From Candidatus Woesearchaeota archaeon (lineage in GTDB: Archaea; Nanobdellota; Nanobdellia; Pacearchaeales; GW2011-AR1): 35,043 nt of DNA. Within the stretch, counting starts at the first letter, position 1; each line of letters begins with the position of its first letter. Location of the stretch: positions 1 through 35,043 of the forward strand of contig CAZVXB010000001.1 of NCBI GenBank assembly GCA_964630965.1, in the 5' to 3' direction. The notes below the pieces were generated by a model, which was not told the origin of the DNA, did not search any database, and saw only the letters and a program-made list of their open reading frames with translations. The translations under genes were made by a program, and so were the position numbers. Below, piece after piece: positions 1 to 35,043 of this stretch.

Positions 1-55
1 GCACTAAGCCACTGCCACCTCAAGGCAGCCCGTTTGACCGCTCCGGCATCCCCGC
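1..55 (-). tRNA. tRNA-Leu(GAG), 3' part cut off by the window edge
   Basis: The reverse complement reads GCGGGGA-UG-CCGGAGCGGUCAAACGGG-CUGCC-UUGAGGU-GGCAG-UGGCUUAGUGC. This gives an acceptor 5' strand, a D arm identical to that of the tRNA-Leu at 11463, a 5-bp anticodon stem, a loop with anticodon GAG, and the start of a long class II variable arm. Confidence 0.8.
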
Positions 56-63
56 TTGTTTCT

Positions 64-762
64 TTACGAGAGTGATTTCTCGAATGCCTCAACGTTTTCG
101 CCGAGTGCGCGGATGGCCTTGAGTAGTATGTCTTTCGCCGTCATTTGACCAAATGACTCCACTAAGAGGATGATTTCATCTGCATCGTGCAGAGCGTCGG
201 GATCAGCTTTAACTATTTCATCAGCAACGGATTCGTTAATATCGCACAACCAACCGTCTTTTGTTTTCTCAGGTTTAATAACGCCACGAGAGGATTCAAC
301 AAGAGTTTGAACGCGAGCATTCTTAGAGTTAACAAGAGTTAAATGACGATAGAAACACAAACCGGGTGTATATTTCTCATGAACGCTTCCACGTCCGACG
401 CGAGCTGTTCCTACAAATTCAAGCTCTTGATCTTTTTCAAGAAGTACTAAAGGGGTTTGTGGATAAACGGGCGTAGCTCCTCCTTTGAGGTCACTTGCAA
501 ATACAGTACATGGTCCTGTCTTAGATAACTTCAATTCAACTTCAGTCTTTTCATTAATAGAACCTTCATTCTTTAAAGGAACAAGACCAATACGGTGTGC
601 AAGCATCTCGTCGTAAAGGGCAGAGTCGTTTTTGTAAATCTCCACTTCGTCAATTCCCAAGATAGGAATTTCAGTTATACTTCGTCTAATCGCATTTGCC
701 AGTGTTTCATTTGCAGGCATACGAAGAGCAAGTTTTTCAGGAGTATTGGTAACGATTTCCAT
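64..762 (-). CDS. rpoD: DNA-directed RNA polymerase subunit D (Rpo3)
   Basis: 232-aa ORF with an ATG start. The N-terminus LALRMPANETLANAIRRSITEIPILGIDEVEIYKNDSALYDEMLAHRIGLVPLK is typical of archaeal RpoD/Rpb3. It lies directly after S13-S4-S11, as in the conserved archaeal operon. Cysteines are scattered only, so there is no 4-Cys Fe-S module. Confidence 0.9.
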   Translation of the reverse strand: MEIVTNTPEKLALRMPANETLANAIRRSITEIPILGIDEVEIYKNDSALYDEMLAHRIGLVPLKNEGSINEKTEVELKLSKTGPCTVFASDLKGGATPVYPQTPLVLLEKDQELEFVGTARVGRGSVHEKYTPGLCFYRHLTLVNSKNARVQTLVESSRGVIKPEKTKDGWLCDINESVADEIVKADPDALHDADEIILLVESFGQMTAKDILLKAIRALGENVEAFEKSLS

Positions 763-786
763 GTCGACTGGATGAAAAAGAGTCTT

Positions 787-1227
787 TTAAACTCTTCTGC
801 CTCGCTTCCCTCCTTTCTTCTTAGGACCACCACGAGGAACTCGTGTCGTGTCTACAATGCTAATTATCTTGAAACCTTCTTTGGTAAGCGTCTTAACGGC
901 CGCATGAGCTCCAGGACCCATACCTGCAGAGTTAGTCTGGGCGCGAGTTCTAATATAAAGGCTCGTGATTCCAACATCTCGTGCTCGTTCAGCAACTTTC
1001 TTAGCGGCAAACATAGCAGTAGTCGGATTAGCTTTAAGACGACTGTGTTTAGTGACCATTCCTCCGCTCACGCGAGAGATAGTGTTTCCCGCAAGATCGG
1101 TAATATGAATAAGCGTGTTGTTGAATGTGCTATAAATATAAACGATTCCCATGCGTTCATCACGTTCAGGTATAACGGGGGCTTCTTCTTTCACTTCAAC
1201 CTTCTTCTCAACATTCTCTTCACTCAT
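787..1227 (-). CDS. rps11: 30S ribosomal protein S11 (uS11)
   Basis: GIVYIYSTFNNTLIHITD...GPGAHAAVKTL is an S11 signature. The ORF-track start at 1257 is GTG. I prefer the ATG at 1227 (MSEENVEKK..., 146 aa), which overlaps the S4 stop by 8 nt. Confidence 0.93.
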   Translation of the reverse strand: MSEENVEKKVEVKEEAPVIPERDERMGIVYIYSTFNNTLIHITDLAGNTISRVSGGMVTKHSRLKANPTTAMFAAKKVAERARDVGITSLYIRTRAQTNSAGMGPGAHAAVKTLTKEGFKIISIVDTTRVPRGGPKKKGGKRGRRV

Positions 1228-1720
1228 CTGATGAAACCTCCTCAACATTCTCTTCACGAGCTTTAGCCATTACAACAGGGTGTTTAACCACAATCTGACT
1301 CTCTTCACTTACAGGAACAAGATAACCAGGTGTGCTTACAATTCCGCCATCTATCTTAACACGCTTATGTGCGACCATCTGACGGGCCTCAAGAGCAGTA
1401 CGCGCAAGACCTCTCTGAACAAGTACGCTCGTTAATCGACGCTGGAGTAAATCTTCCTTCGTAAGAGCTAAAACGTCCGAGATAGTCGATGCATTGAGTC
1501 CAATCGCAATCAACTTTCTGAAAAATCTATTTTGTTCATCAGTTGAAGCAGTAATAAGGCTCTTTGCTCGAGTTCTGAAGTAACGTACCTTCGCTTCCGT
1601 TTTCCAAATCTCTCGCTTATTTTTGAGAGCATATTTTTCAACAAGTTTGTTCTCTTCTCCAATACGAACGCTATCGTACAACTTTCGAGGTCGAGAATAA
1701 TTTTTATGCTTTCGTATCAT
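1220..1720 (-). CDS. rps4: 30S ribosomal protein S4 (uS4)
   Basis: MIRKHKNYSRPRKLYD...EIWKTEAKVRYFRTRAKSL plus a C-terminal S4 RNA-binding domain (RRLTSVLVQRGLARTALEARQMVAHKRVKIDG). ATG start. Confidence 0.95.
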   Translation of the reverse strand: MIRKHKNYSRPRKLYDSVRIGEENKLVEKYALKNKREIWKTEAKVRYFRTRAKSLITASTDEQNRFFRKLIAIGLNASTISDVLALTKEDLLQRRLTSVLVQRGLARTALEARQMVAHKRVKIDGGIVSTPGYLVPVSEESQIVVKHPVVMAKAREENVEEVSSDE

Positions 1721-2222
1721 CTTTTCTTCTTACCCCCACAAGTCCGCCTCTCTTTCTAAAGTGGCTTCGCGTACGCTGACCGCGCACTGGAAGTCCTTGA
1801 GAATGACGTAGTCCTCGATAGCTCTTAATTTTCTTAAGGCGCTTAATATCAAATTCTTTTTGAATATCTAAGTTGTTGGTAAGAAGGTGCTTGTCTGCTC
1901 CCGTTTCAGGGTCATTTCTTCGGTTCTTCAAAAACGAAGGAAGCTCGATGGCATGAAGGTGTTTTTCGATTTGTGCAATACTTTCTTTTGACATATCTTT
2001 AACGCGCATTCTCTTGTCAAGACCAAGTTGGATGCAAAGCGCATTAGCTACTGCCCATGAGATTCCTTTAATTCGAGTAAGGCCTACATAAATGCTCTTG
2101 CTACCTGGCATGTCCTGCCCATAAATACGTACAAGTACTTCACCAAGATCTTCCTGTTGTGGAGGACGTTTCTTGGTTTCTGTCTTCTCTGCTTTCTCTG
2201 TCTTCTGTGTTTTTGTTTCCAT
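1704..2222 (-). CDS. rps13: 30S ribosomal protein S13 (uS13)
   Basis: VRIYGQDMPGSKSIYVGLTRIKGISWAVANALC...YRGLRHSQGLPVRGQRTRS. The track start at 2234 is TTG. The ATG at 2222 (METKTQ...) leaves a 1-nt gap to the upstream stop at 2224. Confidence 0.93.
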   Translation of the reverse strand: METKTQKTEKAEKTETKKRPPQQEDLGEVLVRIYGQDMPGSKSIYVGLTRIKGISWAVANALCIQLGLDKRMRVKDMSKESIAQIEKHLHAIELPSFLKNRRNDPETGADKHLLTNNLDIQKEFDIKRLKKIKSYRGLRHSQGLPVRGQRTRSHFRKRGGLVGVRRKDDTKA

Positions 2223-2223
2223 G

Positions 2224-2763
2224 TTACCAAACAAATAACGCTTGACGTTGCATTTCCGTTATCTCTTCGTACAATCGTTTTTCGATTGCCTTTCGAGCAT
2301 CAGGGACGCTTGCCACGCGTTGTTTTATATCCTCAAAAGAAGTGAAGGGTTTTTCTTCACGCGCCTTAAGGATCTCGTGTGTATGTTTCTTTCCAAATCC
2401 GGGTAAGAGTTCGAGACGATGGAGGCGCGTGTTAATCGCTTGCGCGGTATTGAAGAATTCTACGAATTCTTTTTCACGCTCCCCGACAACGGTGGCTATA
2501 AACTCTTGGAGTCGGATCTTTGCTTGCTCAGTAAGCTTCTCTTTGGGAAGCCTACCCATGATGAAATGTACTTTATCTCGCTTATCTGGGCCTATATAAA
2601 TCCTTTCATGTGCCACAAAGGTTGTACCACGAACAGGGGCCAGTTGTAAAAGAGTAAGATGTTTTTCACCAATAGCCTGGACTACCGGCTGCATCTTTCC
2701 TTCAAGCGGATACCCATAGGGAAGGTAATCTAGTACAATTGCATAATCGTCTTTCTTGGCCAT
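2224..2763 (-). CDS. DUF655-family protein (OB-fold plus helix-hairpin-helix, putative nucleic-acid binding)
   Basis: MAKKDDYAIVLDYLPYGYP...LLQLAPVRG...LHRLELLPGFGKKHTHEILKARE resembles the archaeal DUF655 protein that normally follows L21e-RpoF. Confidence 0.7.
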   Translation of the reverse strand: MAKKDDYAIVLDYLPYGYPLEGKMQPVVQAIGEKHLTLLQLAPVRGTTFVAHERIYIGPDKRDKVHFIMGRLPKEKLTEQAKIRLQEFIATVVGEREKEFVEFFNTAQAINTRLHRLELLPGFGKKHTHEILKAREEKPFTSFEDIKQRVASVPDARKAIEKRLYEEITEMQRQALFVW

Positions 2764-2765
2764 TT

Positions 2766-3065
2766 CTAATAATTTTTAACGACATCGAGTATCGCATTGA
2801 CCTCCGATTCATCAAGGGAAACATCACTAAATATTTTGTGCACTTCTTCTGCATCTCGAGGGAGAAAGTCCACTACTTTGACTATATGTTCTTCTTTTAT
2901 TTTAATGCTATTAAGTGCCTTCATGGCTTCGCTAAGCTCCAAGGCCTTATCTAGAGAAAGTTTACAGTATTCTTTAAGATACTCGTGAATAGGTTGTTTT
3001 TCCTCTGCGTTTTCAACTCGGGCCCGTACTTCCGCAAGTGTCAATGGCTTCATTGAGAGTATCAT
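2766..3065 (-). CDS. rpoF: RNA polymerase subunit F (Rpo4, Rpb4-like)
   Basis: 99 aa. It shows the LTLAEVRARVE...EHIVKVVDFLPRDAEEVHKIF pattern of archaeal RpoF and sits in the conserved position between L21e and DUF655. Its start has an ATGA overlap with the L21e stop. Confidence 0.75.
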   Translation of the reverse strand: MILSMKPLTLAEVRARVENAEEKQPIHEYLKEYCKLSLDKALELSEAMKALNSIKIKEEHIVKVVDFLPRDAEEVHKIFSDVSLDESEVNAILDVVKNY

Positions 3066-3319
3066 GAATTGATCACCTTTTTCAAATTAATAGGATGTAC
3101 AATAATCTTCTTAGGCATGTTAAGGTCGTTTACTTGGACAATATAAGAGAATCCTCTTTTTCCAACAATAACTCCCGTTCTTCCTTGCATACGGAAAGGA
3201 AAATATGCGACGGTGCCTCTCTCTTTAACGAGTGCTACACGGTCTCCATTATCAAATGTCTGAAAGTATCGACTAAGAGCTATTTTTCCTCTATTACGCA
3301 AAGCACGTTGAGATGACAT
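3062..3319 (-). CDS. rpl21e: 50S ribosomal protein L21e
   Basis: RALRNRGKIALSRYFQTFDNGDRVALV...FPFRMQGRTGVIVGKRG.SYIVQV is a typical L21e sequence. Confidence 0.9.
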   Translation of the reverse strand: MSSQRALRNRGKIALSRYFQTFDNGDRVALVKERGTVAYFPFRMQGRTGVIVGKRGFSYIVQVNDLNMPKKIIVHPINLKKVINS

Positions 3320-3339
3320 GATAGTACCTAGAAAAGCAG

Positions 3340-3348
3340 TTTAAAAAA
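3340..3348 (-). promoter_or_regulatory. TATA-like box for rpl21e
   Basis: The minus strand reads TTTTTTAAA. Its centre is 25 nt upstream of the ATG at 3319. Confidence 0.5.
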
Positions 3349-3352
3349 CTTT

Positions 3353-3526
3353 CTAAGAAGAAACAGAGCCCTGATAGAGGTTCCCCTTCGATTTAGCCCC
3401 ATTCATATTGGCTCTAATAGTCTGAAACATTTTATCTCCCCAAATGCCGTGCCCACATCGGTCGCATACCTCAAATGCCTCTTCTTCAGCAATTTCTGCC
3501 TTACAAAATCCACATCTTTTCACCAT
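3353..3526 (-). CDS. small zinc-ribbon protein (57 aa), function unknown
   Basis: Hand translation gives MVKRCGFCKAEIAEEEAFEVCDRCGHGIWGDKMFQTIRANMNGAKSKGNLYQGSVSS-stop. It has an ATG start and an in-frame stop 5 codons upstream. The motif is CxxC-x11-CxxC. It is shorter than every ORF listed in the track (shortest is 60 aa). It fills an otherwise unexplained 257-nt gap. Confidence 0.45.
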   Translation of the reverse strand: MVKRCGFCKAEIAEEEAFEVCDRCGHGIWGDKMFQTIRANMNGAKSKGNLYQGSVSS

Positions 3527-3576
3527 CTTTATATGTCCGTTCTATTATCAGTTCCCTATTTAAAGTTTTATGTAAT

Positions 3577-4788
3577 TTACTCGTATCGAAGAGCATCTAC
3601 AGTCTTAAGGCCACTTGCTTGCCACGAAGGTATCAAACCTGAAAGGGCTCCAATGCAGAAACTAAATAACAAGCAACCAACCACAAGCCAGAGAGGGAGT
3701 GCTGCTTGAAGCAAGGTTACTCCGAAAAGAGTTATTACAATAAATTCAATCCCCTTGCTAATTCCTATTCCTAATATCACGCCCACAATCCCTCCCACAA
3801 GACCCAACAACCCTGATTCAATCAAAAATATAGTCAATATATCTCGATTGCGTGCACCAATCGCTTTCATAATACCAATCTCTCGTGTACGCTCAAGTAC
3901 TGAAGTGTACATAGTATTCGTGATACCAATCCCTCCCACAAGAAGAGAAATCGCCGCAATGCCAAGCAAGAAACCGGTTATGATGGACAACACGCTTCCA
4001 AAAGTAGCAGTTAATTCTTCAGGAGTGAGAATAGTAAAGTCTTGCGTTTTTTCGTCGACATTACGGAACGTGCGAAGCTTGCGTTCAACTCGAGAGGCAA
4101 CCTCTTCAACACTAGAGCTATGGTCTGCCTGAACTACAATCATATCAACACGACTAGTGATATTTGTAAGGGCTCGAATATCTTCGATAGACATGAGGAT
4201 AGTACGGTCATCGCCAGGATTTCCAAGTGGTTGAAGGATAGTTCGTACACGAAACTCTTGCCCATTAATCTTTATTTTATCATTCGCATGTACGGGAACA
4301 TCAAAAAGGGCCCTATATTTGAACTGACTCCCCAACATAACTTCTCTTTGATCTCCTTCTTCCAAGAATCGCCCCTCATCTATCTTATAAGCTCCGTTCT
4401 CGAGGAAAAGATCTCCCGTATCAAGAGGGTAACCTGCCGACGTTAAAAACCGTTTTTGATTTTTGAATTCAACTTCAACTGAACTTGCAGTCCAGTAGCT
4501 CACATCTTGTACTCCCACTACTTTCTCAATGGCTTCAACATCATCAAGACTTAAACTAACTGCACCCCCTGTTCCAGGTCCTGCGAGTTGTCCTCTGGGT
4601 TGAATAAAAAATTTATCTCCGCCTAAAAGTCTAAACTGTTCTTGAACTGCTTCTTGCAAACCTATAGATAAACTCACAAGTGTAAAGATGGTCGCAATTG
4701 AAATGAAAATACCTAACATAGTCAACCAACTTCGAACACCCCGACGTGCAAGCGTTCTCATGGCCATTGTGAAATAATCGCTAATCAT
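3577..4788 (-). CDS. ABC transporter permease, FtsX/MacB family (paralogue 2)
   Basis: 403 aa. Topology is an N-terminal TM (RSWLTMLGIFISIATIF), a ~230-aa extracytoplasmic domain, then three C-terminal TMs with the FtsX core SVLERTREIGIMKAIGA. Its start has an ATGA overlap with the upstream permease stop. Confidence 0.85.
   Translation of the reverse strand: MISDYFTMAMRTLARRGVRSWLTMLGIFISIATIFTLVSLSIGLQEAVQEQFRLLGGDKFFIQPRGQLAGPGTGGAVSLSLDDVEAIEKVVGVQDVSYWTASSVEVEFKNQKRFLTSAGYPLDTGDLFLENGAYKIDEGRFLEEGDQREVMLGSQFKYRALFDVPVHANDKIKINGQEFRVRTILQPLGNPGDDRTILMSIEDIRALTNITSRVDMIVVQADHSSSVEEVASRVERKLRTFRNVDEKTQDFTILTPEELTATFGSVLSIITGFLLGIAAISLLVGGIGITNTMYTSVLERTREIGIMKAIGARNRDILTIFLIESGLLGLVGGIVGVILGIGISKGIEFIVITLFGVTLLQAALPLWLVVGCLLFSFCIGALSGLIPSWQASGLKTVDALRYE
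3782..3963. repeat. 182-bp tract 181/182 identical to 4987..5168 (inside permease paralogue 2)
   Basis: Compared base by base. The single mismatch is at 3796 (c) versus 5001 (t). The flanks diverge immediately on both sides. Confidence 0.95.
4702..4740. repeat. 39-bp tract identical to 5916..5954 (N-terminal TM1 region of both permeases)
   Basis: aatgaaaatacctaacatagtcaaccaacttcgaacacc is present in both copies and encodes GVRSWLTMLGIFI. The offset is 1214 nt, versus 1205 nt for the 182-bp tract. Confidence 0.9.
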
Positions 4789-6002
4789 GAGCGCAGGGCC
4801 TTCACGGTATTAAGTCGTGATGCTTGTAATGCAGGTAACGCTCCTGAAATAAGTCCAATGGTACAGGAGAAGACAACTGCACCTATAACGAGAAGAGGGG
4901 AAAATCCGACAGTGAGTTCAATTCCTCCAAGTGCCTGCCCGGCAATAGTGGAGGCGGCAAACGCTAACCCTAATCCGACAGTAGCTCCCACAATCCCTCC
5001 TACAAGACCCAACAACCCTGATTCAATCAAAAATATAGTCAATATATCTCGATTGCGTGCACCAATCGCTTTCATAATACCAATCTCTCGTGTACGCTCA
5101 AGTACTGAAGTGTACATAGTATTCGTGATACCAATCCCTCCCACAAGAAGAGAAATCGCCGCAATGCCCGTTACAATTGCATTAATAACAATAAGAACGG
5201 TGTTAACACCCTGAAGTGCTTGAATGGGAGTCTCAACCGAGAAGTCTTCTTCACCAAGGTCCTGTTTACGATCTTTGCGCAAAGCTCGTTCAATCGATTC
5301 TGCCGTTTCAGTTACTCTATCCTTATCAGAGACCTTAACTGCAATGAGGTCTATTTCATCATCAAGATCTAGAATGTCTCGCATATCTTCTTCACTCATG
5401 AAGATAGCACTATTAATTTGAAAAGAACCGGCCTTATCTAAAAACCCAATAACTTCGAAAGGTCTATCTTGAATAGTTAACGTTGTTCCAACGCGAATTG
5501 GTTTATCAAAATCATCACTATCTGCAAAGTCATCTCCTAAAAGAATTTTACCGCGGTCAGAGTCTTCTATAAATCTTCCTTCTGCAACTCCAATGGTAAA
5601 TGTCTCATATACGGCATCAATGTCTTCTTGCTTTTTAGGGAGGCTTACCAAATACTCATAGTCTGCAACATCGTTATATTCAACTTCTCCAACTCGAATA
5701 AGGCGAGGAATAGCACTTTCAACATTAGGTACGGAAGCAACAAGTTCAAGATCATGTTCTCCCAGAGAACGTATGGCTGTGCTTCCCGGAGGCCCGAATC
5801 CAGTTCCTACGTTCGTTATAACGAGTCTATCGGGGCCGATAGAAGCAAACTGCCCCGTTACGGCTTCTTGGAGTCCCTGTGCCAAAGAAATAAGAGAGAC
5901 AACAGCAGCTATGCCAATGAAAATACCTAACATAGTCAACCAACTTCGAACACCTCGGTGTCTAACATTAGAAAATGCAAGCACCACTAAATCAGATAGC
6001 AT
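4785..6002 (-). CDS. ABC transporter permease, FtsX/MacB family (paralogue 1)
   Basis: Same architecture as paralogue 2. The track start at 6065 is TTG and would overlap the upstream gene. The ATG at 6002 (MLSDLVVLAFSNVRHRGVRSWLTML) lies 2 nt after the upstream stop at 6005 and aligns with the N-terminus of paralogue 2. Confidence 0.85.
   Translation of the reverse strand: MLSDLVVLAFSNVRHRGVRSWLTMLGIFIGIAAVVSLISLAQGLQEAVTGQFASIGPDRLVITNVGTGFGPPGSTAIRSLGEHDLELVASVPNVESAIPRLIRVGEVEYNDVADYEYLVSLPKKQEDIDAVYETFTIGVAEGRFIEDSDRGKILLGDDFADSDDFDKPIRVGTTLTIQDRPFEVIGFLDKAGSFQINSAIFMSEEDMRDILDLDDEIDLIAVKVSDKDRVTETAESIERALRKDRKQDLGEEDFSVETPIQALQGVNTVLIVINAIVTGIAAISLLVGGIGITNTMYTSVLERTREIGIMKAIGARNRDILTIFLIESGLLGLVGGIVGATVGLGLAFAASTIAGQALGGIELTVGFSPLLVIGAVVFSCTIGLISGALPALQASRLNTVKALRS
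4987..5168. repeat. 182-bp tract 181/182 identical to 3782..3963 (inside permease paralogue 1)
   Basis: See the partner copy. It encodes AAISLLVGGIGITNTMYTSVLERTREIGIMKAIGARNRDILTIFLIESGLLGLVGGIVG in both proteins. Confidence 0.95.
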
Positions 6003-6004
6003 CG

Positions 6005-6853
6005 CTAGGAGGCGGCACTCAGACGGGACTTGCGTCGCTTGCGTATCATGCGCCAGACAATCCAAATAACTATGATGAGAACTACTGCTCCAACATAAAA
6101 GGGAATATAACTTTGCGTAATAATTCCTCGCTCAATTGCTTCTTCACGGGTATACGCTCGAACAGGCAATCGAATTTCTTCTGTCTGTCGTTGGTTGTCA
6201 AGGTCTCGATAACTCACCGTTGCAACAAGCGTTGATCGCTCACGAGTGTAAAGAACATCAAACGTAGCAGTCTCAAAATCATCAGAATCAACAGTTCCAA
6301 TATACACTTCTTCATCAGATAACAATGTCATTCCTTCACTCGCAACGCTAACGGAGACAAACCGAGCATCAGCAAGACCATCATTGATAATTTTCAATGT
6401 CAACGTATCTTTTCCCCCTACAACAGCACTCACAGGTTCAACAGTTGCCCGTAGCTCTGGCGAACCACCAACATGAACTCCAATAGCTCCCTTGCGCACG
6501 GTTCGTTCACCATTGAGAATGTAGCTTATTTCATAGGGGAGCTGATAATCTCCAGGTTTAACATCGTACGAAGGTTTGATTATGAATGAGAAATCTTCAT
6601 CTCGTCCGTCACGTAGTTCATCTGTGCTTTCTTCAGAACCGCCAACCGCGATGAATGAGGTACCCGAAAGGACAAAACCAAATGAGAGATCTTCCACATC
6701 TTCGTCAAGAGTGTTTTTTATGGTGACCACTACCGAGCTCTCTTTTCCAGGTGCAAGCGCAGGAGCATGTACACTTTGAATAACTACTGCTGAAACTAAG
6801 GGGCTGGCAACTAAGAGTAAAAATACCAATGCAATACTTACTAAATTCTTCAT
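6005..6853 (-). CDS. secreted, C-terminally membrane-anchored protein with two beta-sandwich (CARDB/COG1361-like) repeats
   Basis: Signal peptide MKNLVSIALVFLLLVASPLVSA. Two repeats of the type L.PG....v.v.i.N.....v..v.v have acidic linkers. The C-terminus has a TM (FYVGAVVLIIVIWIVW) and a basic tail RMIRKRRKSR. I chose the start at 6853 on promoter spacing; an ATG at 6868 is also possible. The family assignment is by pattern only. Confidence 0.5.
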   Translation of the reverse strand: MKNLVSIALVFLLLVASPLVSAVVIQSVHAPALAPGKESSVVVTIKNTLDEDVEDLSFGFVLSGTSFIAVGGSEESTDELRDGRDEDFSFIIKPSYDVKPGDYQLPYEISYILNGERTVRKGAIGVHVGGSPELRATVEPVSAVVGGKDTLTLKIINDGLADARFVSVSVASEGMTLLSDEEVYIGTVDSDDFETATFDVLYTRERSTLVATVSYRDLDNQRQTEEIRLPVRAYTREEAIERGIITQSYIPFYVGAVVLIIVIWIVWRMIRKRRKSRLSAAS

Positions 6854-6874
6854 AATCGTTCCGACCATTTTACC

Positions 6875-6882
6875 TTTAAAAA
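6875..6882 (-). promoter_or_regulatory. TATA-like box (internal promoter) for the repeat-protein/permease genes
   Basis: The plus strand reads tttaaaaa. Its centre is about 25 nt from the ATG at 6853. Confidence 0.4.
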
Positions 6883-6914
6883 CGTTTCTATTTGTAACTG
6901 TCTAGTTAATACAA

Positions 6915-7625
6915 TTAAACTTTTTTCCACACAGAACCGACCTTTTTAGTCACTTTCTCAATTCGTCCATCCTTGACCCAGTAAATAGTTCGAGCATGAG
7001 CCAGGGCTTTTTCAGGGTCGTGAGTAACCATGATAATCGTTGTCCCCTTTCGGTTAAGTTCTTCAAGAAAGCCCATGACTTCTTCTCCTGTTTGCGTGTC
7101 AAGATTGCCTGTGGGCTCGTCTGCAAGTATTACTTCCGGGTTATTGGCTAATGAACGTGCAATGGCCACACGTTGTTGTTGGCCTCCCGAAAGTTGATTG
7201 GGATAGTGATCCATTCGGTCTCCTAGTTTAACCAATGTCAGAAGCTCTTCCGCCCGTTTCTCTCGATGCTCTCTATCAATATCCTGGAAAAGGAGAGGGA
7301 GCATAATATTTTCTTTTGCCGTTAAATTAGGGATAAGATTGAAACTTTGAAAAATGAATCCTATTTTCTTCCCGCGTAACTGGGCGACTTCCGATTCCGA
7401 AAAGTGTGATATATCTCTTCCGCTTAATTTTATAGATCCCTTCGTAGGAACGTCCAGGCTTCCCACGAGATTCATGGCGGTTGACTTGCCTGACCCCGAA
7501 GGCCCCATAATTGCAATAAAATCTCCTCGTTCAATAGTAATTGAGACTCCGTCTAATGCCTTTACAAGAGACTCTCCCATTTGGTAGTATTTTGCAACAT
7601 GTTCCAATTCTATGATTCGTTCCAT
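6915..7625 (-). CDS. ABC transporter ATP-binding protein (MacB/LolD-like NBD)
   Basis: Walker [11 protein letters not shown]-loop, signature [15 protein letters not shown], Walker [12 protein letters not shown] and H-loop VTHD. Confidence 0.95.
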
Positions 7626-7679
7626 CTATACGCGCCCCCATGATGATTTAAGAAGGTTTCGTTTGGTCCTAAGCAAATA

Positions 7680-7687
7680 TTTAAAAA
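7680..7687 (+). promoter_or_regulatory. TATA-like box for rpoN
   Basis: TTTAAAAA with its centre about 25-26 nt upstream of the ATG at 7709. Confidence 0.55.
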
Positions 7688-7708
7688 CCGCCCGTTCAGC
7701 ATATCCGT

Positions 7709-7906
7709 ATGATTATACCTGTTCGATGCTTCTCATGTGGAAGGCCTATTGCTCATTTGTGGGATTCATACAAGTCTCGCGTTGCCAATGGTGAAGACCC
7801 TGCTCGTGTACTTGACGATATCGGGCTTGACCGTTACTGCTGCCGCGCAGCACTATTAGGAAATGCAGAACTATTGCCTAAGATTACTAAGTTCAAGAAA
7901 TTCTAG
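7709..7906 (+). CDS. rpoN: DNA-directed RNA polymerase subunit N (Rpo10)
   Basis: MIIPVRCFSCGRPIAHLWDSY...GLDRYCCRAALLG, 65 aa, with the canonical Rpb10/RpoN zinc motif. Confidence 0.9.
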   Translation: MIIPVRCFSCGRPIAHLWDSYKSRVANGEDPARVLDDIGLDRYCCRAALLGNAELLPKITKFKKF

Positions 7907-8141
7907 TTTTAGTCTTATACCCACATTTTAGACAGGTTGTAATTTTATGCGTTTTTGTAACACGTATCGTTCCGTTCCTTAACGAAGAAAAACATCTCTT
8001 ACAAAATAGCGCCCGTTTACCTCCGAGTCTAATTTTATGTTTCATCGCAAGCCTCCGTATCTTTCTAACTTCCTCTGAAGAAAATGTTTTGCGTGTAAAA
8101 AAAGAATCTATTTTCTCTTTAGCTGTTGATTTTGATTCCAC
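7893..8141 (-). CDS. rnp4: RNase P protein component 4 (Rpr2/Rpp21 family)
   Basis: It has a basic helical N-terminus (EEVRKIRRLAMKHKIRL) followed by a Zn ribbon, FCKRCFSSLRNGTIRV....TCLKCGYKTK. The only in-frame start that keeps the N-terminal helices is GTG at 8141. Confidence 0.65.
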   Translation of the reverse strand: MESKSTAKEKIDSFFTRKTFSSEEVRKIRRLAMKHKIRLGGKRALFCKRCFSSLRNGTIRVTKTHKITTCLKCGYKTKTRIS

Positions 8142-8176
8142 AGAATCCTATAATAAAGGTCTTAAAATAGGTTGTG

Positions 8177-9085
8177 TTATGGGAAGTGGATTTTTTCTTC
8201 AACCATCCTACTTAAATCGCTAAGATCTGCAGAACAACGCTCAAGTTCCTCAAGCGAACGTCCTCGCAATCTGTCTATTTTTCTCTTGAGTTGACGATGT
8301 GTTAATCTCGAAGCTAGATTGGGCCTTCCATTTATTTGGTCTTGACCAACAGGTTTTCCTATTTTTTCGGAGTTCGCCTTAAGGTCCATATTATCATCGA
8401 TTAACTGATACGCCACTCCAAACGCACGACCAAATATACCCAGTCTGCGAAGATCTTCTTCGCTCGCATTGCCAAGTCTCCCACCAATTTGGGCGCTCGC
8501 GGCAAGAAGAGAACCGGTTTTTCCTTCATACATCTTTCCATGTTCTCTCAAGGTTAGTTTCCTCTTCTTCATTCCTAAATCGTCACATTGTCCTCTAACG
8601 AGCTGTTTCGAAGCCTCACGCAATCGTTCCGTTATGTATGCTTTTTGAGCCTCACTTGCATTACTATTAGCCACTAATTCTGGCGCATAGGTTCCTGATA
8701 AAAGGACAGCAACCATCTCTGCTAATGAAACTCCTCTTTTCTGCGATTCTATTTCATTTCCTGGAACCTCATACTCTTTAGAGGCCCAATTCCAACAAGA
8801 GGCTCTTCCGTGTCGCAATCCTGAATTATCCATTGAAGGCATGTCGTCTAGAATTAAGGTGGCTCTATGAAGTACTTCAACTGCTACAGCATGGGGGATA
8901 ATGTCTACAGAAGCTCCATACGCATGGGCTATTTGGTATACTAAAAGGGGACGAGAAAGACTCCCCACATGGTTTGCCATGACATAATTCATAGCATTTG
9001 CTTCGGGATTCCCATTCTTTGGAAATTTCTTATCAATAAAATCCCACAATTGCTTTGTAGCAACTTCAATTTCTAATGGTTTCAT
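8177..9085 (-). CDS. trans-polyprenyl diphosphate synthase (GGPP synthase-like)
   Basis: First Asp-rich motif DDMPSMD followed by RHG; second Asp-rich motif QLIDDNMD. The track start at 9097 is GTG. The ATG at 9085 (MKPLEIE) is 25 nt from a TATA-like box. Confidence 0.8.
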   Translation of the reverse strand: MKPLEIEVATKQLWDFIDKKFPKNGNPEANAMNYVMANHVGSLSRPLLVYQIAHAYGASVDIIPHAVAVEVLHRATLILDDMPSMDNSGLRHGRASCWNWASKEYEVPGNEIESQKRGVSLAEMVAVLLSGTYAPELVANSNASEAQKAYITERLREASKQLVRGQCDDLGMKKRKLTLREHGKMYEGKTGSLLAASAQIGGRLGNASEEDLRRLGIFGRAFGVAYQLIDDNMDLKANSEKIGKPVGQDQINGRPNLASRLTHRQLKRKIDRLRGRSLEELERCSADLSDLSRMVEEKIHFP

Positions 9086-9105
9086 AAAAAACGCCACAAT
9101 TGGCG

Positions 9106-9114
9106 ATATAAAAA
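9106..9114 (-). promoter_or_regulatory. TATA-like box for the polyprenyl synthase gene
   Basis: The minus strand reads TTTTTATAT. Its centre is 25 nt upstream of the ATG at 9085. Confidence 0.5.
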
Positions 9115-9135
9115 CATGCCGGTAGTGAGTATAAA

Positions 9136-9249
9136 GAAGACAGCATCCGTGTTTCGCCTCTGTTCGGAGACTAACGCGCCGGACGCAATCGGCTTAACTT
9201 CTGTGTTCGGAAAGGGAACAGGTGTGGCCCGATTGCTGTGGCCGTCTTC
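9136..9249 (-). rRNA. 5S ribosomal RNA (orphan copy; ends approximate to a few nt)
   Basis: The reverse complement reads GAAGACGGCCACAGCAAUCGGGCCACACCUGUUCCCUUUCCGAACACAGAAGUUAAGCCGAUUGCGUCCGGCGCGUUAGUCUCCGAACAGAGGCGAAACACGGAUGCUGUCUUC. It contains the universal CCGAACACAGAAGUUAAGC loop C/helix III motif. A 9-bp helix I forms between the termini (GAAGACGGC/GCUGUCUUC, one G-U). A T-run follows the 3' end. Confidence 0.9.
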
Positions 9250-9270
9250 ATAATCTCTGCCACACATGTC

Positions 9271-9278
9271 TTTAAAAA
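9271..9278. promoter_or_regulatory. shared or bidirectional TATA-like box between 5S rRNA (minus) and the kinase-like gene (plus)
   Basis: TTTAAAAA centred at 9274.5, which is 25.5 nt from the 5S 5' end (9249) and 26.5 nt from the ATG at 9301. Confidence 0.5.
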
Positions 9279-9300
9279 GATTTCGTTAGCTCTTAAAATA

Positions 9301-9885
9301 ATGTCGTACAATGCATTGGCCGTTTCAGGTGACCCTTGTTCCGGAAAGACAGAACTAATCAAACGACTCGTAGAACGTCTTGGCTGGGAAGCAGGTTCTA
9401 TAGGAGGCATGTTTAGGGCAACGTTTGAATCCTGGAAAGAGACTACTCCTCTAAGAAGCCAGTCTGAAAATGATTTCGATTATTGGTGGGCTCATACGGT
9501 ATCTAATGAAATTATCAGAAAGGTAAACCTCGATGCAACAGACCGATTAGTAAAGGGAAACTATATTTTAGACTCAAGATATGCGATTCAAAACGTCAAA
9601 GGGCTCTCAAACGTAGCAGTCATCTATTTAACGGCCCCTCTAGAAGTTAGAGCTCAACGCGCCATAGATTCGGGCCGATATCCTGGTATTTCTCTACACG
9701 GTGCCGGAGGGGTAATGGAAATACTCCATCGAAGATCACAAGAGGAATATAGAAGAGGGTTTGAACTCTATGGCTTTGATTATCGAGATCTAAGAAATTA
9801 TGATATCATCCTTAACACGGGCAGACTAACTATTGAACAAGAACATGCCCAAGTCTGCACACTCTTAAACCAAAGAGTTAAGTAA
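9301..9885 (+). CDS. P-loop kinase, cytidylate-kinase-like (divergent paralogue)
   Basis: I chose the ATG at 9301 (MSYNALAVSGDPCSGKTE) because the longer track ORF would run through the 5S gene. The P-loop is GDPCSGKT. The C-terminal half aligns by eye with the next gene (LD.R/K......V..YL.A....RAQR......R...E). Confidence 0.55.
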   Translation: MSYNALAVSGDPCSGKTELIKRLVERLGWEAGSIGGMFRATFESWKETTPLRSQSENDFDYWWAHTVSNEIIRKVNLDATDRLVKGNYILDSRYAIQNVKGLSNVAVIYLTAPLEVRAQRAIDSGRYPGISLHGAGGVMEILHRRSQEEYRRGFELYGFDYRDLRNYDIILNTGRLTIEQEHAQVCTLLNQRVK

Positions 9886-9919
9886 CAAGAATCATTTTAC
9901 AAAAAATGGGTGTAAAAGA

Positions 9920-10528
9920 ATGGTCGTGATTGCAATATCGGGACAGCCCGGCGCTGGAAGTACAACAACGGCCCGTTTACTTGCTGAACGCATGAAACTT
10001 AATTATTTCAGTCCGGGAAGGGTGTTCAAAGACTTGGGAAAAGGAACAGCACACGAGCAATTTTACTATGATGAATTCAAGGCTCGATGCGATCGCCTCG
10101 GTCTCGTTATTCCTTCTCTATCGGCATCCAATGATACCTCGGGCACTGTCGATCTTTGGAATACTTCCTTTGGAAAGGATCCTAGACTCCATAAAATTAT
10201 AGATGATTTACAAAAATCAATAGCACGTAAGGGAAATGTCGTTCTTGATGGGAAACTTTCATTACACATGATTCGTGAAGCCAATCTAAGAGTGTGGCTC
10301 AAGGCTTCTCGACAAAAAAGAGCTCAACGCGTATACGAGCGAGACGCCATCCCTCTGATTGACGCAGAAAAGCTTCTTCATAAACGTGAAAGTATAGAAC
10401 GAGAAGAATGGAAGGCCATGTACGGCATAGATTATTGGATGCAAGAAGTGTTAGCAAATAAAGTTATAGATACGACTAACAAATCTCCTTCTCAAGTTGC
10501 GCTCGAAATAGAACAAGGATTACTCTAA
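9920..10528 (+). CDS. cmk: archaeal-type cytidylate kinase (Cmk-like)
   Basis: MVVIAISGQPGAGSTTTARLLAERMKLNYFSPGRVFKDL matches the archaeal putative cytidylate kinase pattern. Lid region: WLKASRQKRAQRVYERD. Confidence 0.65.
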   Translation: MVVIAISGQPGAGSTTTARLLAERMKLNYFSPGRVFKDLGKGTAHEQFYYDEFKARCDRLGLVIPSLSASNDTSGTVDLWNTSFGKDPRLHKIIDDLQKSIARKGNVVLDGKLSLHMIREANLRVWLKASRQKRAQRVYERDAIPLIDAEKLLHKRESIEREEWKAMYGIDYWMQEVLANKVIDTTNKSPSQVALEIEQGLL

Positions 10529-10529
10529 C

Positions 10530-11375
10530 TTACGGGCTTCTAAGTCGAAGAGAAACCCAATACACATATCCTAAGAGTATCGACAAAAGTGTTGAACCAA
10601 TAAGCACCCACACGAGCAAGGTCGTGTGCAGTTTAAAGAAAGCGTCAGAAAGTGCCGGTATACCGAATATCGCTCCAATGGTTCCTGGAACCGAGACTAC
10701 GATGCTTGTAATAGTTAGGAACGTAGTAATCACCGTCAATCGTCGCATAGTCACGTTCAGTTCGCGATTTGACTTCATTTCGTATTTTGTTCGTAGAGAG
10801 GCAATACGATAAATATGGCTACGACAACGTTCGAGCCAATAGCGGGTCTCCCCGCTTAGAAGTTCATAATCAAACCCTATAAGTTCAACGTCAAAACTTT
10901 TCACACTTCGCTCTTTAAGAAGAATAATTAATTGTACAAGTTCTTCAAATCTATCGGTTAGTCTTCGCAAATCACGGCCAGATGTTTCTATATGGTCAAG
11001 AACAGGGTTCAAATCAAGATCGTTCATACGATTACGGATACGTTCAAACTCGTGCGAATAATTACGTAAGACTGATTTGAGGAAAGTGAATGCGAGAGCT
11101 GTGCTTTCTCCATAGGGTTTCTTCAATATAGTCTTGAATTCTCTTGTTCCTCGCTCAAAAGAACCATCGCTAAACGCAAGTGCATTTCTCTTTGAGAGTA
11201 CCACAATCGCTCTGCCCAAAGGGTTGTTGTAGAGGGGAACGCTAATGAGCGTGTAACTTGCCCGGTGATCAAACAAAGGAAAGTCGAGTTTACTAAGGGC
11301 ATCAATATCAATAACGAGTCGTAATTGTGCAACTCTTTGTTTGAAATTATCCAAGTTATTAAAAAATTCAATCAT
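10530..11375 (-). CDS. CorA-like divalent-cation channel homologue with atypical pore motif
   Basis: 281 aa. A soluble N-terminal domain is followed by a long helix and two C-terminal TMs. The TM1-loop sequence LTVITTFLTITSIVVSVPGTIGAIFGIPAL aligns with the CorA pattern ...IFLPLT...GI(Y/F)GMN, but reads GIP instead of GMN. Confidence 0.5.
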   Translation of the reverse strand: MIEFFNNLDNFKQRVAQLRLVIDIDALSKLDFPLFDHRASYTLISVPLYNNPLGRAIVVLSKRNALAFSDGSFERGTREFKTILKKPYGESTALAFTFLKSVLRNYSHEFERIRNRMNDLDLNPVLDHIETSGRDLRRLTDRFEELVQLIILLKERSVKSFDVELIGFDYELLSGETRYWLERCRSHIYRIASLRTKYEMKSNRELNVTMRRLTVITTFLTITSIVVSVPGTIGAIFGIPALSDAFFKLHTTLLVWVLIGSTLLSILLGYVYWVSLRLRSP

Positions 11376-11431
11376 ACGTTCAAGGTAAAAATCTGATTTA
11401 TAACAATTTGTATTCTCCGCGAATAATAACC

Positions 11432-11438
11432 TTTAAAA
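11432..11438 (+). promoter_or_regulatory. TATA-like box for the tRNA-Leu/tRNA-Arg pair
   Basis: TTTAAAA with its centre 28 nt upstream of the mature tRNA-Leu 5' end at 11463. Confidence 0.5.
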
Positions 11439-11462
11439 CAGGCTTGAAGCTTCCAATAATGC

Positions 11463-11546
11463 GTGGGCGTGCCGGAGCGGTCAAACGGGTCGGTCTCAAG
11501 AGCCGATAGCTTAGTGCTTTCAGAGGTTCGAATCCTCTCGCCCACA
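11463..11546 (+). tRNA. tRNA-Leu(CAA)
   Basis: Acceptor GUGGGCG/CGCCCAC with discriminator A. Anticodon stem UCGGU/GCCGA and loop CUCAAGA. Long variable arm UAGCUUAGUGCUUUC. T arm AGAGG-UUCGAAU-CCUCU. No encoded CCA. Confidence 0.9.
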
Positions 11547-11549
11547 CTT

Positions 11550-11624
11550 GCCCTCGTAGCTCAGCCCGGATAGAGCAATGGGGTCCTAACCCGGAGGTCG
11601 AAGGTTCAAATCCTTCCGAGGGCG
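11550..11624 (+). tRNA. tRNA-Arg(CCU)
   Basis: Acceptor GCCCUCG/CGAGGGC with discriminator G. D arm GCUC-AGCCCGGAUA-GAGC. Anticodon loop GUCCUAA. T arm GAAGG-UUCAAAU-CCUUC. It starts 3 nt after tRNA-Leu. No encoded CCA. Confidence 0.88.
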
Positions 11625-11636
11625 GTTCCCATAAAG

Positions 11637-11645
11637 TTTAAAATA
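11637..11645 (+). promoter_or_regulatory. TATA-like box for tRNA-Gly
   Basis: TTTAAAATA with its centre 27 nt upstream of 11668. Confidence 0.5.
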
Positions 11646-11667
11646 CATTCTCAACAGCTCCTTACAT

Positions 11668-11738
11668 GCGCGGTTAGTTTAATGGCAAAATAGCTGGTTT
11701 CCAACCAGCGGTCACGGGTTCGATTCCCGTACCGCGCA
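11668..11738 (+). tRNA. tRNA-Gly(UCC)
   Basis: Acceptor GCGCGGU/ACCGCGC with discriminator A. Anticodon stem GCUGG/CCAGC and loop UUUCCAA. T arm ACGGG-UUCGAUU-CCCGU. No encoded CCA. Confidence 0.9.
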
Positions 11739-11763
11739 TCCTAAATACTACGTCAAGAATAAC

Positions 11764-11770
11764 TTTAAAA
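11764..11770 (+). promoter_or_regulatory. TATA-like box for secF-secD
   Basis: TTTAAAA with its centre 26 nt upstream of the ATG at 11793. Confidence 0.5.
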
Positions 11771-11792
11771 GTGCTCTTTCTCCTTTACCTTT

Positions 11793-12686
11793 ATGTCTGA
11801 AACAACCCAATTACACGCGGGTAAAAATTGGTATGATAAGTCATACAAGTATCTCTTGATTATTCCTGCCTTGCTTTTAATTTTCTCAGTAATCTATCTC
11901 TACAATTTCTACGGAGAAAACGGAGACATAATAAAAAAAGACGTTTCTCTCACGGGAGGAACAAGTATCACGGTGTTAGATAATCGAGATGTTTTATTCG
12001 TAGAATCCTCTCTAAAAGAGAAATTCCCTGATGTCGATGTGCGTTCCTTAGCCGATTTTCAAACAGGAGCTCAACGAGGGTTCTATGTTGAAACTGCAGC
12101 CCCTGTTGAAGAAGTTAGAGCAGAGTTGGAATCTCTCCTAGGTTACAATCTCACCTCGGAAAATGCCTCCATAGAATTTACCGGGGCAGCGCTTTCTTCC
12201 AGTTTCTATCAACAGTTAAGATTAGCCCTTATCTTTGCATTCGTTCTTATGGGGATTGTTGTATTCCTCATATTCAGGACCACAGTTCCAAGTCTCGCCG
12301 TTATAGTCGCCGCTCTTGCAGATATAATAATGACAATAGTTACTATAAATCTCTTGGGAGTAAATGTTTCAACCGCTGGAATCGTAGCTCTTCTTATGCT
12401 CATAGGGTTCTCGGTTGATACCGATATTTTGTTAACCTCAAGGGTTATCAAAAATTCCGAGGGAAGCATAAATCGTAGAATTTACGGTGCGTTTAAGACA
12501 GGGATGTTTATGACACTTACAGCTATCGCGGCTGTCGGAGTAAGCCTTTGGTCTATCGGAACTTACTCTGAGACATTACATCAGACCTTTCTCATTCTCC
12601 TCATCGGGCTCGGGTACGATATTTTCAATACCTGGGTTACGAACGCCTCTCTTTTGAAATGGTATGCGGAGGTAAAACGACTATAA
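11793..12686 (+). CDS. secF: protein-export membrane protein SecF
   Basis: 297 aa. N-terminal TM, a periplasmic domain (SLTGGTSITV), then a 5-TM bundle (FVLMGIVVFLIFR...LMLIGFSVDTDILL) typical of SecF. Its stop TAA shares one nt with the secD ATG (TAATG). Confidence 0.85.
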   Translation: MSETTQLHAGKNWYDKSYKYLLIIPALLLIFSVIYLYNFYGENGDIIKKDVSLTGGTSITVLDNRDVLFVESSLKEKFPDVDVRSLADFQTGAQRGFYVETAAPVEEVRAELESLLGYNLTSENASIEFTGAALSSSFYQQLRLALIFAFVLMGIVVFLIFRTTVPSLAVIVAALADIIMTIVTINLLGVNVSTAGIVALLMLIGFSVDTDILLTSRVIKNSEGSINRRIYGAFKTGMFMTLTAIAAVGVSLWSIGTYSETLHQTFLILLIGLGYDIFNTWVTNASLLKWYAEVKRL

Positions 12687-14203
12687 TGGCACGTATAGGG
12701 TGGAGAGTTTGGATCCTCATTATCGCATTGGTTCTTTCAATTTTAGCCCTCGGCCCGTCCTTTAAATCGGGAATTGTAGTAAAATCTGTTGAAAAAGATT
12801 CTCCTGCCTTCTTTGAAGGCATGCGAGAAGGAGAAGTTATTTCATCGATAAATGGTGTTCCTATTAAAACGCTCGAAGATTACAGAAATGCTACTCTCGG
12901 ATTAGTTCCTCGAGCTGAACCTATAAAAGTAGAAATAGTGACAGACAGTACCTCTCACATTTTCTTTACCAATTCTTCTCTAGGATTCACTGTTCAACCC
13001 GCACAGAAAACAAATCTTAAATCAGGTCTAGACATTCAGGGAGGTGCTCGAGCCTTAGTTAAACCAGCACAGGAAATAACTGATGCTCAACTTAACGATT
13101 TGATTGCAGTAAGCAACAACCGATTCAACGTCTTCGGAATATCAGATGTCAAAATCAGAGCTGTAAGGGACCTACAAGGAGACAAATTCATGCTCATAGA
13201 GGTTGCAGGTGCAACTCCCACTGATCTTGAAAATCTTGTTGCCCAACAGGGCAAGTTTGAAGCTCGTATTGGAAACACGACTGTTTTCACAGGAGGTAAT
13301 GAAGATATCACCTCTGTTTGTCGTAACGACGCAACATGTGCGGGAGTAACTGGTTGTTTCCCTGACCAGACAGGAACGTATCTCTGTAACTTTGCATTTA
13401 CTCTTTATCTCAGCGAAGAAGCGGCGAAGCGTCACGCTCAAATTACAGACGAAATTGAAGTTGATTATACGACGGGAGGAAGGTATCTCAAGGGGAACCT
13501 TACTTTGATATTGGACGATAAAATAGTCGATACCCTCCTCATAAGTAAGGACCTCAAAGGGCGTGAGACGACTCAAATTTCTATCCAAGGTTCAGGCACA
13601 GGTGTAACCCAAGAAGAAGCCCTTAAAAACGCGCAAGAATCCATGCACACGCTTCAAACGGTTCTTATAACGGGAAGCTTGCCTTACAAATTAGAGATTG
13701 TAAAACTAGACACCATATCTCCTATCCTCGGGTCAGAATTCACTAAAAGGCTCCTTATAACAGGGTTCCTTGCCATCGCGGCTGTTTCTCTACTGGTATT
13801 TATCAGATATAGAAAGCTAAAAGAATCACTTGCTGTACTCTTTACTTCCTTTTCAGAAGTCATTATAATTTTGGGGGTTGCTGCATTGATAGGGTGGAAT
13901 CTTGATCTTCCTTCTATCGCAGGTATTCTCGCTACAATCGGTACGGGCGTAGACCAACAAATCGTGATTCTCGATGAAGCCCGTAGAGAACGCCTGCTTT
14001 CTTTGAAAGAAAAGATGAAGCGAGCACTCTTCATAGTTTTCTCAGCATATGCAACTTCCGTTGTTTCACTTCTTCCTCTCTATTGGGCAGGAGCAGGATT
14101 GTTCAAAGGGTTTGCAGTAACAACGATTATTGGAATAACTGCAGGAGTCCTCATAAGTCGACCTGCATTTGCTGAGATGATTAAGAAGATAGAGGAGAAC
14201 TAA
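12686..14203 (+). CDS. secD: protein-export membrane protein SecD
   Basis: GLDIQGGARALVKP motif, a large periplasmic domain and a C-terminal 5-TM bundle (ATIGTGVDQQIVILDE). I chose the start at 12686 (MARIGWRVWILIIALV) because it is stop/start coupled to secF. The track start is 12659. Confidence 0.85.
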   Translation: MARIGWRVWILIIALVLSILALGPSFKSGIVVKSVEKDSPAFFEGMREGEVISSINGVPIKTLEDYRNATLGLVPRAEPIKVEIVTDSTSHIFFTNSSLGFTVQPAQKTNLKSGLDIQGGARALVKPAQEITDAQLNDLIAVSNNRFNVFGISDVKIRAVRDLQGDKFMLIEVAGATPTDLENLVAQQGKFEARIGNTTVFTGGNEDITSVCRNDATCAGVTGCFPDQTGTYLCNFAFTLYLSEEAAKRHAQITDEIEVDYTTGGRYLKGNLTLILDDKIVDTLLISKDLKGRETTQISIQGSGTGVTQEEALKNAQESMHTLQTVLITGSLPYKLEIVKLDTISPILGSEFTKRLLITGFLAIAAVSLLVFIRYRKLKESLAVLFTSFSEVIIILGVAALIGWNLDLPSIAGILATIGTGVDQQIVILDEARRERLLSLKEKMKRALFIVFSAYATSVVSLLPLYWAGAGLFKGFAVTTIIGITAGVLISRPAFAEMIKKIEEN

Positions 14204-15383
14204 ATTTCTTTTTTAGGATGCCATCAACAATATCCTTAGCAAACGCTAAACTAGAAGTCATTCCGGGTGAAACTGCGTTAAGAACATGGGTCTCTCGTTC
14301 ACAATGACACACAACCATATCATTAACTAGATTTCCCTGTGAATCGACAAGCTGTGCACGTATACCTGCCCTATAGGGTTGTATCTTCTCCGTTTTTATT
14401 TCTACACTTGTTAAATCGTTAATTTCTCTCAAGAATGCTGATTGCAAAAGCGTAGTCCTCAGATTTTGAGTTGCCTGGTGTATAAATTCTCGTTTAGTCG
14501 CCATTTTCCAGAATCCCTTACGCATAACCATATCATACATATCTCTCAAATGCAGTTCTGATTTGTATGATTCTCTTCCAAGTGCAAGAGCCGCATTGGG
14601 GCCAGCAAGGCTAAGTCCTCCAGTCGTCGGAGTGAGATGAACTCCAAGAAAAGGGAAACGAGGATCAGGGGGAGAATAAACCATCGTTTTAAGCGGAAAC
14701 TCTCGTAGTTCCCAATAGGACCCCTTAAAGGGCACGATAAAAAAATCTAACCCTATTCCCCTACTATGGGCAATTCTATCTGCACTCAATCCTCCACAAT
14801 TAATAAGATGTGAATAACCAATCGCATTTTCTCGAGTTACAACCTCCGCATCCGTTACAGCTTCAATTTTCTTTCCAAATTGAAATTGTGCCCCGTACGA
14901 TTTAGCATCCCCAATAATACTCTCCAAGAGGGCAGTACTATCTACAATCGCCCCCGTTCGAGAATAAATGCCTTTTTGAGCCAAAGAGGTGCAAGAGGGC
15001 TCAATAGAAATTATGTCTTCCTTCCCAAGGAGATGCATGTCTTGGACCCCTAATTTTTTTCCCATATCCCAAACTCGAGATAGTCGTTCATTTTCAGTAT
15101 CATCACGTGCAATTACAAGGGTACCGCATTGTCTAAATGGGATGTTCTTATCCAGACAATACTGGCGTAAAAGTCTGCTTCCTTCCAAGCAATATTTTGC
15201 CTTGAGTGAATCAGGTTTGTGATTGATACCTGAATGAATTACTCCACTATTTCTTCCACTCGCGTGCATTCCTGCCGCGGGTTCTTTATCAAGAACAATG
15301 GTCTCAATATTTCGCAACGCAAGTTCGCGGGCAATAGTCGCCCCTATAATCCCTGCACCGATAACCACATAAGGTTTAACCAT
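14181..15383 (-). CDS. FAD-dependent oxidoreductase, L-2-hydroxyglutarate oxidase (LhgO)-like
   Basis: Rossmann motif VVIGAGIIGATIAREL followed by HASGRNSGVIHSGINHKPDSLKAKYCLEG, which closely resembles the LhgO/DAO-family N-terminus. Confidence 0.6.
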   Translation of the reverse strand: MVKPYVVIGAGIIGATIARELALRNIETIVLDKEPAAGMHASGRNSGVIHSGINHKPDSLKAKYCLEGSRLLRQYCLDKNIPFRQCGTLVIARDDTENERLSRVWDMGKKLGVQDMHLLGKEDIISIEPSCTSLAQKGIYSRTGAIVDSTALLESIIGDAKSYGAQFQFGKKIEAVTDAEVVTRENAIGYSHLINCGGLSADRIAHSRGIGLDFFIVPFKGSYWELREFPLKTMVYSPPDPRFPFLGVHLTPTTGGLSLAGPNAALALGRESYKSELHLRDMYDMVMRKGFWKMATKREFIHQATQNLRTTLLQSAFLREINDLTSVEIKTEKIQPYRAGIRAQLVDSQGNLVNDMVVCHCERETHVLNAVSPGMTSSLAFAKDIVDGILKKKFSSPLSS

Positions 15384-15403
15384 AAAAGAGCCAACTCCTC
15401 TAG

Positions 15404-15412
15404 TTTTTAAAG
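15404..15412 (-). promoter_or_regulatory. TATA-like box for the LhgO-like gene
   Basis: The minus strand reads CTTTAAAAA. Its centre is 25 nt from the ATG at 15383. Confidence 0.5.
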
Positions 15413-15426
15413 ATAACCCATAAAAC

Positions 15427-15434
15427 TTTATAAA
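15427..15434 (+). promoter_or_regulatory. TATA-like box for the SDR gene at 15456
   Basis: TTTATAAA with its centre 25-26 nt upstream of the ATG at 15456. Confidence 0.5.
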
Positions 15435-15455
15435 CCAGGAGGAGCCCCCCTATTT

Positions 15456-16532
15456 ATGGTAAACGGATTAGATCAGAAAACAGGTCAAAATATCGTAGTG
15501 ACCGGGGGAGCAGGTTACCTTGGTTCAATACTTGTCCCTCAATTACTCGAAGAAGGCCATAAGGTGCACGTTATAGATACCTTCTACTTTGGGAAGAATA
15601 CTCTTTCTCCCCACCCCAACCTTACACTTACAGAGCTAGACGTAGCTCATCATGAAAATATTCCTCACTTATTCAAAGGAGTAGATGCCATTGTTCACCT
15701 TTCTGGTATGTCTAATGATCCTTCAGGTGACCTCGACCCTAATTTAACCATTCAAACTAACTTTCTTGCAACTATGTCTCTTGCTCGGAGAGCCAAAACA
15801 GAAGGAGTTAAGCGATTTGTTTTTATCTCTTCCTGCAGTGTTTACGGTGCAAGTGGAAGTAGCTTTCTCGATGAACAATCAGAAGTTGGTCCCGTCACAC
15901 TCTATGCCCTTTCAAAGCTTAATTGTGAAAGCCAATTAATACCTCTCGCGGATTCAAAATTTGTAGTTACCGTGTTACGATTTGCCACCCTCTTCGGCTA
16001 TTCTCCCCGTATGCGGTTCGACTTAGCAGTTAATGTAATGGCCAAGCGAGCGCTTGAAGGTAAGAGCATTCTTCTCTTCGGAGATGGTATGCAGTACCGC
16101 CCTTTCTTACACGTAAAAGATGCCTCCCGAGCAATAAGAACAGTTCTCAAGGAAGATCCAAGTATTACCAACAAACAAATATTCAATGTAGGTAATAGCA
16201 AACTTAATTTTATGATAAAAGACCTTGTTCCCCTCATTCAATCGTACTTTAAGGATTCAAAAATAGAGAGGGTCGAGAACAACAAAGACAATCGTTCTTA
16301 CAGGGTAAGCTTCAAGAAATTTGAAAGAATTTGCAACTTCCAAGCAGAGAACGGAATTGAAGATGGTCTGAAAGAAATTCAAGAAGCTTTCCAATCAGGA
16401 AAATTAAAGAATATGGATGATTATAACTATTACAACCTTGAAGTTATGAAAAGACTGATTAAAGAGCCCATTGTCGAATATAGTATCGCCTCGAGTCCGC
16501 GCTGGACGATTGTCTCGGGAGATTCTAATTAA
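15456..16532 (+). CDS. NAD-dependent sugar epimerase/dehydratase (extended SDR)
   Basis: TGGAGYLGS glycine motif, SSCSVYG, and catalytic YALSK. Confidence 0.8.
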   Translation: MVNGLDQKTGQNIVVTGGAGYLGSILVPQLLEEGHKVHVIDTFYFGKNTLSPHPNLTLTELDVAHHENIPHLFKGVDAIVHLSGMSNDPSGDLDPNLTIQTNFLATMSLARRAKTEGVKRFVFISSCSVYGASGSSFLDEQSEVGPVTLYALSKLNCESQLIPLADSKFVVTVLRFATLFGYSPRMRFDLAVNVMAKRALEGKSILLFGDGMQYRPFLHVKDASRAIRTVLKEDPSITNKQIFNVGNSKLNFMIKDLVPLIQSYFKDSKIERVENNKDNRSYRVSFKKFERICNFQAENGIEDGLKEIQEAFQSGKLKNMDDYNYYNLEVMKRLIKEPIVEYSIASSPRWTIVSGDSN

Positions 16533-16546
16533 GGTCTTAAAATAGA

Positions 16547-16555
16547 TTTATAAAA
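16547..16555 (+). promoter_or_regulatory. TATA-like box for the GT2/C-methyltransferase pair
   Basis: TTTATAAAA with its centre 27 nt upstream of the ATG at 16578. Confidence 0.5.
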
Positions 16556-16577
16556 CGCCCTATCCACGAGCACCCAT

Positions 16578-17330
16578 ATGCCAAAGAAACCAAAGGTAAT
16601 TGGGGTCATCCTTGCTTACAATGTAGCACGTATGTTGCCTCGTGCAATTGAACGTATTCCTCGAGGAGTCCTCGACGACCTGATTGTCATGGACGATGGA
16701 TCTAAGGATGGAACCTTCGAGGTTGCCAAAAAACTCGGCCTTAAGGTATTTCGACATGTCCCTAACCGAGGTTATGGAGGAAATCTTAAAGCAGGCCTCA
16801 AGAAAGCCTTAGAAATGGGTGCAGATTATATAGTAGAAATTCACGGAGACGGTGCCCAGTTTAATCCTATTTCTATTAAGTATGCAATGCCGTTCATGAA
16901 CGAAGGAGAGGCTCAATTAATTCTCGGTTCTCGGTTTAAGGAAAAAGGCAAGGCTCTAGAGAATGGCATGCCCCTCATTCGATTTGTAGCCAATCGTTTC
17001 CTCAGCTTCTTTGACCGGCTTGTGTTGGGTCTACCTCTAACAGAGTTCCATACGGGCTTCAGAATATACGGTCGAAAATTACTTGAAAAAGTGCCCTACG
17101 ATGCCAACATAAACGACTATTTGTTTAGCTTCCAAATTATAGCCCAAGCAGCCTATTACCGAATCCCTGTAAGAGAGGTGCCCGTAGAAGCAGATTATAA
17201 GGCAGAACACACCTCTCACTCTATCAAGGGGGCAAGCTGGTACGCTATACGTACCTTCGGCGTGCTTACACAATTTATCCTCGCCCGAATGGGAATTGCC
17301 CATACTAAAGTATTTAAAAGAACAAATTGA
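16578..17330 (+). CDS. GT2 glycosyltransferase, polyprenyl-phosphate sugar synthase-like (DPM1/AglD/ArnC type)
   Basis: VILAYNVARMLPRAIERIP...LIVMDDGSKDGT...HGDGAQ. It is a short (250 aa) GT-A enzyme with an amphipathic/hydrophobic C-terminus. Confidence 0.75.
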   Translation: MPKKPKVIGVILAYNVARMLPRAIERIPRGVLDDLIVMDDGSKDGTFEVAKKLGLKVFRHVPNRGYGGNLKAGLKKALEMGADYIVEIHGDGAQFNPISIKYAMPFMNEGEAQLILGSRFKEKGKALENGMPLIRFVANRFLSFFDRLVLGLPLTEFHTGFRIYGRKLLEKVPYDANINDYLFSFQIIAQAAYYRIPVREVPVEADYKAEHTSHSIKGASWYAIRTFGVLTQFILARMGIAHTKVFKRTN

Positions 17331-17339
17331 GCCCTTCCC

Positions 17340-18569
17340 ATGGAAGCATTACAATGCAAATCATGTGGCTTCGAAGGGCTTAATCGCTTTCTAGAGTTAG
17401 GTGCGATACCGCCTGTGAATGCATTTATATCTGAATCAGAAATACCTCATGAAAGGGCTTATTCTCTTAACTTAGCGTACTGCCCCCAATGTTTTCTGGT
17501 ACAATTGGAACAAATTGTTCCTCCTGAAGATTTGTTTAGGAATTATCTTCATCTTTCAGCAGGATCGCCAACAAATGTAAAGCACCTCGAAGAAGTAGCC
17601 GATTATTTAGGAAAAAAGTTTAATCTCAATTCAGAGAGTAAGATTTTAGAGATTGGTTCGAACGATGGTACACTTCCCGCATTCTTTAAGAAGTACACCC
17701 CTCATGTTGTGGGGGTCGACCCGGCACGAAATCTCGTTCAGACAAACAAGGAAAAAGGAATTGATTACATCCCCGAATTTTTCAATACATCAACTGCATC
17801 ACATATTCTCAAGACGCGAGGAACGTTCGATCTTATAGTCGGTTTAAACGTGATTCCTCACACGCCTAATAACATCGATTTACTCAAAGCCGCACGCATA
17901 ATTCTCAAAGATAAGGGCACGTTAGTAATGGAAGGGGTATATGCGCTGGAAACTATTCTTGATGGAGAGTTTGACACTATTTACCATGAACATGTGTATA
18001 CATTTTCCCTTCACGCTTTAATCTCAACGTTCAGAATGGCAGGTCTAACCGTGGTCGATGTAGAAAGAATTCCGACCCAAGGAGGATCATTACGAGTGTT
18101 TGCCATGAAGGATGAATATGCAGACTCTGTATCTTCTACCGTTTTTTCCCTTCTAGACCAAGAAAAGAAGCATGGTCTTGCCGATCCCCAAGCGTACGAT
18201 TCCGTTGGTCAAAAAGTTCTTTCGTATAAAAAAGAGCTCAGATCACTTATAGAGAAGGAAAAAAGTACGAAGGGAAAACTCGTCGGTTTAGGTGCGCCTG
18301 CTAGAGGGGTAGTCATAATGAACTATTGCAACATAAATACGGAAGACTTAGAATATGTTATTGACGACACACCGCTTAAAATTGGGAAAGTGACTCCAGG
18401 GACACACGTACCTGTTAAATCATGGGCGTCGCTCAAGGAAGACGAAGATAGGACGTATCTTCTACTCTCCTGGAACTACAAGGACCATCTACTCTCAAAG
18501 TTAAAGCAACACGTAAAGAAAGGGACAGTCATAATTCCATTTCCTAAATTAGAAGTTATTTCTTTTTGA
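17340..18569 (+). CDS. NDP-hexose C-methyltransferase-like enzyme (Zn-ribbon + class I SAM MTase + C-terminal C-MT domain)
   Basis: N-terminal CKSC...CPQC zinc ribbon, SAM motif ILEIGSNDG, YHEHVYTFS, and GGSLRV. This matches the architecture of the TylC3/NovU-type sugar C-methyltransferase family. Confidence 0.7.
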   Translation: MEALQCKSCGFEGLNRFLELGAIPPVNAFISESEIPHERAYSLNLAYCPQCFLVQLEQIVPPEDLFRNYLHLSAGSPTNVKHLEEVADYLGKKFNLNSESKILEIGSNDGTLPAFFKKYTPHVVGVDPARNLVQTNKEKGIDYIPEFFNTSTASHILKTRGTFDLIVGLNVIPHTPNNIDLLKAARIILKDKGTLVMEGVYALETILDGEFDTIYHEHVYTFSLHALISTFRMAGLTVVDVERIPTQGGSLRVFAMKDEYADSVSSTVFSLLDQEKKHGLADPQAYDSVGQKVLSYKKELRSLIEKEKSTKGKLVGLGAPARGVVIMNYCNINTEDLEYVIDDTPLKIGKVTPGTHVPVKSWASLKEDEDRTYLLLSWNYKDHLLSKLKQHVKKGTVIIPFPKLEVISF

Positions 18570-20381
18570 AAAGAGAAGGTAAATCGGAACAGTAAGAGAA
18601 ATCACTGCGAGAATAATCAGCAAATATAGGGTGCCATAGGCAAGAACATTAAGAAGGGAGTTAAAAGTACCTTTAACTTCATAATGGTCAAATGCCCCAG
18701 CAGGATCTGCATTTCGAGGAATTCTATAGAAGAAATGAGTATGACTTTGATCAACGGCAAGAAGTAACGAAGGGTCAAGAGGAATAATTGTTTCATAGAT
18801 TTTAAAATAGGGTTCTCCCGATCGTTCAGCACCACGCACACCAGGTATAGATCCTCCGCCTGTCAGTAAAGTCGTCTTTTTTGAAACATTTTGAAAAGCC
18901 TCAACTATTTTTTCAACAGACTCGTTAAACTCGGGTTGATCCTTGACAGTCCCCCATCCACAATCATCATCCACACATTCAACAAACAAAGTCCTTATTG
19001 GAACTTGTTGACGTGATTTCTCAGAAGCATCTATGAGTTGAGAAAGGTAATTAGACTCCACATAATGTTTATCATAGAACATCCAGACGTTAGTTCCCCG
19101 ATATGTTCGAGCATCAACGACTACTAGTGCGTTCGAGTCAATAGAATCGATTGCAAAGGCTCGTGCCTTTTCAACTCCGCTTTGTGAGGTAAGCGGACCC
19201 CAGAGCGAATAAATACTAAAGCAAAAGAGTATGATTAAAATGCCTGCCAAGGCATACTTTTTCTGAATTAAAGGACTTAATCGGTTACTTCCAGCAATAA
19301 TAACTCCTCCGGCGAAAATAGAAAAGAGAGGGAAAAAGGAAGTATAATGCGTCTGAAGTACTATCGCTGAGGCTATAAATACCAAAGAGAAAAAGAACAT
19401 CGAAACAAGGAAAAGTTCTCCAAATCTTTTTTGTTTAAATCTGCTTAGGATATATCCTATTCCGGCTAAACCCAGTAAAAAGGTGGTTATATCTTCCCTA
19501 ATAAAATACATCCTAAAAACGCTATAGAGGTTTTGAGGAAGCTTGTCAAGTACAAATCCTTCTCCATGAGCCAAGCCAGGACCCATATAGAACTCGGTAT
19601 TTATTTTGAGAAACTGTGCAAATGGTAAATCGACAATACCTTTCTCACTATAAAGAAAATAGTTGTAAGAAAATAAAGGAATAAGACAAAGAGCAATAAT
19701 AACTCCAAACCAAACTGTTCTCTTTAGGTTACGCTTGAATAATTTTTTATCGCTCTTATAATTAGTATAGAGTATTCCCAAGATGAATACACCAAAGACT
19801 ATAATGAAAACCCCTGTTATTATCTTAACAAGCATAGCCATGCCTAGTGCCAAGGCAGCGAAAAGAGATATGTATTTTTTTTCTTCATACGTTCGAATGA
19901 ATAAATATGATGCAAGAAGGACAAAAAACATCATAGTCTGATCTTGATAGGCGGCAGCCCAGGTAATATGGAAAGTAGAAAGTGCTAAAACGAGGGAGGC
20001 CAACAATCCAGCCTCCCTATTAAAGAGTTTACTCGCAATAAGATAAACCAAAATGATTGAGAAAGACCCAAAAATAACCGATAAAAATCGGGCAGTAAGA
20101 AGATGTACCCCAAAAATCCGGTAAGCATAGTCAGTAAGATAAAACCACACGGGTCCCTGAGTCATGGTGCTAAGAGGGGCAAGCTTTGATACTCCGAGTG
20201 CATGAACTCCATGTACCATCTCATCCGCAACCGGGGGGATGTTAGAAGCAACAATTATTCTCAAGATAACTCCCAAGATAACAATGGCAAGAAGCCATTT
20301 ACGGGAATCGTTAGAAAAGACAAAATTAATCGATTTATCCAAAAAAGAATCTAACCCATTTTTATCGCTCTGATTATCCAC
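18549..20381 (-). CDS. GT-C fold glycosyltransferase (GT39/ArnT/PMT-like), polytopic membrane protein
   Basis: 610 aa with about 11 or more hydrophobic segments. The first loop carries the acidic motif PPVADEMVHG. A soluble C-terminal domain is followed by a final TM. The start codon is GTG; there is no in-frame ATG before TM1. Confidence 0.65.
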   Translation of the reverse strand: MDNQSDKNGLDSFLDKSINFVFSNDSRKWLLAIVILGVILRIIVASNIPPVADEMVHGVHALGVSKLAPLSTMTQGPVWFYLTDYAYRIFGVHLLTARFLSVIFGSFSIILVYLIASKLFNREAGLLASLVLALSTFHITWAAAYQDQTMMFFVLLASYLFIRTYEEKKYISLFAALALGMAMLVKIITGVFIIVFGVFILGILYTNYKSDKKLFKRNLKRTVWFGVIIALCLIPLFSYNYFLYSEKGIVDLPFAQFLKINTEFYMGPGLAHGEGFVLDKLPQNLYSVFRMYFIREDITTFLLGLAGIGYILSRFKQKRFGELFLVSMFFFSLVFIASAIVLQTHYTSFFPLFSIFAGGVIIAGSNRLSPLIQKKYALAGILIILFCFSIYSLWGPLTSQSGVEKARAFAIDSIDSNALVVVDARTYRGTNVWMFYDKHYVESNYLSQLIDASEKSRQQVPIRTLFVECVDDDCGWGTVKDQPEFNESVEKIVEAFQNVSKKTTLLTGGGSIPGVRGAERSGEPYFKIYETIIPLDPSLLLAVDQSHTHFFYRIPRNADPAGAFDHYEVKGTFNSLLNVLAYGTLYLLIILAVISLTVPIYLLFSKRNNF

Positions 20382-20401
20382 GAGACATTAAGATAGGCTC
20401 A

Positions 20402-20410
20402 TTTTATAAA
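20402..20410 (-). promoter_or_regulatory. TATA-like box for the GT-C gene
   Basis: The minus strand reads TTTATAAAA. Its centre is 25 nt from the GTG start at 20381. Confidence 0.45.
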
Positions 20411-20443
20411 CGTTCTTTGAGCAATTAGGGCAATAGCATAAGG

Positions 20444-20450
20444 TTTAAAT
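20444..20450 (+). promoter_or_regulatory. TATA-like box for gmd
   Basis: TTTAAAT with its centre 26 nt upstream of the ATG at 20473. It overlaps the alternative ATG at 20449. Confidence 0.45.
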
Positions 20451-20472
20451 GGGTCGAGTTTTGTTAGCCACT

Positions 20473-21573
20473 ATGGAACGAAGAAAGGTTGCTCTTATAA
20501 CTGGAATAACCGGGCAAGATGGATCTTACCTAGCAGAGTTTTTGCTCAAAAAAGGGTATGCTGTGCGGGGAATTATGCGAAGATCCTCTAATCTCAATAC
20601 GAATCGCATAGATCACCTGTACAAAGAGTATAACCCTGACATGGTTCAGGATGCTGAGACTCCCTTCGTTCTTTATTTTGCAGATTTAACTGATGCTTCA
20701 AGTTTACGTTCTATTCTAGAATTGGTAAAGCCTGATGAAATTTACAATCTTGGGGCCCAAAGTCATGTAGGTATCAGCTTCAATAATCCTCTTTCTACGT
20801 TTGATATCAACGCGCTCGGAACATTACGGCTTCTAGATGCCATTAGAGATATGAAACTTCCCTGTAAGTTTTATCAAGCCTCCTCTTCCGAAATGTTTGG
20901 AGCATCTCCTCCACCCCAGAACGAAAAAACCCCCTTTCAGCCCCAAAGCCCCTATGGAGTATCGAAAGTTGCGGCCTTTCATTTAGTAAAAGTATATAGG
21001 AGCGCCTATAATTTGTTTGCTTCTAACGGAATACTATTCAATCACGAATCTCCTCGCAGAGGACATAATTTTGTAACCCGAAAGATAACCAAAGAGCTAG
21101 CAAGAATCGTAGTTGGAGAAACGAATAAAATAAAGCTAGGTAACCTTGACGCAAAGAGGGATTGGGGATTCTCCAAAGAATATGTGGAGGCTATGTGGCA
21201 CATACTTCAACATTCGCAACCCGATGATTTCGTTATTGCAACTAACGAAACACACACAGTAAGAGACTTCTTAAGAGAAGCGTTTGCACTTGTAGGCTTG
21301 AACTACGAAGACTACGTTGTCAATGACGATAGATTCAAACGACCTGCGGAGGTCCCAGCCCTATTAGGAGACTATTCAAAAGCAAAAAATATACTCAAAT
21401 GGGATACAAAGATTAAATTCAAAGAGCTTGTAGAAATGATGGTTGAGGCAGACATTAAAGAAAAGTTGGAATCTGAAGGAATTGTCCCTATCTCCAATGG
21501 GGTCCCTAAACCAAAAGGGTATTACTTAGAACGGGCTAAAGAATTACTCAGTCAAAAGAAATCTGTTAATTAA
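20473..21573 (+). CDS. gmd: GDP-mannose 4,6-dehydratase
   Basis: KVALITGITGQDGSYLAEFLLKKGY.V.GI.RRSS..NT.RIDHLY, SSSEMFG, YGVSK, NHESPRRG. I prefer the start at 20473 (MERRKVALITG). The earlier ATG at 20449 lies inside the TATA-like box. Confidence 0.92.
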   Translation: MERRKVALITGITGQDGSYLAEFLLKKGYAVRGIMRRSSNLNTNRIDHLYKEYNPDMVQDAETPFVLYFADLTDASSLRSILELVKPDEIYNLGAQSHVGISFNNPLSTFDINALGTLRLLDAIRDMKLPCKFYQASSSEMFGASPPPQNEKTPFQPQSPYGVSKVAAFHLVKVYRSAYNLFASNGILFNHESPRRGHNFVTRKITKELARIVVGETNKIKLGNLDAKRDWGFSKEYVEAMWHILQHSQPDDFVIATNETHTVRDFLREAFALVGLNYEDYVVNDDRFKRPAEVPALLGDYSKAKNILKWDTKIKFKELVEMMVEADIKEKLESEGIVPISNGVPKPKGYYLERAKELLSQKKSVN

Positions 21574-21991
21574 TTGCTTTCTTATCTTTCTCAGGCCCAT
21601 AATACGGTCCATTCTTGAATTCAAACAGGTGGGCAGGAGTGAGCGTTTTCATGCTATGTCCTCCATTCACAATCATATAAAAATCCCCTTCATGGAGCAC
21701 GTGTTTCTCCACAAAACTATTGTCGATATCGTAGATAGAAAGTTCTATTGATCCTTTAAAAACAAGTAGTCCTTCATGCGTCTGATAGGTATGGCGTTCG
21801 TGAGAATTATGGGTGTGGGGCTTGACTTGCGTTTGAGCAGGCACATTAAGAAACATGGCTTGTAAACATTGATCTGGTTCGCTAATTTCTTCACGCTTCA
21901 CGTTAGAAAAATCATCGAGCGATGTTTCTTTCTTAAAGATTATGTGGAGAAGAATAGAGGGGTCGATTCTTGAGTAAATTTTATGGATCAT
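21566..21991 (-). CDS. small cupin-fold protein (possible sugar ketoisomerase/epimerase)
   Basis: 141 aa. Cupin motif 1 is PHTHNSHERHTYQTHEGLLVFKG and motif 2 is GDFYMIVNGGHSM. Its start overlaps the stop of the upstream C-methyltransferase by 11 nt. Confidence 0.5.
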   Translation of the reverse strand: MIHKIYSRIDPSILLHIIFKKETSLDDFSNVKREEISEPDQCLQAMFLNVPAQTQVKPHTHNSHERHTYQTHEGLLVFKGSIELSIYDIDNSFVEKHVLHEGDFYMIVNGGHSMKTLTPAHLFEFKNGPYYGPEKDKKAIN

Positions 21992-23213
21992 TTTTAAATT
22001 GCTCTGGAGAGATAAATTCTATACTTTGATTGAACTTAGATAATATCTCTTTAAGTTGCGGGGCAATATTCCAAGACAAAATAAGCGCATACACTTTTCC
22101 ATAATTAGAAAATATTTCATCTCCAACAATAGGAATACGGGTTGCTGGAGTATACTTTCCTTTTTTATGAGGAGAGGAGTCGGTAACGTAATCAATAACG
22201 CTATGATCTAACTTATAAAAATTGAGAAATGTATTCCCTTTAGCAGCAGCACCTACTGCAATTATGGGGTGTCCTTCTTCTTTAATACGATGAACTCGTT
22301 GTAAGAATTTGCTTCGTTGCAAAAGATTATTCCTCATAAATCTCTTATAGGTCTCCAATGAAAAGATACCTTGTTCTTCTTCTTTATCGATCATAGCTTG
22401 CACTGCAGGAGGTAGCGCGCTCGTTTCTTTCTTTTTCTGAGCAATAACACGCAAAGAGCCACCATGATAGTCAACAACTTGTGCAGACGCAATAATCAAT
22501 CCAGCATGACTGAGGAGAGCCGCGGCAGATTTAACGGTAAAATAACTTACATGTTCATGGTAAATCTGGTCGAATTTTCCACTTTCAACTCCAATAGGCC
22601 AGTACGGTTGTTCAAATACAAAACTACCCGTGTCTGAAAGAATATCCGCAACGGCCTTTGTAAATTCACGAGGATTATCTGAATGGTTGTAAACGTTACT
22701 TGCCGTTACAAGGTCGACCTTTCCATAATTCTCGTTAATGCGCTGAGCAACATCTTTCCCAAAAAGCCCAGTAATAGTACTCACACCTCGTTTCTTAGCG
22801 AGCTCAGCCATATAGGGAGAGGCATCAACACCTATGGTTCGATACCCTGTTCTATTGAATTGCTCACAAAGATATCCATCATTCGAACCTATATCTACAA
22901 TCAGAGCGTTAGGCTTAAGACTAACTGCCTTTCCGATTTCAACAACATAGGAATCCCAATGATTGCGGGCAAACGCAGAATTTGAGGAAGTATAGGAATA
23001 ATCAACTTGAGAATATCGCTTCTGGGGGTCAGTCTCGTAACGTGTTTGTACATGTCCACACACCATACATAAGTCACATACCAAAGGATAGACGCTGTCT
23101 CCCTCTCCAACATACGCTTCAGGGACAAATGTATCCGCAAACGGGTGGCTCCCTAGGTCAATTATTTCATTCAATTCCTTTGAATCACATACAAGGCAAT
23201 TCGTACGACTCAT
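21981..23213 (-). CDS. NDP-hexose C-methyltransferase-like enzyme, second paralogue
   Basis: CLVC...CMVC zinc ribbon, IVDIGSNDG, YHEHVSYFT, and GGSLRV. The architecture matches 17340..18569, but the sequence is strongly diverged. Confidence 0.7.
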   Translation of the reverse strand: MSRTNCLVCDSKELNEIIDLGSHPFADTFVPEAYVGEGDSVYPLVCDLCMVCGHVQTRYETDPQKRYSQVDYSYTSSNSAFARNHWDSYVVEIGKAVSLKPNALIVDIGSNDGYLCEQFNRTGYRTIGVDASPYMAELAKKRGVSTITGLFGKDVAQRINENYGKVDLVTASNVYNHSDNPREFTKAVADILSDTGSFVFEQPYWPIGVESGKFDQIYHEHVSYFTVKSAAALLSHAGLIIASAQVVDYHGGSLRVIAQKKKETSALPPAVQAMIDKEEEQGIFSLETYKRFMRNNLLQRSKFLQRVHRIKEEGHPIIAVGAAAKGNTFLNFYKLDHSVIDYVTDSSPHKKGKYTPATRIPIVGDEIFSNYGKVYALILSWNIAPQLKEILSKFNQSIEFISPEQFKNDP

Positions 23214-23275
23214 ACTAATATCGTCTAAAAGGAGGCATTTATAAGTTTATCCAGTAGCGGAACAAATCTTTTTAA

Positions 23276-24982
23276 ATGGGTTGCGGTTGCAACGATCCTA
23301 TGAAAAAGATTGACAAGAAGATGCTTCTTGCAGCATGGTCTATTAACAATGTTAATTGGATCATCAATCAAGCCTATAATCTCCCTCTAAGGGATATTTT
23401 TACAACCGTAGTAAATTTCGATCCCCAGGAAGAAATTTATAAATATGGAAAAAAGAAAATGAATCAAAGGTTTTTAGAAATATTAAAAAAAGAAAAGCCA
23501 GATTATATCCATCTCTTTTTAGTATGGGATGAGTTTTATCCTGAAACTCTAATAAAAATAAAAGAAATTCTCCCCAGTGTCAAGGTTACTCACTGGAACG
23601 GAGATGATGACATAAAATTCGAGAACTATACTTTGCCGTATGCAACAACAATAGACTATCAATTCATAAGTCAACTTCAATTTGCAAAGCGTTACAATGC
23701 TGCCGGAATACCTTGGTTTGATATGTTGGGGGCAGATATTGAAAAGTTTAGGCCCCTAAAAGTTAAGAAAAAATATGAGGTTGCATTTGTAGGGACGCCA
23801 AAGGGTGATCGTCTAAAATATATGCGTTTTCTTCTAAAAAAAGGCGTTAACTTCGTGCTCGCAGGAGCAGGATGGAATGATTATCCGGAGTTTAAAGAAC
23901 ATTATATTGGAAAATTAGGGGACGAAGAATTCGTTAAACTCATTAACGAAACGAAGATTAATTTGTGTTTTTCACAAAACTTTTTTGCCTCCCCTCACGT
24001 ATTGGAAAGGTCACTTGCAGTAAATGCCTGCAAATCCTTCGCGTTAACAGAATATGTCGAAGGATATTTTCCGAAATTCAAAGAAGGGTTTGATTTTGCC
24101 AGTTTTAAAACAGAAGAAGAGTTATATGAAAAAATAAATTATTACTTAAAGAAAGAAGAAGAAAGAGAGAAAATAGCTGAAAGGGCATACAAAACCGTAA
24201 CAAAGAATTTTTCAAACCAAAAAATGATGCGTGATGCCTATAAGGCAATAGAAAAAGACAAAGGCCCCCTTTATAGTCTAACTACAAGAAAGTATTTAGA
24301 AGAAAGTCCGGTTTACCTAGACAAGAAAGATTTTAAGAAAGGGGCAGACCACATAAAAAATAAGATTGTCAACTCGAAATATATTGGATTTAGAAACGTA
24401 TATCATGAACCTCTTCCTTACAAAGATTACTACCAAACGTACACTTTAGATATGACAAAAAAACCACTTTCTATATGTGATTCTTATCTAAATTCATTAT
24501 TAATAGGGGACTATGCTTCTTTATCATTGTATTACGCTTATAATTATCTCAAAGATCAGAACTATGTTTATGATAATATAGATATTTCTCAAATCATGGT
24601 TGAGAAAAAATATTTTCTTGAACATCTTAATCTATTTGCAGGAATGTATCAAAATAAAAAGTTTAAGATAAACCCTGAAGAAGTTTCTTTTTTAAGTATT
24701 CCTCTTGTTCGAACAAAGAAAGTAACGAAAATACCTATAATAAATTCAGACCACATTCTATTTACTTACCTTGATTTGAATTTGGTCGTTTTAAGAAACC
24801 AAAAGAGGTTATTCAGAGACCCTTACATTTACAAGCTTATTTTTTATTCTATCTTTGTTAATCCTCAAATAGCAAAACATCTTCTTGTAAATATCTTAAA
24901 ACGTAGTAAAAACCCTTATGCCCTTAAGGTTTCTAATTTCTTTGGCAAGTTCTTTAAGCCTGCACAATTGAAGAATTGTTAG
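23276..24982 (+). CDS. CgeB-like glycosyltransferase (DUF3880 + Glyco_trans_1_2-like) with a ~235-aa C-terminal extension of unknown function
   Basis: The central region YEVAFVGTPKGDRLKYMRFLLKKGVNFVLAGAGW...INLCFSQN...ERSLAVNACKSFALTEY...FKTEEELYEKINYYLKKEEEREKIAERAYKTV resembles the CgeB/spore-maturation-type GT family. An alternative start at 23300 (MKKIDKK) fits the promoter spacing better. Confidence 0.55.
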   Translation: MGCGCNDPMKKIDKKMLLAAWSINNVNWIINQAYNLPLRDIFTTVVNFDPQEEIYKYGKKKMNQRFLEILKKEKPDYIHLFLVWDEFYPETLIKIKEILPSVKVTHWNGDDDIKFENYTLPYATTIDYQFISQLQFAKRYNAAGIPWFDMLGADIEKFRPLKVKKKYEVAFVGTPKGDRLKYMRFLLKKGVNFVLAGAGWNDYPEFKEHYIGKLGDEEFVKLINETKINLCFSQNFFASPHVLERSLAVNACKSFALTEYVEGYFPKFKEGFDFASFKTEEELYEKINYYLKKEEEREKIAERAYKTVTKNFSNQKMMRDAYKAIEKDKGPLYSLTTRKYLEESPVYLDKKDFKKGADHIKNKIVNSKYIGFRNVYHEPLPYKDYYQTYTLDMTKKPLSICDSYLNSLLIGDYASLSLYYAYNYLKDQNYVYDNIDISQIMVEKKYFLEHLNLFAGMYQNKKFKINPEEVSFLSIPLVRTKKVTKIPIINSDHILFTYLDLNLVVLRNQKRLFRDPYIYKLIFYSIFVNPQIAKHLLVNILKRSKNPYALKVSNFFGKFFKPAQLKNC

Positions 24983-25694
24983 AAATTTTTCTCCAAAGTG
25001 AAACATCAAGGGACGAATCTGCTGCTCTTTTTGTTGGAGAAATTTTATTTATTTCTTCAAGAGTTTTTGCTTTTATACTAGGCTTATATTTTTTCAAAAT
25101 AGTATAGAGGCTCGCACGATCACATCCCACATTAAGGGTTCCTATAAACGAGCTTCCAATAATATTTTCTATGGCCCTGGCCAATTCAGAAACAGGTATT
25201 TTCGAGCAAAAGCCGTCAATTGCAGCACTTTCATAAGGGATATTTAGGGGGTCAAAGAAGCTTGTTCGTACTACGCAGTGGTTTGGAGTTAGATGTGCGG
25301 CACATTCTCCTCCAAGTTTTGTCCAAGCATAAGTATTAACAGGTATAACTGCATCCCGTTCACTATAAGGCCCTTTAGTGCAAGGATAGACGTAATCTGT
25401 TGAGATGTAAACGAATCGCGTTCCTGGATTTATTGCCTGTACAACATGGGCGGTTCCGATTACGTTTACGTTAAATGCCTCGACAGGATTCTTCTCACAT
25501 TCGACCATATTAACCAGGGCTGCACAATGAACGACTGCTCCAATCGAGTGTTTTTTAATGAATAAACTAACTGATTCTTTATTCGTTATATCCATTTCTT
25601 GCCTAGTAGGTGCAATGCATCTACTACCTAATAGACTTACAAGTGCTTGACCAAGTTTACCTGTTCCCCCGGTAATTAAGACTTTATCCTTCAT
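24954..25694 (-). CDS. short SDR, RmlD-like NDP-4-ketosugar reductase
   Basis: MKDKVLITGGTGKLGQAL, STDYVY, and catalytic YAWTK. At 246 aa it is shorter than typical RmlD. Confidence 0.6.
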   Translation of the reverse strand: MKDKVLITGGTGKLGQALVSLLGSRCIAPTRQEMDITNKESVSLFIKKHSIGAVVHCAALVNMVECEKNPVEAFNVNVIGTAHVVQAINPGTRFVYISTDYVYPCTKGPYSERDAVIPVNTYAWTKLGGECAAHLTPNHCVVRTSFFDPLNIPYESAAIDGFCSKIPVSELARAIENIIGSSFIGTLNVGCDRASLYTILKKYKPSIKAKTLEEINKISPTKRAADSSLDVSLWRKISNNSSIVQA

Positions 25695-25725
25695 ATTTTT
25701 TTACCATTTAATAGGATTAAATACG

Positions 25726-27282
25726 TTACGATTGTTCTATTTTTTGAAAGGGCATGCTCTTTAGCTGAAACACCTTCGTTCGAATATCCTTTATGATTTC
25801 CCAGTCGTTCTCATCAAACGATTTTGTCGCAAGGAGCAAAACGGAGTAAATACTTCCAAAAATAATGCCTCCTGCAATAAGGGTTCCAAGTGTTTGCCCT
25901 CCGATAGTTGCAATTCCCAAGGTGAGTAAGAAAGGGGCAATTCCAACCAAGGTTATTTTGATAATCGACCGTTTGAGGGGATAAAAACCATATTTTTTCT
26001 TAATCTCAAAAAAGAGAACAAGGCAGAAACCTATCCACGATAGTGTTGTCGCACTAGCAATTCCAACCATCCCATACCGAATAAATAAAAGTCCAAGAAC
26101 GACGTTAAATATGGAGAAGAAGATAAAATTGTATAAAATAAGCTTTGTTTCCTTTTTAGCAGAGAGCAAATTAGTAAACGTATTGAGAAAACCAGAGAAA
26201 AGCCCTCCTAATGCAAGAACCCTAAGGGTATTTTCTGCGCCCCTAAACTCTGCTCCAAAGAGTAAATCAAGCAATATACCTGGAAATATAAATAACAATG
26301 CAAAAACGGGGATATTAATTGTATAAATCCATTTAGTTATCTGTTTAGTAATGGTTCGAATAACTTCTCTGTTGTTTCTCGACAGTTCCTTTGAAACAAC
26401 AGGCAAGAAAAGTTGGCTAAATAAATCAGGAGCCATAACGAAAAGACCGACCAAAGTTATTGCGGCATTATACAAGCCAACAATATTTGAATCAGTAAAG
26501 TAGCCTAAAATCAAAGAATCTGTCCAATAAAACATACTAAGAAGAAGACCTACAAATGCAAGAGGCCAGGAATAGGCAAATAGTTCTCCAAAAAGTTTCT
26601 TTCTTTCTTTCGCAATCAAATGCTGAGCTCTTCTAACAATTGCAAAACGGTCATGAGAAAAATAAAGGGCGACAATAATAAGAGCAACATAAGAAAGAAC
26701 GTACGAATAGAACAGTGATGAAAGCCCAAGTCCAAGCACGATAAACCCTCCGATTAGGGCAAGACGTACCGTATTTTGGAAAGTCCCCACTAAAAAAGAA
26801 GCAGTTTTCGCACGCTCATATGAACGTAATGCTGCGATGAATACATTGGCAATAAGGGAGAGAGGTACAACGAGGCTAAATGCACGAAGAAAGAAGGCGA
26901 GCTCCTCGTTTCCAAAGAAGTTTATGGCAATTATATCTGCAAGTAGGAAAAGAACAATTCCCCCGCAAATTCCAGAAAAGAGCGCAACACGTGAGGCTAG
27001 GGAGAGAATATACTTTATCCGAACATTGTCTTTCCTTCCGATGTAATACGAGATATATCTCACGATTCCATCAGAAAAACCAAGAGAGGCAAAAGCAACA
27101 AAGAAACCGGTTATAATTATTGCAAGAGAGAAGTTTCCATAGGTGCTTGTTCCAAAATTCCGAGCTATTATTATCTTATAACCATACGTCAGAACTTTAG
27201 AAAGTACAAGACTAAGGAAAACAAAAAAAGAAGTTTTAGCAAAGGTGTTTAGGTATTCGTTAGATGTGGTCCTTTCTTTCAT
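25726..27282 (-). CDS. Wzx-like oligosaccharide flippase (MOP/polysaccharide biosynthesis protein family)
   Basis: About 14 predicted TMs throughout, a composition and length typical of Wzx/RfbX. The track start at 27303 is TTG. The ATG at 27282 (MKERTTSNEYL) is 25-26 nt from the TATA-like box. Confidence 0.7.
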   Translation of the reverse strand: MKERTTSNEYLNTFAKTSFFVFLSLVLSKVLTYGYKIIIARNFGTSTYGNFSLAIIITGFFVAFASLGFSDGIVRYISYYIGRKDNVRIKYILSLASRVALFSGICGGIVLFLLADIIAINFFGNEELAFFLRAFSLVVPLSLIANVFIAALRSYERAKTASFLVGTFQNTVRLALIGGFIVLGLGLSSLFYSYVLSYVALIIVALYFSHDRFAIVRRAQHLIAKERKKLFGELFAYSWPLAFVGLLLSMFYWTDSLILGYFTDSNIVGLYNAAITLVGLFVMAPDLFSQLFLPVVSKELSRNNREVIRTITKQITKWIYTINIPVFALLFIFPGILLDLLFGAEFRGAENTLRVLALGGLFSGFLNTFTNLLSAKKETKLILYNFIFFSIFNVVLGLLFIRYGMVGIASATTLSWIGFCLVLFFEIKKKYGFYPLKRSIIKITLVGIAPFLLTLGIATIGGQTLGTLIAGGIIFGSIYSVLLLATKSFDENDWEIIKDIRTKVFQLKSMPFQKIEQS

Positions 27283-27303
27283 ACTCTTCTCTAGCAAGAA
27301 CAA

Positions 27304-27311
27304 TTTAAAAA
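27304..27311. promoter_or_regulatory. shared or bidirectional TATA-like box between the flippase (minus) and methyltransferase (plus) genes
   Basis: TTTAAAAA centred at 27307.5, which is 25.5 nt from the ATG at 27282 (minus) and 25.5 nt from the ATG at 27333 (plus). Confidence 0.5.
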
Positions 27312-27332
27312 CAATCCGGGCGTTATCTCCAT

Positions 27333-28058
27333 ATGGCCAGAAATAGAGTAACGGGTCGCAATACCAAAATTCAGGCCCTTATCGATTTATTCCCCAAATC
27401 ATTTCGACTTCAATTAAATCCTCGACGCCATGCCATTGAAACTTTCGTTAAAAATTCTTCTAAGAAAATAGCGCCAAATTCAAGAGTTTTAGACGCAGGA
27501 GCCGGACCCTGCCCCTATCGGTCTTTCTTCAAACACACACATTATGAAGCTACTGATGTTGTTGATCCCTATAGCATTCTCGATTTTACTTGTAGTCTCG
27601 ATCGTGTCCCTCGCAAAGATAACACTTATGATGCTTTACTTTCAACGGAAGTTCTAGAACACGTGGAATTTCCCCAAAAAGTCATAAACGAATCGTACAG
27701 AATTCTAAAAAAGGGCGGAAAGCTCTTCCTCACTACTCCTCAAGGATGGATGATTCACCAAGCCCCATACAATTACTTTTATTTTACAAAATACGGTTTA
27801 GAAAGTTTACTCAAACAAGCAGGATTCAAAAAGTATAAAATAACCCCCATGGGGGGATATTTCAAGTTTCTTGCTGACGCCCTAAGGTTCAATAGCGTTG
27901 TAGAACAGTGGAGACATATAAAAATAGTTTACTTCCCCCTCGCCTTTCTCGACACCGTATTTCTCAAGATAATTGTTTCATTTATTCTTTTTCATCTTGA
28001 TTTCATAGATAAAAGAAAAGTGTGGACTATGGGCTATACTGTTGAAGCAATTAAGTAG
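27333..28058 (+). CDS. class I SAM-dependent methyltransferase
   Basis: Motif I VLDAGAGPCPY, then DALLSTEVLEHV and KGGKLFLT. The C-terminal segment is hydrophobic. Confidence 0.7.
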   Translation: MARNRVTGRNTKIQALIDLFPKSFRLQLNPRRHAIETFVKNSSKKIAPNSRVLDAGAGPCPYRSFFKHTHYEATDVVDPYSILDFTCSLDRVPRKDNTYDALLSTEVLEHVEFPQKVINESYRILKKGGKLFLTTPQGWMIHQAPYNYFYFTKYGLESLLKQAGFKKYKITPMGGYFKFLADALRFNSVVEQWRHIKIVYFPLAFLDTVFLKIIVSFILFHLDFIDKRKVWTMGYTVEAIK

Positions 28059-29021
28059 TTAATCAGGAATAGTCCATCTGCCCCTTTTTATATCTTTTAG
28101 GTTAAAAATACAGTATGATAAAGATGAGAAATAAAGAGTTGCCTTTAGCCAGTTTCTCTTGTTTGGTCTAAAAAGGAGGAGAGATAGGCGAAGCAAACTT
28201 ATTCCTAGAAGAGACCAAACAAATATGCTTTTCTCTTTAAAGTTTCTATTGAAGTTTTTATAATGTAAATAAAAATGATGTATCTGGTTCATATAGGTTA
28301 TTTTTCGAGCAGGATAACGTTCTATCTGAGATGCTCTGTGAATAAGACGTGCCCTTGGGGTAAGGAAAAGAGAAAGGGGTTTTCTCATGTTAACTCTATA
28401 AGTGAAATCAAAATCTTCGCCCAATGAATATCTACTTAAATGTTCATCAAAAATATCTTTCTTAAAGACTTCTTTTTTGAAAGCCATATTGAAACCGGGG
28501 ATCCACTCAACGTTTATTGTTTTGTTCAATCGAGAAGGGTATATCGCTCCGTAAGAAGAAAGAACACGCCCGGAATTAGGTGCACGATGCTCGATGAAGA
28601 AGAATTTTCTAATGAATGTGCTTATTTTAGAATTTTTCAACCCTCTCGGAAGATAATATCCTCCAACTCCATAAGCAAGAGCGTTCTCATTGAATACTCT
28701 AAGGATTTCTTTAAAGTAATTAGTATCGAGCGTTACATCGTCATCAAGGAAAATAACTATTTTACAAGAACGGTTAATTTGAGAAATTCCTAAATTACGT
28801 GCGACAGTAAGCGAAGGTTTATCTGAAAAAATATACTTTATTTTTTTATCTCTCAAACTTTTAATTAGGTCTTTTGTTTTATGGTCTGTGCTCTGATCAA
28901 CCACAATAACCTCTTGTAAATCCTTAATTTTATTTTTGAACGATACAAGGGTTTCTCTGAGATCCTGAGAACGATTGTACGTAGGGATTATTACAGAGAC
29001 GTCGGCAAGAGAATAATTCAT
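28059..29021 (-). CDS. GT2 glycosyltransferase
   Basis: VSVIIPTYNRSQDL...VVDQSTD...IVIFLDDDV (DxD), with a hydrophobic C-terminal tail. Confidence 0.8.
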   Translation of the reverse strand: MNYSLADVSVIIPTYNRSQDLRETLVSFKNKIKDLQEVIVVDQSTDHKTKDLIKSLRDKKIKYIFSDKPSLTVARNLGISQINRSCKIVIFLDDDVTLDTNYFKEILRVFNENALAYGVGGYYLPRGLKNSKISTFIRKFFFIEHRAPNSGRVLSSYGAIYPSRLNKTINVEWIPGFNMAFKKEVFKKDIFDEHLSRYSLGEDFDFTYRVNMRKPLSLFLTPRARLIHRASQIERYPARKITYMNQIHHFYLHYKNFNRNFKEKSIFVWSLLGISLLRLSLLLFRPNKRNWLKATLYFSSLSYCIFNLKDIKRGRWTIPD

Positions 29022-29536
29022 TTTACTGTCTCCAACTCAAAATAAAGTGAATTAGCCGGGATAAGAAATGAGAAGAAAAAATAATATAGCTTCTGAATTT
29101 TCTCATGAGAATTAACGATCATAGTAAGAAACCGAAGAAAGGGGTGAAAAACTATCTTTCTCTTTACGATGTTAAAACGAGCTTTAGAGTAATAGTTAAG
29201 ACCATCCGTTGGTCTGAAATAATTAAAGGTTAGATAGGTATAAACTGATTTATGGGTAGGGTCCGTAAATGCCCAGATACTTGGGTAAATGGGGACTTTA
29301 ATGACAGTTTTTGACCCTTTCTTTGAAATTCTCCAAATCTCTTCCACAGGGCGTATAATGCTTGAAAGGTGTTCAAGAACATTATCGCAATAAATTTCGT
29401 CAAATGAATTATCCTTAAAGGGCCAAGGATAGTTATCTAAATTGAAGACCTTATCGACTCCTTGGAGTTTAACAGAATCTACATTAAAATACCCCTTTCG
29501 TATATCTTTCCCACAGCCAAGGTTTAATCGTTTCAT
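29018..29536 (-). CDS. small SAM-dependent methyltransferase (Methyltransf_11-like)
   Basis: MKRLNLGCGKDIRKGYFNVD...FDEIYCDNVLEHL. Its stop has a 4-nt overlap with the downstream GT2 start. Confidence 0.6.
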   Translation of the reverse strand: MKRLNLGCGKDIRKGYFNVDSVKLQGVDKVFNLDNYPWPFKDNSFDEIYCDNVLEHLSSIIRPVEEIWRISKKGSKTVIKVPIYPSIWAFTDPTHKSVYTYLTFNYFRPTDGLNYYSKARFNIVKRKIVFHPFLRFLTMIVNSHEKIQKLYYFFFSFLIPANSLYFELETVK

Positions 29537-29548
29537 AGGTTGGATGAG

Positions 29549-30352
29549 TTAAACAGTCTGTTTTCCTTCAATAAATCCTTTCCAAAAACCAGGAATATAA
29601 TAGCAATGGTCTGCCAACGAAGCAACAATATACGCAGGTATAATGCTCAATCCGCCCTTGCTGAACGGATAGCTCAGCAAATAAGTCACAAGCCCAATAA
29701 TCGGTATTGCTTTCACTATTCCTACATACCATCGAGTCATTTTTGTCTTATGAATTCGTACGAGAGCTCCATATCCATTGGCGTATTGGTAATCCTTTCT
29801 CAGCCTATTACCAAATGACGTTGGATGGTGGTGTATAATCTTTGCGTCAGGATAGGCAATAATTCCTTTGTCCTTTATTTTCAAATAGGTATCATAATCT
29901 TCTCCGGCTGTTCTAAAATTCTTTTCATCAAAAAGGCCAATGGAGTTCATTATGTCTTTTCGATAGGCACCCCCCTTACCATCTAATGAAGAAGTAATGA
30001 CTCCCTTTTCTTTTATCATAATGCCCTTTGTTAAGTAGTCAAAACTGTCCCATATGTATTTCGGGAGTTCTACCTTCGATACAGAAGCAACTACTCGAGA
30101 ATCACCAAATGGAGAGATTAGATTTTCCAACCATCTATCATCTGCAGGTACACAATCCTGCGGAAGAAAAACAACAATCTCGTATTTTGACTCTCGTAAG
30201 CCTATGTTCATTTGCTTTGAAAAACCTTGCTTACGATCTATTATCTTGAATTCTATTTTTCCCTTATATTTTTGAGATTTAACGGCCTTCACGAGTTTGG
30301 CTAGTATTTTTTTATCGGGATTATAGGCGGGAACAATAATAGAAACATCCAT
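29549..30352 (-). CDS. GT2 glycosyltransferase
   Basis: MDVSIIVPAYNPDKK...VVFLPQDCVP...GEDYD. The track start at 30373 is TTG; I prefer the ATG at 30352. Confidence 0.8.
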   Translation of the reverse strand: MDVSIIVPAYNPDKKILAKLVKAVKSQKYKGKIEFKIIDRKQGFSKQMNIGLRESKYEIVVFLPQDCVPADDRWLENLISPFGDSRVVASVSKVELPKYIWDSFDYLTKGIMIKEKGVITSSLDGKGGAYRKDIMNSIGLFDEKNFRTAGEDYDTYLKIKDKGIIAYPDAKIIHHHPTSFGNRLRKDYQYANGYGALVRIHKTKMTRWYVGIVKAIPIIGLVTYLLSYPFSKGGLSIIPAYIVASLADHCYYIPGFWKGFIEGKQTV

Positions 30353-30382
30353 AGGTAAAAACCAAGAAAACAATTAATAAAC

Positions 30383-31318
30383 TTATTGTCGATGAGCTTG
30401 ATAGTATTTAATTGTATTAGCAATTCCCTCTTTCAAGGAGACTTCTGGAACCCATCCAAGTTTTCTTAATGGGGTCGTATCTGCGAAGAAATCTCCTATG
30501 CCGACCTTCGTATGAAATATGGGCGGAATAATGTTCTTTGTTTTTGTTCCAGGCAAAATCTCCTCTATGAATCCAATAAGTGTTTTGAATGTGGTCGGTT
30601 CTCCTCTTCCAATATAGTAGACTTTCCCTCTTTCACCTCTATCCATAATGGTTTGACATGCACTAACTACATCTCCAACATAGATGTAATCTCTAATAAA
30701 ATTTCCCCCATTATATACGTCAAGTTCTTTCCCTTCAACAGCCAGATTAATCATGTAGTTGAATCCTGCCTTCTTCTTATTGTTTCCCTGCTCATACGGC
30801 CCAAAAACATTGGTAAATCGAGCAATTCGTACATCAATATCAAATAATCTTTCATAAACTTTACAAAAGTGTTCTCCTGCAAGTCGGGTTGCCCCGTAAA
30901 GTCCCAGAGGGTTACACGGAGACTTTTCGTCTGCAGGTAATTTCTCAACATTTCCATTGACGAAAAAAGTACTGGCAAAGAAAACTATTGCTCGAGGATT
31001 TCCCTTTCTAACTGCCTCAAGAAGAGCAATAGTCCCCTTACAATTTATTTCAATATCATAATAAGGGTCTTCATTAACAGAATAATTGTCTACTGTTCCC
31101 GCAAGATGGTAAATGTAATCTTTATCCCTCACATCCTCTTCGGATATATCTCGAACATCTTTGATGCAGATAATCACGTTCTTTTCCAAATCAGCTATAG
31201 TATACTTCTTTTTATCTGATCTAGATAGGATGGTTACTTCATCTCCAGCAGAAATATGTGCTCTGGCCAAATGACTTCCAATAAAACCCATCCCGCCCGT
31301 TATCAAAACCTTTTTCAT
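30383..31318 (-). CDS. extended SDR (NAD-dependent epimerase/dehydratase family) with YxxxR in place of YxxxK
   Basis: MKKVLITGGMGFIGSHLA and FASTFFV. The catalytic-position motif is YGATR (Tyr codon 30896..30898, Arg codon CGA at 30884..30886, checked by hand translation). Confidence 0.75.
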   Translation of the reverse strand: MKKVLITGGMGFIGSHLARAHISAGDEVTILSRSDKKKYTIADLEKNVIICIKDVRDISEEDVRDKDYIYHLAGTVDNYSVNEDPYYDIEINCKGTIALLEAVRKGNPRAIVFFASTFFVNGNVEKLPADEKSPCNPLGLYGATRLAGEHFCKVYERLFDIDVRIARFTNVFGPYEQGNNKKKAGFNYMINLAVEGKELDVYNGGNFIRDYIYVGDVVSACQTIMDRGERGKVYYIGRGEPTTFKTLIGFIEEILPGTKTKNIIPPIFHTKVGIGDFFADTTPLRKLGWVPEVSLKEGIANTIKYYQAHRQ

Positions 31319-31324
31319 CAGGGT

Positions 31325-32530
31325 TTAGCTTCGATATCCTTTGATGAACTCACCAAGGATCTTATAATAATCTCTCTTCTGTTCTTCTCCCATGCCCCAG
31401 CAGGGTACGAACAACGCTCGTTGCTCAATCTGATCTCCAACAGGGAATCTTCCATCGCTGAGTGAGAGCCATTTAGCATTGGCAAAGGGAGGTTGAGCAG
31501 TTATATTTCCGCACATTACAGGTCGGACTTCAACTTTACTTTTTGTGAGGTATCGTGCAAACTGCCCTCTATCAAAAGGGGCGCTTTCCTTAACGGTAAG
31601 GGGGTAAGCAAACCAACTAGGGGAGGCCTTAGGGTGTGTCTCGGGCAAAACGAAAAAGCCGCTCTCATCAAATAGTTCTGTCATTTCATCAAATTGTTTC
31701 TTTCGTGCGCTAACGAATCCGGGAAGTCTATCCATTTGTGCAGACCCAAAAGCCGCTTGAGGGGCGCTCATCTGATTATCAAGTCCAAGGGTGGAATACG
31801 TATATCTTTTAAGAAACTCTTCATCTCCCGGCCTAAAGTCTCTTCCCCAGAAAGTAAGACTTCGCATAATCTCAGCGAGAGATTTGTCTCGTGTGGCTAC
31901 AGCCCCGCCAACTCCTCCAGATGTTATATGGTGCGACGCATAGAAACTATAAGCAGCAGCATCGCCCATTGAGCCCACATGCTTCCCTTCAAACGTTCCT
32001 CCGAGCGTATCGCAACAATCTTCAAGCAGAAATCTGTGCTTTCCAAGACTTCGCGTAATGGCATTCATATCAGGGATATTTCCGAGCAAATGAGGCAAAA
32101 CCATTCCTCTTGCTTCTGGATAGCGTTCAATTGCCTTGGAGACTTGTTCAGGATCGATAACATAAGTGGTTGGTTTAGTTTCAAGAAAAACAGGCACAAG
32201 CCCTAAATTTATCGCGGAAGAGATACTCGTTGCAAACGTAGTCACGGGATGCAATACTTTGTCTCCAGGAGACCATCGACCTTGTTTTTTAAGTGCCAGC
32301 AATGCATTTTCAATAGCTGCGGAGCCGCTGTTAGTAAGGTGCACATAGGGGATTCCCGTAAAAGCCGCTAGCTTTCCTTCAAATTCTTTCTGAGGTTTTC
32401 CATACCCAAACCAGTCTGCTTGGAGAACTTTTTCTTCTAAGGCCTTAACTTCCTCGGGACCCCATTGAATACGGTTTATGAGATGACTATCTCCTTGCTT
32501 CCATTCTTTCCAACCAAGACTAGAATCCAT
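31325..32530 (-). CDS. DegT/DnrJ/EryC1-fold PMP-dependent NDP-4-keto-6-deoxyhexose 3-dehydratase (ColD / E1-RfbH type)
   Basis: Aspartate-aminotransferase-fold sugar enzyme (NSGSAAIENALLAL, LEDCCDTLGG). The Schiff-base lysine position reads SFYASHHITSGGVGG, i.e. His instead of Lys. That substitution is the hallmark of ColD and E1 dehydratases. Confidence 0.72.
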   Translation of the reverse strand: MDSSLGWKEWKQGDSHLINRIQWGPEEVKALEEKVLQADWFGYGKPQKEFEGKLAAFTGIPYVHLTNSGSAAIENALLALKKQGRWSPGDKVLHPVTTFATSISSAINLGLVPVFLETKPTTYVIDPEQVSKAIERYPEARGMVLPHLLGNIPDMNAITRSLGKHRFLLEDCCDTLGGTFEGKHVGSMGDAAAYSFYASHHITSGGVGGAVATRDKSLAEIMRSLTFWGRDFRPGDEEFLKRYTYSTLGLDNQMSAPQAAFGSAQMDRLPGFVSARKKQFDEMTELFDESGFFVLPETHPKASPSWFAYPLTVKESAPFDRGQFARYLTKSKVEVRPVMCGNITAQPPFANAKWLSLSDGRFPVGDQIEQRALFVPCWGMGEEQKRDYYKILGEFIKGYRS

Positions 32531-32550
32531 AAATGGGAGCCCATCCGACG

Positions 32551-32559
32551 TTTTAAATA
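32551..32559 (-). promoter_or_regulatory. TATA-like box for the five-gene minus-strand sugar operon (32530 down to 28059)
   Basis: The minus strand reads TATTTAAAA. Its centre is 25 nt from the ATG at 32530. Downstream genes are separated by 6, then 9 (track starts; 30 with my revised GT2 start at 30352), then 12 nt, and finally a 4-nt overlap. Confidence 0.5.
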
Positions 32560-32604
32560 CTTTTTGCTAGTCAAGAACATATACGCGGATTTCTCAAATA
32601 AAGG

Positions 32605-32612
32605 TTTATATA
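32605..32612 (+). promoter_or_regulatory. TATA-like box for aglB
   Basis: TTTATATA with its centre 26 nt upstream of the ATG at 32635. Confidence 0.5.
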
Positions 32613-32634
32613 CGGTATAAGTTCATAGCTATCG

Positions 32635-35043
32635 ATGGAAGGACATCATAGGCCTGCTTCTGAAAACCAACTAGTAGCCGAGCGGAAGGATAAGATTCTA
32701 AGCACACTCAAGAGAAATACTGATTTTATTGCCTACCCTCTTCTCGCATTTATAGTTTTCATCGCCGTAAAAATAAGAACTGCAAACCTCGCAGGATTAA
32801 GGGATATTACAACGGGTGATTGGACGCTTGGTCCCGACTTAGACCCCTTCCTCTTCTTGCGCTGGGCAAAGTACATTGTAGAAAACGGAAGCCTCATGGT
32901 TCTCGATACTATGCGTTATGCTCCGATTGGATTTGATACTTCTTATGAGCTTAGTCTTCACGTATATCTTATCCATTGGTTTCATGAAATTGCATCTGTA
33001 TTAGGGTCTTCATCAATAACTCAGTCTGCAGTGATTTATCCCGTATTTATGTTTGCCCTCTCAGTGATTGCCTTTTTCCTCATGACTCGTGCCTTTTTCA
33101 TCAACTCTATGACCAAGAACCAATCAAACGCAATCGCTCTCATCGGTGCTTTCTTTCTTTCTGTAACTCCTGCCCTCATTCCACGAACAATAGCCGGAAT
33201 TCCAGAAAAAGAAGCAAGCGGAATTCTCTTCTTATTCCTCGCATTTTACTTTTTCATTTCAGCTTGGAACGCTAAAGCAAATATTTGGAAATATGGGGCT
33301 GCTCTTCTTGCAGGCGTATCAACTGCCCTTATGGGTCTTGTTTGGGGAGGATATCTTTACATAATTATTACAATTGGTCCTGCAGTCTTCATTTCATTTA
33401 TTCTGGGAAAAGTAACTGCAGATAGGAAATACATTTACTATACGTGGATAGTCTCAGCTATAGCCTTACTTTTACTATGTACTAATCGATATTCATTAAA
33501 TGAATTATTAGGGTCAACTACAAACGCTCCCTGTATATTTGTTTTCTTACTTCTTCTATTTGACTCTCTCATCTACAACACCTCTCTAAAAAATTATGTT
33601 TCAAGATTACCCTGGCTTTCTAAACTTTCCAGGCCCGTAATTTCAACAATAGTAACAATAGTTGGAGGAATTATTATTTCATCTCTAATGTTCGGACCAA
33701 CATTCATTATTGATAAAATAATGTCTCTCAAAAGATTTCTCATAACCACATCGGTAGATAGACTAAACGTGACTGTTGCCGAGAATAGACAGCCTTATTT
33801 TGTTGAATGGGTTACCAGCTTTGGCCCACAAGTAGCAAAAATATTTATCTTCTTTTGGGCTTTTTTTGTGGGTGCTATTCTTCTCTTTTATAATGCAGTA
33901 AGGTCTCTAGGTAAGAAAGAATCGATTGTCCTCACAACGTTCTTCACCTTTTTCCTTTCGTCTATAGCTTTTAGTAGATACTCTCCAACCAGTATTTTTA
34001 ATGGAACTAACTTCCCTAGCTTGTTATTCTATGCTCTTGGCTTTTTCTCCTTCCTCTTTATTGCAGGCTACTATTATAAAAAACATTACGCTGCTTCTGA
34101 TGACTTTTTAACTAAGGTTGACTCGGGCTCTATTTTTGTTCTTGTCTTCTTTATTACAAGTCTTATTTCTGCTCGAGGAGGAGTTAGACTGGTTATGATG
34201 CTTGTCCCCTCTGTTTCAATTCTTGCGGCTTATTTGTTTGTAAAAGGAAGCTTGCTTCTCAACACACCCAAAGAAGAACCCTCAAAACGAAGAATTTCAA
34301 CTTACATAGTCATAGGGATCATGTCTCTCGCATTTATCTTCGCAGGGTATAACTTTTATACCACTTCCTTAACTTCTGCTGAGGGATATATCCCTTCAAT
34401 ATATAACCAACAATGGCAAAAGGCCATGGCTTGGGTACGAGAAAGTACACCCTCAAATGCTGTTTTCGGGCATTGGTGGGATTATGGTTACTGGGTGCAA
34501 AGCATAGGTGAACGCGCAACAGTTCTCGATGGAGGGAACGCAAAGTCCTATTGGAATCACATGATGGGAAGATACGCGCTAACAGGCCCCAACGAGCAAG
34601 AGGCTTTAGAATTTCTATATGCACATAACACCACTCATTTCCTCATCGATTCTACAGATATAGGAAAATATGGGGCATTTTCAAGCATAGGTTCAAACGC
34701 AAGTTACGATCGAACGAGCTTTATAGTCCCATTTAATCAAGATTCACGTCAAACACAGGAAAGGAAAAATTCAACCCTCTTCATTTATACTGGAGGGATA
34801 AGTCTAGATCAGGATATAGTCTATAATCTCAATGGAACGCTTTTGTTCCTTCCAGCAAATAGGGCCGGACTTGGGGCTATTCTCATTGAGAAGTCTCTTG
34901 AAGGAGAGCTAATGACTCAACCACTCGGAATTTTTGTATATAATGGAAATCAATATACCTTGCCTCTAAGATACGCCTTTGACGGAAAATTCGAGGATTT
35001 CGGAACAGGAATAGAGTCTGGAGTCTTTTTCCTCCCTCGTGTT
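32635..35043 (+). CDS. aglB: archaeal oligosaccharyltransferase AglB (STT3 family), 3'-truncated by the window edge
   Basis: Not in the ORF track. I translated 803 codons by hand from the ATG at 32635 to the window end and found no stop (an in-frame TAG lies at 32626). First-loop DLD is at 32836..32844. TVAE (TIXE/SVSE-type motif) is at 33772..33783. WWDYG is at 34474..34488. The DK motif DIGKYGAFSSIG starts at 34657. Confidence 0.92.
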   Translation, partial: MEGHHRPASENQLVAERKDKILSTLKRNTDFIAYPLLAFIVFIAVKIRTANLAGLRDITTGDWTLGPDLDPFLFLRWAKYIVENGSLMVLDTMRYAPIGFDTSYELSLHVYLIHWFHEIASVLGSSSITQSAVIYPVFMFALSVIAFFLMTRAFFINSMTKNQSNAIALIGAFFLSVTPALIPRTIAGIPEKEASGILFLFLAFYFFISAWNAKANIWKYGAALLAGVSTALMGLVWGGYLYIIITIGPAVFISFILGKVTADRKYIYYTWIVSAIALLLLCTNRYSLNELLGSTTNAPCIFVFLLLLFDSLIYNTSLKNYVSRLPWLSKLSRPVISTIVTIVGGIIISSLMFGPTFIIDKIMSLKRFLITTSVDRLNVTVAENRQPYFVEWVTSFGPQVAKIFIFFWAFFVGAILLFYNAVRSLGKKESIVLTTFFTFFLSSIAFSRYSPTSIFNGTNFPSLLFYALGFFSFLFIAGYYYKKHYAASDDFLTKVDSGSIFVLVFFITSLISARGGVRLVMMLVPSVSILAAYLFVKGSLLLNTPKEEPSKRRISTYIVIGIMSLAFIFAGYNFYTTSLTSAEGYIPSIYNQQWQKAMAWVRESTPSNAVFGHWWDYGYWVQSIGERATVLDGGNAKSYWNHMMGRYALTGPNEQEALEFLYAHNTTHFLIDSTDIGKYGAFSSIGSNASYDRTSFIVPFNQDSRQTQERKNSTLFIYTGGISLDQDIVYNLNGTLLFLPANRAGLGAILIEKSLEGELMTQPLGIFVYNGNQYTLPLRYAFDGKFEDFGTGIESGVFFLPRV

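What the first reader, a model, noticed from the sequence alone, without database searches (positions are those of the whole stretch)
3782..5168. Patchy concerted evolution between tandem FtsX permease paralogues: a 182-bp (181/182) tract and a 39-bp identical tract in otherwise diverged genes
The two adjacent permease genes are strongly diverged over their ~230-aa extracytoplasmic domains and their last TM. They nevertheless contain a 182-bp tract that is identical except for one base (3782..3963 versus 4987..5168). They also share a perfect 39-mer (4702..4740 versus 5916..5954). The long tract encodes the end of TM2, the cytoplasmic loop SVLERTREIGIMKAIGARNRD and TM3. The short tract encodes the start of TM1 (GVRSWLTMLGIFI). 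By analogy with MacB/FtsEX, these are the cytoplasm-proximal elements expected to dock onto the single shared ATPase. This looks like recent gene conversion restricted to the NBD-interface modules, while the external, presumably substrate- or partner-specific, domains remain free to diverge. It also predicts a heterodimeric permease. The alternative explanation is an assembly artefact at a repeat.
Basis: partly seen in the sequence, partly recalled or inferred. Interest (0 to 1): 0.65.

Follow-up and report, generated by a model that had tools for sequence, protein, structure and literature searches.

The report
Recurrent gene conversion between tandem permeases
Two old, neighbouring ABC-transporter membrane genes of a tiny (DPANN) archaeon keep copying one short stretch (the piece that carries the ATPase-coupling helix) onto each other, and relatives do the same independently; this is a clean new example of a known process, not a new kind of system.

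Summary
3782..3963 and 4987..5168 match at 181 of 182 bases, and the one mismatch is synonymous. 4702..4740 equals 5916..5954 exactly. These are the only long direct repeats in the 35-kb window. They lie in two tandem MacB/FtsX-type permease genes (A 6002..4785, B 4788..3577, minus strand) that are otherwise saturated (dS about 2.3, 32% amino-acid identity).

A and B each have their own orthologues in DPANN archaea, so the duplication is old. In an 18-genome set, trees of the 183-nt tract pair A with B of the same genome in 15 genomes. Bootstrap support is 95-100 in 7 of them. The rest of the gene splits all A from all B in 200 of 200 replicates. In 14 of 55 tandem pairs from independent assemblies, identical runs of 40 nt or more sit at this same segment. 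No such run occurs in the extracytoplasmic domain. This is recurrent short-tract interlocus gene conversion and not an assembly chimera.

The tract covers the cytoplasmic half of TM2, the coupling helix and most of TM3. Both tracts coincide with the family's two most conserved motifs. I therefore favour similarity-limited, self-reinforcing conversion over selection for ATPase matching. E. coli LolC/LolE share one ATPase and show no tract. It is a new member of a known kind, of moderate interest.

The parts
4785..6002 (-). Permease A, 405 aa, MacB-type (type VII ABC) membrane subunit. It starts at the ATG at 6002.
   Evidence: Pfam MacB_PCD (2.8e-30) plus FtsX (1.5e-19). MacB structure 5LIL matches at E 7e-39 over residues 13-403. 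405-aa orthologues at 55-71% identity. The AF2 model shows an elbow helix, TM1, an extracytoplasmic domain at 59-257, TM2, a coupling helix at 304-312, TM3 and TM4.
3577..4788 (-). Permease B, 403 aa, paralogue of A. Its ATG overlaps the stop of A by 4 nt (ATGA).
   Evidence: Pfam MacB_PCD (2.8e-26) plus FtsX (3.5e-20). It has its own orthologues at 52-59% identity and only 37-44% identity to A-type proteins.
4987..5168 (-). Long conversion tract, copy in A. Codons 279-339: cytoplasmic half of TM2, coupling helix, most of TM3.
   Evidence: 181/182 identical to 3782..3963. dS 0.04 against 2.25 in the rest of the gene. Structural mapping.
3782..3963 (-). Long conversion tract, copy in B (codons 276-336).
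   Evidence: The single synonymous mismatch is at 3796.
5916..5954 (-). Short conversion tract, copy in A. Codons 17-29, GVRSWLTMLGIFI, the cytoplasmic start of TM1. A is the probable donor.
   Evidence: Perfect 39-mer. The sequence matches the A-type consensus RG[IL]RSWLTMLGIFI.
4702..4740 (-). Short conversion tract, copy in B (codons 17-29). B is the probable recipient.
   Evidence: Window B carries A-type residues (G17, W21, M24) where B orthologues have RKLRSxLT[LI][LV]GI. It returns to B-type (SIATIF) right after the tract. P about 6e-5 for 13 of 13 identical codons.
6005..6868 (-). CARDB/DUF11-domain protein, 287 aa, whose ORF translation shows a hydrophobic N-terminal stretch and a hydrophobic stretch near the C-terminus. 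It is a conserved operon partner and is not involved in the repeat.
   Evidence: Pfam CARDB 1.2e-8. Found between the ATPase gene and A in most relatives.
6915..7625 (-). The single ABC ATPase gene of the operon (MacB-NBD/LolD-like, 236 aa).
   Evidence: Pfam ABC_tran 4.5e-36. Best NCBIfam matches are the MacB NBD, LolD and FtsE, all below the equivalog cut-offs. 57-75% identical in relatives.

Best explanation
The two tracts are the footprints of recent, short-tract, non-reciprocal homologous recombination (interlocus gene conversion) between two anciently duplicated, tandem MacB-type permease genes of a DPANN archaeon.

Shown:
- The duplication predates the divergence of many Woese-/Pacearchaeota-like lineages.
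- In most of those lineages the TM2-coupling helix-TM3 segment has been homogenised independently and repeatedly. The hot-spot core is A residues about 291-320.
- The extracytoplasmic domain and TM4 evolve as strictly separate A and B lineages.
- Weaker, rarer conversion occurs at the start of TM1 and at the C-terminal motif.

Inferred:
- Conversion is confined to these segments because they are the family's most conserved peptide motifs. Purifying selection on the protein keeps enough nucleotide similarity there for strand invasion.
- Each conversion restores identity and so favours the next one, which makes the process self-reinforcing.
- The flanks are about 45% identical, which stops heteroduplex extension and gives sharp borders.
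- Conversions that did reach into the paralogue-specific domains would be removed by selection.
- A lineage that goes too long without conversion drifts out of reach (L009).

The permeases probably form an A-B heterodimer on a dimer of the single ATPase, as LolC and LolE do on LolD. That is inferred from synteny only.
For: Identity and synonymous-site statistics in the window come.

Separate A and B orthologues at 52-60% identity, with the same gene order, are found in many MAGs and metagenome contigs.

Nearest-neighbour test: in the tract, the closest of 35 sequences is the same-genome paralogue for 27 of 36 genes. In the rest of the gene that paralogue ranks 16th-31st.

NJ trees with 200 bootstraps:
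- Tract: A_i and B_i are sisters in 15 of 18 genomes. Support is 95-100 for window, L001, L002, L082, L083, L086 and L089. The A|B split appears in 0 of 200 replicates.
- Rest of the gene and the extracytoplasmic domain: the A|B split appears in 200 of 200 replicates, and no A_i and B_i are sisters.

Lineage-specific residues are shared by both paralogues of a genome, for example AKNQDIVV in L001, KSIGAKNSDVLW in L082 and EIGIMKAIGARNRD in the window.

The tract dS values of the 18 pairs form a graded series from 0.04 to about 2, while the rest of the gene is saturated.

Region-wise counts over 55 pairs:
- TM2-CH-TM3: identical runs of 40 nt or more in 14 pairs.
- Extracytoplasmic domain (222 codons): no run of 30 nt or more.
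- TM1: 2 pairs with 30 nt or more.
- C-terminus: 1 pair with 30 nt or more.

Codon identity given amino-acid identity is 0.83 at residues 291-310. The within-genome baseline is about 0.47, and orthologues give about 0.40.

An independent tool confirms the repeats in L001, L083, L002, L086 and L089, and finds none in L009.

The locus-finding tool picked ER[TR][KR]EIG[VIT]M and G[ILV]RSWLT[MI]LG as the most conserved stretches. These are exactly the two tracts.

Immediately adjacent pairs carry longer runs than pairs split by inserted genes (one-sided Mann-Whitney P 0.02, n = 11 versus 7).
Against: No reads are available, so the window's own assembly cannot be verified directly.

De Bruijn-graph bubble popping could have erased a few true differences inside the tract. 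The one surviving mismatch lies 14 nt from the tract edge, where a bubble would not close. The conversion may therefore be somewhat older than dS 0.04 suggests. This is inference.

The similarity-limited account of the restriction is not separated from selection-based accounts by my data. The absence of paralogue-specific residues inside the tract could be a result of long-term conversion rather than its cause.

The distance effect is not corrected for phylogeny.

The donor of the long tract is unresolved.
Confidence: 0.85

Rival explanations
1. Selection-maintained homogenisation. Conversion tracts persist specifically because both permeases must dock on one ATPase. Homogenising the docking modules keeps both co-adapted to it, while the external domains are free to specialise.
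For: The hot-spot core includes the coupling helix (AF2 H304-312; MacB alignment; PMC5985334). The two minor hot spots lie at the cytoplasmic start of TM1 and at the C-terminal motif, and LolD contacts the C-terminal sequence in LolCDE. One ATPase gene per operon is conserved.
Against: Most of the tract encodes membrane-embedded TM2 and TM3, not interface. In the window the elbow helix and the C-terminal helix, both ATPase contacts in LolCDE, are not converted. L009 retains both genes with no sign of conversion and 59% residue identity in the segment. E. coli LolC/LolE share LolD with no tract, the longest identical run being 15 nt. The tracts coincide with the most conserved motifs, which a purely mechanical model predicts. 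I ran no test of co-variation with the ATPase.
Confidence: 0.15
2. Assembly artefact. The identical tracts were created by repeat collapse, chimeric joining or consensus polishing in a metagenome assembly.
For: The contig appears to be a metagenome assembly with no independent copy: the cluster of P0001 has one member on one contig. Bubble popping can homogenise near-identical repeats (my own knowledge).
Against: Both genes are full length, and each has flanks of its own paralogue type on both sides of the tract. One mismatch is retained. An artefact cannot turn sequence that is about 65% identical into identical sequence. The same tract at the same place, at 81-97% identity and with normal decay patterns, is seen in contigs from different projects whose names indicate different assemblers (NODE_, k141_ and JGI contigs).
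Confidence: 0.03
3. Constraint at the nucleotide level. An RNA or DNA element embedded in the coding sequence, or extreme codon selection, keeps the two copies identical without recombination.
For: None specific. The segment is the most conserved part of the protein.
Against: Orthologues in other genomes share only about 0.40 codon identity at identical residues in the tract, the same as elsewhere, whereas same-genome paralogues reach 0.72-0.83. There is no Rfam hit in the genes. The promoter-like and terminator-like hits in the operon do not exceed the shuffle expectation.
Confidence: 0.01

Closest known systems
mtrA-1/mtrA-2 of Methanococcales and Methanomicrobiales (Wang et al. 2015, PMC4632066), together with the survey of long-lasting concerted evolution in prokaryotes (PMC6053082)
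   Same: These are ancient archaeal paralogues in one operon. One domain is homogenised again and again by gene conversion over long periods, while another part stays distinct. The survey treats such recurrent concerted evolution as rare, listing 26 genes.
   Different: Here the genes are MacB-type ABC permeases of DPANN archaea. The homogenised piece is only about 60 codons inside an otherwise orthologously evolving gene, so whole-gene trees show no concerted evolution at all. ABC permeases are not among the 26 genes of the survey.
LolCDE (E. coli), a heterodimeric type VII ABC transporter
   Same: Two paralogous 4-TM permeases with large external domains and a single ATPase species. The coupling helix lies between TM2 and TM3. 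The ATPase also contacts the C-terminal sequence and the elbow helix.
   Different: LolC and LolE show no conversion tract: 28% identity, longest identical run 15 nt. The window proteins score far below the LolC, LolE and MacB equivalog cut-offs. The archaeal operon carries a CARDB-domain protein and has no LolA- or MacA-like partner. Heterodimer formation is not shown here.
Archaeal group II chaperonin paralogues (Archibald and Roger 2002; cited from my own knowledge, the paper was not retrieved)
   Same: Repeated gene conversion between archaeal paralogues that co-assemble, with patchy tracts.
   Different: A different protein family with unlinked genes. I could not check the details in the library.
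Mosaic divergence of tandem paralogues through interlocus gene conversion (HMA4 in Arabidopsis halleri, bioRxiv 10.1101/2025.10.29.685298)
   Same: Tandem copies in which the rate of conversion varies along the gene, giving a mosaic of homogenised and diverged segments.
   Different: That case is eukaryotic, recent and intron-containing. Here the paralogues are saturated outside the tract and the mosaic recurs across deep lineages.

Membership tests
Interlocus gene conversion / concerted evolution | Same-genome paralogues are more similar to each other than to their orthologues in the segment | tested here: met
   The partner is the nearest neighbour for 27 of 36 genes in the tract, and ranks 16th-31st in the rest of the gene.
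Interlocus gene conversion / concerted evolution | The similarity extends to synonymous sites and is not explained by protein constraint | tested here: met
   Tract dS 0.04 against 2.25 elsewhere. 59 of 61 identical codons against a 0.47 background, P 3e-17. Orthologues show no excess of identical codons.
Interlocus gene conversion / concerted evolution | Phylogenetic discordance between the segment and its flanks | tested here: met
   The A|B split appears in 0 of 200 replicates in the tract and 200 of 200 in the rest. A_i and B_i are sisters in 15 of 18 genomes.
Interlocus gene conversion / concerted evolution | Recurrence in independent lineages | tested here: met
   14 of 55 pairs carry identical runs of 40 nt or more at the same segment, and tract dS forms a graded series.
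Interlocus gene conversion / concerted evolution | Physical verification that both copies exist as assembled (reads, long reads) | not testable with these tools
   No read data. There is only indirect support from correct flanks and from independent assemblies.
MacB-type (type VII) ABC transporter permease | MacB_PCD external domain between TM1 and TM2, plus a C-terminal FtsX domain | tested here: met
   Pfam hits lie above the gathering score for both proteins. MacB structures match at E 7e-39.
MacB-type (type VII) ABC transporter permease | [quoted passage not shown] | tested here: met
   AF2 model of A with mean pLDDT 79: H18-53, H259-302, H304-312, H317-357, H369-395. Topology as described in PMC5985334.
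MacB-type (type VII) ABC transporter permease | A cognate MacB/LolD/FtsE-like ATPase | tested here: met
   Adjacent ATPase gene. Its best NCBIfam matches are the MacB NBD, LolD and FtsE.
LolC/LolE (lipoprotein release) or MacB proper | Score above the curated equivalog cut-off | tested here: not met
   lolCE 65-69 bits against a cut-off of 362. MacB 115-150 bits against 966. The proteins are not members of these subfamilies.
Heterodimeric permease on a homodimeric ATPase (LolCDE-like assembly) | A and B form one complex with two copies of the ATPase | not testable with these tools
   Only synteny, co-retention and the 4-nt start/stop overlap point that way. Multimer modelling is not available.

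The most novel reading that the evidence does not exclude
The conversion hot spot is not just tolerated but selected. Repeated homogenisation of the coupling-helix module would be the way these reduced-genome archaea keep two specialised permease halves co-adapted to a single, fast-evolving ATPase. Lineage-specific coupling-helix variants would then be installed in both subunits at once. This would be a case of gene conversion acting as a co-evolution device inside a molecular machine.
Probability: 0.15. Interest if true: 0.6.

Novelty: new member of a known kind. Interest (0 to 1): 0.42.

Why it matters
It adds a well-documented case of long-lasting concerted evolution confined to about 60 codons inside genes that otherwise evolve as clean orthologue lineages. 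It is the first such case I could find for MacB/FtsX-type ABC permeases or for DPANN archaea.

Whole-gene phylogenetic screens such as the 2018 survey of 26 genes would probably miss such segmental cases, so they may be commoner than thought.

In practice, the tract can mislead orthology assignment, recombination-unaware phylogenies and metagenome assembly at this locus.

The lineage-specific coupling-helix variants shared by both paralogues give a natural data set for asking which coupling-helix residues co-vary with the ATPase in type VII ABC transporters.

The finding also shows that homologous recombination works on very short, diverged substrates in these uncultivated archaea.

Tried and rejected
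1. GC-biased gene conversion. GC3 of the hot spot is 0.286, against 0.278 for the other TM segments and 0.266 for the extracytoplasmic domain. The differences are not significant.

2. An embedded RNA or regulatory element. There is no Rfam hit in the genes. The promoter-like and terminator-like hits in the operon do not exceed the shuffle expectation. Orthologues show no synonymous-site conservation.

3. A general property of heterodimeric type VII transporters. E. coli lolC/lolE show no tract.

4. A third copy elsewhere in the window acting as donor. No other match to the 39-mer or to the tract exists, and no other FtsX-type ORF is present.

5. Donor direction of the long tract. A-type and B-type consensus sequences are nearly the same inside the tract, so only a weak hint of A to B comes from residue I280. 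The direction is clear only for the 39-mer, which went A to B.

6. The 59-62-nt 'exact matches' reported for L037 and L064 were artefacts of overlapping ORF calls. They disappeared after start-codon trimming.

7. Literature searches pairing gene conversion with FtsX, MacB, Lol or DPANN found nothing relevant. The Archibald and Roger chaperonin papers were not in the library.

8. Co-variation between the coupling helix and the ATPase was not attempted. About 15 genomes with all three genes are too few.
Full report
**1. What is in the window**

The region 3577..7625 on the minus strand is a four-gene operon.
- An ABC ATPase at 7625..6915.
- A 287-aa CARDB/DUF11-domain protein at 6868..6005. Its ORF translation has a hydrophobic N-terminal stretch and another near the C-terminus.
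- Permease A at 6002..4785, 405 aa.
- Permease B at 4788..3577, 403 aa.

Both permeases carry the Pfam domains MacB_PCD and FtsX. Permease A aligns with MacB crystal structures over its full length (5LIL, E 7e-39). The start codon of B overlaps the stop of A by 4 nt. The ATG of A at 6002 lies just after the stop of the CARDB gene, and it gives the 405-aa length shared by all orthologues. The ORF finder's TTG at 6065 is therefore not the start.

Flanking genes encode archaeal ribosomal proteins and an RNA polymerase subunit (my reading of the translations). The closest homologues come from Woesearchaeota, Pacearchaeota and Nanoarchaeota MAGs. The host is therefore a DPANN archaeon.

**2.

3782..3963 and 4987..5168 are 181/182 identical. 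The only difference is a synonymous third-position change at 3796 versus 5001. 4702..4740 and 5916..5954 are an identical 39-mer, and shuffles of the window expect 0.00 such matches. These are the only direct repeats of 30 nt or more in the 35-kb window.

In the codon alignment the long tract is A residues 279-339 and B residues 276-336. The short tract is residues 17-29 of both genes.

| Region | dS | dN |
|---|---|---|
| Long tract | 0.04 | 0 |
| 39-mer (13 codons) | 0 | 0 |
| Rest of the genes | 2.25 | 0.85 |

Outside the tracts, amino-acid identity is 32%. Shuffled codon columns never give a run longer than 31 nt, against 167 observed. Outside the tracts, 47% of identical-residue codons are identical. 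Given that rate, the tract has P about 3e-17 and the 39-mer has P about 6e-5.

**3. The duplication is old**

Scans of one-genome-per-species contigs and of JGI metagenomes returned 160 loci. Of these, 54, plus the window itself, hold tandem permease pairs, giving 55 pairs in all. In 18 genomes (window, L001-L009, L045, L081-L083 and L086-L089) the upstream gene is 50-60% identical to A. The downstream gene is 51-59% identical to B, and cross-identities are only 36-45%. A and B are therefore separate orthologue lineages that predate these deeply diverged genomes. Orthologues are at most 67% identical at the nucleotide level outside the tract, and GC3 ranges from 0.12 to 0.46. The order ATPase-CARDB-A-B is conserved.

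**4. Conversion is recurrent and always at the same place**

Across the pairs, the longest identical nucleotide runs between tandem paralogues fall at A residues about 278-306.

| Locus | Longest identical run (nt) |
|---|---|
| L001 | 171 |
| window | 167 |
| L083 | 117 |
| L002 | 106 |
| L086 | 97 |
| L089 | 91 |
| L008 | 65 |
| L027 | 63 |
| L090 | 53 |
| L005 | 50 |

Further pairs carry runs of 41-45 nt. Pairs such as L009, L016 and L047 show only 9-12 nt. The repeat finder confirms this independently.

Counts by region over the 55 pairs:

| Region | Pairs with long identical runs |
|---|---|
| TM2-coupling helix-TM3 block | 14 with 40 nt or more |
| Extracytoplasmic domain (222 codons) | 0 with 30 nt or more |
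| Start of TM1 | 2 with 30 nt or more (window 39, L092 32) |
| C-terminal motif | 1 with 30 nt or more (L086, 35 nt) |

Pooled over the 18 genomes, codon identity given residue identity peaks at 0.83 for residues 291-310. The baseline is about 0.47. Orthologues compared between genomes give about 0.40 in the tract, the same as elsewhere. The signal is therefore within-genome homogenisation. It is not nucleotide-level constraint.

**5. Phylogenetic test**

For the 183 tract nucleotides, the nearest of 35 sequences is the same-genome paralogue for 27 of 36 genes. For the rest of the gene that paralogue ranks 16th-31st.

Neighbour-joining trees with 200 bootstraps give the following.
- Tract: A_i and B_i are sisters in 15 of 18 genomes, with support of 95-100 in seven of them. 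The A|B split is never recovered.
- Rest of the gene and extracytoplasmic domain: the A|B split appears in 200 of 200 replicates, and A_i and B_i are never sisters.

Lineage-specific residues in the tract are shared by both paralogues of a genome. Tract dS across the 18 pairs runs from 0.04 to about 2, and the mosaic maps show tracts at every stage of decay. This is the signature of repeated, independent conversions.

**6. Is it an assembly artefact?**

This is unlikely for three reasons.
- Each window gene has flanks of its own paralogue type on both sides of the tract.
- One mismatch survives inside the tract.
- The same phenomenon, including intermediate identities of 81-97% that no collapse could create, appears in contigs from different projects. 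Their names indicate different assemblers (NODE_, k141_ and JGI contigs).

One caveat is my own inference. Bubble popping in a de Bruijn graph could have removed a few true differences inside the tract. The surviving mismatch sits 14 nt from the edge, where a bubble would not close. The last conversion may therefore be older than dS 0.04 implies.

**7. Structure**

The AF2 model of A has mean pLDDT 79. Its elements are:

| Element | Residues |
|---|---|
| N-terminal elbow helix | 2-14 |
| TM1 and stalk | 18-53 |
| External domain | 59-257 |
| Stalk and TM2 | 259-302 |
| Short helix | 304-312 |
| TM3 | 317-357 |
| TM4 | 369-395 |
| C-terminal helix | 399-404 |

[quoted passage not shown] The long tract thus covers the cytoplasmic half of TM2, the coupling helix and most of TM3. 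The 39-mer covers the cytoplasmic start of TM1.

In LolCDE the ATPase engages the coupling helix, the C-terminal sequence and the elbow helix (bioRxiv 10.1101/2021.04.06.438740). In the window only the first of these three lies in a tract.

**8. Why there**

The two tracts are exactly the two peptide stretches that the locus-finding tool picked as the most conserved in the family, ER[TR][KR]EIG[VIT]M and G[ILV]RSWLT[MI]LG. Even in unconverted pairs, the best-matching 40 codons always lie at this segment, with 60-75% nucleotide identity.

The simplest model is mechanical. Protein-level constraint keeps enough local nucleotide similarity for recombination to start. Each event restores identity and favours the next. 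Flanks of about 45% identity stop the tract.

Three observations are consistent with this model.
- Minor hot spots occur at the other conserved motifs.
- L009 seems to have escaped conversion, and its segment has drifted to 59% residue identity.
- Immediately adjacent pairs have longer runs than pairs split by inserted genes. The one-sided Mann-Whitney P is 0.02, without phylogenetic correction.

Selection to keep both subunits matched to one ATPase is possible but is not required. L009 retains both genes with no sign of conversion. E. coli LolC and LolE share LolD with no tract, the longest identical run being 15 nt. I found no GC-biased conversion signal.

For the 39-mer the donor was A. Window B carries A-type residues within the tract and returns to B-type directly after it. 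The donor of the long tract is unresolved.

**9. Comparison with what is known**

Interlocus gene conversion and long-lasting concerted evolution in prokaryotes are established. The closest analogue is mtrA-1/mtrA-2 in methanogens, where one domain is homogenised over very long periods while the other stays distinct (PMC4632066). A genome-wide survey lists 26 such genes and includes no ABC permease (PMC6053082). My searches found no paper that links gene conversion with FtsX, MacB or Lol permeases, or with DPANN.

The permeases belong to the MacB-type superfamily but fall far below the LolC, LolE and MacB equivalog cut-offs.

**Verdict**

The adaptive 'NBD-interface' reading is only partly supported. 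This is a new member of a known kind and of moderate interest.

Noticed in passing
window 6002..6065: The mechanical ORF call for permease A starts at the TTG at 6065 (426 aa). The real start is almost certainly the ATG at 6002 (405 aa, like every orthologue), which lies just after the stop of the upstream CARDB gene.
   Followed up: yes
window 6005..7625; L001-L009, L027, L034, L081-L090 and others: The four-gene cassette ATPase / CARDB-domain membrane protein / permease A / permease B is conserved across many DPANN lineages. The CARDB protein matches no NCBIfam model. It may be the external partner of this MacB-type machine, and its function is unknown.
   Followed up: partly
L086 4127..4212 versus 5337..5422: A third, rarer conversion spot lies at the C-terminal motif (PSYQASKLKPVDAL). 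It is an 86-nt repeat at 84% identity with a 35-nt identical core. This region corresponds to the C-terminal ATPase-contacting sequence of LolC/LolE.
   Followed up: partly
L005 7215..8538; L004 7215..8059: In some relatives two or three small ORFs (118-197 aa) with overlapping start and stop codons are inserted between permease A and permease B. I did not examine their function. Pairs split in this way tend to have shorter conversion runs.
   Followed up: partly
L029 3218..5775: An Altiarchaeota contig carries a tandem pair that is 78% identical in protein over the whole length. This indicates either a recent duplication or whole-gene conversion, unlike the segment-limited pattern elsewhere.
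   Followed up: no
window 9135..9249 (-) and 11463..11741 (+): A 5S rRNA gene and a cluster of three tRNA genes (Leu-CAA, Arg-CCT, Gly-TCC). The mechanical ORF at 9238..9885 overlaps the end of the 5S gene by a few bases.
   Followed up: no
window 24001..25000: A local dip in G+C to 0.30, against about 0.40 in the surrounding sequence. Not examined.
   Followed up: no

Follow-up and report, generated by a model that had tools for sequence, protein, structure and literature searches.

The 35,043-bp window analysed here, which is a whole NCBI contig, is best read as covering the left-hand and middle portions of an extensive surface-glycan locus, passed on vertically in a DPANN archaeon and with secDF and aglB as its anchors, that would direct the biosynthesis of C-methyl-branched and 3,6-dideoxy sugars. 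We put the probability of this explanation, taken as a whole and together with the three-module scheme proposed below, at about 0.5. If it is correct, several rare sugars would be made by an uncultured, ultra-small archaeon, among them C-methylated ones for which we know of no archaeal glycan. Our literature search found no published archaeal N-glycan that involves a sugar C-methyltransferase or a 3,6-dideoxyhexose, in line with the initial annotation of this DNA, which knew of no description of the toolkit there.

ORFs were assigned to families by Pfam and NCBIfam profile searches against curated cut-offs, and solved relatives were identified by comparison with the PDB (Table 1). All 17 ORFs from position 15,456 to the contig end fell into glycan families at the coordinates given before, as had been claimed for every gene from 15.5 kb to the end of the window, and with 17 such genes in a row a chance pattern is ruled out. 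The earlier family assignments held for the key enzymes, none of which proved to be an ordinary aminotransferase or a non-sugar methyltransferase: the four SDRs counted then (SDR1, Gmd, the RmlD-like enzyme and SDR3) were confirmed by family matches, and both Zn-ribbon sugar C-methyltransferases matched Methyltransf_13, Methyltransf_14 and the structure 4rv9. Also as first reported, neither a nucleotidyltransferase nor a sugar aminotransferase (Lys-type) was found among the window ORFs; these include no RmlB, Gmd being the sole bona fide 4,6-dehydratase, and no initiating glycosyltransferase of AglH or AglJ type. The island possibly also takes in the gene before SDR1, that of the L-2-hydroxyglutarate oxidase, which is divergent from SDR1 and lay outside the island as originally drawn.

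Table 1 Features of the glycan island and the neighbouring oxidase gene, with family assignments and profile scores
Feature	Position	Strand	Profile match
L-2-hydroxyglutarate oxidase (FAD, DAO family)	14181..15383	-	NF008726 equivalog, 337.2 bits (cut-off 299)
SDR1, extended SDR	15456..16532	+	Pfam Epimerase, 165.8 bits
GT2a, small DPM1/PpgS/AglJ-like GT2	16578..17330	+	PF00535, 64.1 bits
C-MT1, Zn-ribbon sugar C-methyltransferase, TylC3/TcaB9/MtmC type	17340..18569	+	Methyltransf_13, 60.2 bits; Methyltransf_14, 135.8 bits
GT-C fold glycosyltransferase, PMT_2/ArnT/AglS-like	18549..20381	-	PF13231, 63.1 bits
Gmd, GDP-mannose 4,6-dehydratase	20449..21573	+	TIGR01472, 455.5 bits (cut-off 415); PF16363, 413.7 bits
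Small WbuC-like cupin	21566..21991	-	TIGR04366, 39.4 bits (cut-off 42); Cupin_2, 16.8 bits
C-MT2, second Zn-ribbon sugar C-methyltransferase	21981..23213	-	Methyltransf_14, 127.6 bits; Methyltransf_13, 51.4 bits
GT1x, CgeB-type (Glyco_trans_1_2) GT	23276..24982	+	PF13524, 75.3 bits (residues 188-319)
RmlD-like, compact RmlD-type 4-ketoreductase, 246 aa	24954..25694	-	RmlD_sub_bind, 117.1 bits
MOP/Wzx-type flippase, AglR-like	25726..27303	-	Polysacc_synt, 81.4 bits; Polysacc_synt_3, 69.2 bits
MTa, class I SAM methyltransferase	27333..28058	+	Methyltransf_23, 45.1 bits
GT2b glycosyltransferase	28059..29021	-	PF00535, 75.6 bits
MTb, small SAM methyltransferase, 172 aa (variable cassette)	29018..29536	-	Methyltransf_11, 28.5 bits
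GT2c glycosyltransferase (variable cassette)	29549..30373	-	PF00535, 44.3 bits
SDR3, extended SDR paired with 3-dehydratase	30383..31318	-	Epimerase, 154.6 bits
PLP/PMP-dependent NDP-4-keto-6-deoxyhexose 3-dehydratase	31325..32530	-	DegT_DnrJ_EryC1, 231.1 bits
aglB, archaeal oligosaccharyltransferase	32635..35043 (cut by contig end)	+	STT3, 61.7 bits; STT3-PglB_core, 23.9 bits

The contig is archaeal and non-chimeric. It also carries RpoD, S11, S4, S13, RpoF, 5S rRNA, tRNAs and SecDF, and its host is a DPANN archaeon of the Pacearchaeota/Woesearchaeota type (GTDB name 'Nanoarchaeota'); C-MT1, the 3-dehydratase and AglB all have their closest homologues in named Pacearchaeota, Woesearchaeota or Nanoarchaeota. 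An assembly chimera of archaeal housekeeping DNA with bacterial glycan DNA, the danger flagged in the initial annotation, would agree with the change in G+C content from 0.424 (positions 1-15,455) to 0.386 in the island and with the bacterial origin of the closest characterised enzymes, but is effectively refuted by the recurrence of the junctions concerned. That of secDF, the oxidase gene and SDR1 was seen again in MAGs and metagenome contigs assembled independently (L003, L005, L006, L010 and L028), its oxidase/SDR1 part also in MAG GCA_964350105.1, and junctions internal to the island were replicated in L001, L006, L010, L017 and L034. An independent Logan contig has the order GT2a, C-MT1, GT-C, Gmd with 100% identity, and the arrangement flippase-MTa-GT2b ... 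GT2c-AglB was repeated in L017, an independent replicate being missing only for the joins between GT2b, MTb, GT2c and SDR3 (~29.0-30.4 kb). The closest homologues are, moreover, all from DPANN, and an archaeal aglB terminates the island.

The DPANN clade is monophyletic (57 sequences, 56-96% identity) and named bacterial relatives reach at most 50% identity, on which grounds a recent bacterial import of the glycan genes was rejected. As the enzymes lie in deep DPANN clades, any bacterial transfer must be ancient; the description of the toolkit as bacterial-style is apt for its chemistry and fails as a statement of recent import, the genes having long been resident in DPANN.

Comparison of synteny across about 30 related loci resolved the island into three independent modules (A, B and C) and a set of assembly genes. 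The earlier model had been a single GDP-mannose pathway in which Gmd, 3-deoxygenation and/or C-methylation by both C-methyltransferases, isomerisation by the cupin and reduction would give one highly tailored sugar, transferred through AglB. Although the genes are all contiguous, Gmd has no competitor as a 4,6-dehydratase and the window holds neither a nucleotidyltransferase nor RmlB, we consider this linear pathway improbable because synteny splits its genes. C-MT1 travels with SDR1 and a reductase of its own, and this module occurs without Gmd in L005, L008, L009, L019, L020, L030 and CPR loci, often with none within 10 kb. Gmd, the cupin, C-MT2 and GT1x are gained and lost as one unit, present only in L006, L007 (no cupin match), L010 and L034. 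Lastly, orthologues of the 3-dehydratase sit beside bona fide RmlA and RmlB, both over their cut-offs, or in clusters without Gmd.

In module A, at least 18 related loci, some of them from CPR bacteria, have a C-MT1 orthologue after SDR1; each of the six GTDB loci contains SDR1-(GT2a)-C-MT1, the SDR1 and C-MT1 pair turned up in 10 of 16 screened metagenome loci, and a ~270-aa RmlD-type reductase lies downstream of C-MT1 in 12 loci. GT2a forms an N-terminal fusion to the C-methyltransferase in CPR and planctomycete homologues; in CPR bacteria the fusion (59-64% identity for GT2a, 46-48% for C-MT1) adjoins SDR1 (48-50% identity), and in one CPR locus, L015, the reductase is present as well (35% identity). 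This dedicated reductase is absent from the window, so module A could be impaired there; it may have been lost from this genome, with the RmlD-like enzyme at 24954 as its substitute. C-MT1 keeps Cys6/9/48/51, has a Y-H-E-H motif (residue 215), and scored 256 bits against 4rv9 (a D-mycarose 3-C-methyltransferase structure) and 180 bits against TcaB9.

SDR1 is of the S127/Y150/K154 type, with SSCSVYG and YALSK motifs. Its best solved relative was 6vo6 (129.8 bits), which we take to be Cj1427, with a 4-epimerase-type family entry next (113 bits). We propose that SDR1 is a C4-oxidising enzyme feeding a 4-keto NDP-hexose to C-MT1. The C4-dehydrogenase Cj1427 converts alpha-ketoglutarate into L-2-hydroxyglutarate (PMC10680097), and by analogy the oxidase encoded next to SDR1 is a possible module A accessory that would recycle L-2-hydroxyglutarate to alpha-ketoglutarate. 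The two genes adjoin in the window, L003, L005, L006, L022 and L028, that is in only about 6 of at least 24 loci, and in none of the CPR cassettes. Alternatively, SDR1 could be an epimerase or 4-ketoreductase and the oxidase an unrelated neighbour, C-MT1 then acting on a 4-keto-6-deoxy sugar from a 4,6-dehydratase not linked to it, Gmd in this genome and RmlB in others. To our knowledge, all characterised C-methyltransferases of this family do use 4-keto-6-deoxy sugars, and the near-equal scores (113 against 130 bits) and the minority of loci with an adjoining oxidase gene point the same way. We nevertheless regard this alternative as doubtful, if far from negligible: the trio of SDR1, C-MT1 and reductase is invariant across domains, CPR and many DPANN module A loci have no linked 4,6-dehydratase, and since the trio already includes a separate RmlD-type reductase, a reductase role for SDR1 would be redundant.

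GT2a scored 65.9 bits against PpgS, 43 against AglJ and 41 against Dol-P-hexose transferase in NCBIfam, each below its own cut-off, and its best PDB match was the P. furiosus Dol-P-Man synthase 5mlz (E = 2.8e-4); we propose that it is a polyprenyl-phosphate sugar synthase. GT-C has ~9 hydrophobic segments and then a soluble C-terminal region, scored 43.7 bits against the Agl23 family (under cut-off) and had no PDB relative by sequence. Its orthologues (46-68% identity) adjoin C-MT1 in L006-L010, L026, L033 and L034, and the polytopic membrane proteins adjoining the CPR cassettes showed no detectable relation to it (hhalign probability 0.3%). GT-C is proposed to be an extracytoplasmic user of lipid-phosphate sugar, one island sugar thus probably being delivered by a polyprenyl-phosphate and GT-C route.

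Gmd, the proposed entry point of module B, had been correctly named, as its TIGR01472 score confirms, but given a start at 20473, which is the second Met of the ORF. The cupin call stands as a match to the WbuC family and Cupin_2, though only below threshold; the protein had no PDB match and its AF2 single-sequence model a pLDDT of 38. It lies between Gmd and C-MT2 in L006, L010 and L034 too (54-62% identity) and is proposed to act as an epimerase or isomerase. C-MT2, ~28-30% identical to C-MT1, scored 212.7 bits against 4rv9 and keeps Cys6/9/49/52 and Y-H-E-H at residue 218. GT1x is kept at 67-75% identity in L006, L007, L010 and L034; its C-terminal half (~240 residues) matched no Pfam family and no PDB entry. 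The same half is AT-rich. The RmlD-like SDR aligns full-length to the S. tokodaii RmlD homologue 2ggs and has STDYV and YAWTK motifs.

Module C is the variable cassette next to aglB. Its dehydratase, first described as a ColD/E1-type 3-dehydratase, carries H200-H201 (SFYASHHI, residues 195-202) at the aminotransferase Lys position, and SFYxSHH is kept in 119 of 120 homologues, which bears out a His-His 3-dehydratase. By score it is nearer to E1 (3bcx, 204.5 bits) than to ColD (2gms, 110 bits), and its 263.7 bits against RfbH stay under the cut-off of 423. Of the four cysteines of the E1 cluster, three are missing, Cys251/253/261 aligning to Phe, gaps or non-Cys residues, and the iron-sulfur E1 identity was rejected on this motif. 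L011, L012 and L014 likewise pair SDR3 (62-66% identity) with the dehydratase; in SDR3, Y-x3-R replaces Y-x3-K, Y141/R145 being invariant, and the D-E pair of 4,6-dehydratases is absent (ASTFF). We propose that it is a 4-ketoreductase or epimerase-reductase. MTa, with a C-terminal hydrophobic segment at ~residue 196, is a probable glycan O-methyltransferase; it and GT2b have orthologues in L017 (70% and 58%, respectively), MTb an equally long one in both L011 and L018 (38.5%), and GT2c orthologues (54-66%; L013, L017) adjoin aglB or the dehydratase.

The island does end in a true aglB, as first annotated, with an STT3 domain, WWDYG at residue 614 (nt 34474-34488) and ~12 hydrophobic segments; its Pacearchaeota/Nanoarchaeota homologues (50-64% identity) are ~900 aa long, so that ~100 C-terminal residues are missing. 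aglB adjoins the cassette in the window and in L017, and in L018 a distance of 9 kb separates it from the SDR3 gene, on a parent contig that also has the dehydratase (L011). From this adjacency we infer that AglB transfers the island sugars; GT-C could just as well act in O-glycosylation or in the glycosylation of lipids. It is also conceivable, although we think it unlikely, that the island mainly builds another glycoconjugate (a lipid-linked or O-linked glycan via GT-C, or an exopolysaccharide through the Wzx-type flippase) and that the proximity of aglB reflects a general clustering of envelope genes. A PMT_2-type GT-C with a DPM1-like GT2 would be a self-sufficient route of Arn or Gtr type, the window has no initiating glycosyltransferase, some module A loci have no aglB within 10 kb and the CPR cassettes (two 18-kb loci examined) gave no AglB/STT3 call. 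Against this, aglB adjoins cassette orthologues in L017 and shares a small cluster in L018; beyond aglB, L017 continues with PMT_2, GT2, Alg13/Alg14-like, flippase and GT4 (AglH-type) genes, the Alg13/14-like and GT4 genes being typical of N-glycan assembly; and Haloferax completes its N-glycan by exactly a Dol-P-sugar and GT-C route, using AglD/AglS for the last mannose.

On the basis of these families, motifs, synteny and modularity we propose the following scheme, with predicted substrates, products, lipid-linked route and acceptor. In module A (14181/15456-20381), SDR1 would oxidise C4 of a common NDP-hexose without 6-deoxygenation, as Cj1427 does, C-MT1 would methylate the carbon beside the 4-keto group (C3 or C5), and an RmlD-type reductase, for which the enzyme at 24954 may stand in here, would restore the 4-OH. 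GT2a would then load the C-methyl sugar onto polyprenyl or dolichyl phosphate for transfer outside the membrane by GT-C, in the manner of AglD/AglS. In module B (20449-27303), Gmd would give GDP-4-keto-6-deoxymannose, which C-MT2, the cupin and the RmlD-like reductase would convert into a GDP-6-deoxy-C-methylhexose of virenose/evalose type; the CgeB-type glycosyltransferase would attach this sugar to the glycan, and the module also encodes a Wzx-type flippase. In the strain-variable module C (27333-32530), the cluster-less His-His 3-dehydratase and SDR3 would make a 3,6-dideoxyhexose by ColD-like chemistry on a dTDP or GDP carrier, and the two GT2s and two methyltransferases would add and O-methylate sugars. 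Finally, AglB would transfer the glycan from its lipid carrier to Asn residues in surface proteins. Among known systems, the 3-dehydratase is E1/RfbH-like by sequence but differs from E1 in having no [2Fe-2S] ligands, while SDR1 has its nearest solved relative in 6vo6, the presumed Cj1427 structure.

The proteins of the window were compared with those of loci from GTDB genomes (6) and metagenomes (16) and of another 8 loci reached via homologues, and synteny across these 30 loci resolved the island into separable modules. Module A comprises SDR1, GT2a, a sugar C-methyltransferase (C-MT1) and a GT-C enzyme. Module B comprises Gmd, a cupin, a second C-methyltransferase (C-MT2), a CgeB-type GT (GT1x), an RmlD-like SDR and a Wzx/MOP flippase, while module C is made of the methyltransferases MTa and MTb, GT2b, GT2c, SDR3 and a His-His 3-dehydratase of the DegT family, and is followed by aglB. 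The initial annotation had read the island as a single Gmd-centred pathway, which is not supported: module A occurs without Gmd, dehydratase orthologues are found with RmlA/RmlB and module B is a separate block. The observation made there was confirmed and its interpretation partly supported; whatever goes beyond family membership we infer from sequence.

The locus itself, on a window that is the entire 35,043-bp NCBI contig, is a real, non-chimeric and vertically inherited DPANN surface-glycan locus. Its left 15 kb encode archaeal RNA polymerase subunits D and F, ribosomal proteins S11, S4 and S13, a DUF655 protein, a polyprenyl synthase and SecF/SecD as well as a 5S rRNA and three tRNAs. From 15,456 to the window end, profile searches placed 17 of 17 ORFs in glycan-related families, in agreement with the gene coordinates and the glycan nature first annotated. 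Chimerism between bacterial and archaeal DNA, which had been raised as a threat to that reading, is effectively excluded by junctions that recur in independent assemblies and by close homologues that come from DPANN archaea only. Specifically, the SecF-SecD-oxidase-SDR1 junction between housekeeping genes and island was found again in another MAG and several other loci, the GT2a-CMT1-GTC-Gmd order in a separate sequencing run at 100% amino-acid identity, the RmlD-Wzx junction in the related locus L010, and the Wzx-MTa-GT2b and GT2c-AglB junctions in the related locus L017; the joins at about 29.0-30.4 kb are the sole ones without an independent replicate. The G+C content falls modestly from 0.424 in the left part to 0.386 in the island, as is usual for surface-glycan loci. 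Where a source was named, C-MT1 (58-96% identity), the dehydratase (50-71%) and AglB (50-64%) had their closest homologues in a Pacearchaeota, Woesearchaeota or 'Nanoarchaeota' archaeon in every case, which makes the host an uncultured DPANN archaeon of a kind common in groundwater metagenomes.

Several features of the left half were recorded in passing. SecD carries an N-terminal PDZ_6 match (residues 40-78, 29.1 bits against a cut-off of 27), a domain that to our knowledge is not a usual SecD feature. The 5S rRNA gene stands alone, away from 16S and 23S genes, and overlaps a cytidylate-kinase-like ORF (the first of two paralogues in tandem) at its mechanically called start. Genes for an ABC ATPase, a CARDB-domain protein and two MacB/FtsX-type permeases share one operon, and the CARDB-ABC pair was seen again near the glycan locus of L013.

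Features located in the window and in related loci (L numbers)
Feature	Locus	Position	Strand	Remark
ABC/CARDB/permease operon	window	3577-7625	-	
5S rRNA gene	window	9135-9249	-	
Cytidylate-kinase-like ORFs	window	9238-9885; 9920-10528	+	tandem
SecD	window	12659-14203	+	
L-2-hydroxyglutarate oxidase	window	14181-15383	-	divergent from SDR1
C-MT1/GT-C gene-end overlap	window	18549-18569		
CgeB-type GT, C-terminal part	window	24266-24982	+	about 240 residues
SDR3	window	30383-31318	-	Y141, R145
SDR3 orthologue	L011	2250-3197		Y141/R145 kept
SDR3 orthologue	L012	1286-2215		Y141/R145 kept
SDR3 orthologue	L014	11215-12180		Y141/R145 kept
WWDYG motif of AglB	window	34474-34488		from residue 614
Variable stretch compared	window	29018-32530		
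GT2b-aglB stretch	L017	2418-9929		
Region beyond aglB	L017	12808-22507		
GT2a+C-MT1 fusion	L015	8001-10013		CPR bacteria; GT2 N-terminal, SDR1 orthologue upstream
GT2a+C-MT1 fusion	L016	8001-9983		CPR bacteria; GT2 N-terminal, SDR1 orthologue upstream
Reductase remnant	L006	11481-11600		40 residues
Genes between SDR1 and GT2a	L005	2648-5462		
Genes between SDR1 and GT2a	L007	7275-8898		

In module A, a C-MT1 orthologue comes after SDR1 in at least 18 loci, wherever enough downstream sequence was present. GT2a lies between the two in most loci (L019, L020, L030 and L031 are without it); C-MT1 is followed by a dedicated RmlD-type reductase of about 270 aa in 12 loci, and a GT-C enzyme is found near the module in 8. 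The cassette is present with Gmd out of reach in L005, L008, L009, L019, L020 and L030. Since the ends of the C-MT1 and GT-C genes overlap in the window, leaving no dedicated reductase there, the comparison indicates that this gene was lost in the window's sub-lineage; in L006 the reductase is a short remnant. Genes inserted between SDR1 and GT2a in two loci encode DUF218, weakly NTP-transferase-like and CPDase-like proteins. No heptose-pathway genes were found near SDR1 in the relatives; the search there turned up only the DUF218 gene and the weak NTP-transferase-like gene.

The same cassette was found in two CPR bacterial loci, L015 and L016, with SDR1 at 48-50% identity and with GT2a and C-MT1 joined in a fusion protein of 660-670 aa (59-64% identity over the GT2a part and 46-48% over the C-MT1 part); L015 also encodes the module A reductase, at 35% identity. 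Further bacterial GT2+C-MT fusions were identified (P0078, P0082, P0086, P0095 and P0121), also among planctomycete homologues, the fusion lengths overall being 660-709 aa. We regard this CPR link as a more interesting signal than an ancient bacterial transfer. Beside the CPR cassettes, a divergent gene encodes a polytopic membrane protein of 565-571 aa that matches no Pfam family. Homology of the window's GT-C to these polytopic proteins was considered and rejected, as phmmer returned no match and hhalign a probability of 0.3%.

C-MT1 and C-MT2 are solidly placed, by sequence, in the TylC3/TcaB9/MtmC family of sugar C-methyltransferases, and their predicted activity is that of this family, which methylates the carbon next to the 4-keto group of an NDP-sugar. 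Both have a four-Cys N-terminal zinc ribbon (Cys6/9/48/51 in C-MT1, Cys6/9/49/52 in C-MT2), with PF08421 scores of 60.2 and 51.4 bits, respectively, against a cut-off of 31.3, and both have a class I SAM domain and, after it, the C-terminal domain specific to the family, with PF08484 scores of 135.8 and 127.6 bits. The FDxIYxEH active-site stretch reads FDTIYHEH in C-MT1 and FDQIYHEH in C-MT2 and aligned to the TcaB9/MtmC motif, its EH corresponding to what we take to be Glu224/His225 of TcaB9. All the elements expected of the two Zn-ribbon sugar C-methyltransferases first annotated, namely zinc ribbon, SAM domain, C-terminal domain and FDxIYHEH, are thus present. Both proteins aligned end to end with TcaB9 and with 4rv9, the solved D-mycarose 3-C-methyltransferase (256 bits over residues 5-406 for C-MT1; 213 bits over residues 4-387 for C-MT2), and they are paralogues in one locus with about 28-30% identity to each other. 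In a neighbour-joining tree of 116 C-MT sequences, built without bootstrap, 57 archaeal-type C-MT1 sequences formed a monophyletic DPANN clade with no bacterial or fused C-MT inside it, the bacterial sequences lying outside. A recent bacterial import of C-MT was rejected on the strength of this clade and, the clade being deep, any inter-domain transfer would be ancient. The island's enzymes are 'bacterial-style' in chemistry, as the initial annotation had it, yet belong to a deep DPANN clade, so that a recent bacterial origin falls away.

The module A cassette is without a 4,6-dehydratase, and its invariant partner SDR1 is therefore the best candidate for the 4-keto maker, which would oxidise C4 of an NDP-hexose into the 4-keto substrate of C-MT1. 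The best solved relative of SDR1 was 6vo6 (129.8 bits), presumably Cj1427, a GDP-heptose C4-dehydrogenase, followed by a 4-epimerase-type family entry (113 bits). That either SDR1 or SDR3 could be a hidden 4,6-dehydratase was rejected, both being without the Asp-Glu pair (SSCSVYG in SDR1 and ASTFF in SDR3) and scoring far below the RmlB cut-off. In Cj1427, alpha-ketoglutarate serves to reoxidise the tightly bound NADH and is thereby turned into L-2-hydroxyglutarate (PMC10680097). By analogy, the L-2-hydroxyglutarate oxidase encoded beside SDR1 (equivalog-level match, 337 bits against 299) may be a cofactor-recycling partner that regenerates alpha-ketoglutarate. The oxidase-SDR1 adjacency was also found in L003, L005, L006, L022 and L028; as it is absent from most related loci, we treat it as a lead and not as proof.

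A reductase would then restore the 4-OH, giving a C-methyl hexose in which O6 is retained. GT2a is similar to PpgS, AglJ and Dol-P-Man synthases, with all scores below curated cut-offs; because of this similarity and of its fusion to C-MT in bacteria, it is expected to take the product of the C-MT pathway and would load the C-methyl sugar onto polyprenyl phosphate, and the PMT_2-type GT-C would use this lipid-P-sugar donor outside the membrane. In Haloferax, AglD and AglS form such a Dol-P-sugar and GT-C route for the final mannose of the N-glycan. Overall, we tentatively propose, with a probability of roughly 0.3, that module A is a self-contained DPANN/CPR cassette in which an alpha-ketoglutarate-coupled C4-dehydrogenase, a C-MT and a 4-ketoreductase would produce a non-deoxygenated C-methyl hexose that is handed to the GT2 and then the GT-C, the adjacent L-2-hydroxyglutarate oxidase servicing the dehydrogenase in some genomes. 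If true, module A would represent a new class of lipid-linked branched-sugar donor on episymbiont surfaces in both domains. The SDR–C-MT–reductase(–GT2) cassette offers a sharper lead than the original single-pathway model, and one that can be tested directly: reconstitution with three or four soluble enzymes could reveal a new branched-sugar route and a new lipid-linked donor, and its sharing with CPR bacteria, where it is fused to the polyprenyl-phosphate GT2, makes a concrete experiment possible.

The block Gmd-cupin-CMT2-GT1x-RmlD-like-Wzx of module B was found in L006, L007, L010 and L034, the cupin not being matched in L007. The initial Gmd call was upheld at equivalog level (TIGR01472, 455.5 bits against a cut-off of 415, profile positions 1-341 of 342). 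The cupin was the sole below-threshold call among the island ORFs (WbuC, 39.4 against 42 bits; Cupin_2, 16.8 bits), its single-sequence AF2 model was unusable at a pLDDT of 38, and PDB sequence searches gave no match for the cupin, GT-C or GT1x. If module B follows the logic proposed for GDP-virenose in Coxiella, with Gmd and a C-MT acting alongside an epimerase and a reductase, its product should be a GDP-6-deoxy-C-methylhexose, and the CgeB-type GT would transfer this sugar. The possibility that the RmlD-like protein, GT2c and MTb are truncated pseudogenes was rejected, given that same-sized orthologues are conserved and that the RmlD-like protein aligned end to end with 2ggs. Searches of Pfam, NCBIfam and the PDB gave nothing for the C-terminal portion of the CgeB-type GT; this portion coincides with the lowest G+C of the window (0.30 at 24-25 kb) and is conserved in relatives at 67-75% identity.

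In module C, the dehydratase carries His-His where aminotransferases carry Lys (SFYASHHI): its S-H-H-I aligned with A-H-H-I in 3bcx, while in the sequence of 3bb8 a Lys takes the place of the first His (A-K-H-I). The SFYxSHH motif was kept with its H-H pair in 119 of 120 homologues. With 204.5 bits to E1 and 110 bits to ColD (2gms) the enzyme is closer to E1, and it scored 263.7 bits against the NCBIfam RfbH equivalog, below the cut-off of 423. The [2Fe-2S] ligands of E1 are, we assume, Cys193, Cys251, Cys253 and Cys261. The dehydratase keeps the Cys193 region (EDCCD) alone and has Phe, a gap or a non-Cys residue at the other three positions; its loop around the cluster cysteines is about 16 residues shorter than in E1 and contains no Cys in any of the close homologues from which it could be extracted. 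The neighbourhood of the dehydratase gene does not encode an E3-type reductase. Of the ColD/E1-type 3-dehydratase first annotated, the His-His DegT character is upheld, and the E1 assignment is not borne out by the Fe-S ligands or the RfbH score. The missing ligands rule out E1-type radical deoxygenation and, since the loop and a neighbouring E3-type reductase are missing as well, a ColD-like, glutamate-driven 3-deoxygenation is predicted, after which SDR3 would act. This cluster-less E1-like family, with more than 100 members in the search, merits biochemical definition.

As to the nucleotide carrier, L013 holds a dehydratase orthologue (68%) with RmlA and RmlB, both above cut-offs, and L011, L012 and L014 hold an orthologue paired with SDR3. 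The orthologues accompanied by RmlA/RmlB favour dTDP over CDP or GDP. A GDP carrier, by way of the local Gmd, is possible. In keeping with ColD, the dehydratase is cluster-free and His-type and Gmd is on the same contig, but Gmd belongs to another module and the match to ColD amounts to only 110 bits. In SDR3, Y-x-x-x-R replaces the canonical Y-x3-K of SDRs, and the Arg is invariant in the orthologues tabulated, which suggests atypical catalysis.

The stretch between GT2b and aglB differs among relatives. In L017 it encodes RmlB, an RmlD/RmlA fusion, an RmlD-like protein, the dehydratase (61%), a 409-aa protein, RmlC and GT2c (54%), and has the dehydratase and GT2c alone in common with the window. 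This segment is a swap-in cassette, an O-antigen-like hypervariability beside aglB.

The aglB gene annotated at the end of the island was substantiated by an STT3 domain (PF02516, 61.7 bits against a cut-off of 24.5), about 12 hydrophobic segments and WWDYG within GHWWDYGYW at residues 612-620. Its ORF is cut by the contig end at residue 803 and, with homologues of about 900 aa, AglB is thereby short of about 100 residues. As in L017, which has the closest AglB (64% identity), and L018, aglB is contiguous with GTs, a flippase and sugar-tailoring genes. No GT4-family gene lies within the window, and the likeness of GT2a to AglJ/DPM1 stays below the cut-offs. A Glycos_transf_4 gene is located just beyond aglB in L017 and L018, at a place that corresponds to sequence past the window's contig end, and the initiating enzyme of this genome is probably encoded just beyond that end. 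In the proposed scheme, the glycan would be built up by two GT2s and O-methylated by two SAM methyltransferases before the MOP flippase translocates it and AglB transfers it. The gene order of L017 past aglB suggests what may follow the window: a second PMT_2 GT-C, an asparagine synthase homologue, GT2s, a methyltransferase, split Alg13/Alg14-like genes, a flippase and a GT4 (AglH-type) gene.

Unusual sugars are a known feature of archaeal N-glycans, and we know of no DPANN glycan with a chemically defined structure. Since DPANN cells spend their lives attached to hosts, it is probably through their surface glycans that hosts and viruses are recognised. A 2024 review of unusual archaeal N-glycan sugars contained no C-methyl-branched or 3,6-dideoxy sugars, and literature searches on archaeal sugar C-methyltransferases and DPANN deoxysugar clusters found nothing relevant. 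New here are the DPANN host group, the predicted sugars and the architecture of module A; the kind of locus, an aglB-anchored cluster, is already known. Its conserved core beside a hypervariable cassette at aglB resembles an O-antigen-style diversity locus.

Clusters anchored on aglB, with a conserved and a strain-variable part, are known in haloarchaea and methanogens (PMC11407970). Like agl clusters such as that of Haloferax volcanii (aglB with aglJ/G/I/E/D/P/R/S), the present locus has GT2s, a SAM methyltransferase and a MOP flippase flanking aglB, nucleotide-sugar tailoring genes with a putative Dol-P-sugar synthase/GT-C pair that would finish the glycan outside the cell, and a conserved part beside a variable one. 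Unlike them, it has a DPANN host, predicted C-methyl-branched hexoses and a predicted 3,6-dideoxyhexose, and no clear initiating GT within the window. The C-MTs share the Zn-ribbon, Rossmann SAM domain, C-terminal domain and Y-x-E-H stretch of TylC3, TcaB9 and MtmC, and module B brings together Gmd, a C-MT, a candidate epimerase and a reductase, as does the GDP-virenose pathway proposed for Coxiella burnetii (PMC3539893). In contrast to both, the genes are archaeal, with two C-MT paralogues in one locus. C-MT1 differs further from TylC3, TcaB9 and MtmC in its coupling to a non-dehydratase SDR and a polyprenyl-P GT2 (fused to GT2 in bacteria), a coupling that we know from no characterised pathway.

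The dehydratase shares with E1, the CDP-6-deoxy-L-threo-D-glycero-4-hexulose 3-dehydrase (RfbH/AscC/DdhC), and with ColD, the GDP-4-keto-6-deoxymannose 3-dehydratase, the DegT fold and the His replacing the Schiff-base Lys; unlike E1, it is without Cys251/253/261, the surrounding loop and a nearby E3-type reductase, and likeness of mechanism to ColD is expected despite a score of only 110 bits. As proposed for SDR1, the Cj1427 pathway of Campylobacter jejuni capsules uses an extended SDR to make a 4-keto sugar without 6-deoxygenation, followed by tailoring and a separate C4-reductase, and the oxidase beside SDR1 fits its alpha-ketoglutarate to L-2-hydroxyglutarate half-reaction; the similarity, however, is moderate, the tailoring would be C-methylation in place of epimerisation or 3-dehydration, and no heptose-pathway genes were found. 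Lastly, the small DPM1/PpgS-type GT2 and polytopic PMT_2-type GT-C, with sugar-tailoring genes beside them, recall ArnC/ArnT, GtrB/GtrC, PpgS/Rv3779 and DPM1/PMT, from which the module A pair differs in family scores below cut-offs and in its predicted cargo, a C-methyl-branched sugar.

Follow-up and report, generated by a model that had tools for sequence, protein, structure and literature searches.

Two sugar C-methyltransferase family genes occupy separable modules of a surface-glycan island in a Pacearchaeota archaeon

Sugar C-methyltransferases form a well-known family. TylC3, EryBIII, AviG1, EvaC, TcaB9 (3ndi), KijD1 (5t64) and MtmC (4rv9) share three domains, a Zn(Cys)4 ribbon, a SAM fold and a Tyr/His/Y-x-E-H active site, and they serve actinomycete antibiotic pathways built on dTDP-2,6-dideoxy or 3-amino sugars. 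The family includes both C3- and C5-methyltransferases (TylC3 versus NovU): NovU, CloU and CouU are dTDP-4-keto-6-deoxyhexose 5-C-methyltransferases (noviose) and are partnered by the cupin epimerase NovW. To our knowledge, every characterized C-methyl sugar pathway pairs its methyltransferase with a cupin epimerase (TylK, EryBVII, EvaD or NovW). A different group of systems, comprising ArnC/ArnT, GtrB/GtrC, PpgS/Rv3779 and Dol-P-Man synthase/PMT, brings together a GT2 of DPM1 type and a membrane transferase of the GT-C fold, and ArnA/ArnB tailor the sugar before it is loaded onto the lipid; we know of no characterized three-component extracytoplasmic glycosylation system that contains a C-methyltransferase. 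For virenose (6-deoxy-3-C-methyl-gulose) of Coxiella burnetii, a GDP route has been proposed that consists of Gmd, the TylCIII-like CBU_0691 and an epimerase/reductase (PMC3539893, PMC3204966). In this in-silico model, Gmd feeds a 4-keto-6-deoxy sugar to a TylC3-family methyltransferase, and a GMER-type SDR then carries out epimerization and 4-reduction. In Campylobacter jejuni, the C4-dehydrogenase Cj1427 starts the tailoring of GDP-heptose, followed by cupin C3/C5 epimerases and then C4-reductases (PMC10680097), so that small cupins and separate reductases set the stereochemistry after the 4-keto step.

The window analyzed here, the whole stretch of 35,043 nucleotides, belongs to a tiny Pacearchaeota (DPANN) archaeon, and its two methyltransferase genes, MT1 and MT2, are set in an AglB-linked surface-glycan (protein-glycosylation) island (Table 1). 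They are two old, intact enzyme copies, and each has a conserved gene module to itself. Module A consists of SDR-A, a DPM1-like GT2, MT1 and a GT-C. In module B, which recurs in relatives, gmd and MT2 stand with a metal cupin of WbuC type, a CgeB-like glycosyltransferase and a short reductase resembling RmlD. The reading we favor, with reasonable though not high confidence, is that MT1 and MT2 are both functional members of the TylC3/TcaB9/MtmC family of SAM-dependent C-methyltransferases and that, instead of serving one pathway, they are parts of two modules that are separable and horizontally shared. What is new is the archaeal two-module context, as predicted from the genes, and it probably provides surface glycans with methyl-branched sugars. 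The original prediction was aware of no C-branched sugars from archaeal glycans, and our search of the searchable literature likewise found no report of them.

Table 1. Genes of the two modules; positions refer to the window.
Feature	Position	Strand	Evidence
SDR-A, extended SDR, 358 aa (SSCSVYG...YALSK)	15456..16532	+	PF01370, 166 bits; first gene of module A
GT2, DPM1/PpgS/AglJ type (polyprenyl-phosphate sugar synthase-like), 250 aa	16578..17330	+	PF00535, 64 bits
MT1, NDP-4-ketosugar C-methyltransferase family, 409 aa	17340..18569	+	Pfam, PDB matches, tree
GT-C-fold membrane glycosyltransferase (PMT_2 / ArnT / Agl23-like), 610 aa	18549..20381	-	PF13231, 63 bits
gmd, 374 aa	20449..21573	+	TIGR01472, 455 bits
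WbuC-like metal-binding monocupin, 141 aa	21566..21991	-	TIGR04366, 39.4 bits (cut-off 42)
MT2, NDP-4-ketosugar C-methyltransferase family, 410 aa	21981..23213	-	Pfam, PDB matches, tree
CgeB-like glycosyltransferase, 568 aa	23276..24982	+	PF13524, 75 bits
Short RmlD-like SDR, 246 aa	24954..25694	-	PF04321, 117 bits, profile positions 2-150 of 287

Membership of the family is directly supported for both proteins. Above the Pfam cut-offs, MT1 and MT2 match PF08421 (60 and 51 bits), PF13489 (59 and 61 bits) and PF08484 (136 and 128 bits), and each has the full architecture of Zn-ribbon, class I SAM domain and C-terminal PF08484 domain. The TylC3-type architecture had been proposed from the motifs CxxC...CxxC, ILEIGSNDG / IVDIGSNDG, IYHEHV and GGSLRV, all of which are present, and the open reading frames of MT1, GT-C, gmd, the cupin and MT2 lie where they had been placed. 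The solved 3-C-methyltransferases MtmC, TcaB9 and KijD1 align end to end with both proteins (E 5e-75 to 1e-49), MtmC being the best solved match of each (E 5.5e-75 and 7.2e-62). The zinc-ribbon cysteines are C6, C9, C48 and C51 in MT1 and C6, C9, C49 and C52 in MT2, and the catalytic residues are Y69, N170, H174, Y215, E217 and H218 in MT1 and Y72, N173, H177, Y218, E220 and H221 in MT2. Both therefore keep the residues of the TcaB9 mutant entries (Tyr, 4e31; Glu, 4e2y) together with the Asn, His, Tyr and His. As had been noted, the two are only distantly similar, with 27–28% identity over ~400 residues (E 3e-56), while each has near-identical orthologs (96% for MT1, 88% for MT2). They fall in separate clades (SH-aLRT 100% each) with bacterial members in each, which bears out the view that the duplication is not recent. 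In this phylogeny, which took in the characterized C3-methyltransferases without a C5-methyltransferase (NovU), neither clade nests within the C3 clade, and the backbone is unresolved.

Unlike the antibiotic enzymes, to which they are 28–34% identical, MT1 and MT2 reside in an archaeal protein-glycosylation island, MT2 with Gmd and hence a GDP-sugar, and MT1 with a non-dehydratase SDR and a lipid-carrier GT2. We consider it probable that both act on nucleotide-activated sugars, methylating a carbon beside the 4-keto group. It could be argued that at least one of them does not methylate carbon in vivo, and instead methylates O or N, or acts chiefly as a 4-ketoreductase in the manner of MtmC or as a scaffold. 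The distance of both clades from characterized enzymes is compatible with this idea, as is the lack of SDR-B in the window, and MtmC is reportedly bifunctional, acting as methyltransferase and ketoreductase. However, the TcaB9-probed residues, the SAM motif, the zinc site and the whole three-domain architecture are kept in both proteins, and the fusions to Gmd and cupins described below fit 4-keto sugar chemistry. We therefore regard this alternative as improbable.

The recurrent grouping of these genes in relatives bears on whether the two enzymes work together. MT1 and MT2 flank gmd here and likewise in G005, G007, L014 and L017, and with C3- and C5-methyltransferases in one family it would be tempting to place both in one pathway, acting in turn on the Gmd-derived GDP-4-keto-6-deoxyhexose (e.g. 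at C3 and C5) to yield a doubly C-methylated sugar. However, the modules are separable. G004 has only the MT2 module (MT2, cupin and gmd, without MT1); G050 has GT-C, SDR-A, GT2, MT1 and SDR-B in collinear order in a genome without gmd or MT2; and G006 carries modules A and B on different contigs. Furthermore, GT2 and MT1 are fused in four proteins (P0074, P0069, P0073 and P0087). Such fusions occur in Peregrinibacteria, a CPR-like contig and Planctomycetes, flanked by SDR-A and by a GT-C or a large membrane protein; the bacterial fusions thus come with a separate SDR-A, and no gmd was found within 8–10 kb of them. We thus see little chance of a single pathway. This separability supports, from context, the original option that the two enzymes use different substrates.

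Module A resembles the GT2/GT-C systems in its DPM1-like GT2 and GT-C membrane transferase, and ArnA/ArnB in that the sugar would be tailored before lipid loading. It differs in that the predicted tailoring is C-methylation, that the methyltransferase is fused to the GT2 in bacteria, and that the GT2 scores below family cut-offs (PpgS 66 bits, AglJ 43, Dol-P-hexose transferase 41); in the PDB, the GT2 best matches 5mlz, the Dol-P-Man synthase of Pyrococcus (E 2.8e-4). The GT2 gene ends 9 nt before MT1, and its orthologs directly precede MT1-type genes in five out of five genomes. A point absent from the original prediction is that MT1 is as tightly coupled to this upstream GT2 as MT2 is to the cupin. 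SDR-A lies directly upstream of the GT2-MT1 pair in G005, G007, G050 and L014. Among solved structures it is closest to 6vo6 (E 1.3e-36); 4-epimerases, UDP-GlcA decarboxylases and 4,6-dehydratases come next. Since 6vo6 holds a modest lead over the epimerases (130 versus 113 bits) and is what we take to be Cj1427, SDR-A may be a C4-dehydrogenase and is a candidate supplier of a 4-keto sugar nucleotide to MT1.

By analogy with Cj1427, SDR-A would produce an NDP-4-keto-hexose without dehydration and without 6-deoxygenation, which MT1 would methylate; the Campylobacter GDP-heptose pathways, unlike module A, contain no C-methyltransferase. C4 would be re-reduced by SDR-B where its gene exists, and here perhaps by the bound NADH of SDR-A, by another SDR or by a second, MtmC-like activity of MT1. 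The GT2 would then load the sugar onto polyprenyl (dolichyl) phosphate, and the GT-C would transfer it on the outward-facing side of the membrane to a putative final acceptor. The GT-C is the likely end user of this lipid-linked sugar: it resembles Agl23 (TIGR03663, 44 bits, below cut-off), and a PMT-type GT-C adjoins the Planctomycetes GT2::MT1 fusion. Module A as a whole probably charges a lipid phosphate with a C-methyl hexose that is then transferred on the outside of the membrane.

Module B follows the logic of the Coxiella virenose route, but in an archaeal host and with the part of the GMER-type SDR predicted to fall to two proteins, the WbuC-like metal cupin and the short SDR of RmlD type. 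The gmd assignment, made earlier from the letters alone, holds, with a TIGR01472 score above the cut-off of 415. In each of the seven cupin-bearing genomes the gene is no more than ~2 kb away from the MT2/cupin pair, and it is found in 11 out of 17 methyltransferase genomes against 4 out of 44 others (p = 2.5e-5, Fisher, a value that ignores shared ancestry among genomes). Methyltransferase and Gmd are even fused in single open reading frames in two relatives, one of them 709 aa long (G008; the other is G034). The CgeB-like glycosyltransferase is a conserved divergent neighbor of MT2, adjoining it at seven related loci, and may be the enzyme that transfers the module B sugar; beside it, relatives keep orthologs of the short RmlD-like SDR (245–247 aa), a candidate 4-ketoreductase. 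Gmd would provide GDP-4-keto-6-deoxy-D-mannose as the 4-keto-6-deoxy substrate, MT2 would add the C-methyl group, by analogy at C3 as the default, the translationally coupled cupin may alter the 4-keto intermediate in its stereochemistry or in the position of its keto group, and the short SDR would reduce C4. The product, probably GDP-6-deoxy-C-methyl-hexose, would then be transferred by the CgeB-like enzyme.

The pairing of MT2 with the cupin had been predicted from an 11-nt overlap, which is confirmed at the junction: the TAA that ends MT2 (...CCA TAA) occupies 21983-21981, and the ATG of the cupin occupies 21991-21989. Met1 and the N-terminus MIxKIYSK are conserved in 30 homologs, and the annotated start codon is therefore real. 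The cupin occurs in 7 out of 61 relatives, with a methyltransferase on the same contig in all seven (Fisher p = 4e-5, without correction for relatedness) and directly adjacent in five. In further support of a functional pair, MT2-clade proteins are fused to three different cupin types: a WbuC-like cupin in P0124, a single 3.1-kb contig; another cupin in P0156, found on 16 contigs; and a third case in P0233.

What the cupin does is less clear. For this protein and ten sampled relatives, TIGR04366 (WbuC family cupin fold metalloprotein, of similar size at ~135–140 aa) is the only family match, with scores that straddle the cut-off (25–46 bits in relatives, just below it here). The family numbers 2489 representatives; profile searches detected no sequence relative of the cupin in the PDB, and the literature searched assigns no activity to WbuC, mentioning it, in the portions available, as a neighbor of mcr-9. 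Because the protein is WbuC-like and neither its best 50 fold matches nor its best sequence matches include an RmlC/FdtA-type epimerase or isomerase, the proposed isomerase/epimerase role is putative. A metal-dependent oxygenase, a chaperone or stabilizer of an enolate intermediate, or a purely structural partner of MT2 might be considered instead. The alignment reveals an invariant His/His/Glu/His site (H59, H61, E73 and H112, with the motif EFKNGPY), and Foldseek with the AF2 model (pLDDT 86) returns generic metallocupins, led by Ni-quercetinase, cysteine dioxygenase and similar folds (TM ~0.6). Moreover, the MT2 orthologs of G001 and G006 lack the WbuC-like cupin and have instead a different 126-aa protein without Pfam or PDB match. 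However, the archaeal cupin phosphomannose isomerases 7zvm and 7zvy are also among the top fold matches, so that dioxygenases and isomerases are resembled alike, the characterized pathways known to us use cupin epimerases, and the fusion of three cupin types points to a generic cupin-type sugar reaction. A non-epimerase role thus appears rather unlikely, if the most plausible of the alternatives considered here.

The island might also be eroding, its modules partly decayed or host-dependent and its methyltransferases perhaps idle. Neither a sugar-1-P nucleotidyltransferase (PF00483) nor a SAM synthetase was found in this 84% complete assembly, SDR-B and a 126-aa second cupin of close relatives are both missing here, and in G007 SDR-B is reduced to a 28-aa remnant; with these parts missing, the pathways may therefore be host-dependent or partly eroded. 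However, all nine module open reading frames are intact and full length, with catalytic residues conserved and near-identical orthologs of both methyltransferases, and the assembly is itself incomplete. SDR-B, for its part, is an optional module component, since it is absent beside two out of three bacterial GT2::MT1 fusions. Decay to the point of idle enzymes is accordingly a reading to which we give low weight, and we retain that of two functional modules.

The inverted orientation of the two methyltransferase genes, to which attention had been drawn, is real, as they are convergent, but it is incidental: in relatives they share a strand or are arranged in a different order. The sole inverted DNA match between MT1 and MT2 is 33 nt long and encodes the shared FDxIYHEHV motif.

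By every feature that could be tested, their sequences place the two methyltransferases MT1 and MT2 in the NDP-4-ketosugar C-methyltransferase family. The original prediction had assigned to both a Zn ribbon, a class I SAM fold and a C-terminal C-methyltransferase domain, and a Pfam search recovered the three domains above cut-off in each protein: PF08421 (Zn-binding; 60.2 bits in MT1 and 51.4 bits in MT2, cut-off 31.3), PF13489 (class I SAM core; 58.7 and 61.2 bits, cut-off 27) and PF08484 (C-methyltransferase C-terminal domain; 135.8 and 127.6 bits, cut-off 23.5). These two are the only PF08484 copies in the whole genome, and none of the NCBIfam models searched was specific for either. The proposed TylC3-type membership likewise agrees with end-to-end alignments to three solved 3-C-methyltransferases, namely MtmC (4rv9; E = 5.5e-75 for MT1 and 7.2e-62 for MT2), TcaB9 (3ndi) and KijD1 (5t64 and 5t6b), the latter two aligning with both proteins at E values of 1e-49 to 1e-55. 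The Zn cysteines of the solved enzymes correspond to C6, C9, C48 and C51 of MT1 and to C6, C9, C49 and C52 of MT2, and the glycine-rich motifs ILEIGSNDG (MT1) and IVDIGSNDG (MT2) align to EIGSNTG and EIGCNDG in those enzymes. Compared with the wild-type sequence, the TcaB9 mutant entries carry a Tyr-to-Phe change (4e31) and a Glu-to-Gln change within IYDEH (4e2y). In the five-way alignment the active-site residues are Y69, N170, H174, Y215, E217 and H218 of MT1 and Y72, N173, H177, Y218, E220 and H221 of MT2; the mutant-probed Tyr and Glu, the Tyr and His of Y-x-E-H, the Asn and His of N-x-x-x-H and the four Zn cysteines are kept in both. The family is well studied, even textbook, and MT1 and MT2 clearly belong to it; their context is what sets them apart.

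MT1 and MT2 share only 27-28% identity and are no closer to each other than either is to MtmC (34% for MT1, 30% for MT2), which marks them as old paralogues. In a tree of 134 sequences with an unresolved backbone, they fall in separate clades, each with 100% SH-aLRT support and each including bacterial sequences, in line with the earlier claim that the duplication is not recent. The three C3-methyltransferases with solved structures make up a third clade, and other copies from Pacearchaeales form further groups. The characterised enzymes in the tree are MtmC, TcaB9 and KijD1 (sequences taken from the PDB alignments), all of them C3 enzymes and none of NovU type, and with this sampling the positions of MT1 and MT2 do not discriminate between methylation at C3 and at C5, the alternatives raised in the original prediction. 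The closest non-archaeal homologues, ~45-57% identical, come from Planctomycetes, Peregrinibacteria, Andersenbacteria, Bdellovibrionales and Polyangiaceae, and this distribution of sequences indicates that the genes have been shared horizontally.

Both genes belong to a surface-glycan island that spans 15456-35043 and terminates in an open-ended AglB/STT3 gene, in a source assembly of 518 kb that is 84% complete; homologues of the window's genes carry the labels Pacearchaeota or Nanoarchaeota. Among the products of the island are several GT2s, SDRs and small methyltransferases, along with a Wzx-type flippase and a His-variant DegT enzyme. The open reading frames coincide exactly with the positions predicted for MT1, GT-C, gmd, the cupin and MT2. 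We attach no meaning in terms of an inverted repeat or recombination to the convergent MT genes, as the sole inverted DNA match is 33 nt encoding the shared catalytic motif, nor any significance to their orientation, which differs among relatives.

Positions of the genes discussed, in the coordinates of the whole stretch
Feature	Position	Strand
SDR-A	15456-16532	+
GT2	16578-17330	+
MT1	17340-18569	+
GT-C	18549-20381	-
gmd	20449-21573	+
Cupin (141 aa, WbuC-like)	21566-21991	-
MT2	21981-23213	-
CgeB-like GT	23276-24982	+
RmlD-like SDR (246 aa)	24954-25694	-
Wzx/MOP flippase	25726-27303	
His-variant DegT enzyme	31325-32530	

A functional pairing of MT2 with the cupin, suggested earlier from the overlap of the two genes, is well supported by their coupling in relatives, by co-occurrence and by fusions of MT2-clade proteins to cupins. 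The 11-nt overlap was verified base by base, and the cupin Met1 and N-terminus are conserved across 30 homologues, indicating that this start is real. In related genomes (designated G, with loci designated L and homologous proteins P), the two genes overlap by 7 nt in G005 and G004 and are separated by 1 nt in L014, while in G031 the order is reversed, again with a 1-nt gap. The cupin is carried by seven out of 61 related genomes, with a PF08484 gene on the same contig in all seven and directly adjacent in five; the association is significant by a one-sided Fisher test uncorrected for shared ancestry (p = 4e-5, or 1.6e-4 excluding the window's own genome). Furthermore, MT2-clade proteins are fused to a different cupin in P0156, found on 16 contigs, and to a third cupin type in P0233. 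We down-weighted as Rosetta-stone evidence the protein P0124, which is 75% identical to MT2 and has a C-terminal domain homologous to the window cupin, because its only contig is 3.1 kb long and an indel of 1 nt would be enough to join the two overlapping genes.

Three loci or genomes without the WbuC-like cupin (G001, G006 and L017) have a 126-aa protein beside or fused to MT2, which, judged by eye, resembles the cupin domain of P0156. This protein follows the 246-aa RmlD-like SDR in relatives (L023 1372-1752, L014 714-1094) and is absent from the window (compare 24954-24982) and from the rest of the assembly. An ORF of 363-372 aa also adjoins MT2 in G007 (L020 3388-4506, minus strand), G006 (L026 833-1924, plus strand) and G001 (L027 4863-5966, plus strand); by size, the ORF list of the window contains none beside MT2. 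The 363-372-aa and 126-aa proteins, like a conserved neighbor of 160 aa, had no match in Pfam or the PDB.

The only family match of the cupin is to the WbuC model TIGR04366, at 39.4 bits (E = 4.8e-10) against a cut-off of 42, and ten sampled relatives match this model only, at 25-46 bits; its only Pfam match is a weak one to Cupin_2 (16.8 bits). Profile searching delimits a family of 2,489 representative clusters, and H59, H61, E73, H112 and the motif EFKNGPY do not vary among 30 sequences. Predicted with confidence (pLDDT 86), the AF2 model is all-beta, consistent with a single cupin barrel whose predicted metal ligands are the His/His/Glu/His set H59, H61, E73 and H112. Foldseek aligned this model at TM ~0.6 with metal cupins of a generic kind, namely Ni-quercetinase, cysteine dioxygenase, archaeal phosphomannose isomerases and KdgF. 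The best 50 matches included no characterised enzyme of the RmlC, EvaD or FdtA type, the 'RmlC-like' 2q30 in that set being an unannotated structural-genomics cupin. The cupin matched none of the dTDP-sugar isomerase/epimerase Pfam families, PDB sequences searched with the single sequence and with a profile yielded no relative, and the extra regions of longer cupin-containing proteins (P0410, P0309 and others) had no significant Pfam match. In the part of the WbuC literature covered, the gene figures only as a neighbor of mcr-9, with no activity given. We infer the label 'epimerase/isomerase' from pathway logic rather than from similarity: in known C-methyl sugar routes, the cupins TylK, EryBVII, EvaD and NovW partner the methyltransferase. 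WbuC-type cupins may also resemble the C-terminal cupin of CapF, a C3-epimerase.

The likely supplier of a 4-keto sugar nucleotide to MT2 is the product of the adjacent gmd, which, at 455.5 bits against TIGR01472 (cut-off 415), is by sequence a bona fide GDP-mannose 4,6-dehydratase equivalog. The gene is present in 11 out of 17 MT-bearing relatives versus 4 out of 44 others (p = 2.5e-5), and in each of the seven genomes with the cupin it is found no more than ~2 kb from the MT2/cupin pair. G008 has one 709-aa ORF in which an MT domain runs directly into Gmd (L004 748-2877; G008:C8 ~141-143.5 kb), and a similar frame of ~700-746 aa occurs in G034 (L019 17801-19900; G034:C20). Such single ORFs are direct Rosetta-stone evidence that methyltransferases of the PF08484 family in these archaea act on the Gmd product. 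A proposed GDP route to virenose parallels this pairing (PMC3539893). The fused MT subtype of G008 and G034 has CHEH in place of YHEH, and the G008 ORF is directly followed by a second gmd paralogue and an NTP_transferase gene. At L017 9457-10731, a NUDIX hydrolase gene and an inositol-monophosphatase-family gene lie between the P0156 fusion gene and gmd, an arrangement reminiscent of how gmd and gmm (WcaH) are paired in colanic acid clusters.

MT1 is part of another set of genes (module A: SDR-A, GT2, MT1 and GT-C), a grouping overlooked in the original prediction, and starts 9 nt after the end of the 250-aa GT2. This glycosyltransferase matches PF00535; its best scores are to polyprenyl-phosphate sugar synthases, in NCBIfam PpgS (66 bits), AglJ (43 bits) and Dol-P-hexose transferase (41 bits), all far below cut-off, and in the PDB the Pyrococcus Dol-P-Man synthase 5mlz (E = 2.8e-4). 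Strong GT2 orthologues stand immediately upstream of MT1-type genes in five out of five genomes. In bacteria, GT2 and MT1 are joined in the same order in single proteins of 660-709 aa (P0074 and P0069 in Peregrinibacteria, P0073 and P0087 in Planctomycetes), flanked by an SDR-A orthologue and by either a PMT-type GT-C or a large protein of GT-C-like size with no Pfam match. GT-C itself matches PF13231 (63 bits), and a PMT-type GT-C adjoins the Planctomycetes fusion. The genetic linkage of GT2 to a GT-C-fold transferase fits three-component extracytoplasmic glycosylation, which pairs a polyprenyl-P sugar synthase with a GT-C, and GT2 would be a candidate for the DPM1/GtrB/ArnC-type synthase; the flippase at 25726-27303 is of the Wzx/MOP type.

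Module A can be separated from the set around gmd, MT2 and the cupin (module B): in G050, GT-C, SDR-A, GT2, MT1 and SDR-B, an RmlD-type reductase, are collinear on one strand in a genome with neither gmd nor a second MT, the MT2 module occurs in G004, where MT1 is missing, and G006 carries the two modules on different contigs. This separability argues against sequential double methylation, in which MT1 and MT2 would act in turn on one sugar, and favors different substrates, one of the options that had been proposed for them. As read from the sequence, the SDR-A motif SSCSVYG does not contain the Asp/Glu pair of 4,6-dehydratases, and the best solved relative of SDR-A is 6vo6 (E = 1.3e-36), which is probably Cj1427, with 4-epimerases, UDP-GlcA decarboxylases and dehydratases ranking lower. 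Cj1427 is a C4-dehydrogenase making GDP-4-keto-heptose (PMC10680097). SDR-A is thus a candidate supplier of a 4-keto sugar nucleotide to MT1.

SDR-B, a full-length reductase in relatives (PF04321, 162 bits), follows MT1 in G005, G006, G050, L014, L017 and one bacterial locus; in G005 it sits between MT1 and GT-C (L022 5145-5966) in a locus otherwise collinear with the window. In the window it is cleanly absent, MT1 and GT-C overlapping by 21 nt (18549-18569), and no copy was found anywhere in the assembly (G000). Such loss recurs within the genus, as G007 retains only a 28-aa remnant. The absence could be read as a broken pathway, which we do not adopt as a firm conclusion since two out of the three bacterial GT2::MT1 loci lack SDR-B too; together with the G007 remnant, this makes SDR-B an optional part of the module. 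C4 re-reduction in this genome might be carried out by SDR-A with its own NADH, by another SDR or by an MtmC-like second activity. In G007, the GT2 orthologue upstream of MT1 also has one in-frame TGA (G007:C22:52694-53431), which along with the remnant suggests either that module A is eroding there or a sequencing error. Although the island requires GDP-mannose and SAM, two supplying functions were not detected in G000: a PF00483 sugar-1-phosphate nucleotidyltransferase, present in 15 out of 21 relatives and in some next to gmd, and a SAM synthetase of either type (PF01941, PF02773), the bacterial type (MetK) being present in only 4 out of 21 relatives. These genes could lie in the 16% of the genome absent from the assembly, or GDP-mannose and SAM could be supplied by the host.

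Taken together, we put forward tentatively, and as a reading that we consider rather doubtful as a whole, that Pacearchaeota, and beyond them DPANN archaea as well as the CPR, Planctomycetes and Bdellovibrio-like bacteria sharing these genes, carry on their surface glycans C-methyl-branched sugars made by two uncharacterised routes. Route (i) would yield a GDP-6-deoxy-C-methyl-hexose, with the WbuC-like metal cupin as the dedicated partner of the methyltransferase, and the WbuC family would gain a function for the first time. Route (ii) would dispense with a 4,6-dehydratase: an SDR that oxidises C4, a C-methyltransferase and a Dol-P-type GT2, either fused or next to it, would produce a lipid-linked non-deoxy C-methyl hexose, which a GT-C would then transfer outside the membrane. 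Most known C-methyl-branched sugars occur in the antibiotics of actinomycetes and in a few O-antigens of bacteria (virenose, evalose, 3-C-methylmannose). Unlike the genes of known C-methyltransferase pathways, the present ones lie in an archaeal AglB-linked glycan island with a GDP-sugar supply, include a metal cupin similar to WbuC where an RmlC-type epimerase would be expected, and form a second module in which a putative lipid-carrier GT2 and a GT-C take part. A partial survey of the literature, including two reviews of archaeal N-glycosylation, turned up no report of such a sugar in archaeal glycans, which is weak evidence; if the proposal is true, archaeal glycans would have their first C-branched sugars, and a lipid-phosphate donor of such a sugar would likewise be a first.

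If the modules work in this way, ultra-small symbiotic archaea would spend ~2.5 kb of a ~0.6 Mb genome on branching their surface sugars, which would be relevant to host recognition, the evasion of phages and attachment between cells in DPANN. Moreover, the conserved partners offer concrete hypotheses, cheap to test, for two orphans: the WbuC-type cupins, a family of ~2,500 representative clusters without a known activity, and the GT2::C-methyltransferase fusion, which implies a lipid-linked donor of a branched sugar. For making branched sugars that are GDP-linked or not deoxygenated, the enzymes would also be new biocatalysts.

Two further observations concern the surroundings of the modules. 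Given the His-variant DegT enzyme of the island, it is conceivable that a C-methyltransferase works on a 3-deoxy-4-keto intermediate. Beside the module A flippase of G050 (L024 700-2969) lie genes for a TPP-dependent enzyme (372 aa) and a class V aminotransferase (370 aa), a pairing typical of 2-aminoethylphosphonate synthesis, and the glycan of G050 may therefore carry a phosphonate decoration.

Follow-up and report, generated by a model that had tools for sequence, protein, structure and literature searches.

A DegT-fold protein with a catalytic histidine and without the E1 cysteine insertion, a predicted sugar 3-dehydratase in an archaeal glycan island

The window, i.e. the whole stretch of 35,043 nucleotides from a Candidatus Woesearchaeota archaeon that was analyzed here, contains a glycan island in which a gene for a DegT-fold protein (the query in the comparisons below) and its neighbors are arranged as follows.

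31325 to 32530, reverse strand: DegT gene, 401 aa, with the ORF confirmed at exactly these coordinates
31904 to 31948, reverse strand: catalytic motif S195-FYAS-H200-H201-ITSGGVGG, from the translation and alignments
31823 to 31849, reverse strand: W228-GRDFRPGD-236, the site at which E1 carries its C251/C253/C261 insertion, absent from the query
30383 to 31318, reverse strand: extended SDR, 311 aa, 6 nt downstream of the DegT gene (Pfam Epimerase, 154.6 bits)
29549 to 30373, reverse strand: GT2 glycosyltransferase (Pfam)
29018 to 29536, reverse strand: methyltransferase (Pfam)
28059 to 29021, reverse strand: GT2 glycosyltransferase (Pfam)
27333 to 28058, forward strand: methyltransferase (Pfam/NCBIfam)
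25726 to 27303, reverse strand: Wzx/MATE-type flippase (Pfam/NCBIfam)
24954 to 25694, reverse strand: short RmlD-like reductase (Pfam/NCBIfam)
32531 to 32634: divergent intergenic region of 104 nt with two A/T-rich TATA-like elements, TTTTAAATA and TTTATATA
32635 to 35043, forward strand: AglB/STT3 oligosaccharyltransferase, 803 aa, with a WWDYGYW motif, continuing past the end of the contig

The DegT gene and aglB stand head-to-head, 104 nt apart, and the two TATA-like elements between them are candidate promoters. The AglB ORF matched the Pfam families STT3 (61.7 bits) and STT3-PglB_core (23.9 bits). Beyond the SDR gene, the rest of the operon (28059 to 30373, reverse strand) is tightly packed, with intergenic gaps or overlaps of at most 12 nt. 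The gene order of the operon was repeated in loci L008, L006 and L005, and the synteny of the region from 24954 to 28058 was conserved in L008 and L006. Rfam and tRNA scans returned nothing relevant to the locus.

The 401-aa protein matched the Pfam family DegT_DnrJ_EryC1 (PF01041) with 231 bits (E=3e-68), and the segment SFYASHHITSGGVGG, encoded at 31904-31948 on the reverse strand, contains His200. A first-pass annotation of this DNA had aligned this residue by eye with the catalytic lysine of the fold, and its register was correct. In HMMER alignments the query segment A-S-H200-H-I-T paired with P-A-H220-H-I-T of E1 (PDB 3bcx) as well as with P-A-K-H-I-T of the E1 H220K mutant (3bb8). The MAFFT alignment agreed: the column of His200, which holds His220 of E1, His188 of ColD and the Schiff-base Lys of Lys-type paralogues, was occupied by His in all sequences of clade A, to which the query belongs (34/34), as well as in all E1-like (21/21) and ColD-like (28/28) sequences, and by Lys in 4/4 Lys-type DegT paralogues. 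Because His200 was also kept in 120 of the 120 best database homologues, the substitution is neither a chance event nor private to this protein. The grouping with 3-dehydratases and not with Lys-type aminotransferases that the annotation had proposed was borne out by an NJ tree, in which the all-His sequences were separated from the Lys-type paralogues with 100/100 bootstrap support, the outgroup being small (four Lys-type sequences). To our knowledge, only three PMP-dependent sugar 3-dehydratases, E1, ColD and SpnQ, are well characterized, and they define two mechanisms. E1 residues D194, Y217 and F345, which we take to be its dehydratase signature (a numbering that agrees with conservation in 21 E1-like sequences), are retained in the query as D174, Y197 and F307 according to the MAFFT alignment.

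E1 (CDP-6-deoxy-L-threo-D-glycero-4-hexulose-3-dehydrase, RfbH/DdhC/AscC; PDB 3bcx) was the best match to the query in sequence (about 35.5% identity, 204 bits) as well as in structure, the AlphaFold model (pLDDT 92.1) reaching a TM of 0.90 to E1 and of 0.87-0.88 to ColD. Both proteins have the HH dyad and a His in place of the Lys, and D194, Y217, F345 and C193 of E1 all have counterparts in the query. The query is approximately 36 aa shorter, lacks the C251/C253/C261 insertion and hence a [2Fe-2S] site, and has GVGG for GEGG and Gln for K290. With 263.7 bits it stayed below the cut-off of the RfbH equivalog NF011936 (423). Neither E3 nor RfbF or RfbG was found in the window, and the SDRs scored far below the cut-off for CDP-glucose 4,6-dehydratase. 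ColD (GDP-4-keto-6-deoxy-D-mannose 3-dehydratase; PDB 2gms) is far from the query (26% identity), with an HMMER score of 110 bits as compared to 115 bits for perosamine synthase; a genuine ColD-like protein scored 284 bits against 2gms. The query resembles ColD in its S199-H200 pair (S187-H188 in ColD), the absence of an Fe-S cluster and a similar length, while ColD retains the Glu of GEGG and an Arg at the positions that Val and Gln occupy in the query. ColD is the predicted mechanistic analogue of the query. The first-pass annotation had favored a ColD-like mechanism; descent from the ColD line did not hold, with 26% identity and 110 bits to ColD against 35% and 204 bits to E1 and a separate ColD-like clade (94/100 bootstrap) that excludes the query.

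The query clade itself, composed of DPANN archaea and viral contigs, received 100/100 bootstrap support in the NJ tree, and its placement as sister to E1 only 41/100. It represents a separate, well supported lineage that resembles E1 in sequence and ColD in being clusterless. PDB entry 9wvy ('putative NDP-4-keto-6-deoxyglucose-3-dehydratase') is likewise of the His type (SFYAGHH), comprises about 400 aa and has no Cys cluster in the aligned region; it shares 33% identity with the query (132 bits), keeps GEGG and is basal in the His-type group of the NJ tree. Literature searches retrieved no paper on the query clade or on 9wvy. Public names of the clade proteins disagree, NCBI listing them as aminotransferases and JGI as CDP-sugar E1 dehydrases, and neither name is well founded.

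The [2Fe-2S] ligands of E1, presumably C193, C251, C253 and C261, coincide with the four Cys conserved in 21/21 E1-like sequences. When this Cys pattern was looked for in the query, C173 was found as the equivalent of C193, a Cys common to all His-type clades, while equivalents of C251, C253 and C261 were missing and with them the four-Cys [2Fe-2S] motif. At the three columns of the Cys-rich insertion that hold Cys in all E1-like sequences (21/21), every clade-A sequence (34/34) had a gap. The 120 homologues share a single invariant Cys, and no other set of conserved Cys was present. As the first-pass annotation had stated, no E3-like reductase was found among the ORFs of the window, and no Fer2/FNR-type gene was detected in the window or in the Pfam-annotated related loci. 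A regex scan of 277 ORFs for plant-type ferredoxin/FNR returned nothing in clade-A loci, and is a weak negative since it was also empty beside E1-like genes. When the neighbors of the E1-like genes were clustered, conserved synteny within Chloroflexota prevailed, and the result was uninformative on the pathway.

According to the literature, E1 and SpnQ use the cluster together with a reductase, while ColD uses hydrolysis and glutamate (PMC8987622). Given the missing Cys insertion, the best inference for the clade would be a reductase-independent, ColD-like chemistry. The first-pass annotation had reached reductase independence from protein length, and its claim now has a tested sequence feature behind it. 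SpnQ, the dTDP-4-keto-2,6-dideoxyglucose 3-dehydratase, could be compared by its published description: like the query it is His-type, E1-related and without a dedicated E3, and it acts on a dTDP-sugar, whereas it differs in binding a [2Fe-2S] cluster and in requiring ferredoxin or flavodoxin reductases (PMC8987622). A general ferredoxin or flavodoxin system could in principle also reduce the 3,4-ene-PMP intermediate of the clusterless query. Even though E1 is its nearest characterized relative in sequence and fold, and SpnQ runs on such general reductases, we consider an E1/SpnQ-type reduction very improbable, as three of the four cluster Cys are gone together with their insertion and no conserved Cys set substitutes for them, no Fer2/FNR-type genes lie nearby, and the viral copies are accompanied by an SDR only and by no redox partner.

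The adjacent SDR is the most conserved partner of the DegT gene. An orthologue of the SDR at 30383-31318 occurred in 10 of 33 loci, in 8 of them right beside the DegT homologue, while any SDR was directly adjacent in 11/33 DPANN-tier and 17/21 viral-tier loci. In addition, DegT(His) and SDR domains occur fused in natural proteins, and P0150, a relative that lacks the Fe-S motif, is a fusion with a bona fide dTDP-glucose 4,6-dehydratase. Closer examination of the SDR revealed YxxxR instead of YxxxK and no dehydratase Asp-Glu pair. Its best PDB match was GalE-like, with the Lys replaced by Arg, and all NCBIfam matches were under their cut-offs. This SDR probably works with the DegT protein as its NAD(P)H 4-ketoreductase or as an epimerase, its role as a reductase being uncertain because the position of the catalytic Lys is Arg in four of five orthologues.

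Several changes in the clade affect otherwise universal positions. The residue corresponding to V207 is Val in 30/34 and Gly in 4/34 clade-A sequences, in contrast to the Glu of E1, ColD and Lys-type enzymes; Gln253 stands where E1 has Lys290 and ColD an Arg; His94 is invariant in the clade according to the alignment; and one extra residue precedes GGVGG. The chemistry of the clade could be different if the regeneration of PMP with glutamate, or the dehydration, depends on the Arg/Lys or on the Glu. These substitutions (GEGG to GVGG, Arg/Lys to Gln253) and the invariant His94, as well as the ability of SpnQ to transaminate when its reductase is absent (PMC8987622), would fit a His-type PMP/PLP enzyme that is not a 3-dehydratase and instead performs a net C4 transamination, or the epimerization or isomerization of a keto sugar. 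On the other hand, all characterized His-type members (E1, ColD and SpnQ) are 3-dehydratases, the query keeps the E1 dehydratase-signature residues, and a keto product awaiting reduction, and not an amino sugar, is what one would expect from the almost obligatory SDR next to the gene and from the DegT-SDR fusions. We therefore regard such an activity as distinctly unlikely.

The possible source of the substrate lies at lower coordinates in the window.

20449 to 21573, forward strand: Gmd (TIGR01472, 455.5 bits against a cut-off of 415)
21566 to 21991, reverse strand: WbuC-type cupin (TIGR04366, 39.4 bits, below the 42-bit cut-off)
21981 to 23213, reverse strand: TylCIII-type sugar C-methyltransferase (Methyltransf_13/14 domains)

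The Gmd that the first-pass annotation had reported about 10 kb away is real, and lies 9.75 kb from the DegT gene in the same glycan island. Neither a 4,6-dehydratase other than Gmd nor a nucleotidyltransferase was found in the window, and a GFS-like gene is absent from it as well. To survey related loci, the genes within 10 kb of the homologue were scored in 33 de-duplicated loci of the query's tier, Gmd being told apart from other SDRs by reference-based assignment. Gmd was near the homologue in three of these loci and RmlA/RmlB in seven, while both occurred together in none (0/33). Because a cupin and a C-methyltransferase adjoin Gmd in the window, this Gmd may feed a different pathway, and the block from 20449 to 23213 could either supply the substrate of the DegT protein or belong to a separate branched-sugar pathway. 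Its designation as the substrate source in the first-pass annotation is weakened accordingly. Across the family, dTDP is somewhat favored as the nucleotide carrier, while GDP is possible in this window.

Members of the ColD clade typically have Gmd and a GFS/ColC-like gene as neighbors, usually both within 1-5 kb, and other archaeal MAGs already contain a ColD-like gene together with Gmd and a GFS-like gene. The DegT protein could be a functional equivalent of ColD that converts the GDP-4-keto-6-deoxymannose made by the Gmd of the window to a GDP-3,6-dideoxyhexose such as colitose. The equivalog-level Gmd within the same island, the S199-H200 dyad combined with the missing Fe-S motif, and two loci (L013 and L110) in which the homologue has Gmd, a GFS-like gene and a C-methyltransferase all within 5 kb are in line with this possibility. 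It is nevertheless an unlikely one, if less so than the alternatives above, considering the 26% identity to ColD and the position outside the ColD clade, the higher frequency of RmlA/RmlB than of Gmd in the surveyed loci, partner SDRs that are RmlD-like or GalE-like and not ColC/GFS-like, the cupin and C-methyltransferase directly flanking Gmd, which suggest a separate 3-C-methyl-6-deoxyhexose route, and the fusion of the Fe-S-less P0150 to a dTDP-glucose 4,6-dehydratase.

The reading we prefer, with a probability of about 0.58, is that the DegT protein is a PMP-dependent NDP-4-keto-6-deoxyhexose 3-dehydratase of an uncharacterized lineage, with an E1-like scaffold devoid of a [2Fe-2S] cluster, ColD-like turnover, reduction of its product by the SDR and a glycan that is transferred by AglB. 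Of its elements, the His substitution, the missing cluster ligands, the clade membership and the linkage of the genes are observed, whereas the dehydratase activity, the turnover, the part of the SDR and the fate of the glycan are predicted. In the proposed sequence of events, PMP would condense with the sugar at its C4 keto group to a Schiff base, His200 would take the C4' proton and the C3 hydroxyl would leave. Because there is neither a cluster nor an E3-type partner, the 3,4-ene intermediate would be resolved as in ColD, by hydrolysis to a 4-keto-3,6-dideoxy sugar and ammonia, and an amino donor would regenerate PMP. The translationally coupled SDR may then reduce and possibly epimerize the C4 keto group to yield an NDP-3,6-dideoxyhexose, which the downstream glycosyltransferases and methyltransferases and the flippase would put into a lipid-linked glycan. 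The divergently encoded AglB would finally move this glycan onto protein. The product of the gene would probably serve to make a dideoxy sugar that ends up in protein glycans of the cell surface. The occurrence of a 3,6-dideoxyhexose in an archaeon, which the first-pass annotation had put forward as an implication of the sequence, is a plausible prediction and would be overstated as a fact.

A bolder interpretation, which we offer tentatively and think may well be wrong, is that the DPANN/viral clade represents a third class of PMP-dependent sugar C3-deoxygenases, with a mechanism of its own. Its E1-type scaffold would never have been given the Fe-S insertion, its active site would be remodeled (GVGG, Gln253 and His94), and together with the SDR it would form a portable two-gene module for a dTDP- or GDP-3,6-dideoxyhexose, the first such sugar in archaeal N-glycans, which viruses would carry to remodel surface glycans.

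The cell surfaces of DPANN archaea matter for their ectosymbiotic lifestyle. The preferred reading predicts a 3,6-dideoxyhexose in DPANN N-glycans; 3,6-dideoxyhexoses in archaeal glycans were not the subject of any paper retrieved in our literature searches, and no such sugar is listed in a 2024 review of the sugars in archaeal N-glycans (PMC11407970). Characterization of the clade would tell whether deoxygenation without Fe-S has evolved repeatedly, as well as which residues choose between the two routes. Viral genomes carry the two-gene module as well, which points to a virus-driven remodeling of glycans.

The gene for DegT(His), a 401-aa protein of the DegT fold, and the peptide around its catalytic position lie as follows.

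31325..32530, minus strand: DegT(His) gene, 401 aa (open reading frame and PF01041)
31904-31948, minus strand: peptide SFYASHHITSGGVGG (translation)

PF01041 (DegT/DnrJ/EryC1/StrS) matches the protein with 231 bits (E=3e-68). The first-pass annotation had placed the reading frame exactly and had read by eye a His at the Schiff-base Lys position. HMMER alignment against PDB sequences set ASH200HIT opposite PAH220HIT of E1, the CDP-sugar 3-dehydrase RfbH/DdhC (3bcx), and opposite PAKHIT of the E1 H220K mutant (3bb8). In a MAFFT alignment of 96 sequences, the His200 column held His in 34/34 members of the protein's own clade A, in 21/21 E1-like and in 28/28 ColD-like sequences, and Lys in four Lys-type DegT paralogues from the same loci, while HH occupied the catalytic position in 120/120 of the closest database homologues. 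Since these comparisons agree, the by-eye register is right and the His-for-Lys substitution is a fixed trait of the family. DegT(His) shows the traits that define the group of His-type 3-dehydratases. Public annotation of such proteins is divided between 'DegT/DnrJ/EryC1/StrS family aminotransferase' (NCBI) and 'CDP-6-deoxy-D-xylo-4-hexulose-3-dehydrase' (JGI).

Comparison with characterized enzymes gave higher values for E1 (204 bits by HMMER, 35.5% BLAST identity, Foldseek TM 0.90) than for ColD, the GDP-4-keto-6-deoxymannose 3-dehydratase (2gms; 110 bits, 26%, TM 0.87-0.88), which argues for a descent nearer to E1, the opposite of the closeness to ColD earlier proposed from protein length. 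The putative NDP-4-keto-6-deoxyglucose 3-dehydratase 9wvy (132 bits, 33% identity) and perosamine synthase (115 bits, TM 0.84-0.85) were also matched. The top NCBIfam model was the RfbH equivalog, at 263.7 bits under its cut-off of 423. The AlphaFold model, computed from a 38-sequence family alignment, was confident (pLDDT 92.1, pTM 0.92).

A scan of GTDB species representatives yielded 78 loci, the His-type proteins of which were sorted into three groups. Clade A (SFY[AG]SHH, ~400 aa, without the Cys motif) includes DegT(His) and proteins 50-70% identical to it from Pacearchaeota, Woesearchaeota, Nanoarchaeota and GW2011_AR19 MAGs; clade B is E1-like (SFYPAHH, Cys motif present); and clade C carries SFF[FI]SHH, with one member scoring 284 bits to ColD. 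Neighbor-joining bootstraps were 100/100 for the separation of all His-type from Lys-type proteins, 100/100 for clade A including its tier A2 at 43-47% identity, 94/100 for the ColD clade and 41/100 for a sister relation between clade A and the E1 clade. When 1.84 billion cluster representatives were searched exhaustively with a profile, 5,347 proteins were returned at E<=1e-30; among these, clade A makes up only ~10-12 clusters at 50% identity and many further His-type lineages occur, with and without the Cys motif. Three His-type proteins of 670-820 aa (P0140, P0145 and P0166) are interrupted near the catalytic SFY..HH motif by inteins (Intein_splicing, LAGLIDADG and Hint domains).

The Fe-S insertion of E1 reads WGRD-C251-Y-C253-APGCDNT-C261, and at its insertion point DegT(His) has the following.

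31823-31849, minus strand: WGRDFRPGD, insertion absent (translation and alignments)

In the MAFFT alignment C193, C251, C253 and C261, which we take to be the published E1 ligand set, are conserved in 21/21 E1-like sequences, and the C251, C253 and C261 columns are gaps in 34/34 clade A members. Of the E1 pattern sought in DegT(His), the three insertion Cys are thus missing and the C193 equivalent, C173, is alone present. C173 is the sole invariant Cys over the 120 homologues (the next best is found in 75/120). All ColD-like sequences also have Cys in this column, and Lys-type enzymes have Ala. C173 is therefore a hallmark of His-type dehydratases in general and no evidence for a cluster. This Cys is invariant in every His-type clade, and so also in clade A and ColD, which have no cluster. 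A four-Cys [2Fe-2S] motif is present in E1 and in SpnQ, a dTDP-sugar 3-dehydratase, and absent from ColD (PMC8987622). No Fer2/FNR-type gene resembling E3, the reductase of E1, was found in the window, as the first-pass annotation had stated, or in the Pfam-annotated related loci.

The DNA is archaeal, with RNA polymerase subunit D/Rpb3, SecD/SecF, 5S rRNA and, together with DUF655, the ribosomal proteins S4 and S13. DegT(His) leads a tight minus-strand operon, followed after a 6 nt gap by an extended SDR of 311 aa (SDR311), a GT2, a methyltransferase and a second GT2. Beyond these lie genes for a further methyltransferase, a flippase of the Wzx type and a short reductase resembling RmlD; this gene order is repeated in L008, L006 and L005.

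30383-31318, minus strand: SDR311, adjoining DegT(His)
32635-35043, plus strand: AglB/STT3 oligosaccharyltransferase, 803 aa, running off the contig end (WWDYGYW; Pfam STT3, 61.7 bits)

The aglB and DegT(His) genes lie head-to-head across a divergent, A/T-rich spacer of 104 nt, which makes the locus an N-glycosylation island. Just upstream of the island are the 5S rRNA gene (9135-9249, minus), a three-tRNA cluster (Leu-CAA, Arg-CCT, Gly-TCC; 11463-11741, plus) and an L-2-hydroxyglutarate oxidase homologue (14181-15383, minus; 337 bits, cut-off 299).

Neighbours were scored within 10 kb after metagenome and IMG/VR loci had been added and duplicates removed, leaving 33 DPANN-tier and 21 viral-tier A2 loci. 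A directly adjacent SDR was present in 11/33 DPANN-tier loci (SDR311 orthologue or RmlD-like) and in 17/21 viral-tier loci, where an RmlD-like SDR lies directly upstream, followed by glycosyltransferases and methyltransferases. Fusions of RmlD-like/SDR and His-type DegT domains occur in either order (P0138, P0143, P0150 and P0151): P0143 is a DegT-SDR fusion, P0138 joins an RmlD-like to an E1-type domain, and in P0150 a bona fide dTDP-glucose 4,6-dehydratase (388 bits, cut-off 365) is fused to an Fe-S-less His-type DegT (SFYASHIITAAGGGG). The viral-tier proteins (L004, L083-L091, L119-L144; for example L084, 8001-9200) are 43-47% identical, and their contigs either encode terminase, ChaB and YopX or come from IMG/VR as viral genomes; the gene set looks like a viral glycan-modification cassette. 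In five DPANN loci, a conserved 350-380-aa protein without a Pfam match is encoded directly beside DegT(His) (L010, 11198-12256, minus; L008, L011, L012 and L015).

RmlA/RmlB genes accompanied DegT(His) in 7/33 DPANN-tier loci and Gmd in 3/33, including the window; both together were found in 0/33, and all three counts were 0/21 in the viral tier. All RmlA, RmlB and Gmd calls exceed NCBIfam cut-offs. A 625-aa RmlB-RmlA fusion protein is encoded in the DPANN loci L010 (13868-15745), L012 and L015. The Gmd of the window has neighbours of its own.

20449-21573, plus strand: Gmd (455.5 bits, cut-off 415)
21566-21991, minus strand: WbuC-type cupin, flanking Gmd
21981-23213, minus strand: TylCIII-type C-methyltransferase, flanking Gmd (Methyltransf_13/14)
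17340-18569, plus strand: second TylCIII-type C-methyltransferase (Methyltransf_13/14)

Virenose and vinelose are GDP-linked 3-C-methyl-6-deoxyhexoses, and by analogy the Gmd, cupin and C-methyltransferase trio could form a separate route to such a sugar. The trio was found again in L013 and L110. Clade C genes usually have Gmd and a GDP-fucose-synthase-like gene 1-5 kb away. We tentatively favor dTDP-4-keto-6-deoxyglucose as the substrate of DegT(His), at somewhat less than even odds; GDP-4-keto-6-deoxymannose is possible, at about one chance in three, and another substrate is unlikely. No neighbour genes supported a CDP-linked substrate.

DegT(His) resembles E1 in sequence and fold and ColD in having no Fe-S cluster. 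It lacks the cluster of E1, falls short of the equivalog score and has neither E3 nor CDP-pathway genes nearby, and it is not orthologous to ColD. With a probability of just under 0.6, we consider it a PMP-dependent 3-dehydratase with ColD-like hydrolytic turnover, whose product is reduced at C4 by an SDR. His200 would act as general base in eliminating the C3 hydroxyl, the ene-intermediate would be resolved by hydrolysis, because both cluster and reductase partner are lacking, and an amino donor would regenerate PMP. The adjacent SDR would then reduce C4, and the sugar may be destined for the glycan of the island. Two features qualify this reading. Val207 and Gln253 stand where E1, ColD and aminotransferases have conserved residues: in clade A the Glu of GEGG is replaced by Val (30/34) or Gly (4/34; MAFFT) behind one additional, private residue, and the invariant Gln253 corresponds to Lys290 in E1 and to Arg in ColD and aminotransferases. 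In 4/5 orthologues of the partner SDR, YxxxR (YGATR) takes the place of YxxxK (Arg in the window, L001, L006 and L008, Lys in L005). Such an Arg is unusual for sugar epimerases and reductases of the SDR type, and the partner SDR also has no Asp-Glu pair of the dehydratase kind. His94 is likewise invariant in and private to clade A, and the equivalents of E1 D194, Y217 and F345 are kept.

The archaeal N-glycan sugars listed in a 2024 review (PMC11407970) include no 3,6-dideoxyhexose. Archaeal ColD-like genes (SFF[FI]SHH) were observed in L044, L046, L048, L058, L063, L065, L076, L077, L079 and L081, often beside Gmd and a GDP-fucose-synthase-like gene. ColD-like genes with both neighbours occur in Aenigmatarchaeota, Heimdallarchaeota, Nitrosopumilales and Micrarchaeia MAGs, which suggests colitose-type pathways in Archaea; the archaeal genetic potential for 3,6-dideoxyhexoses is therefore not unique to the window.
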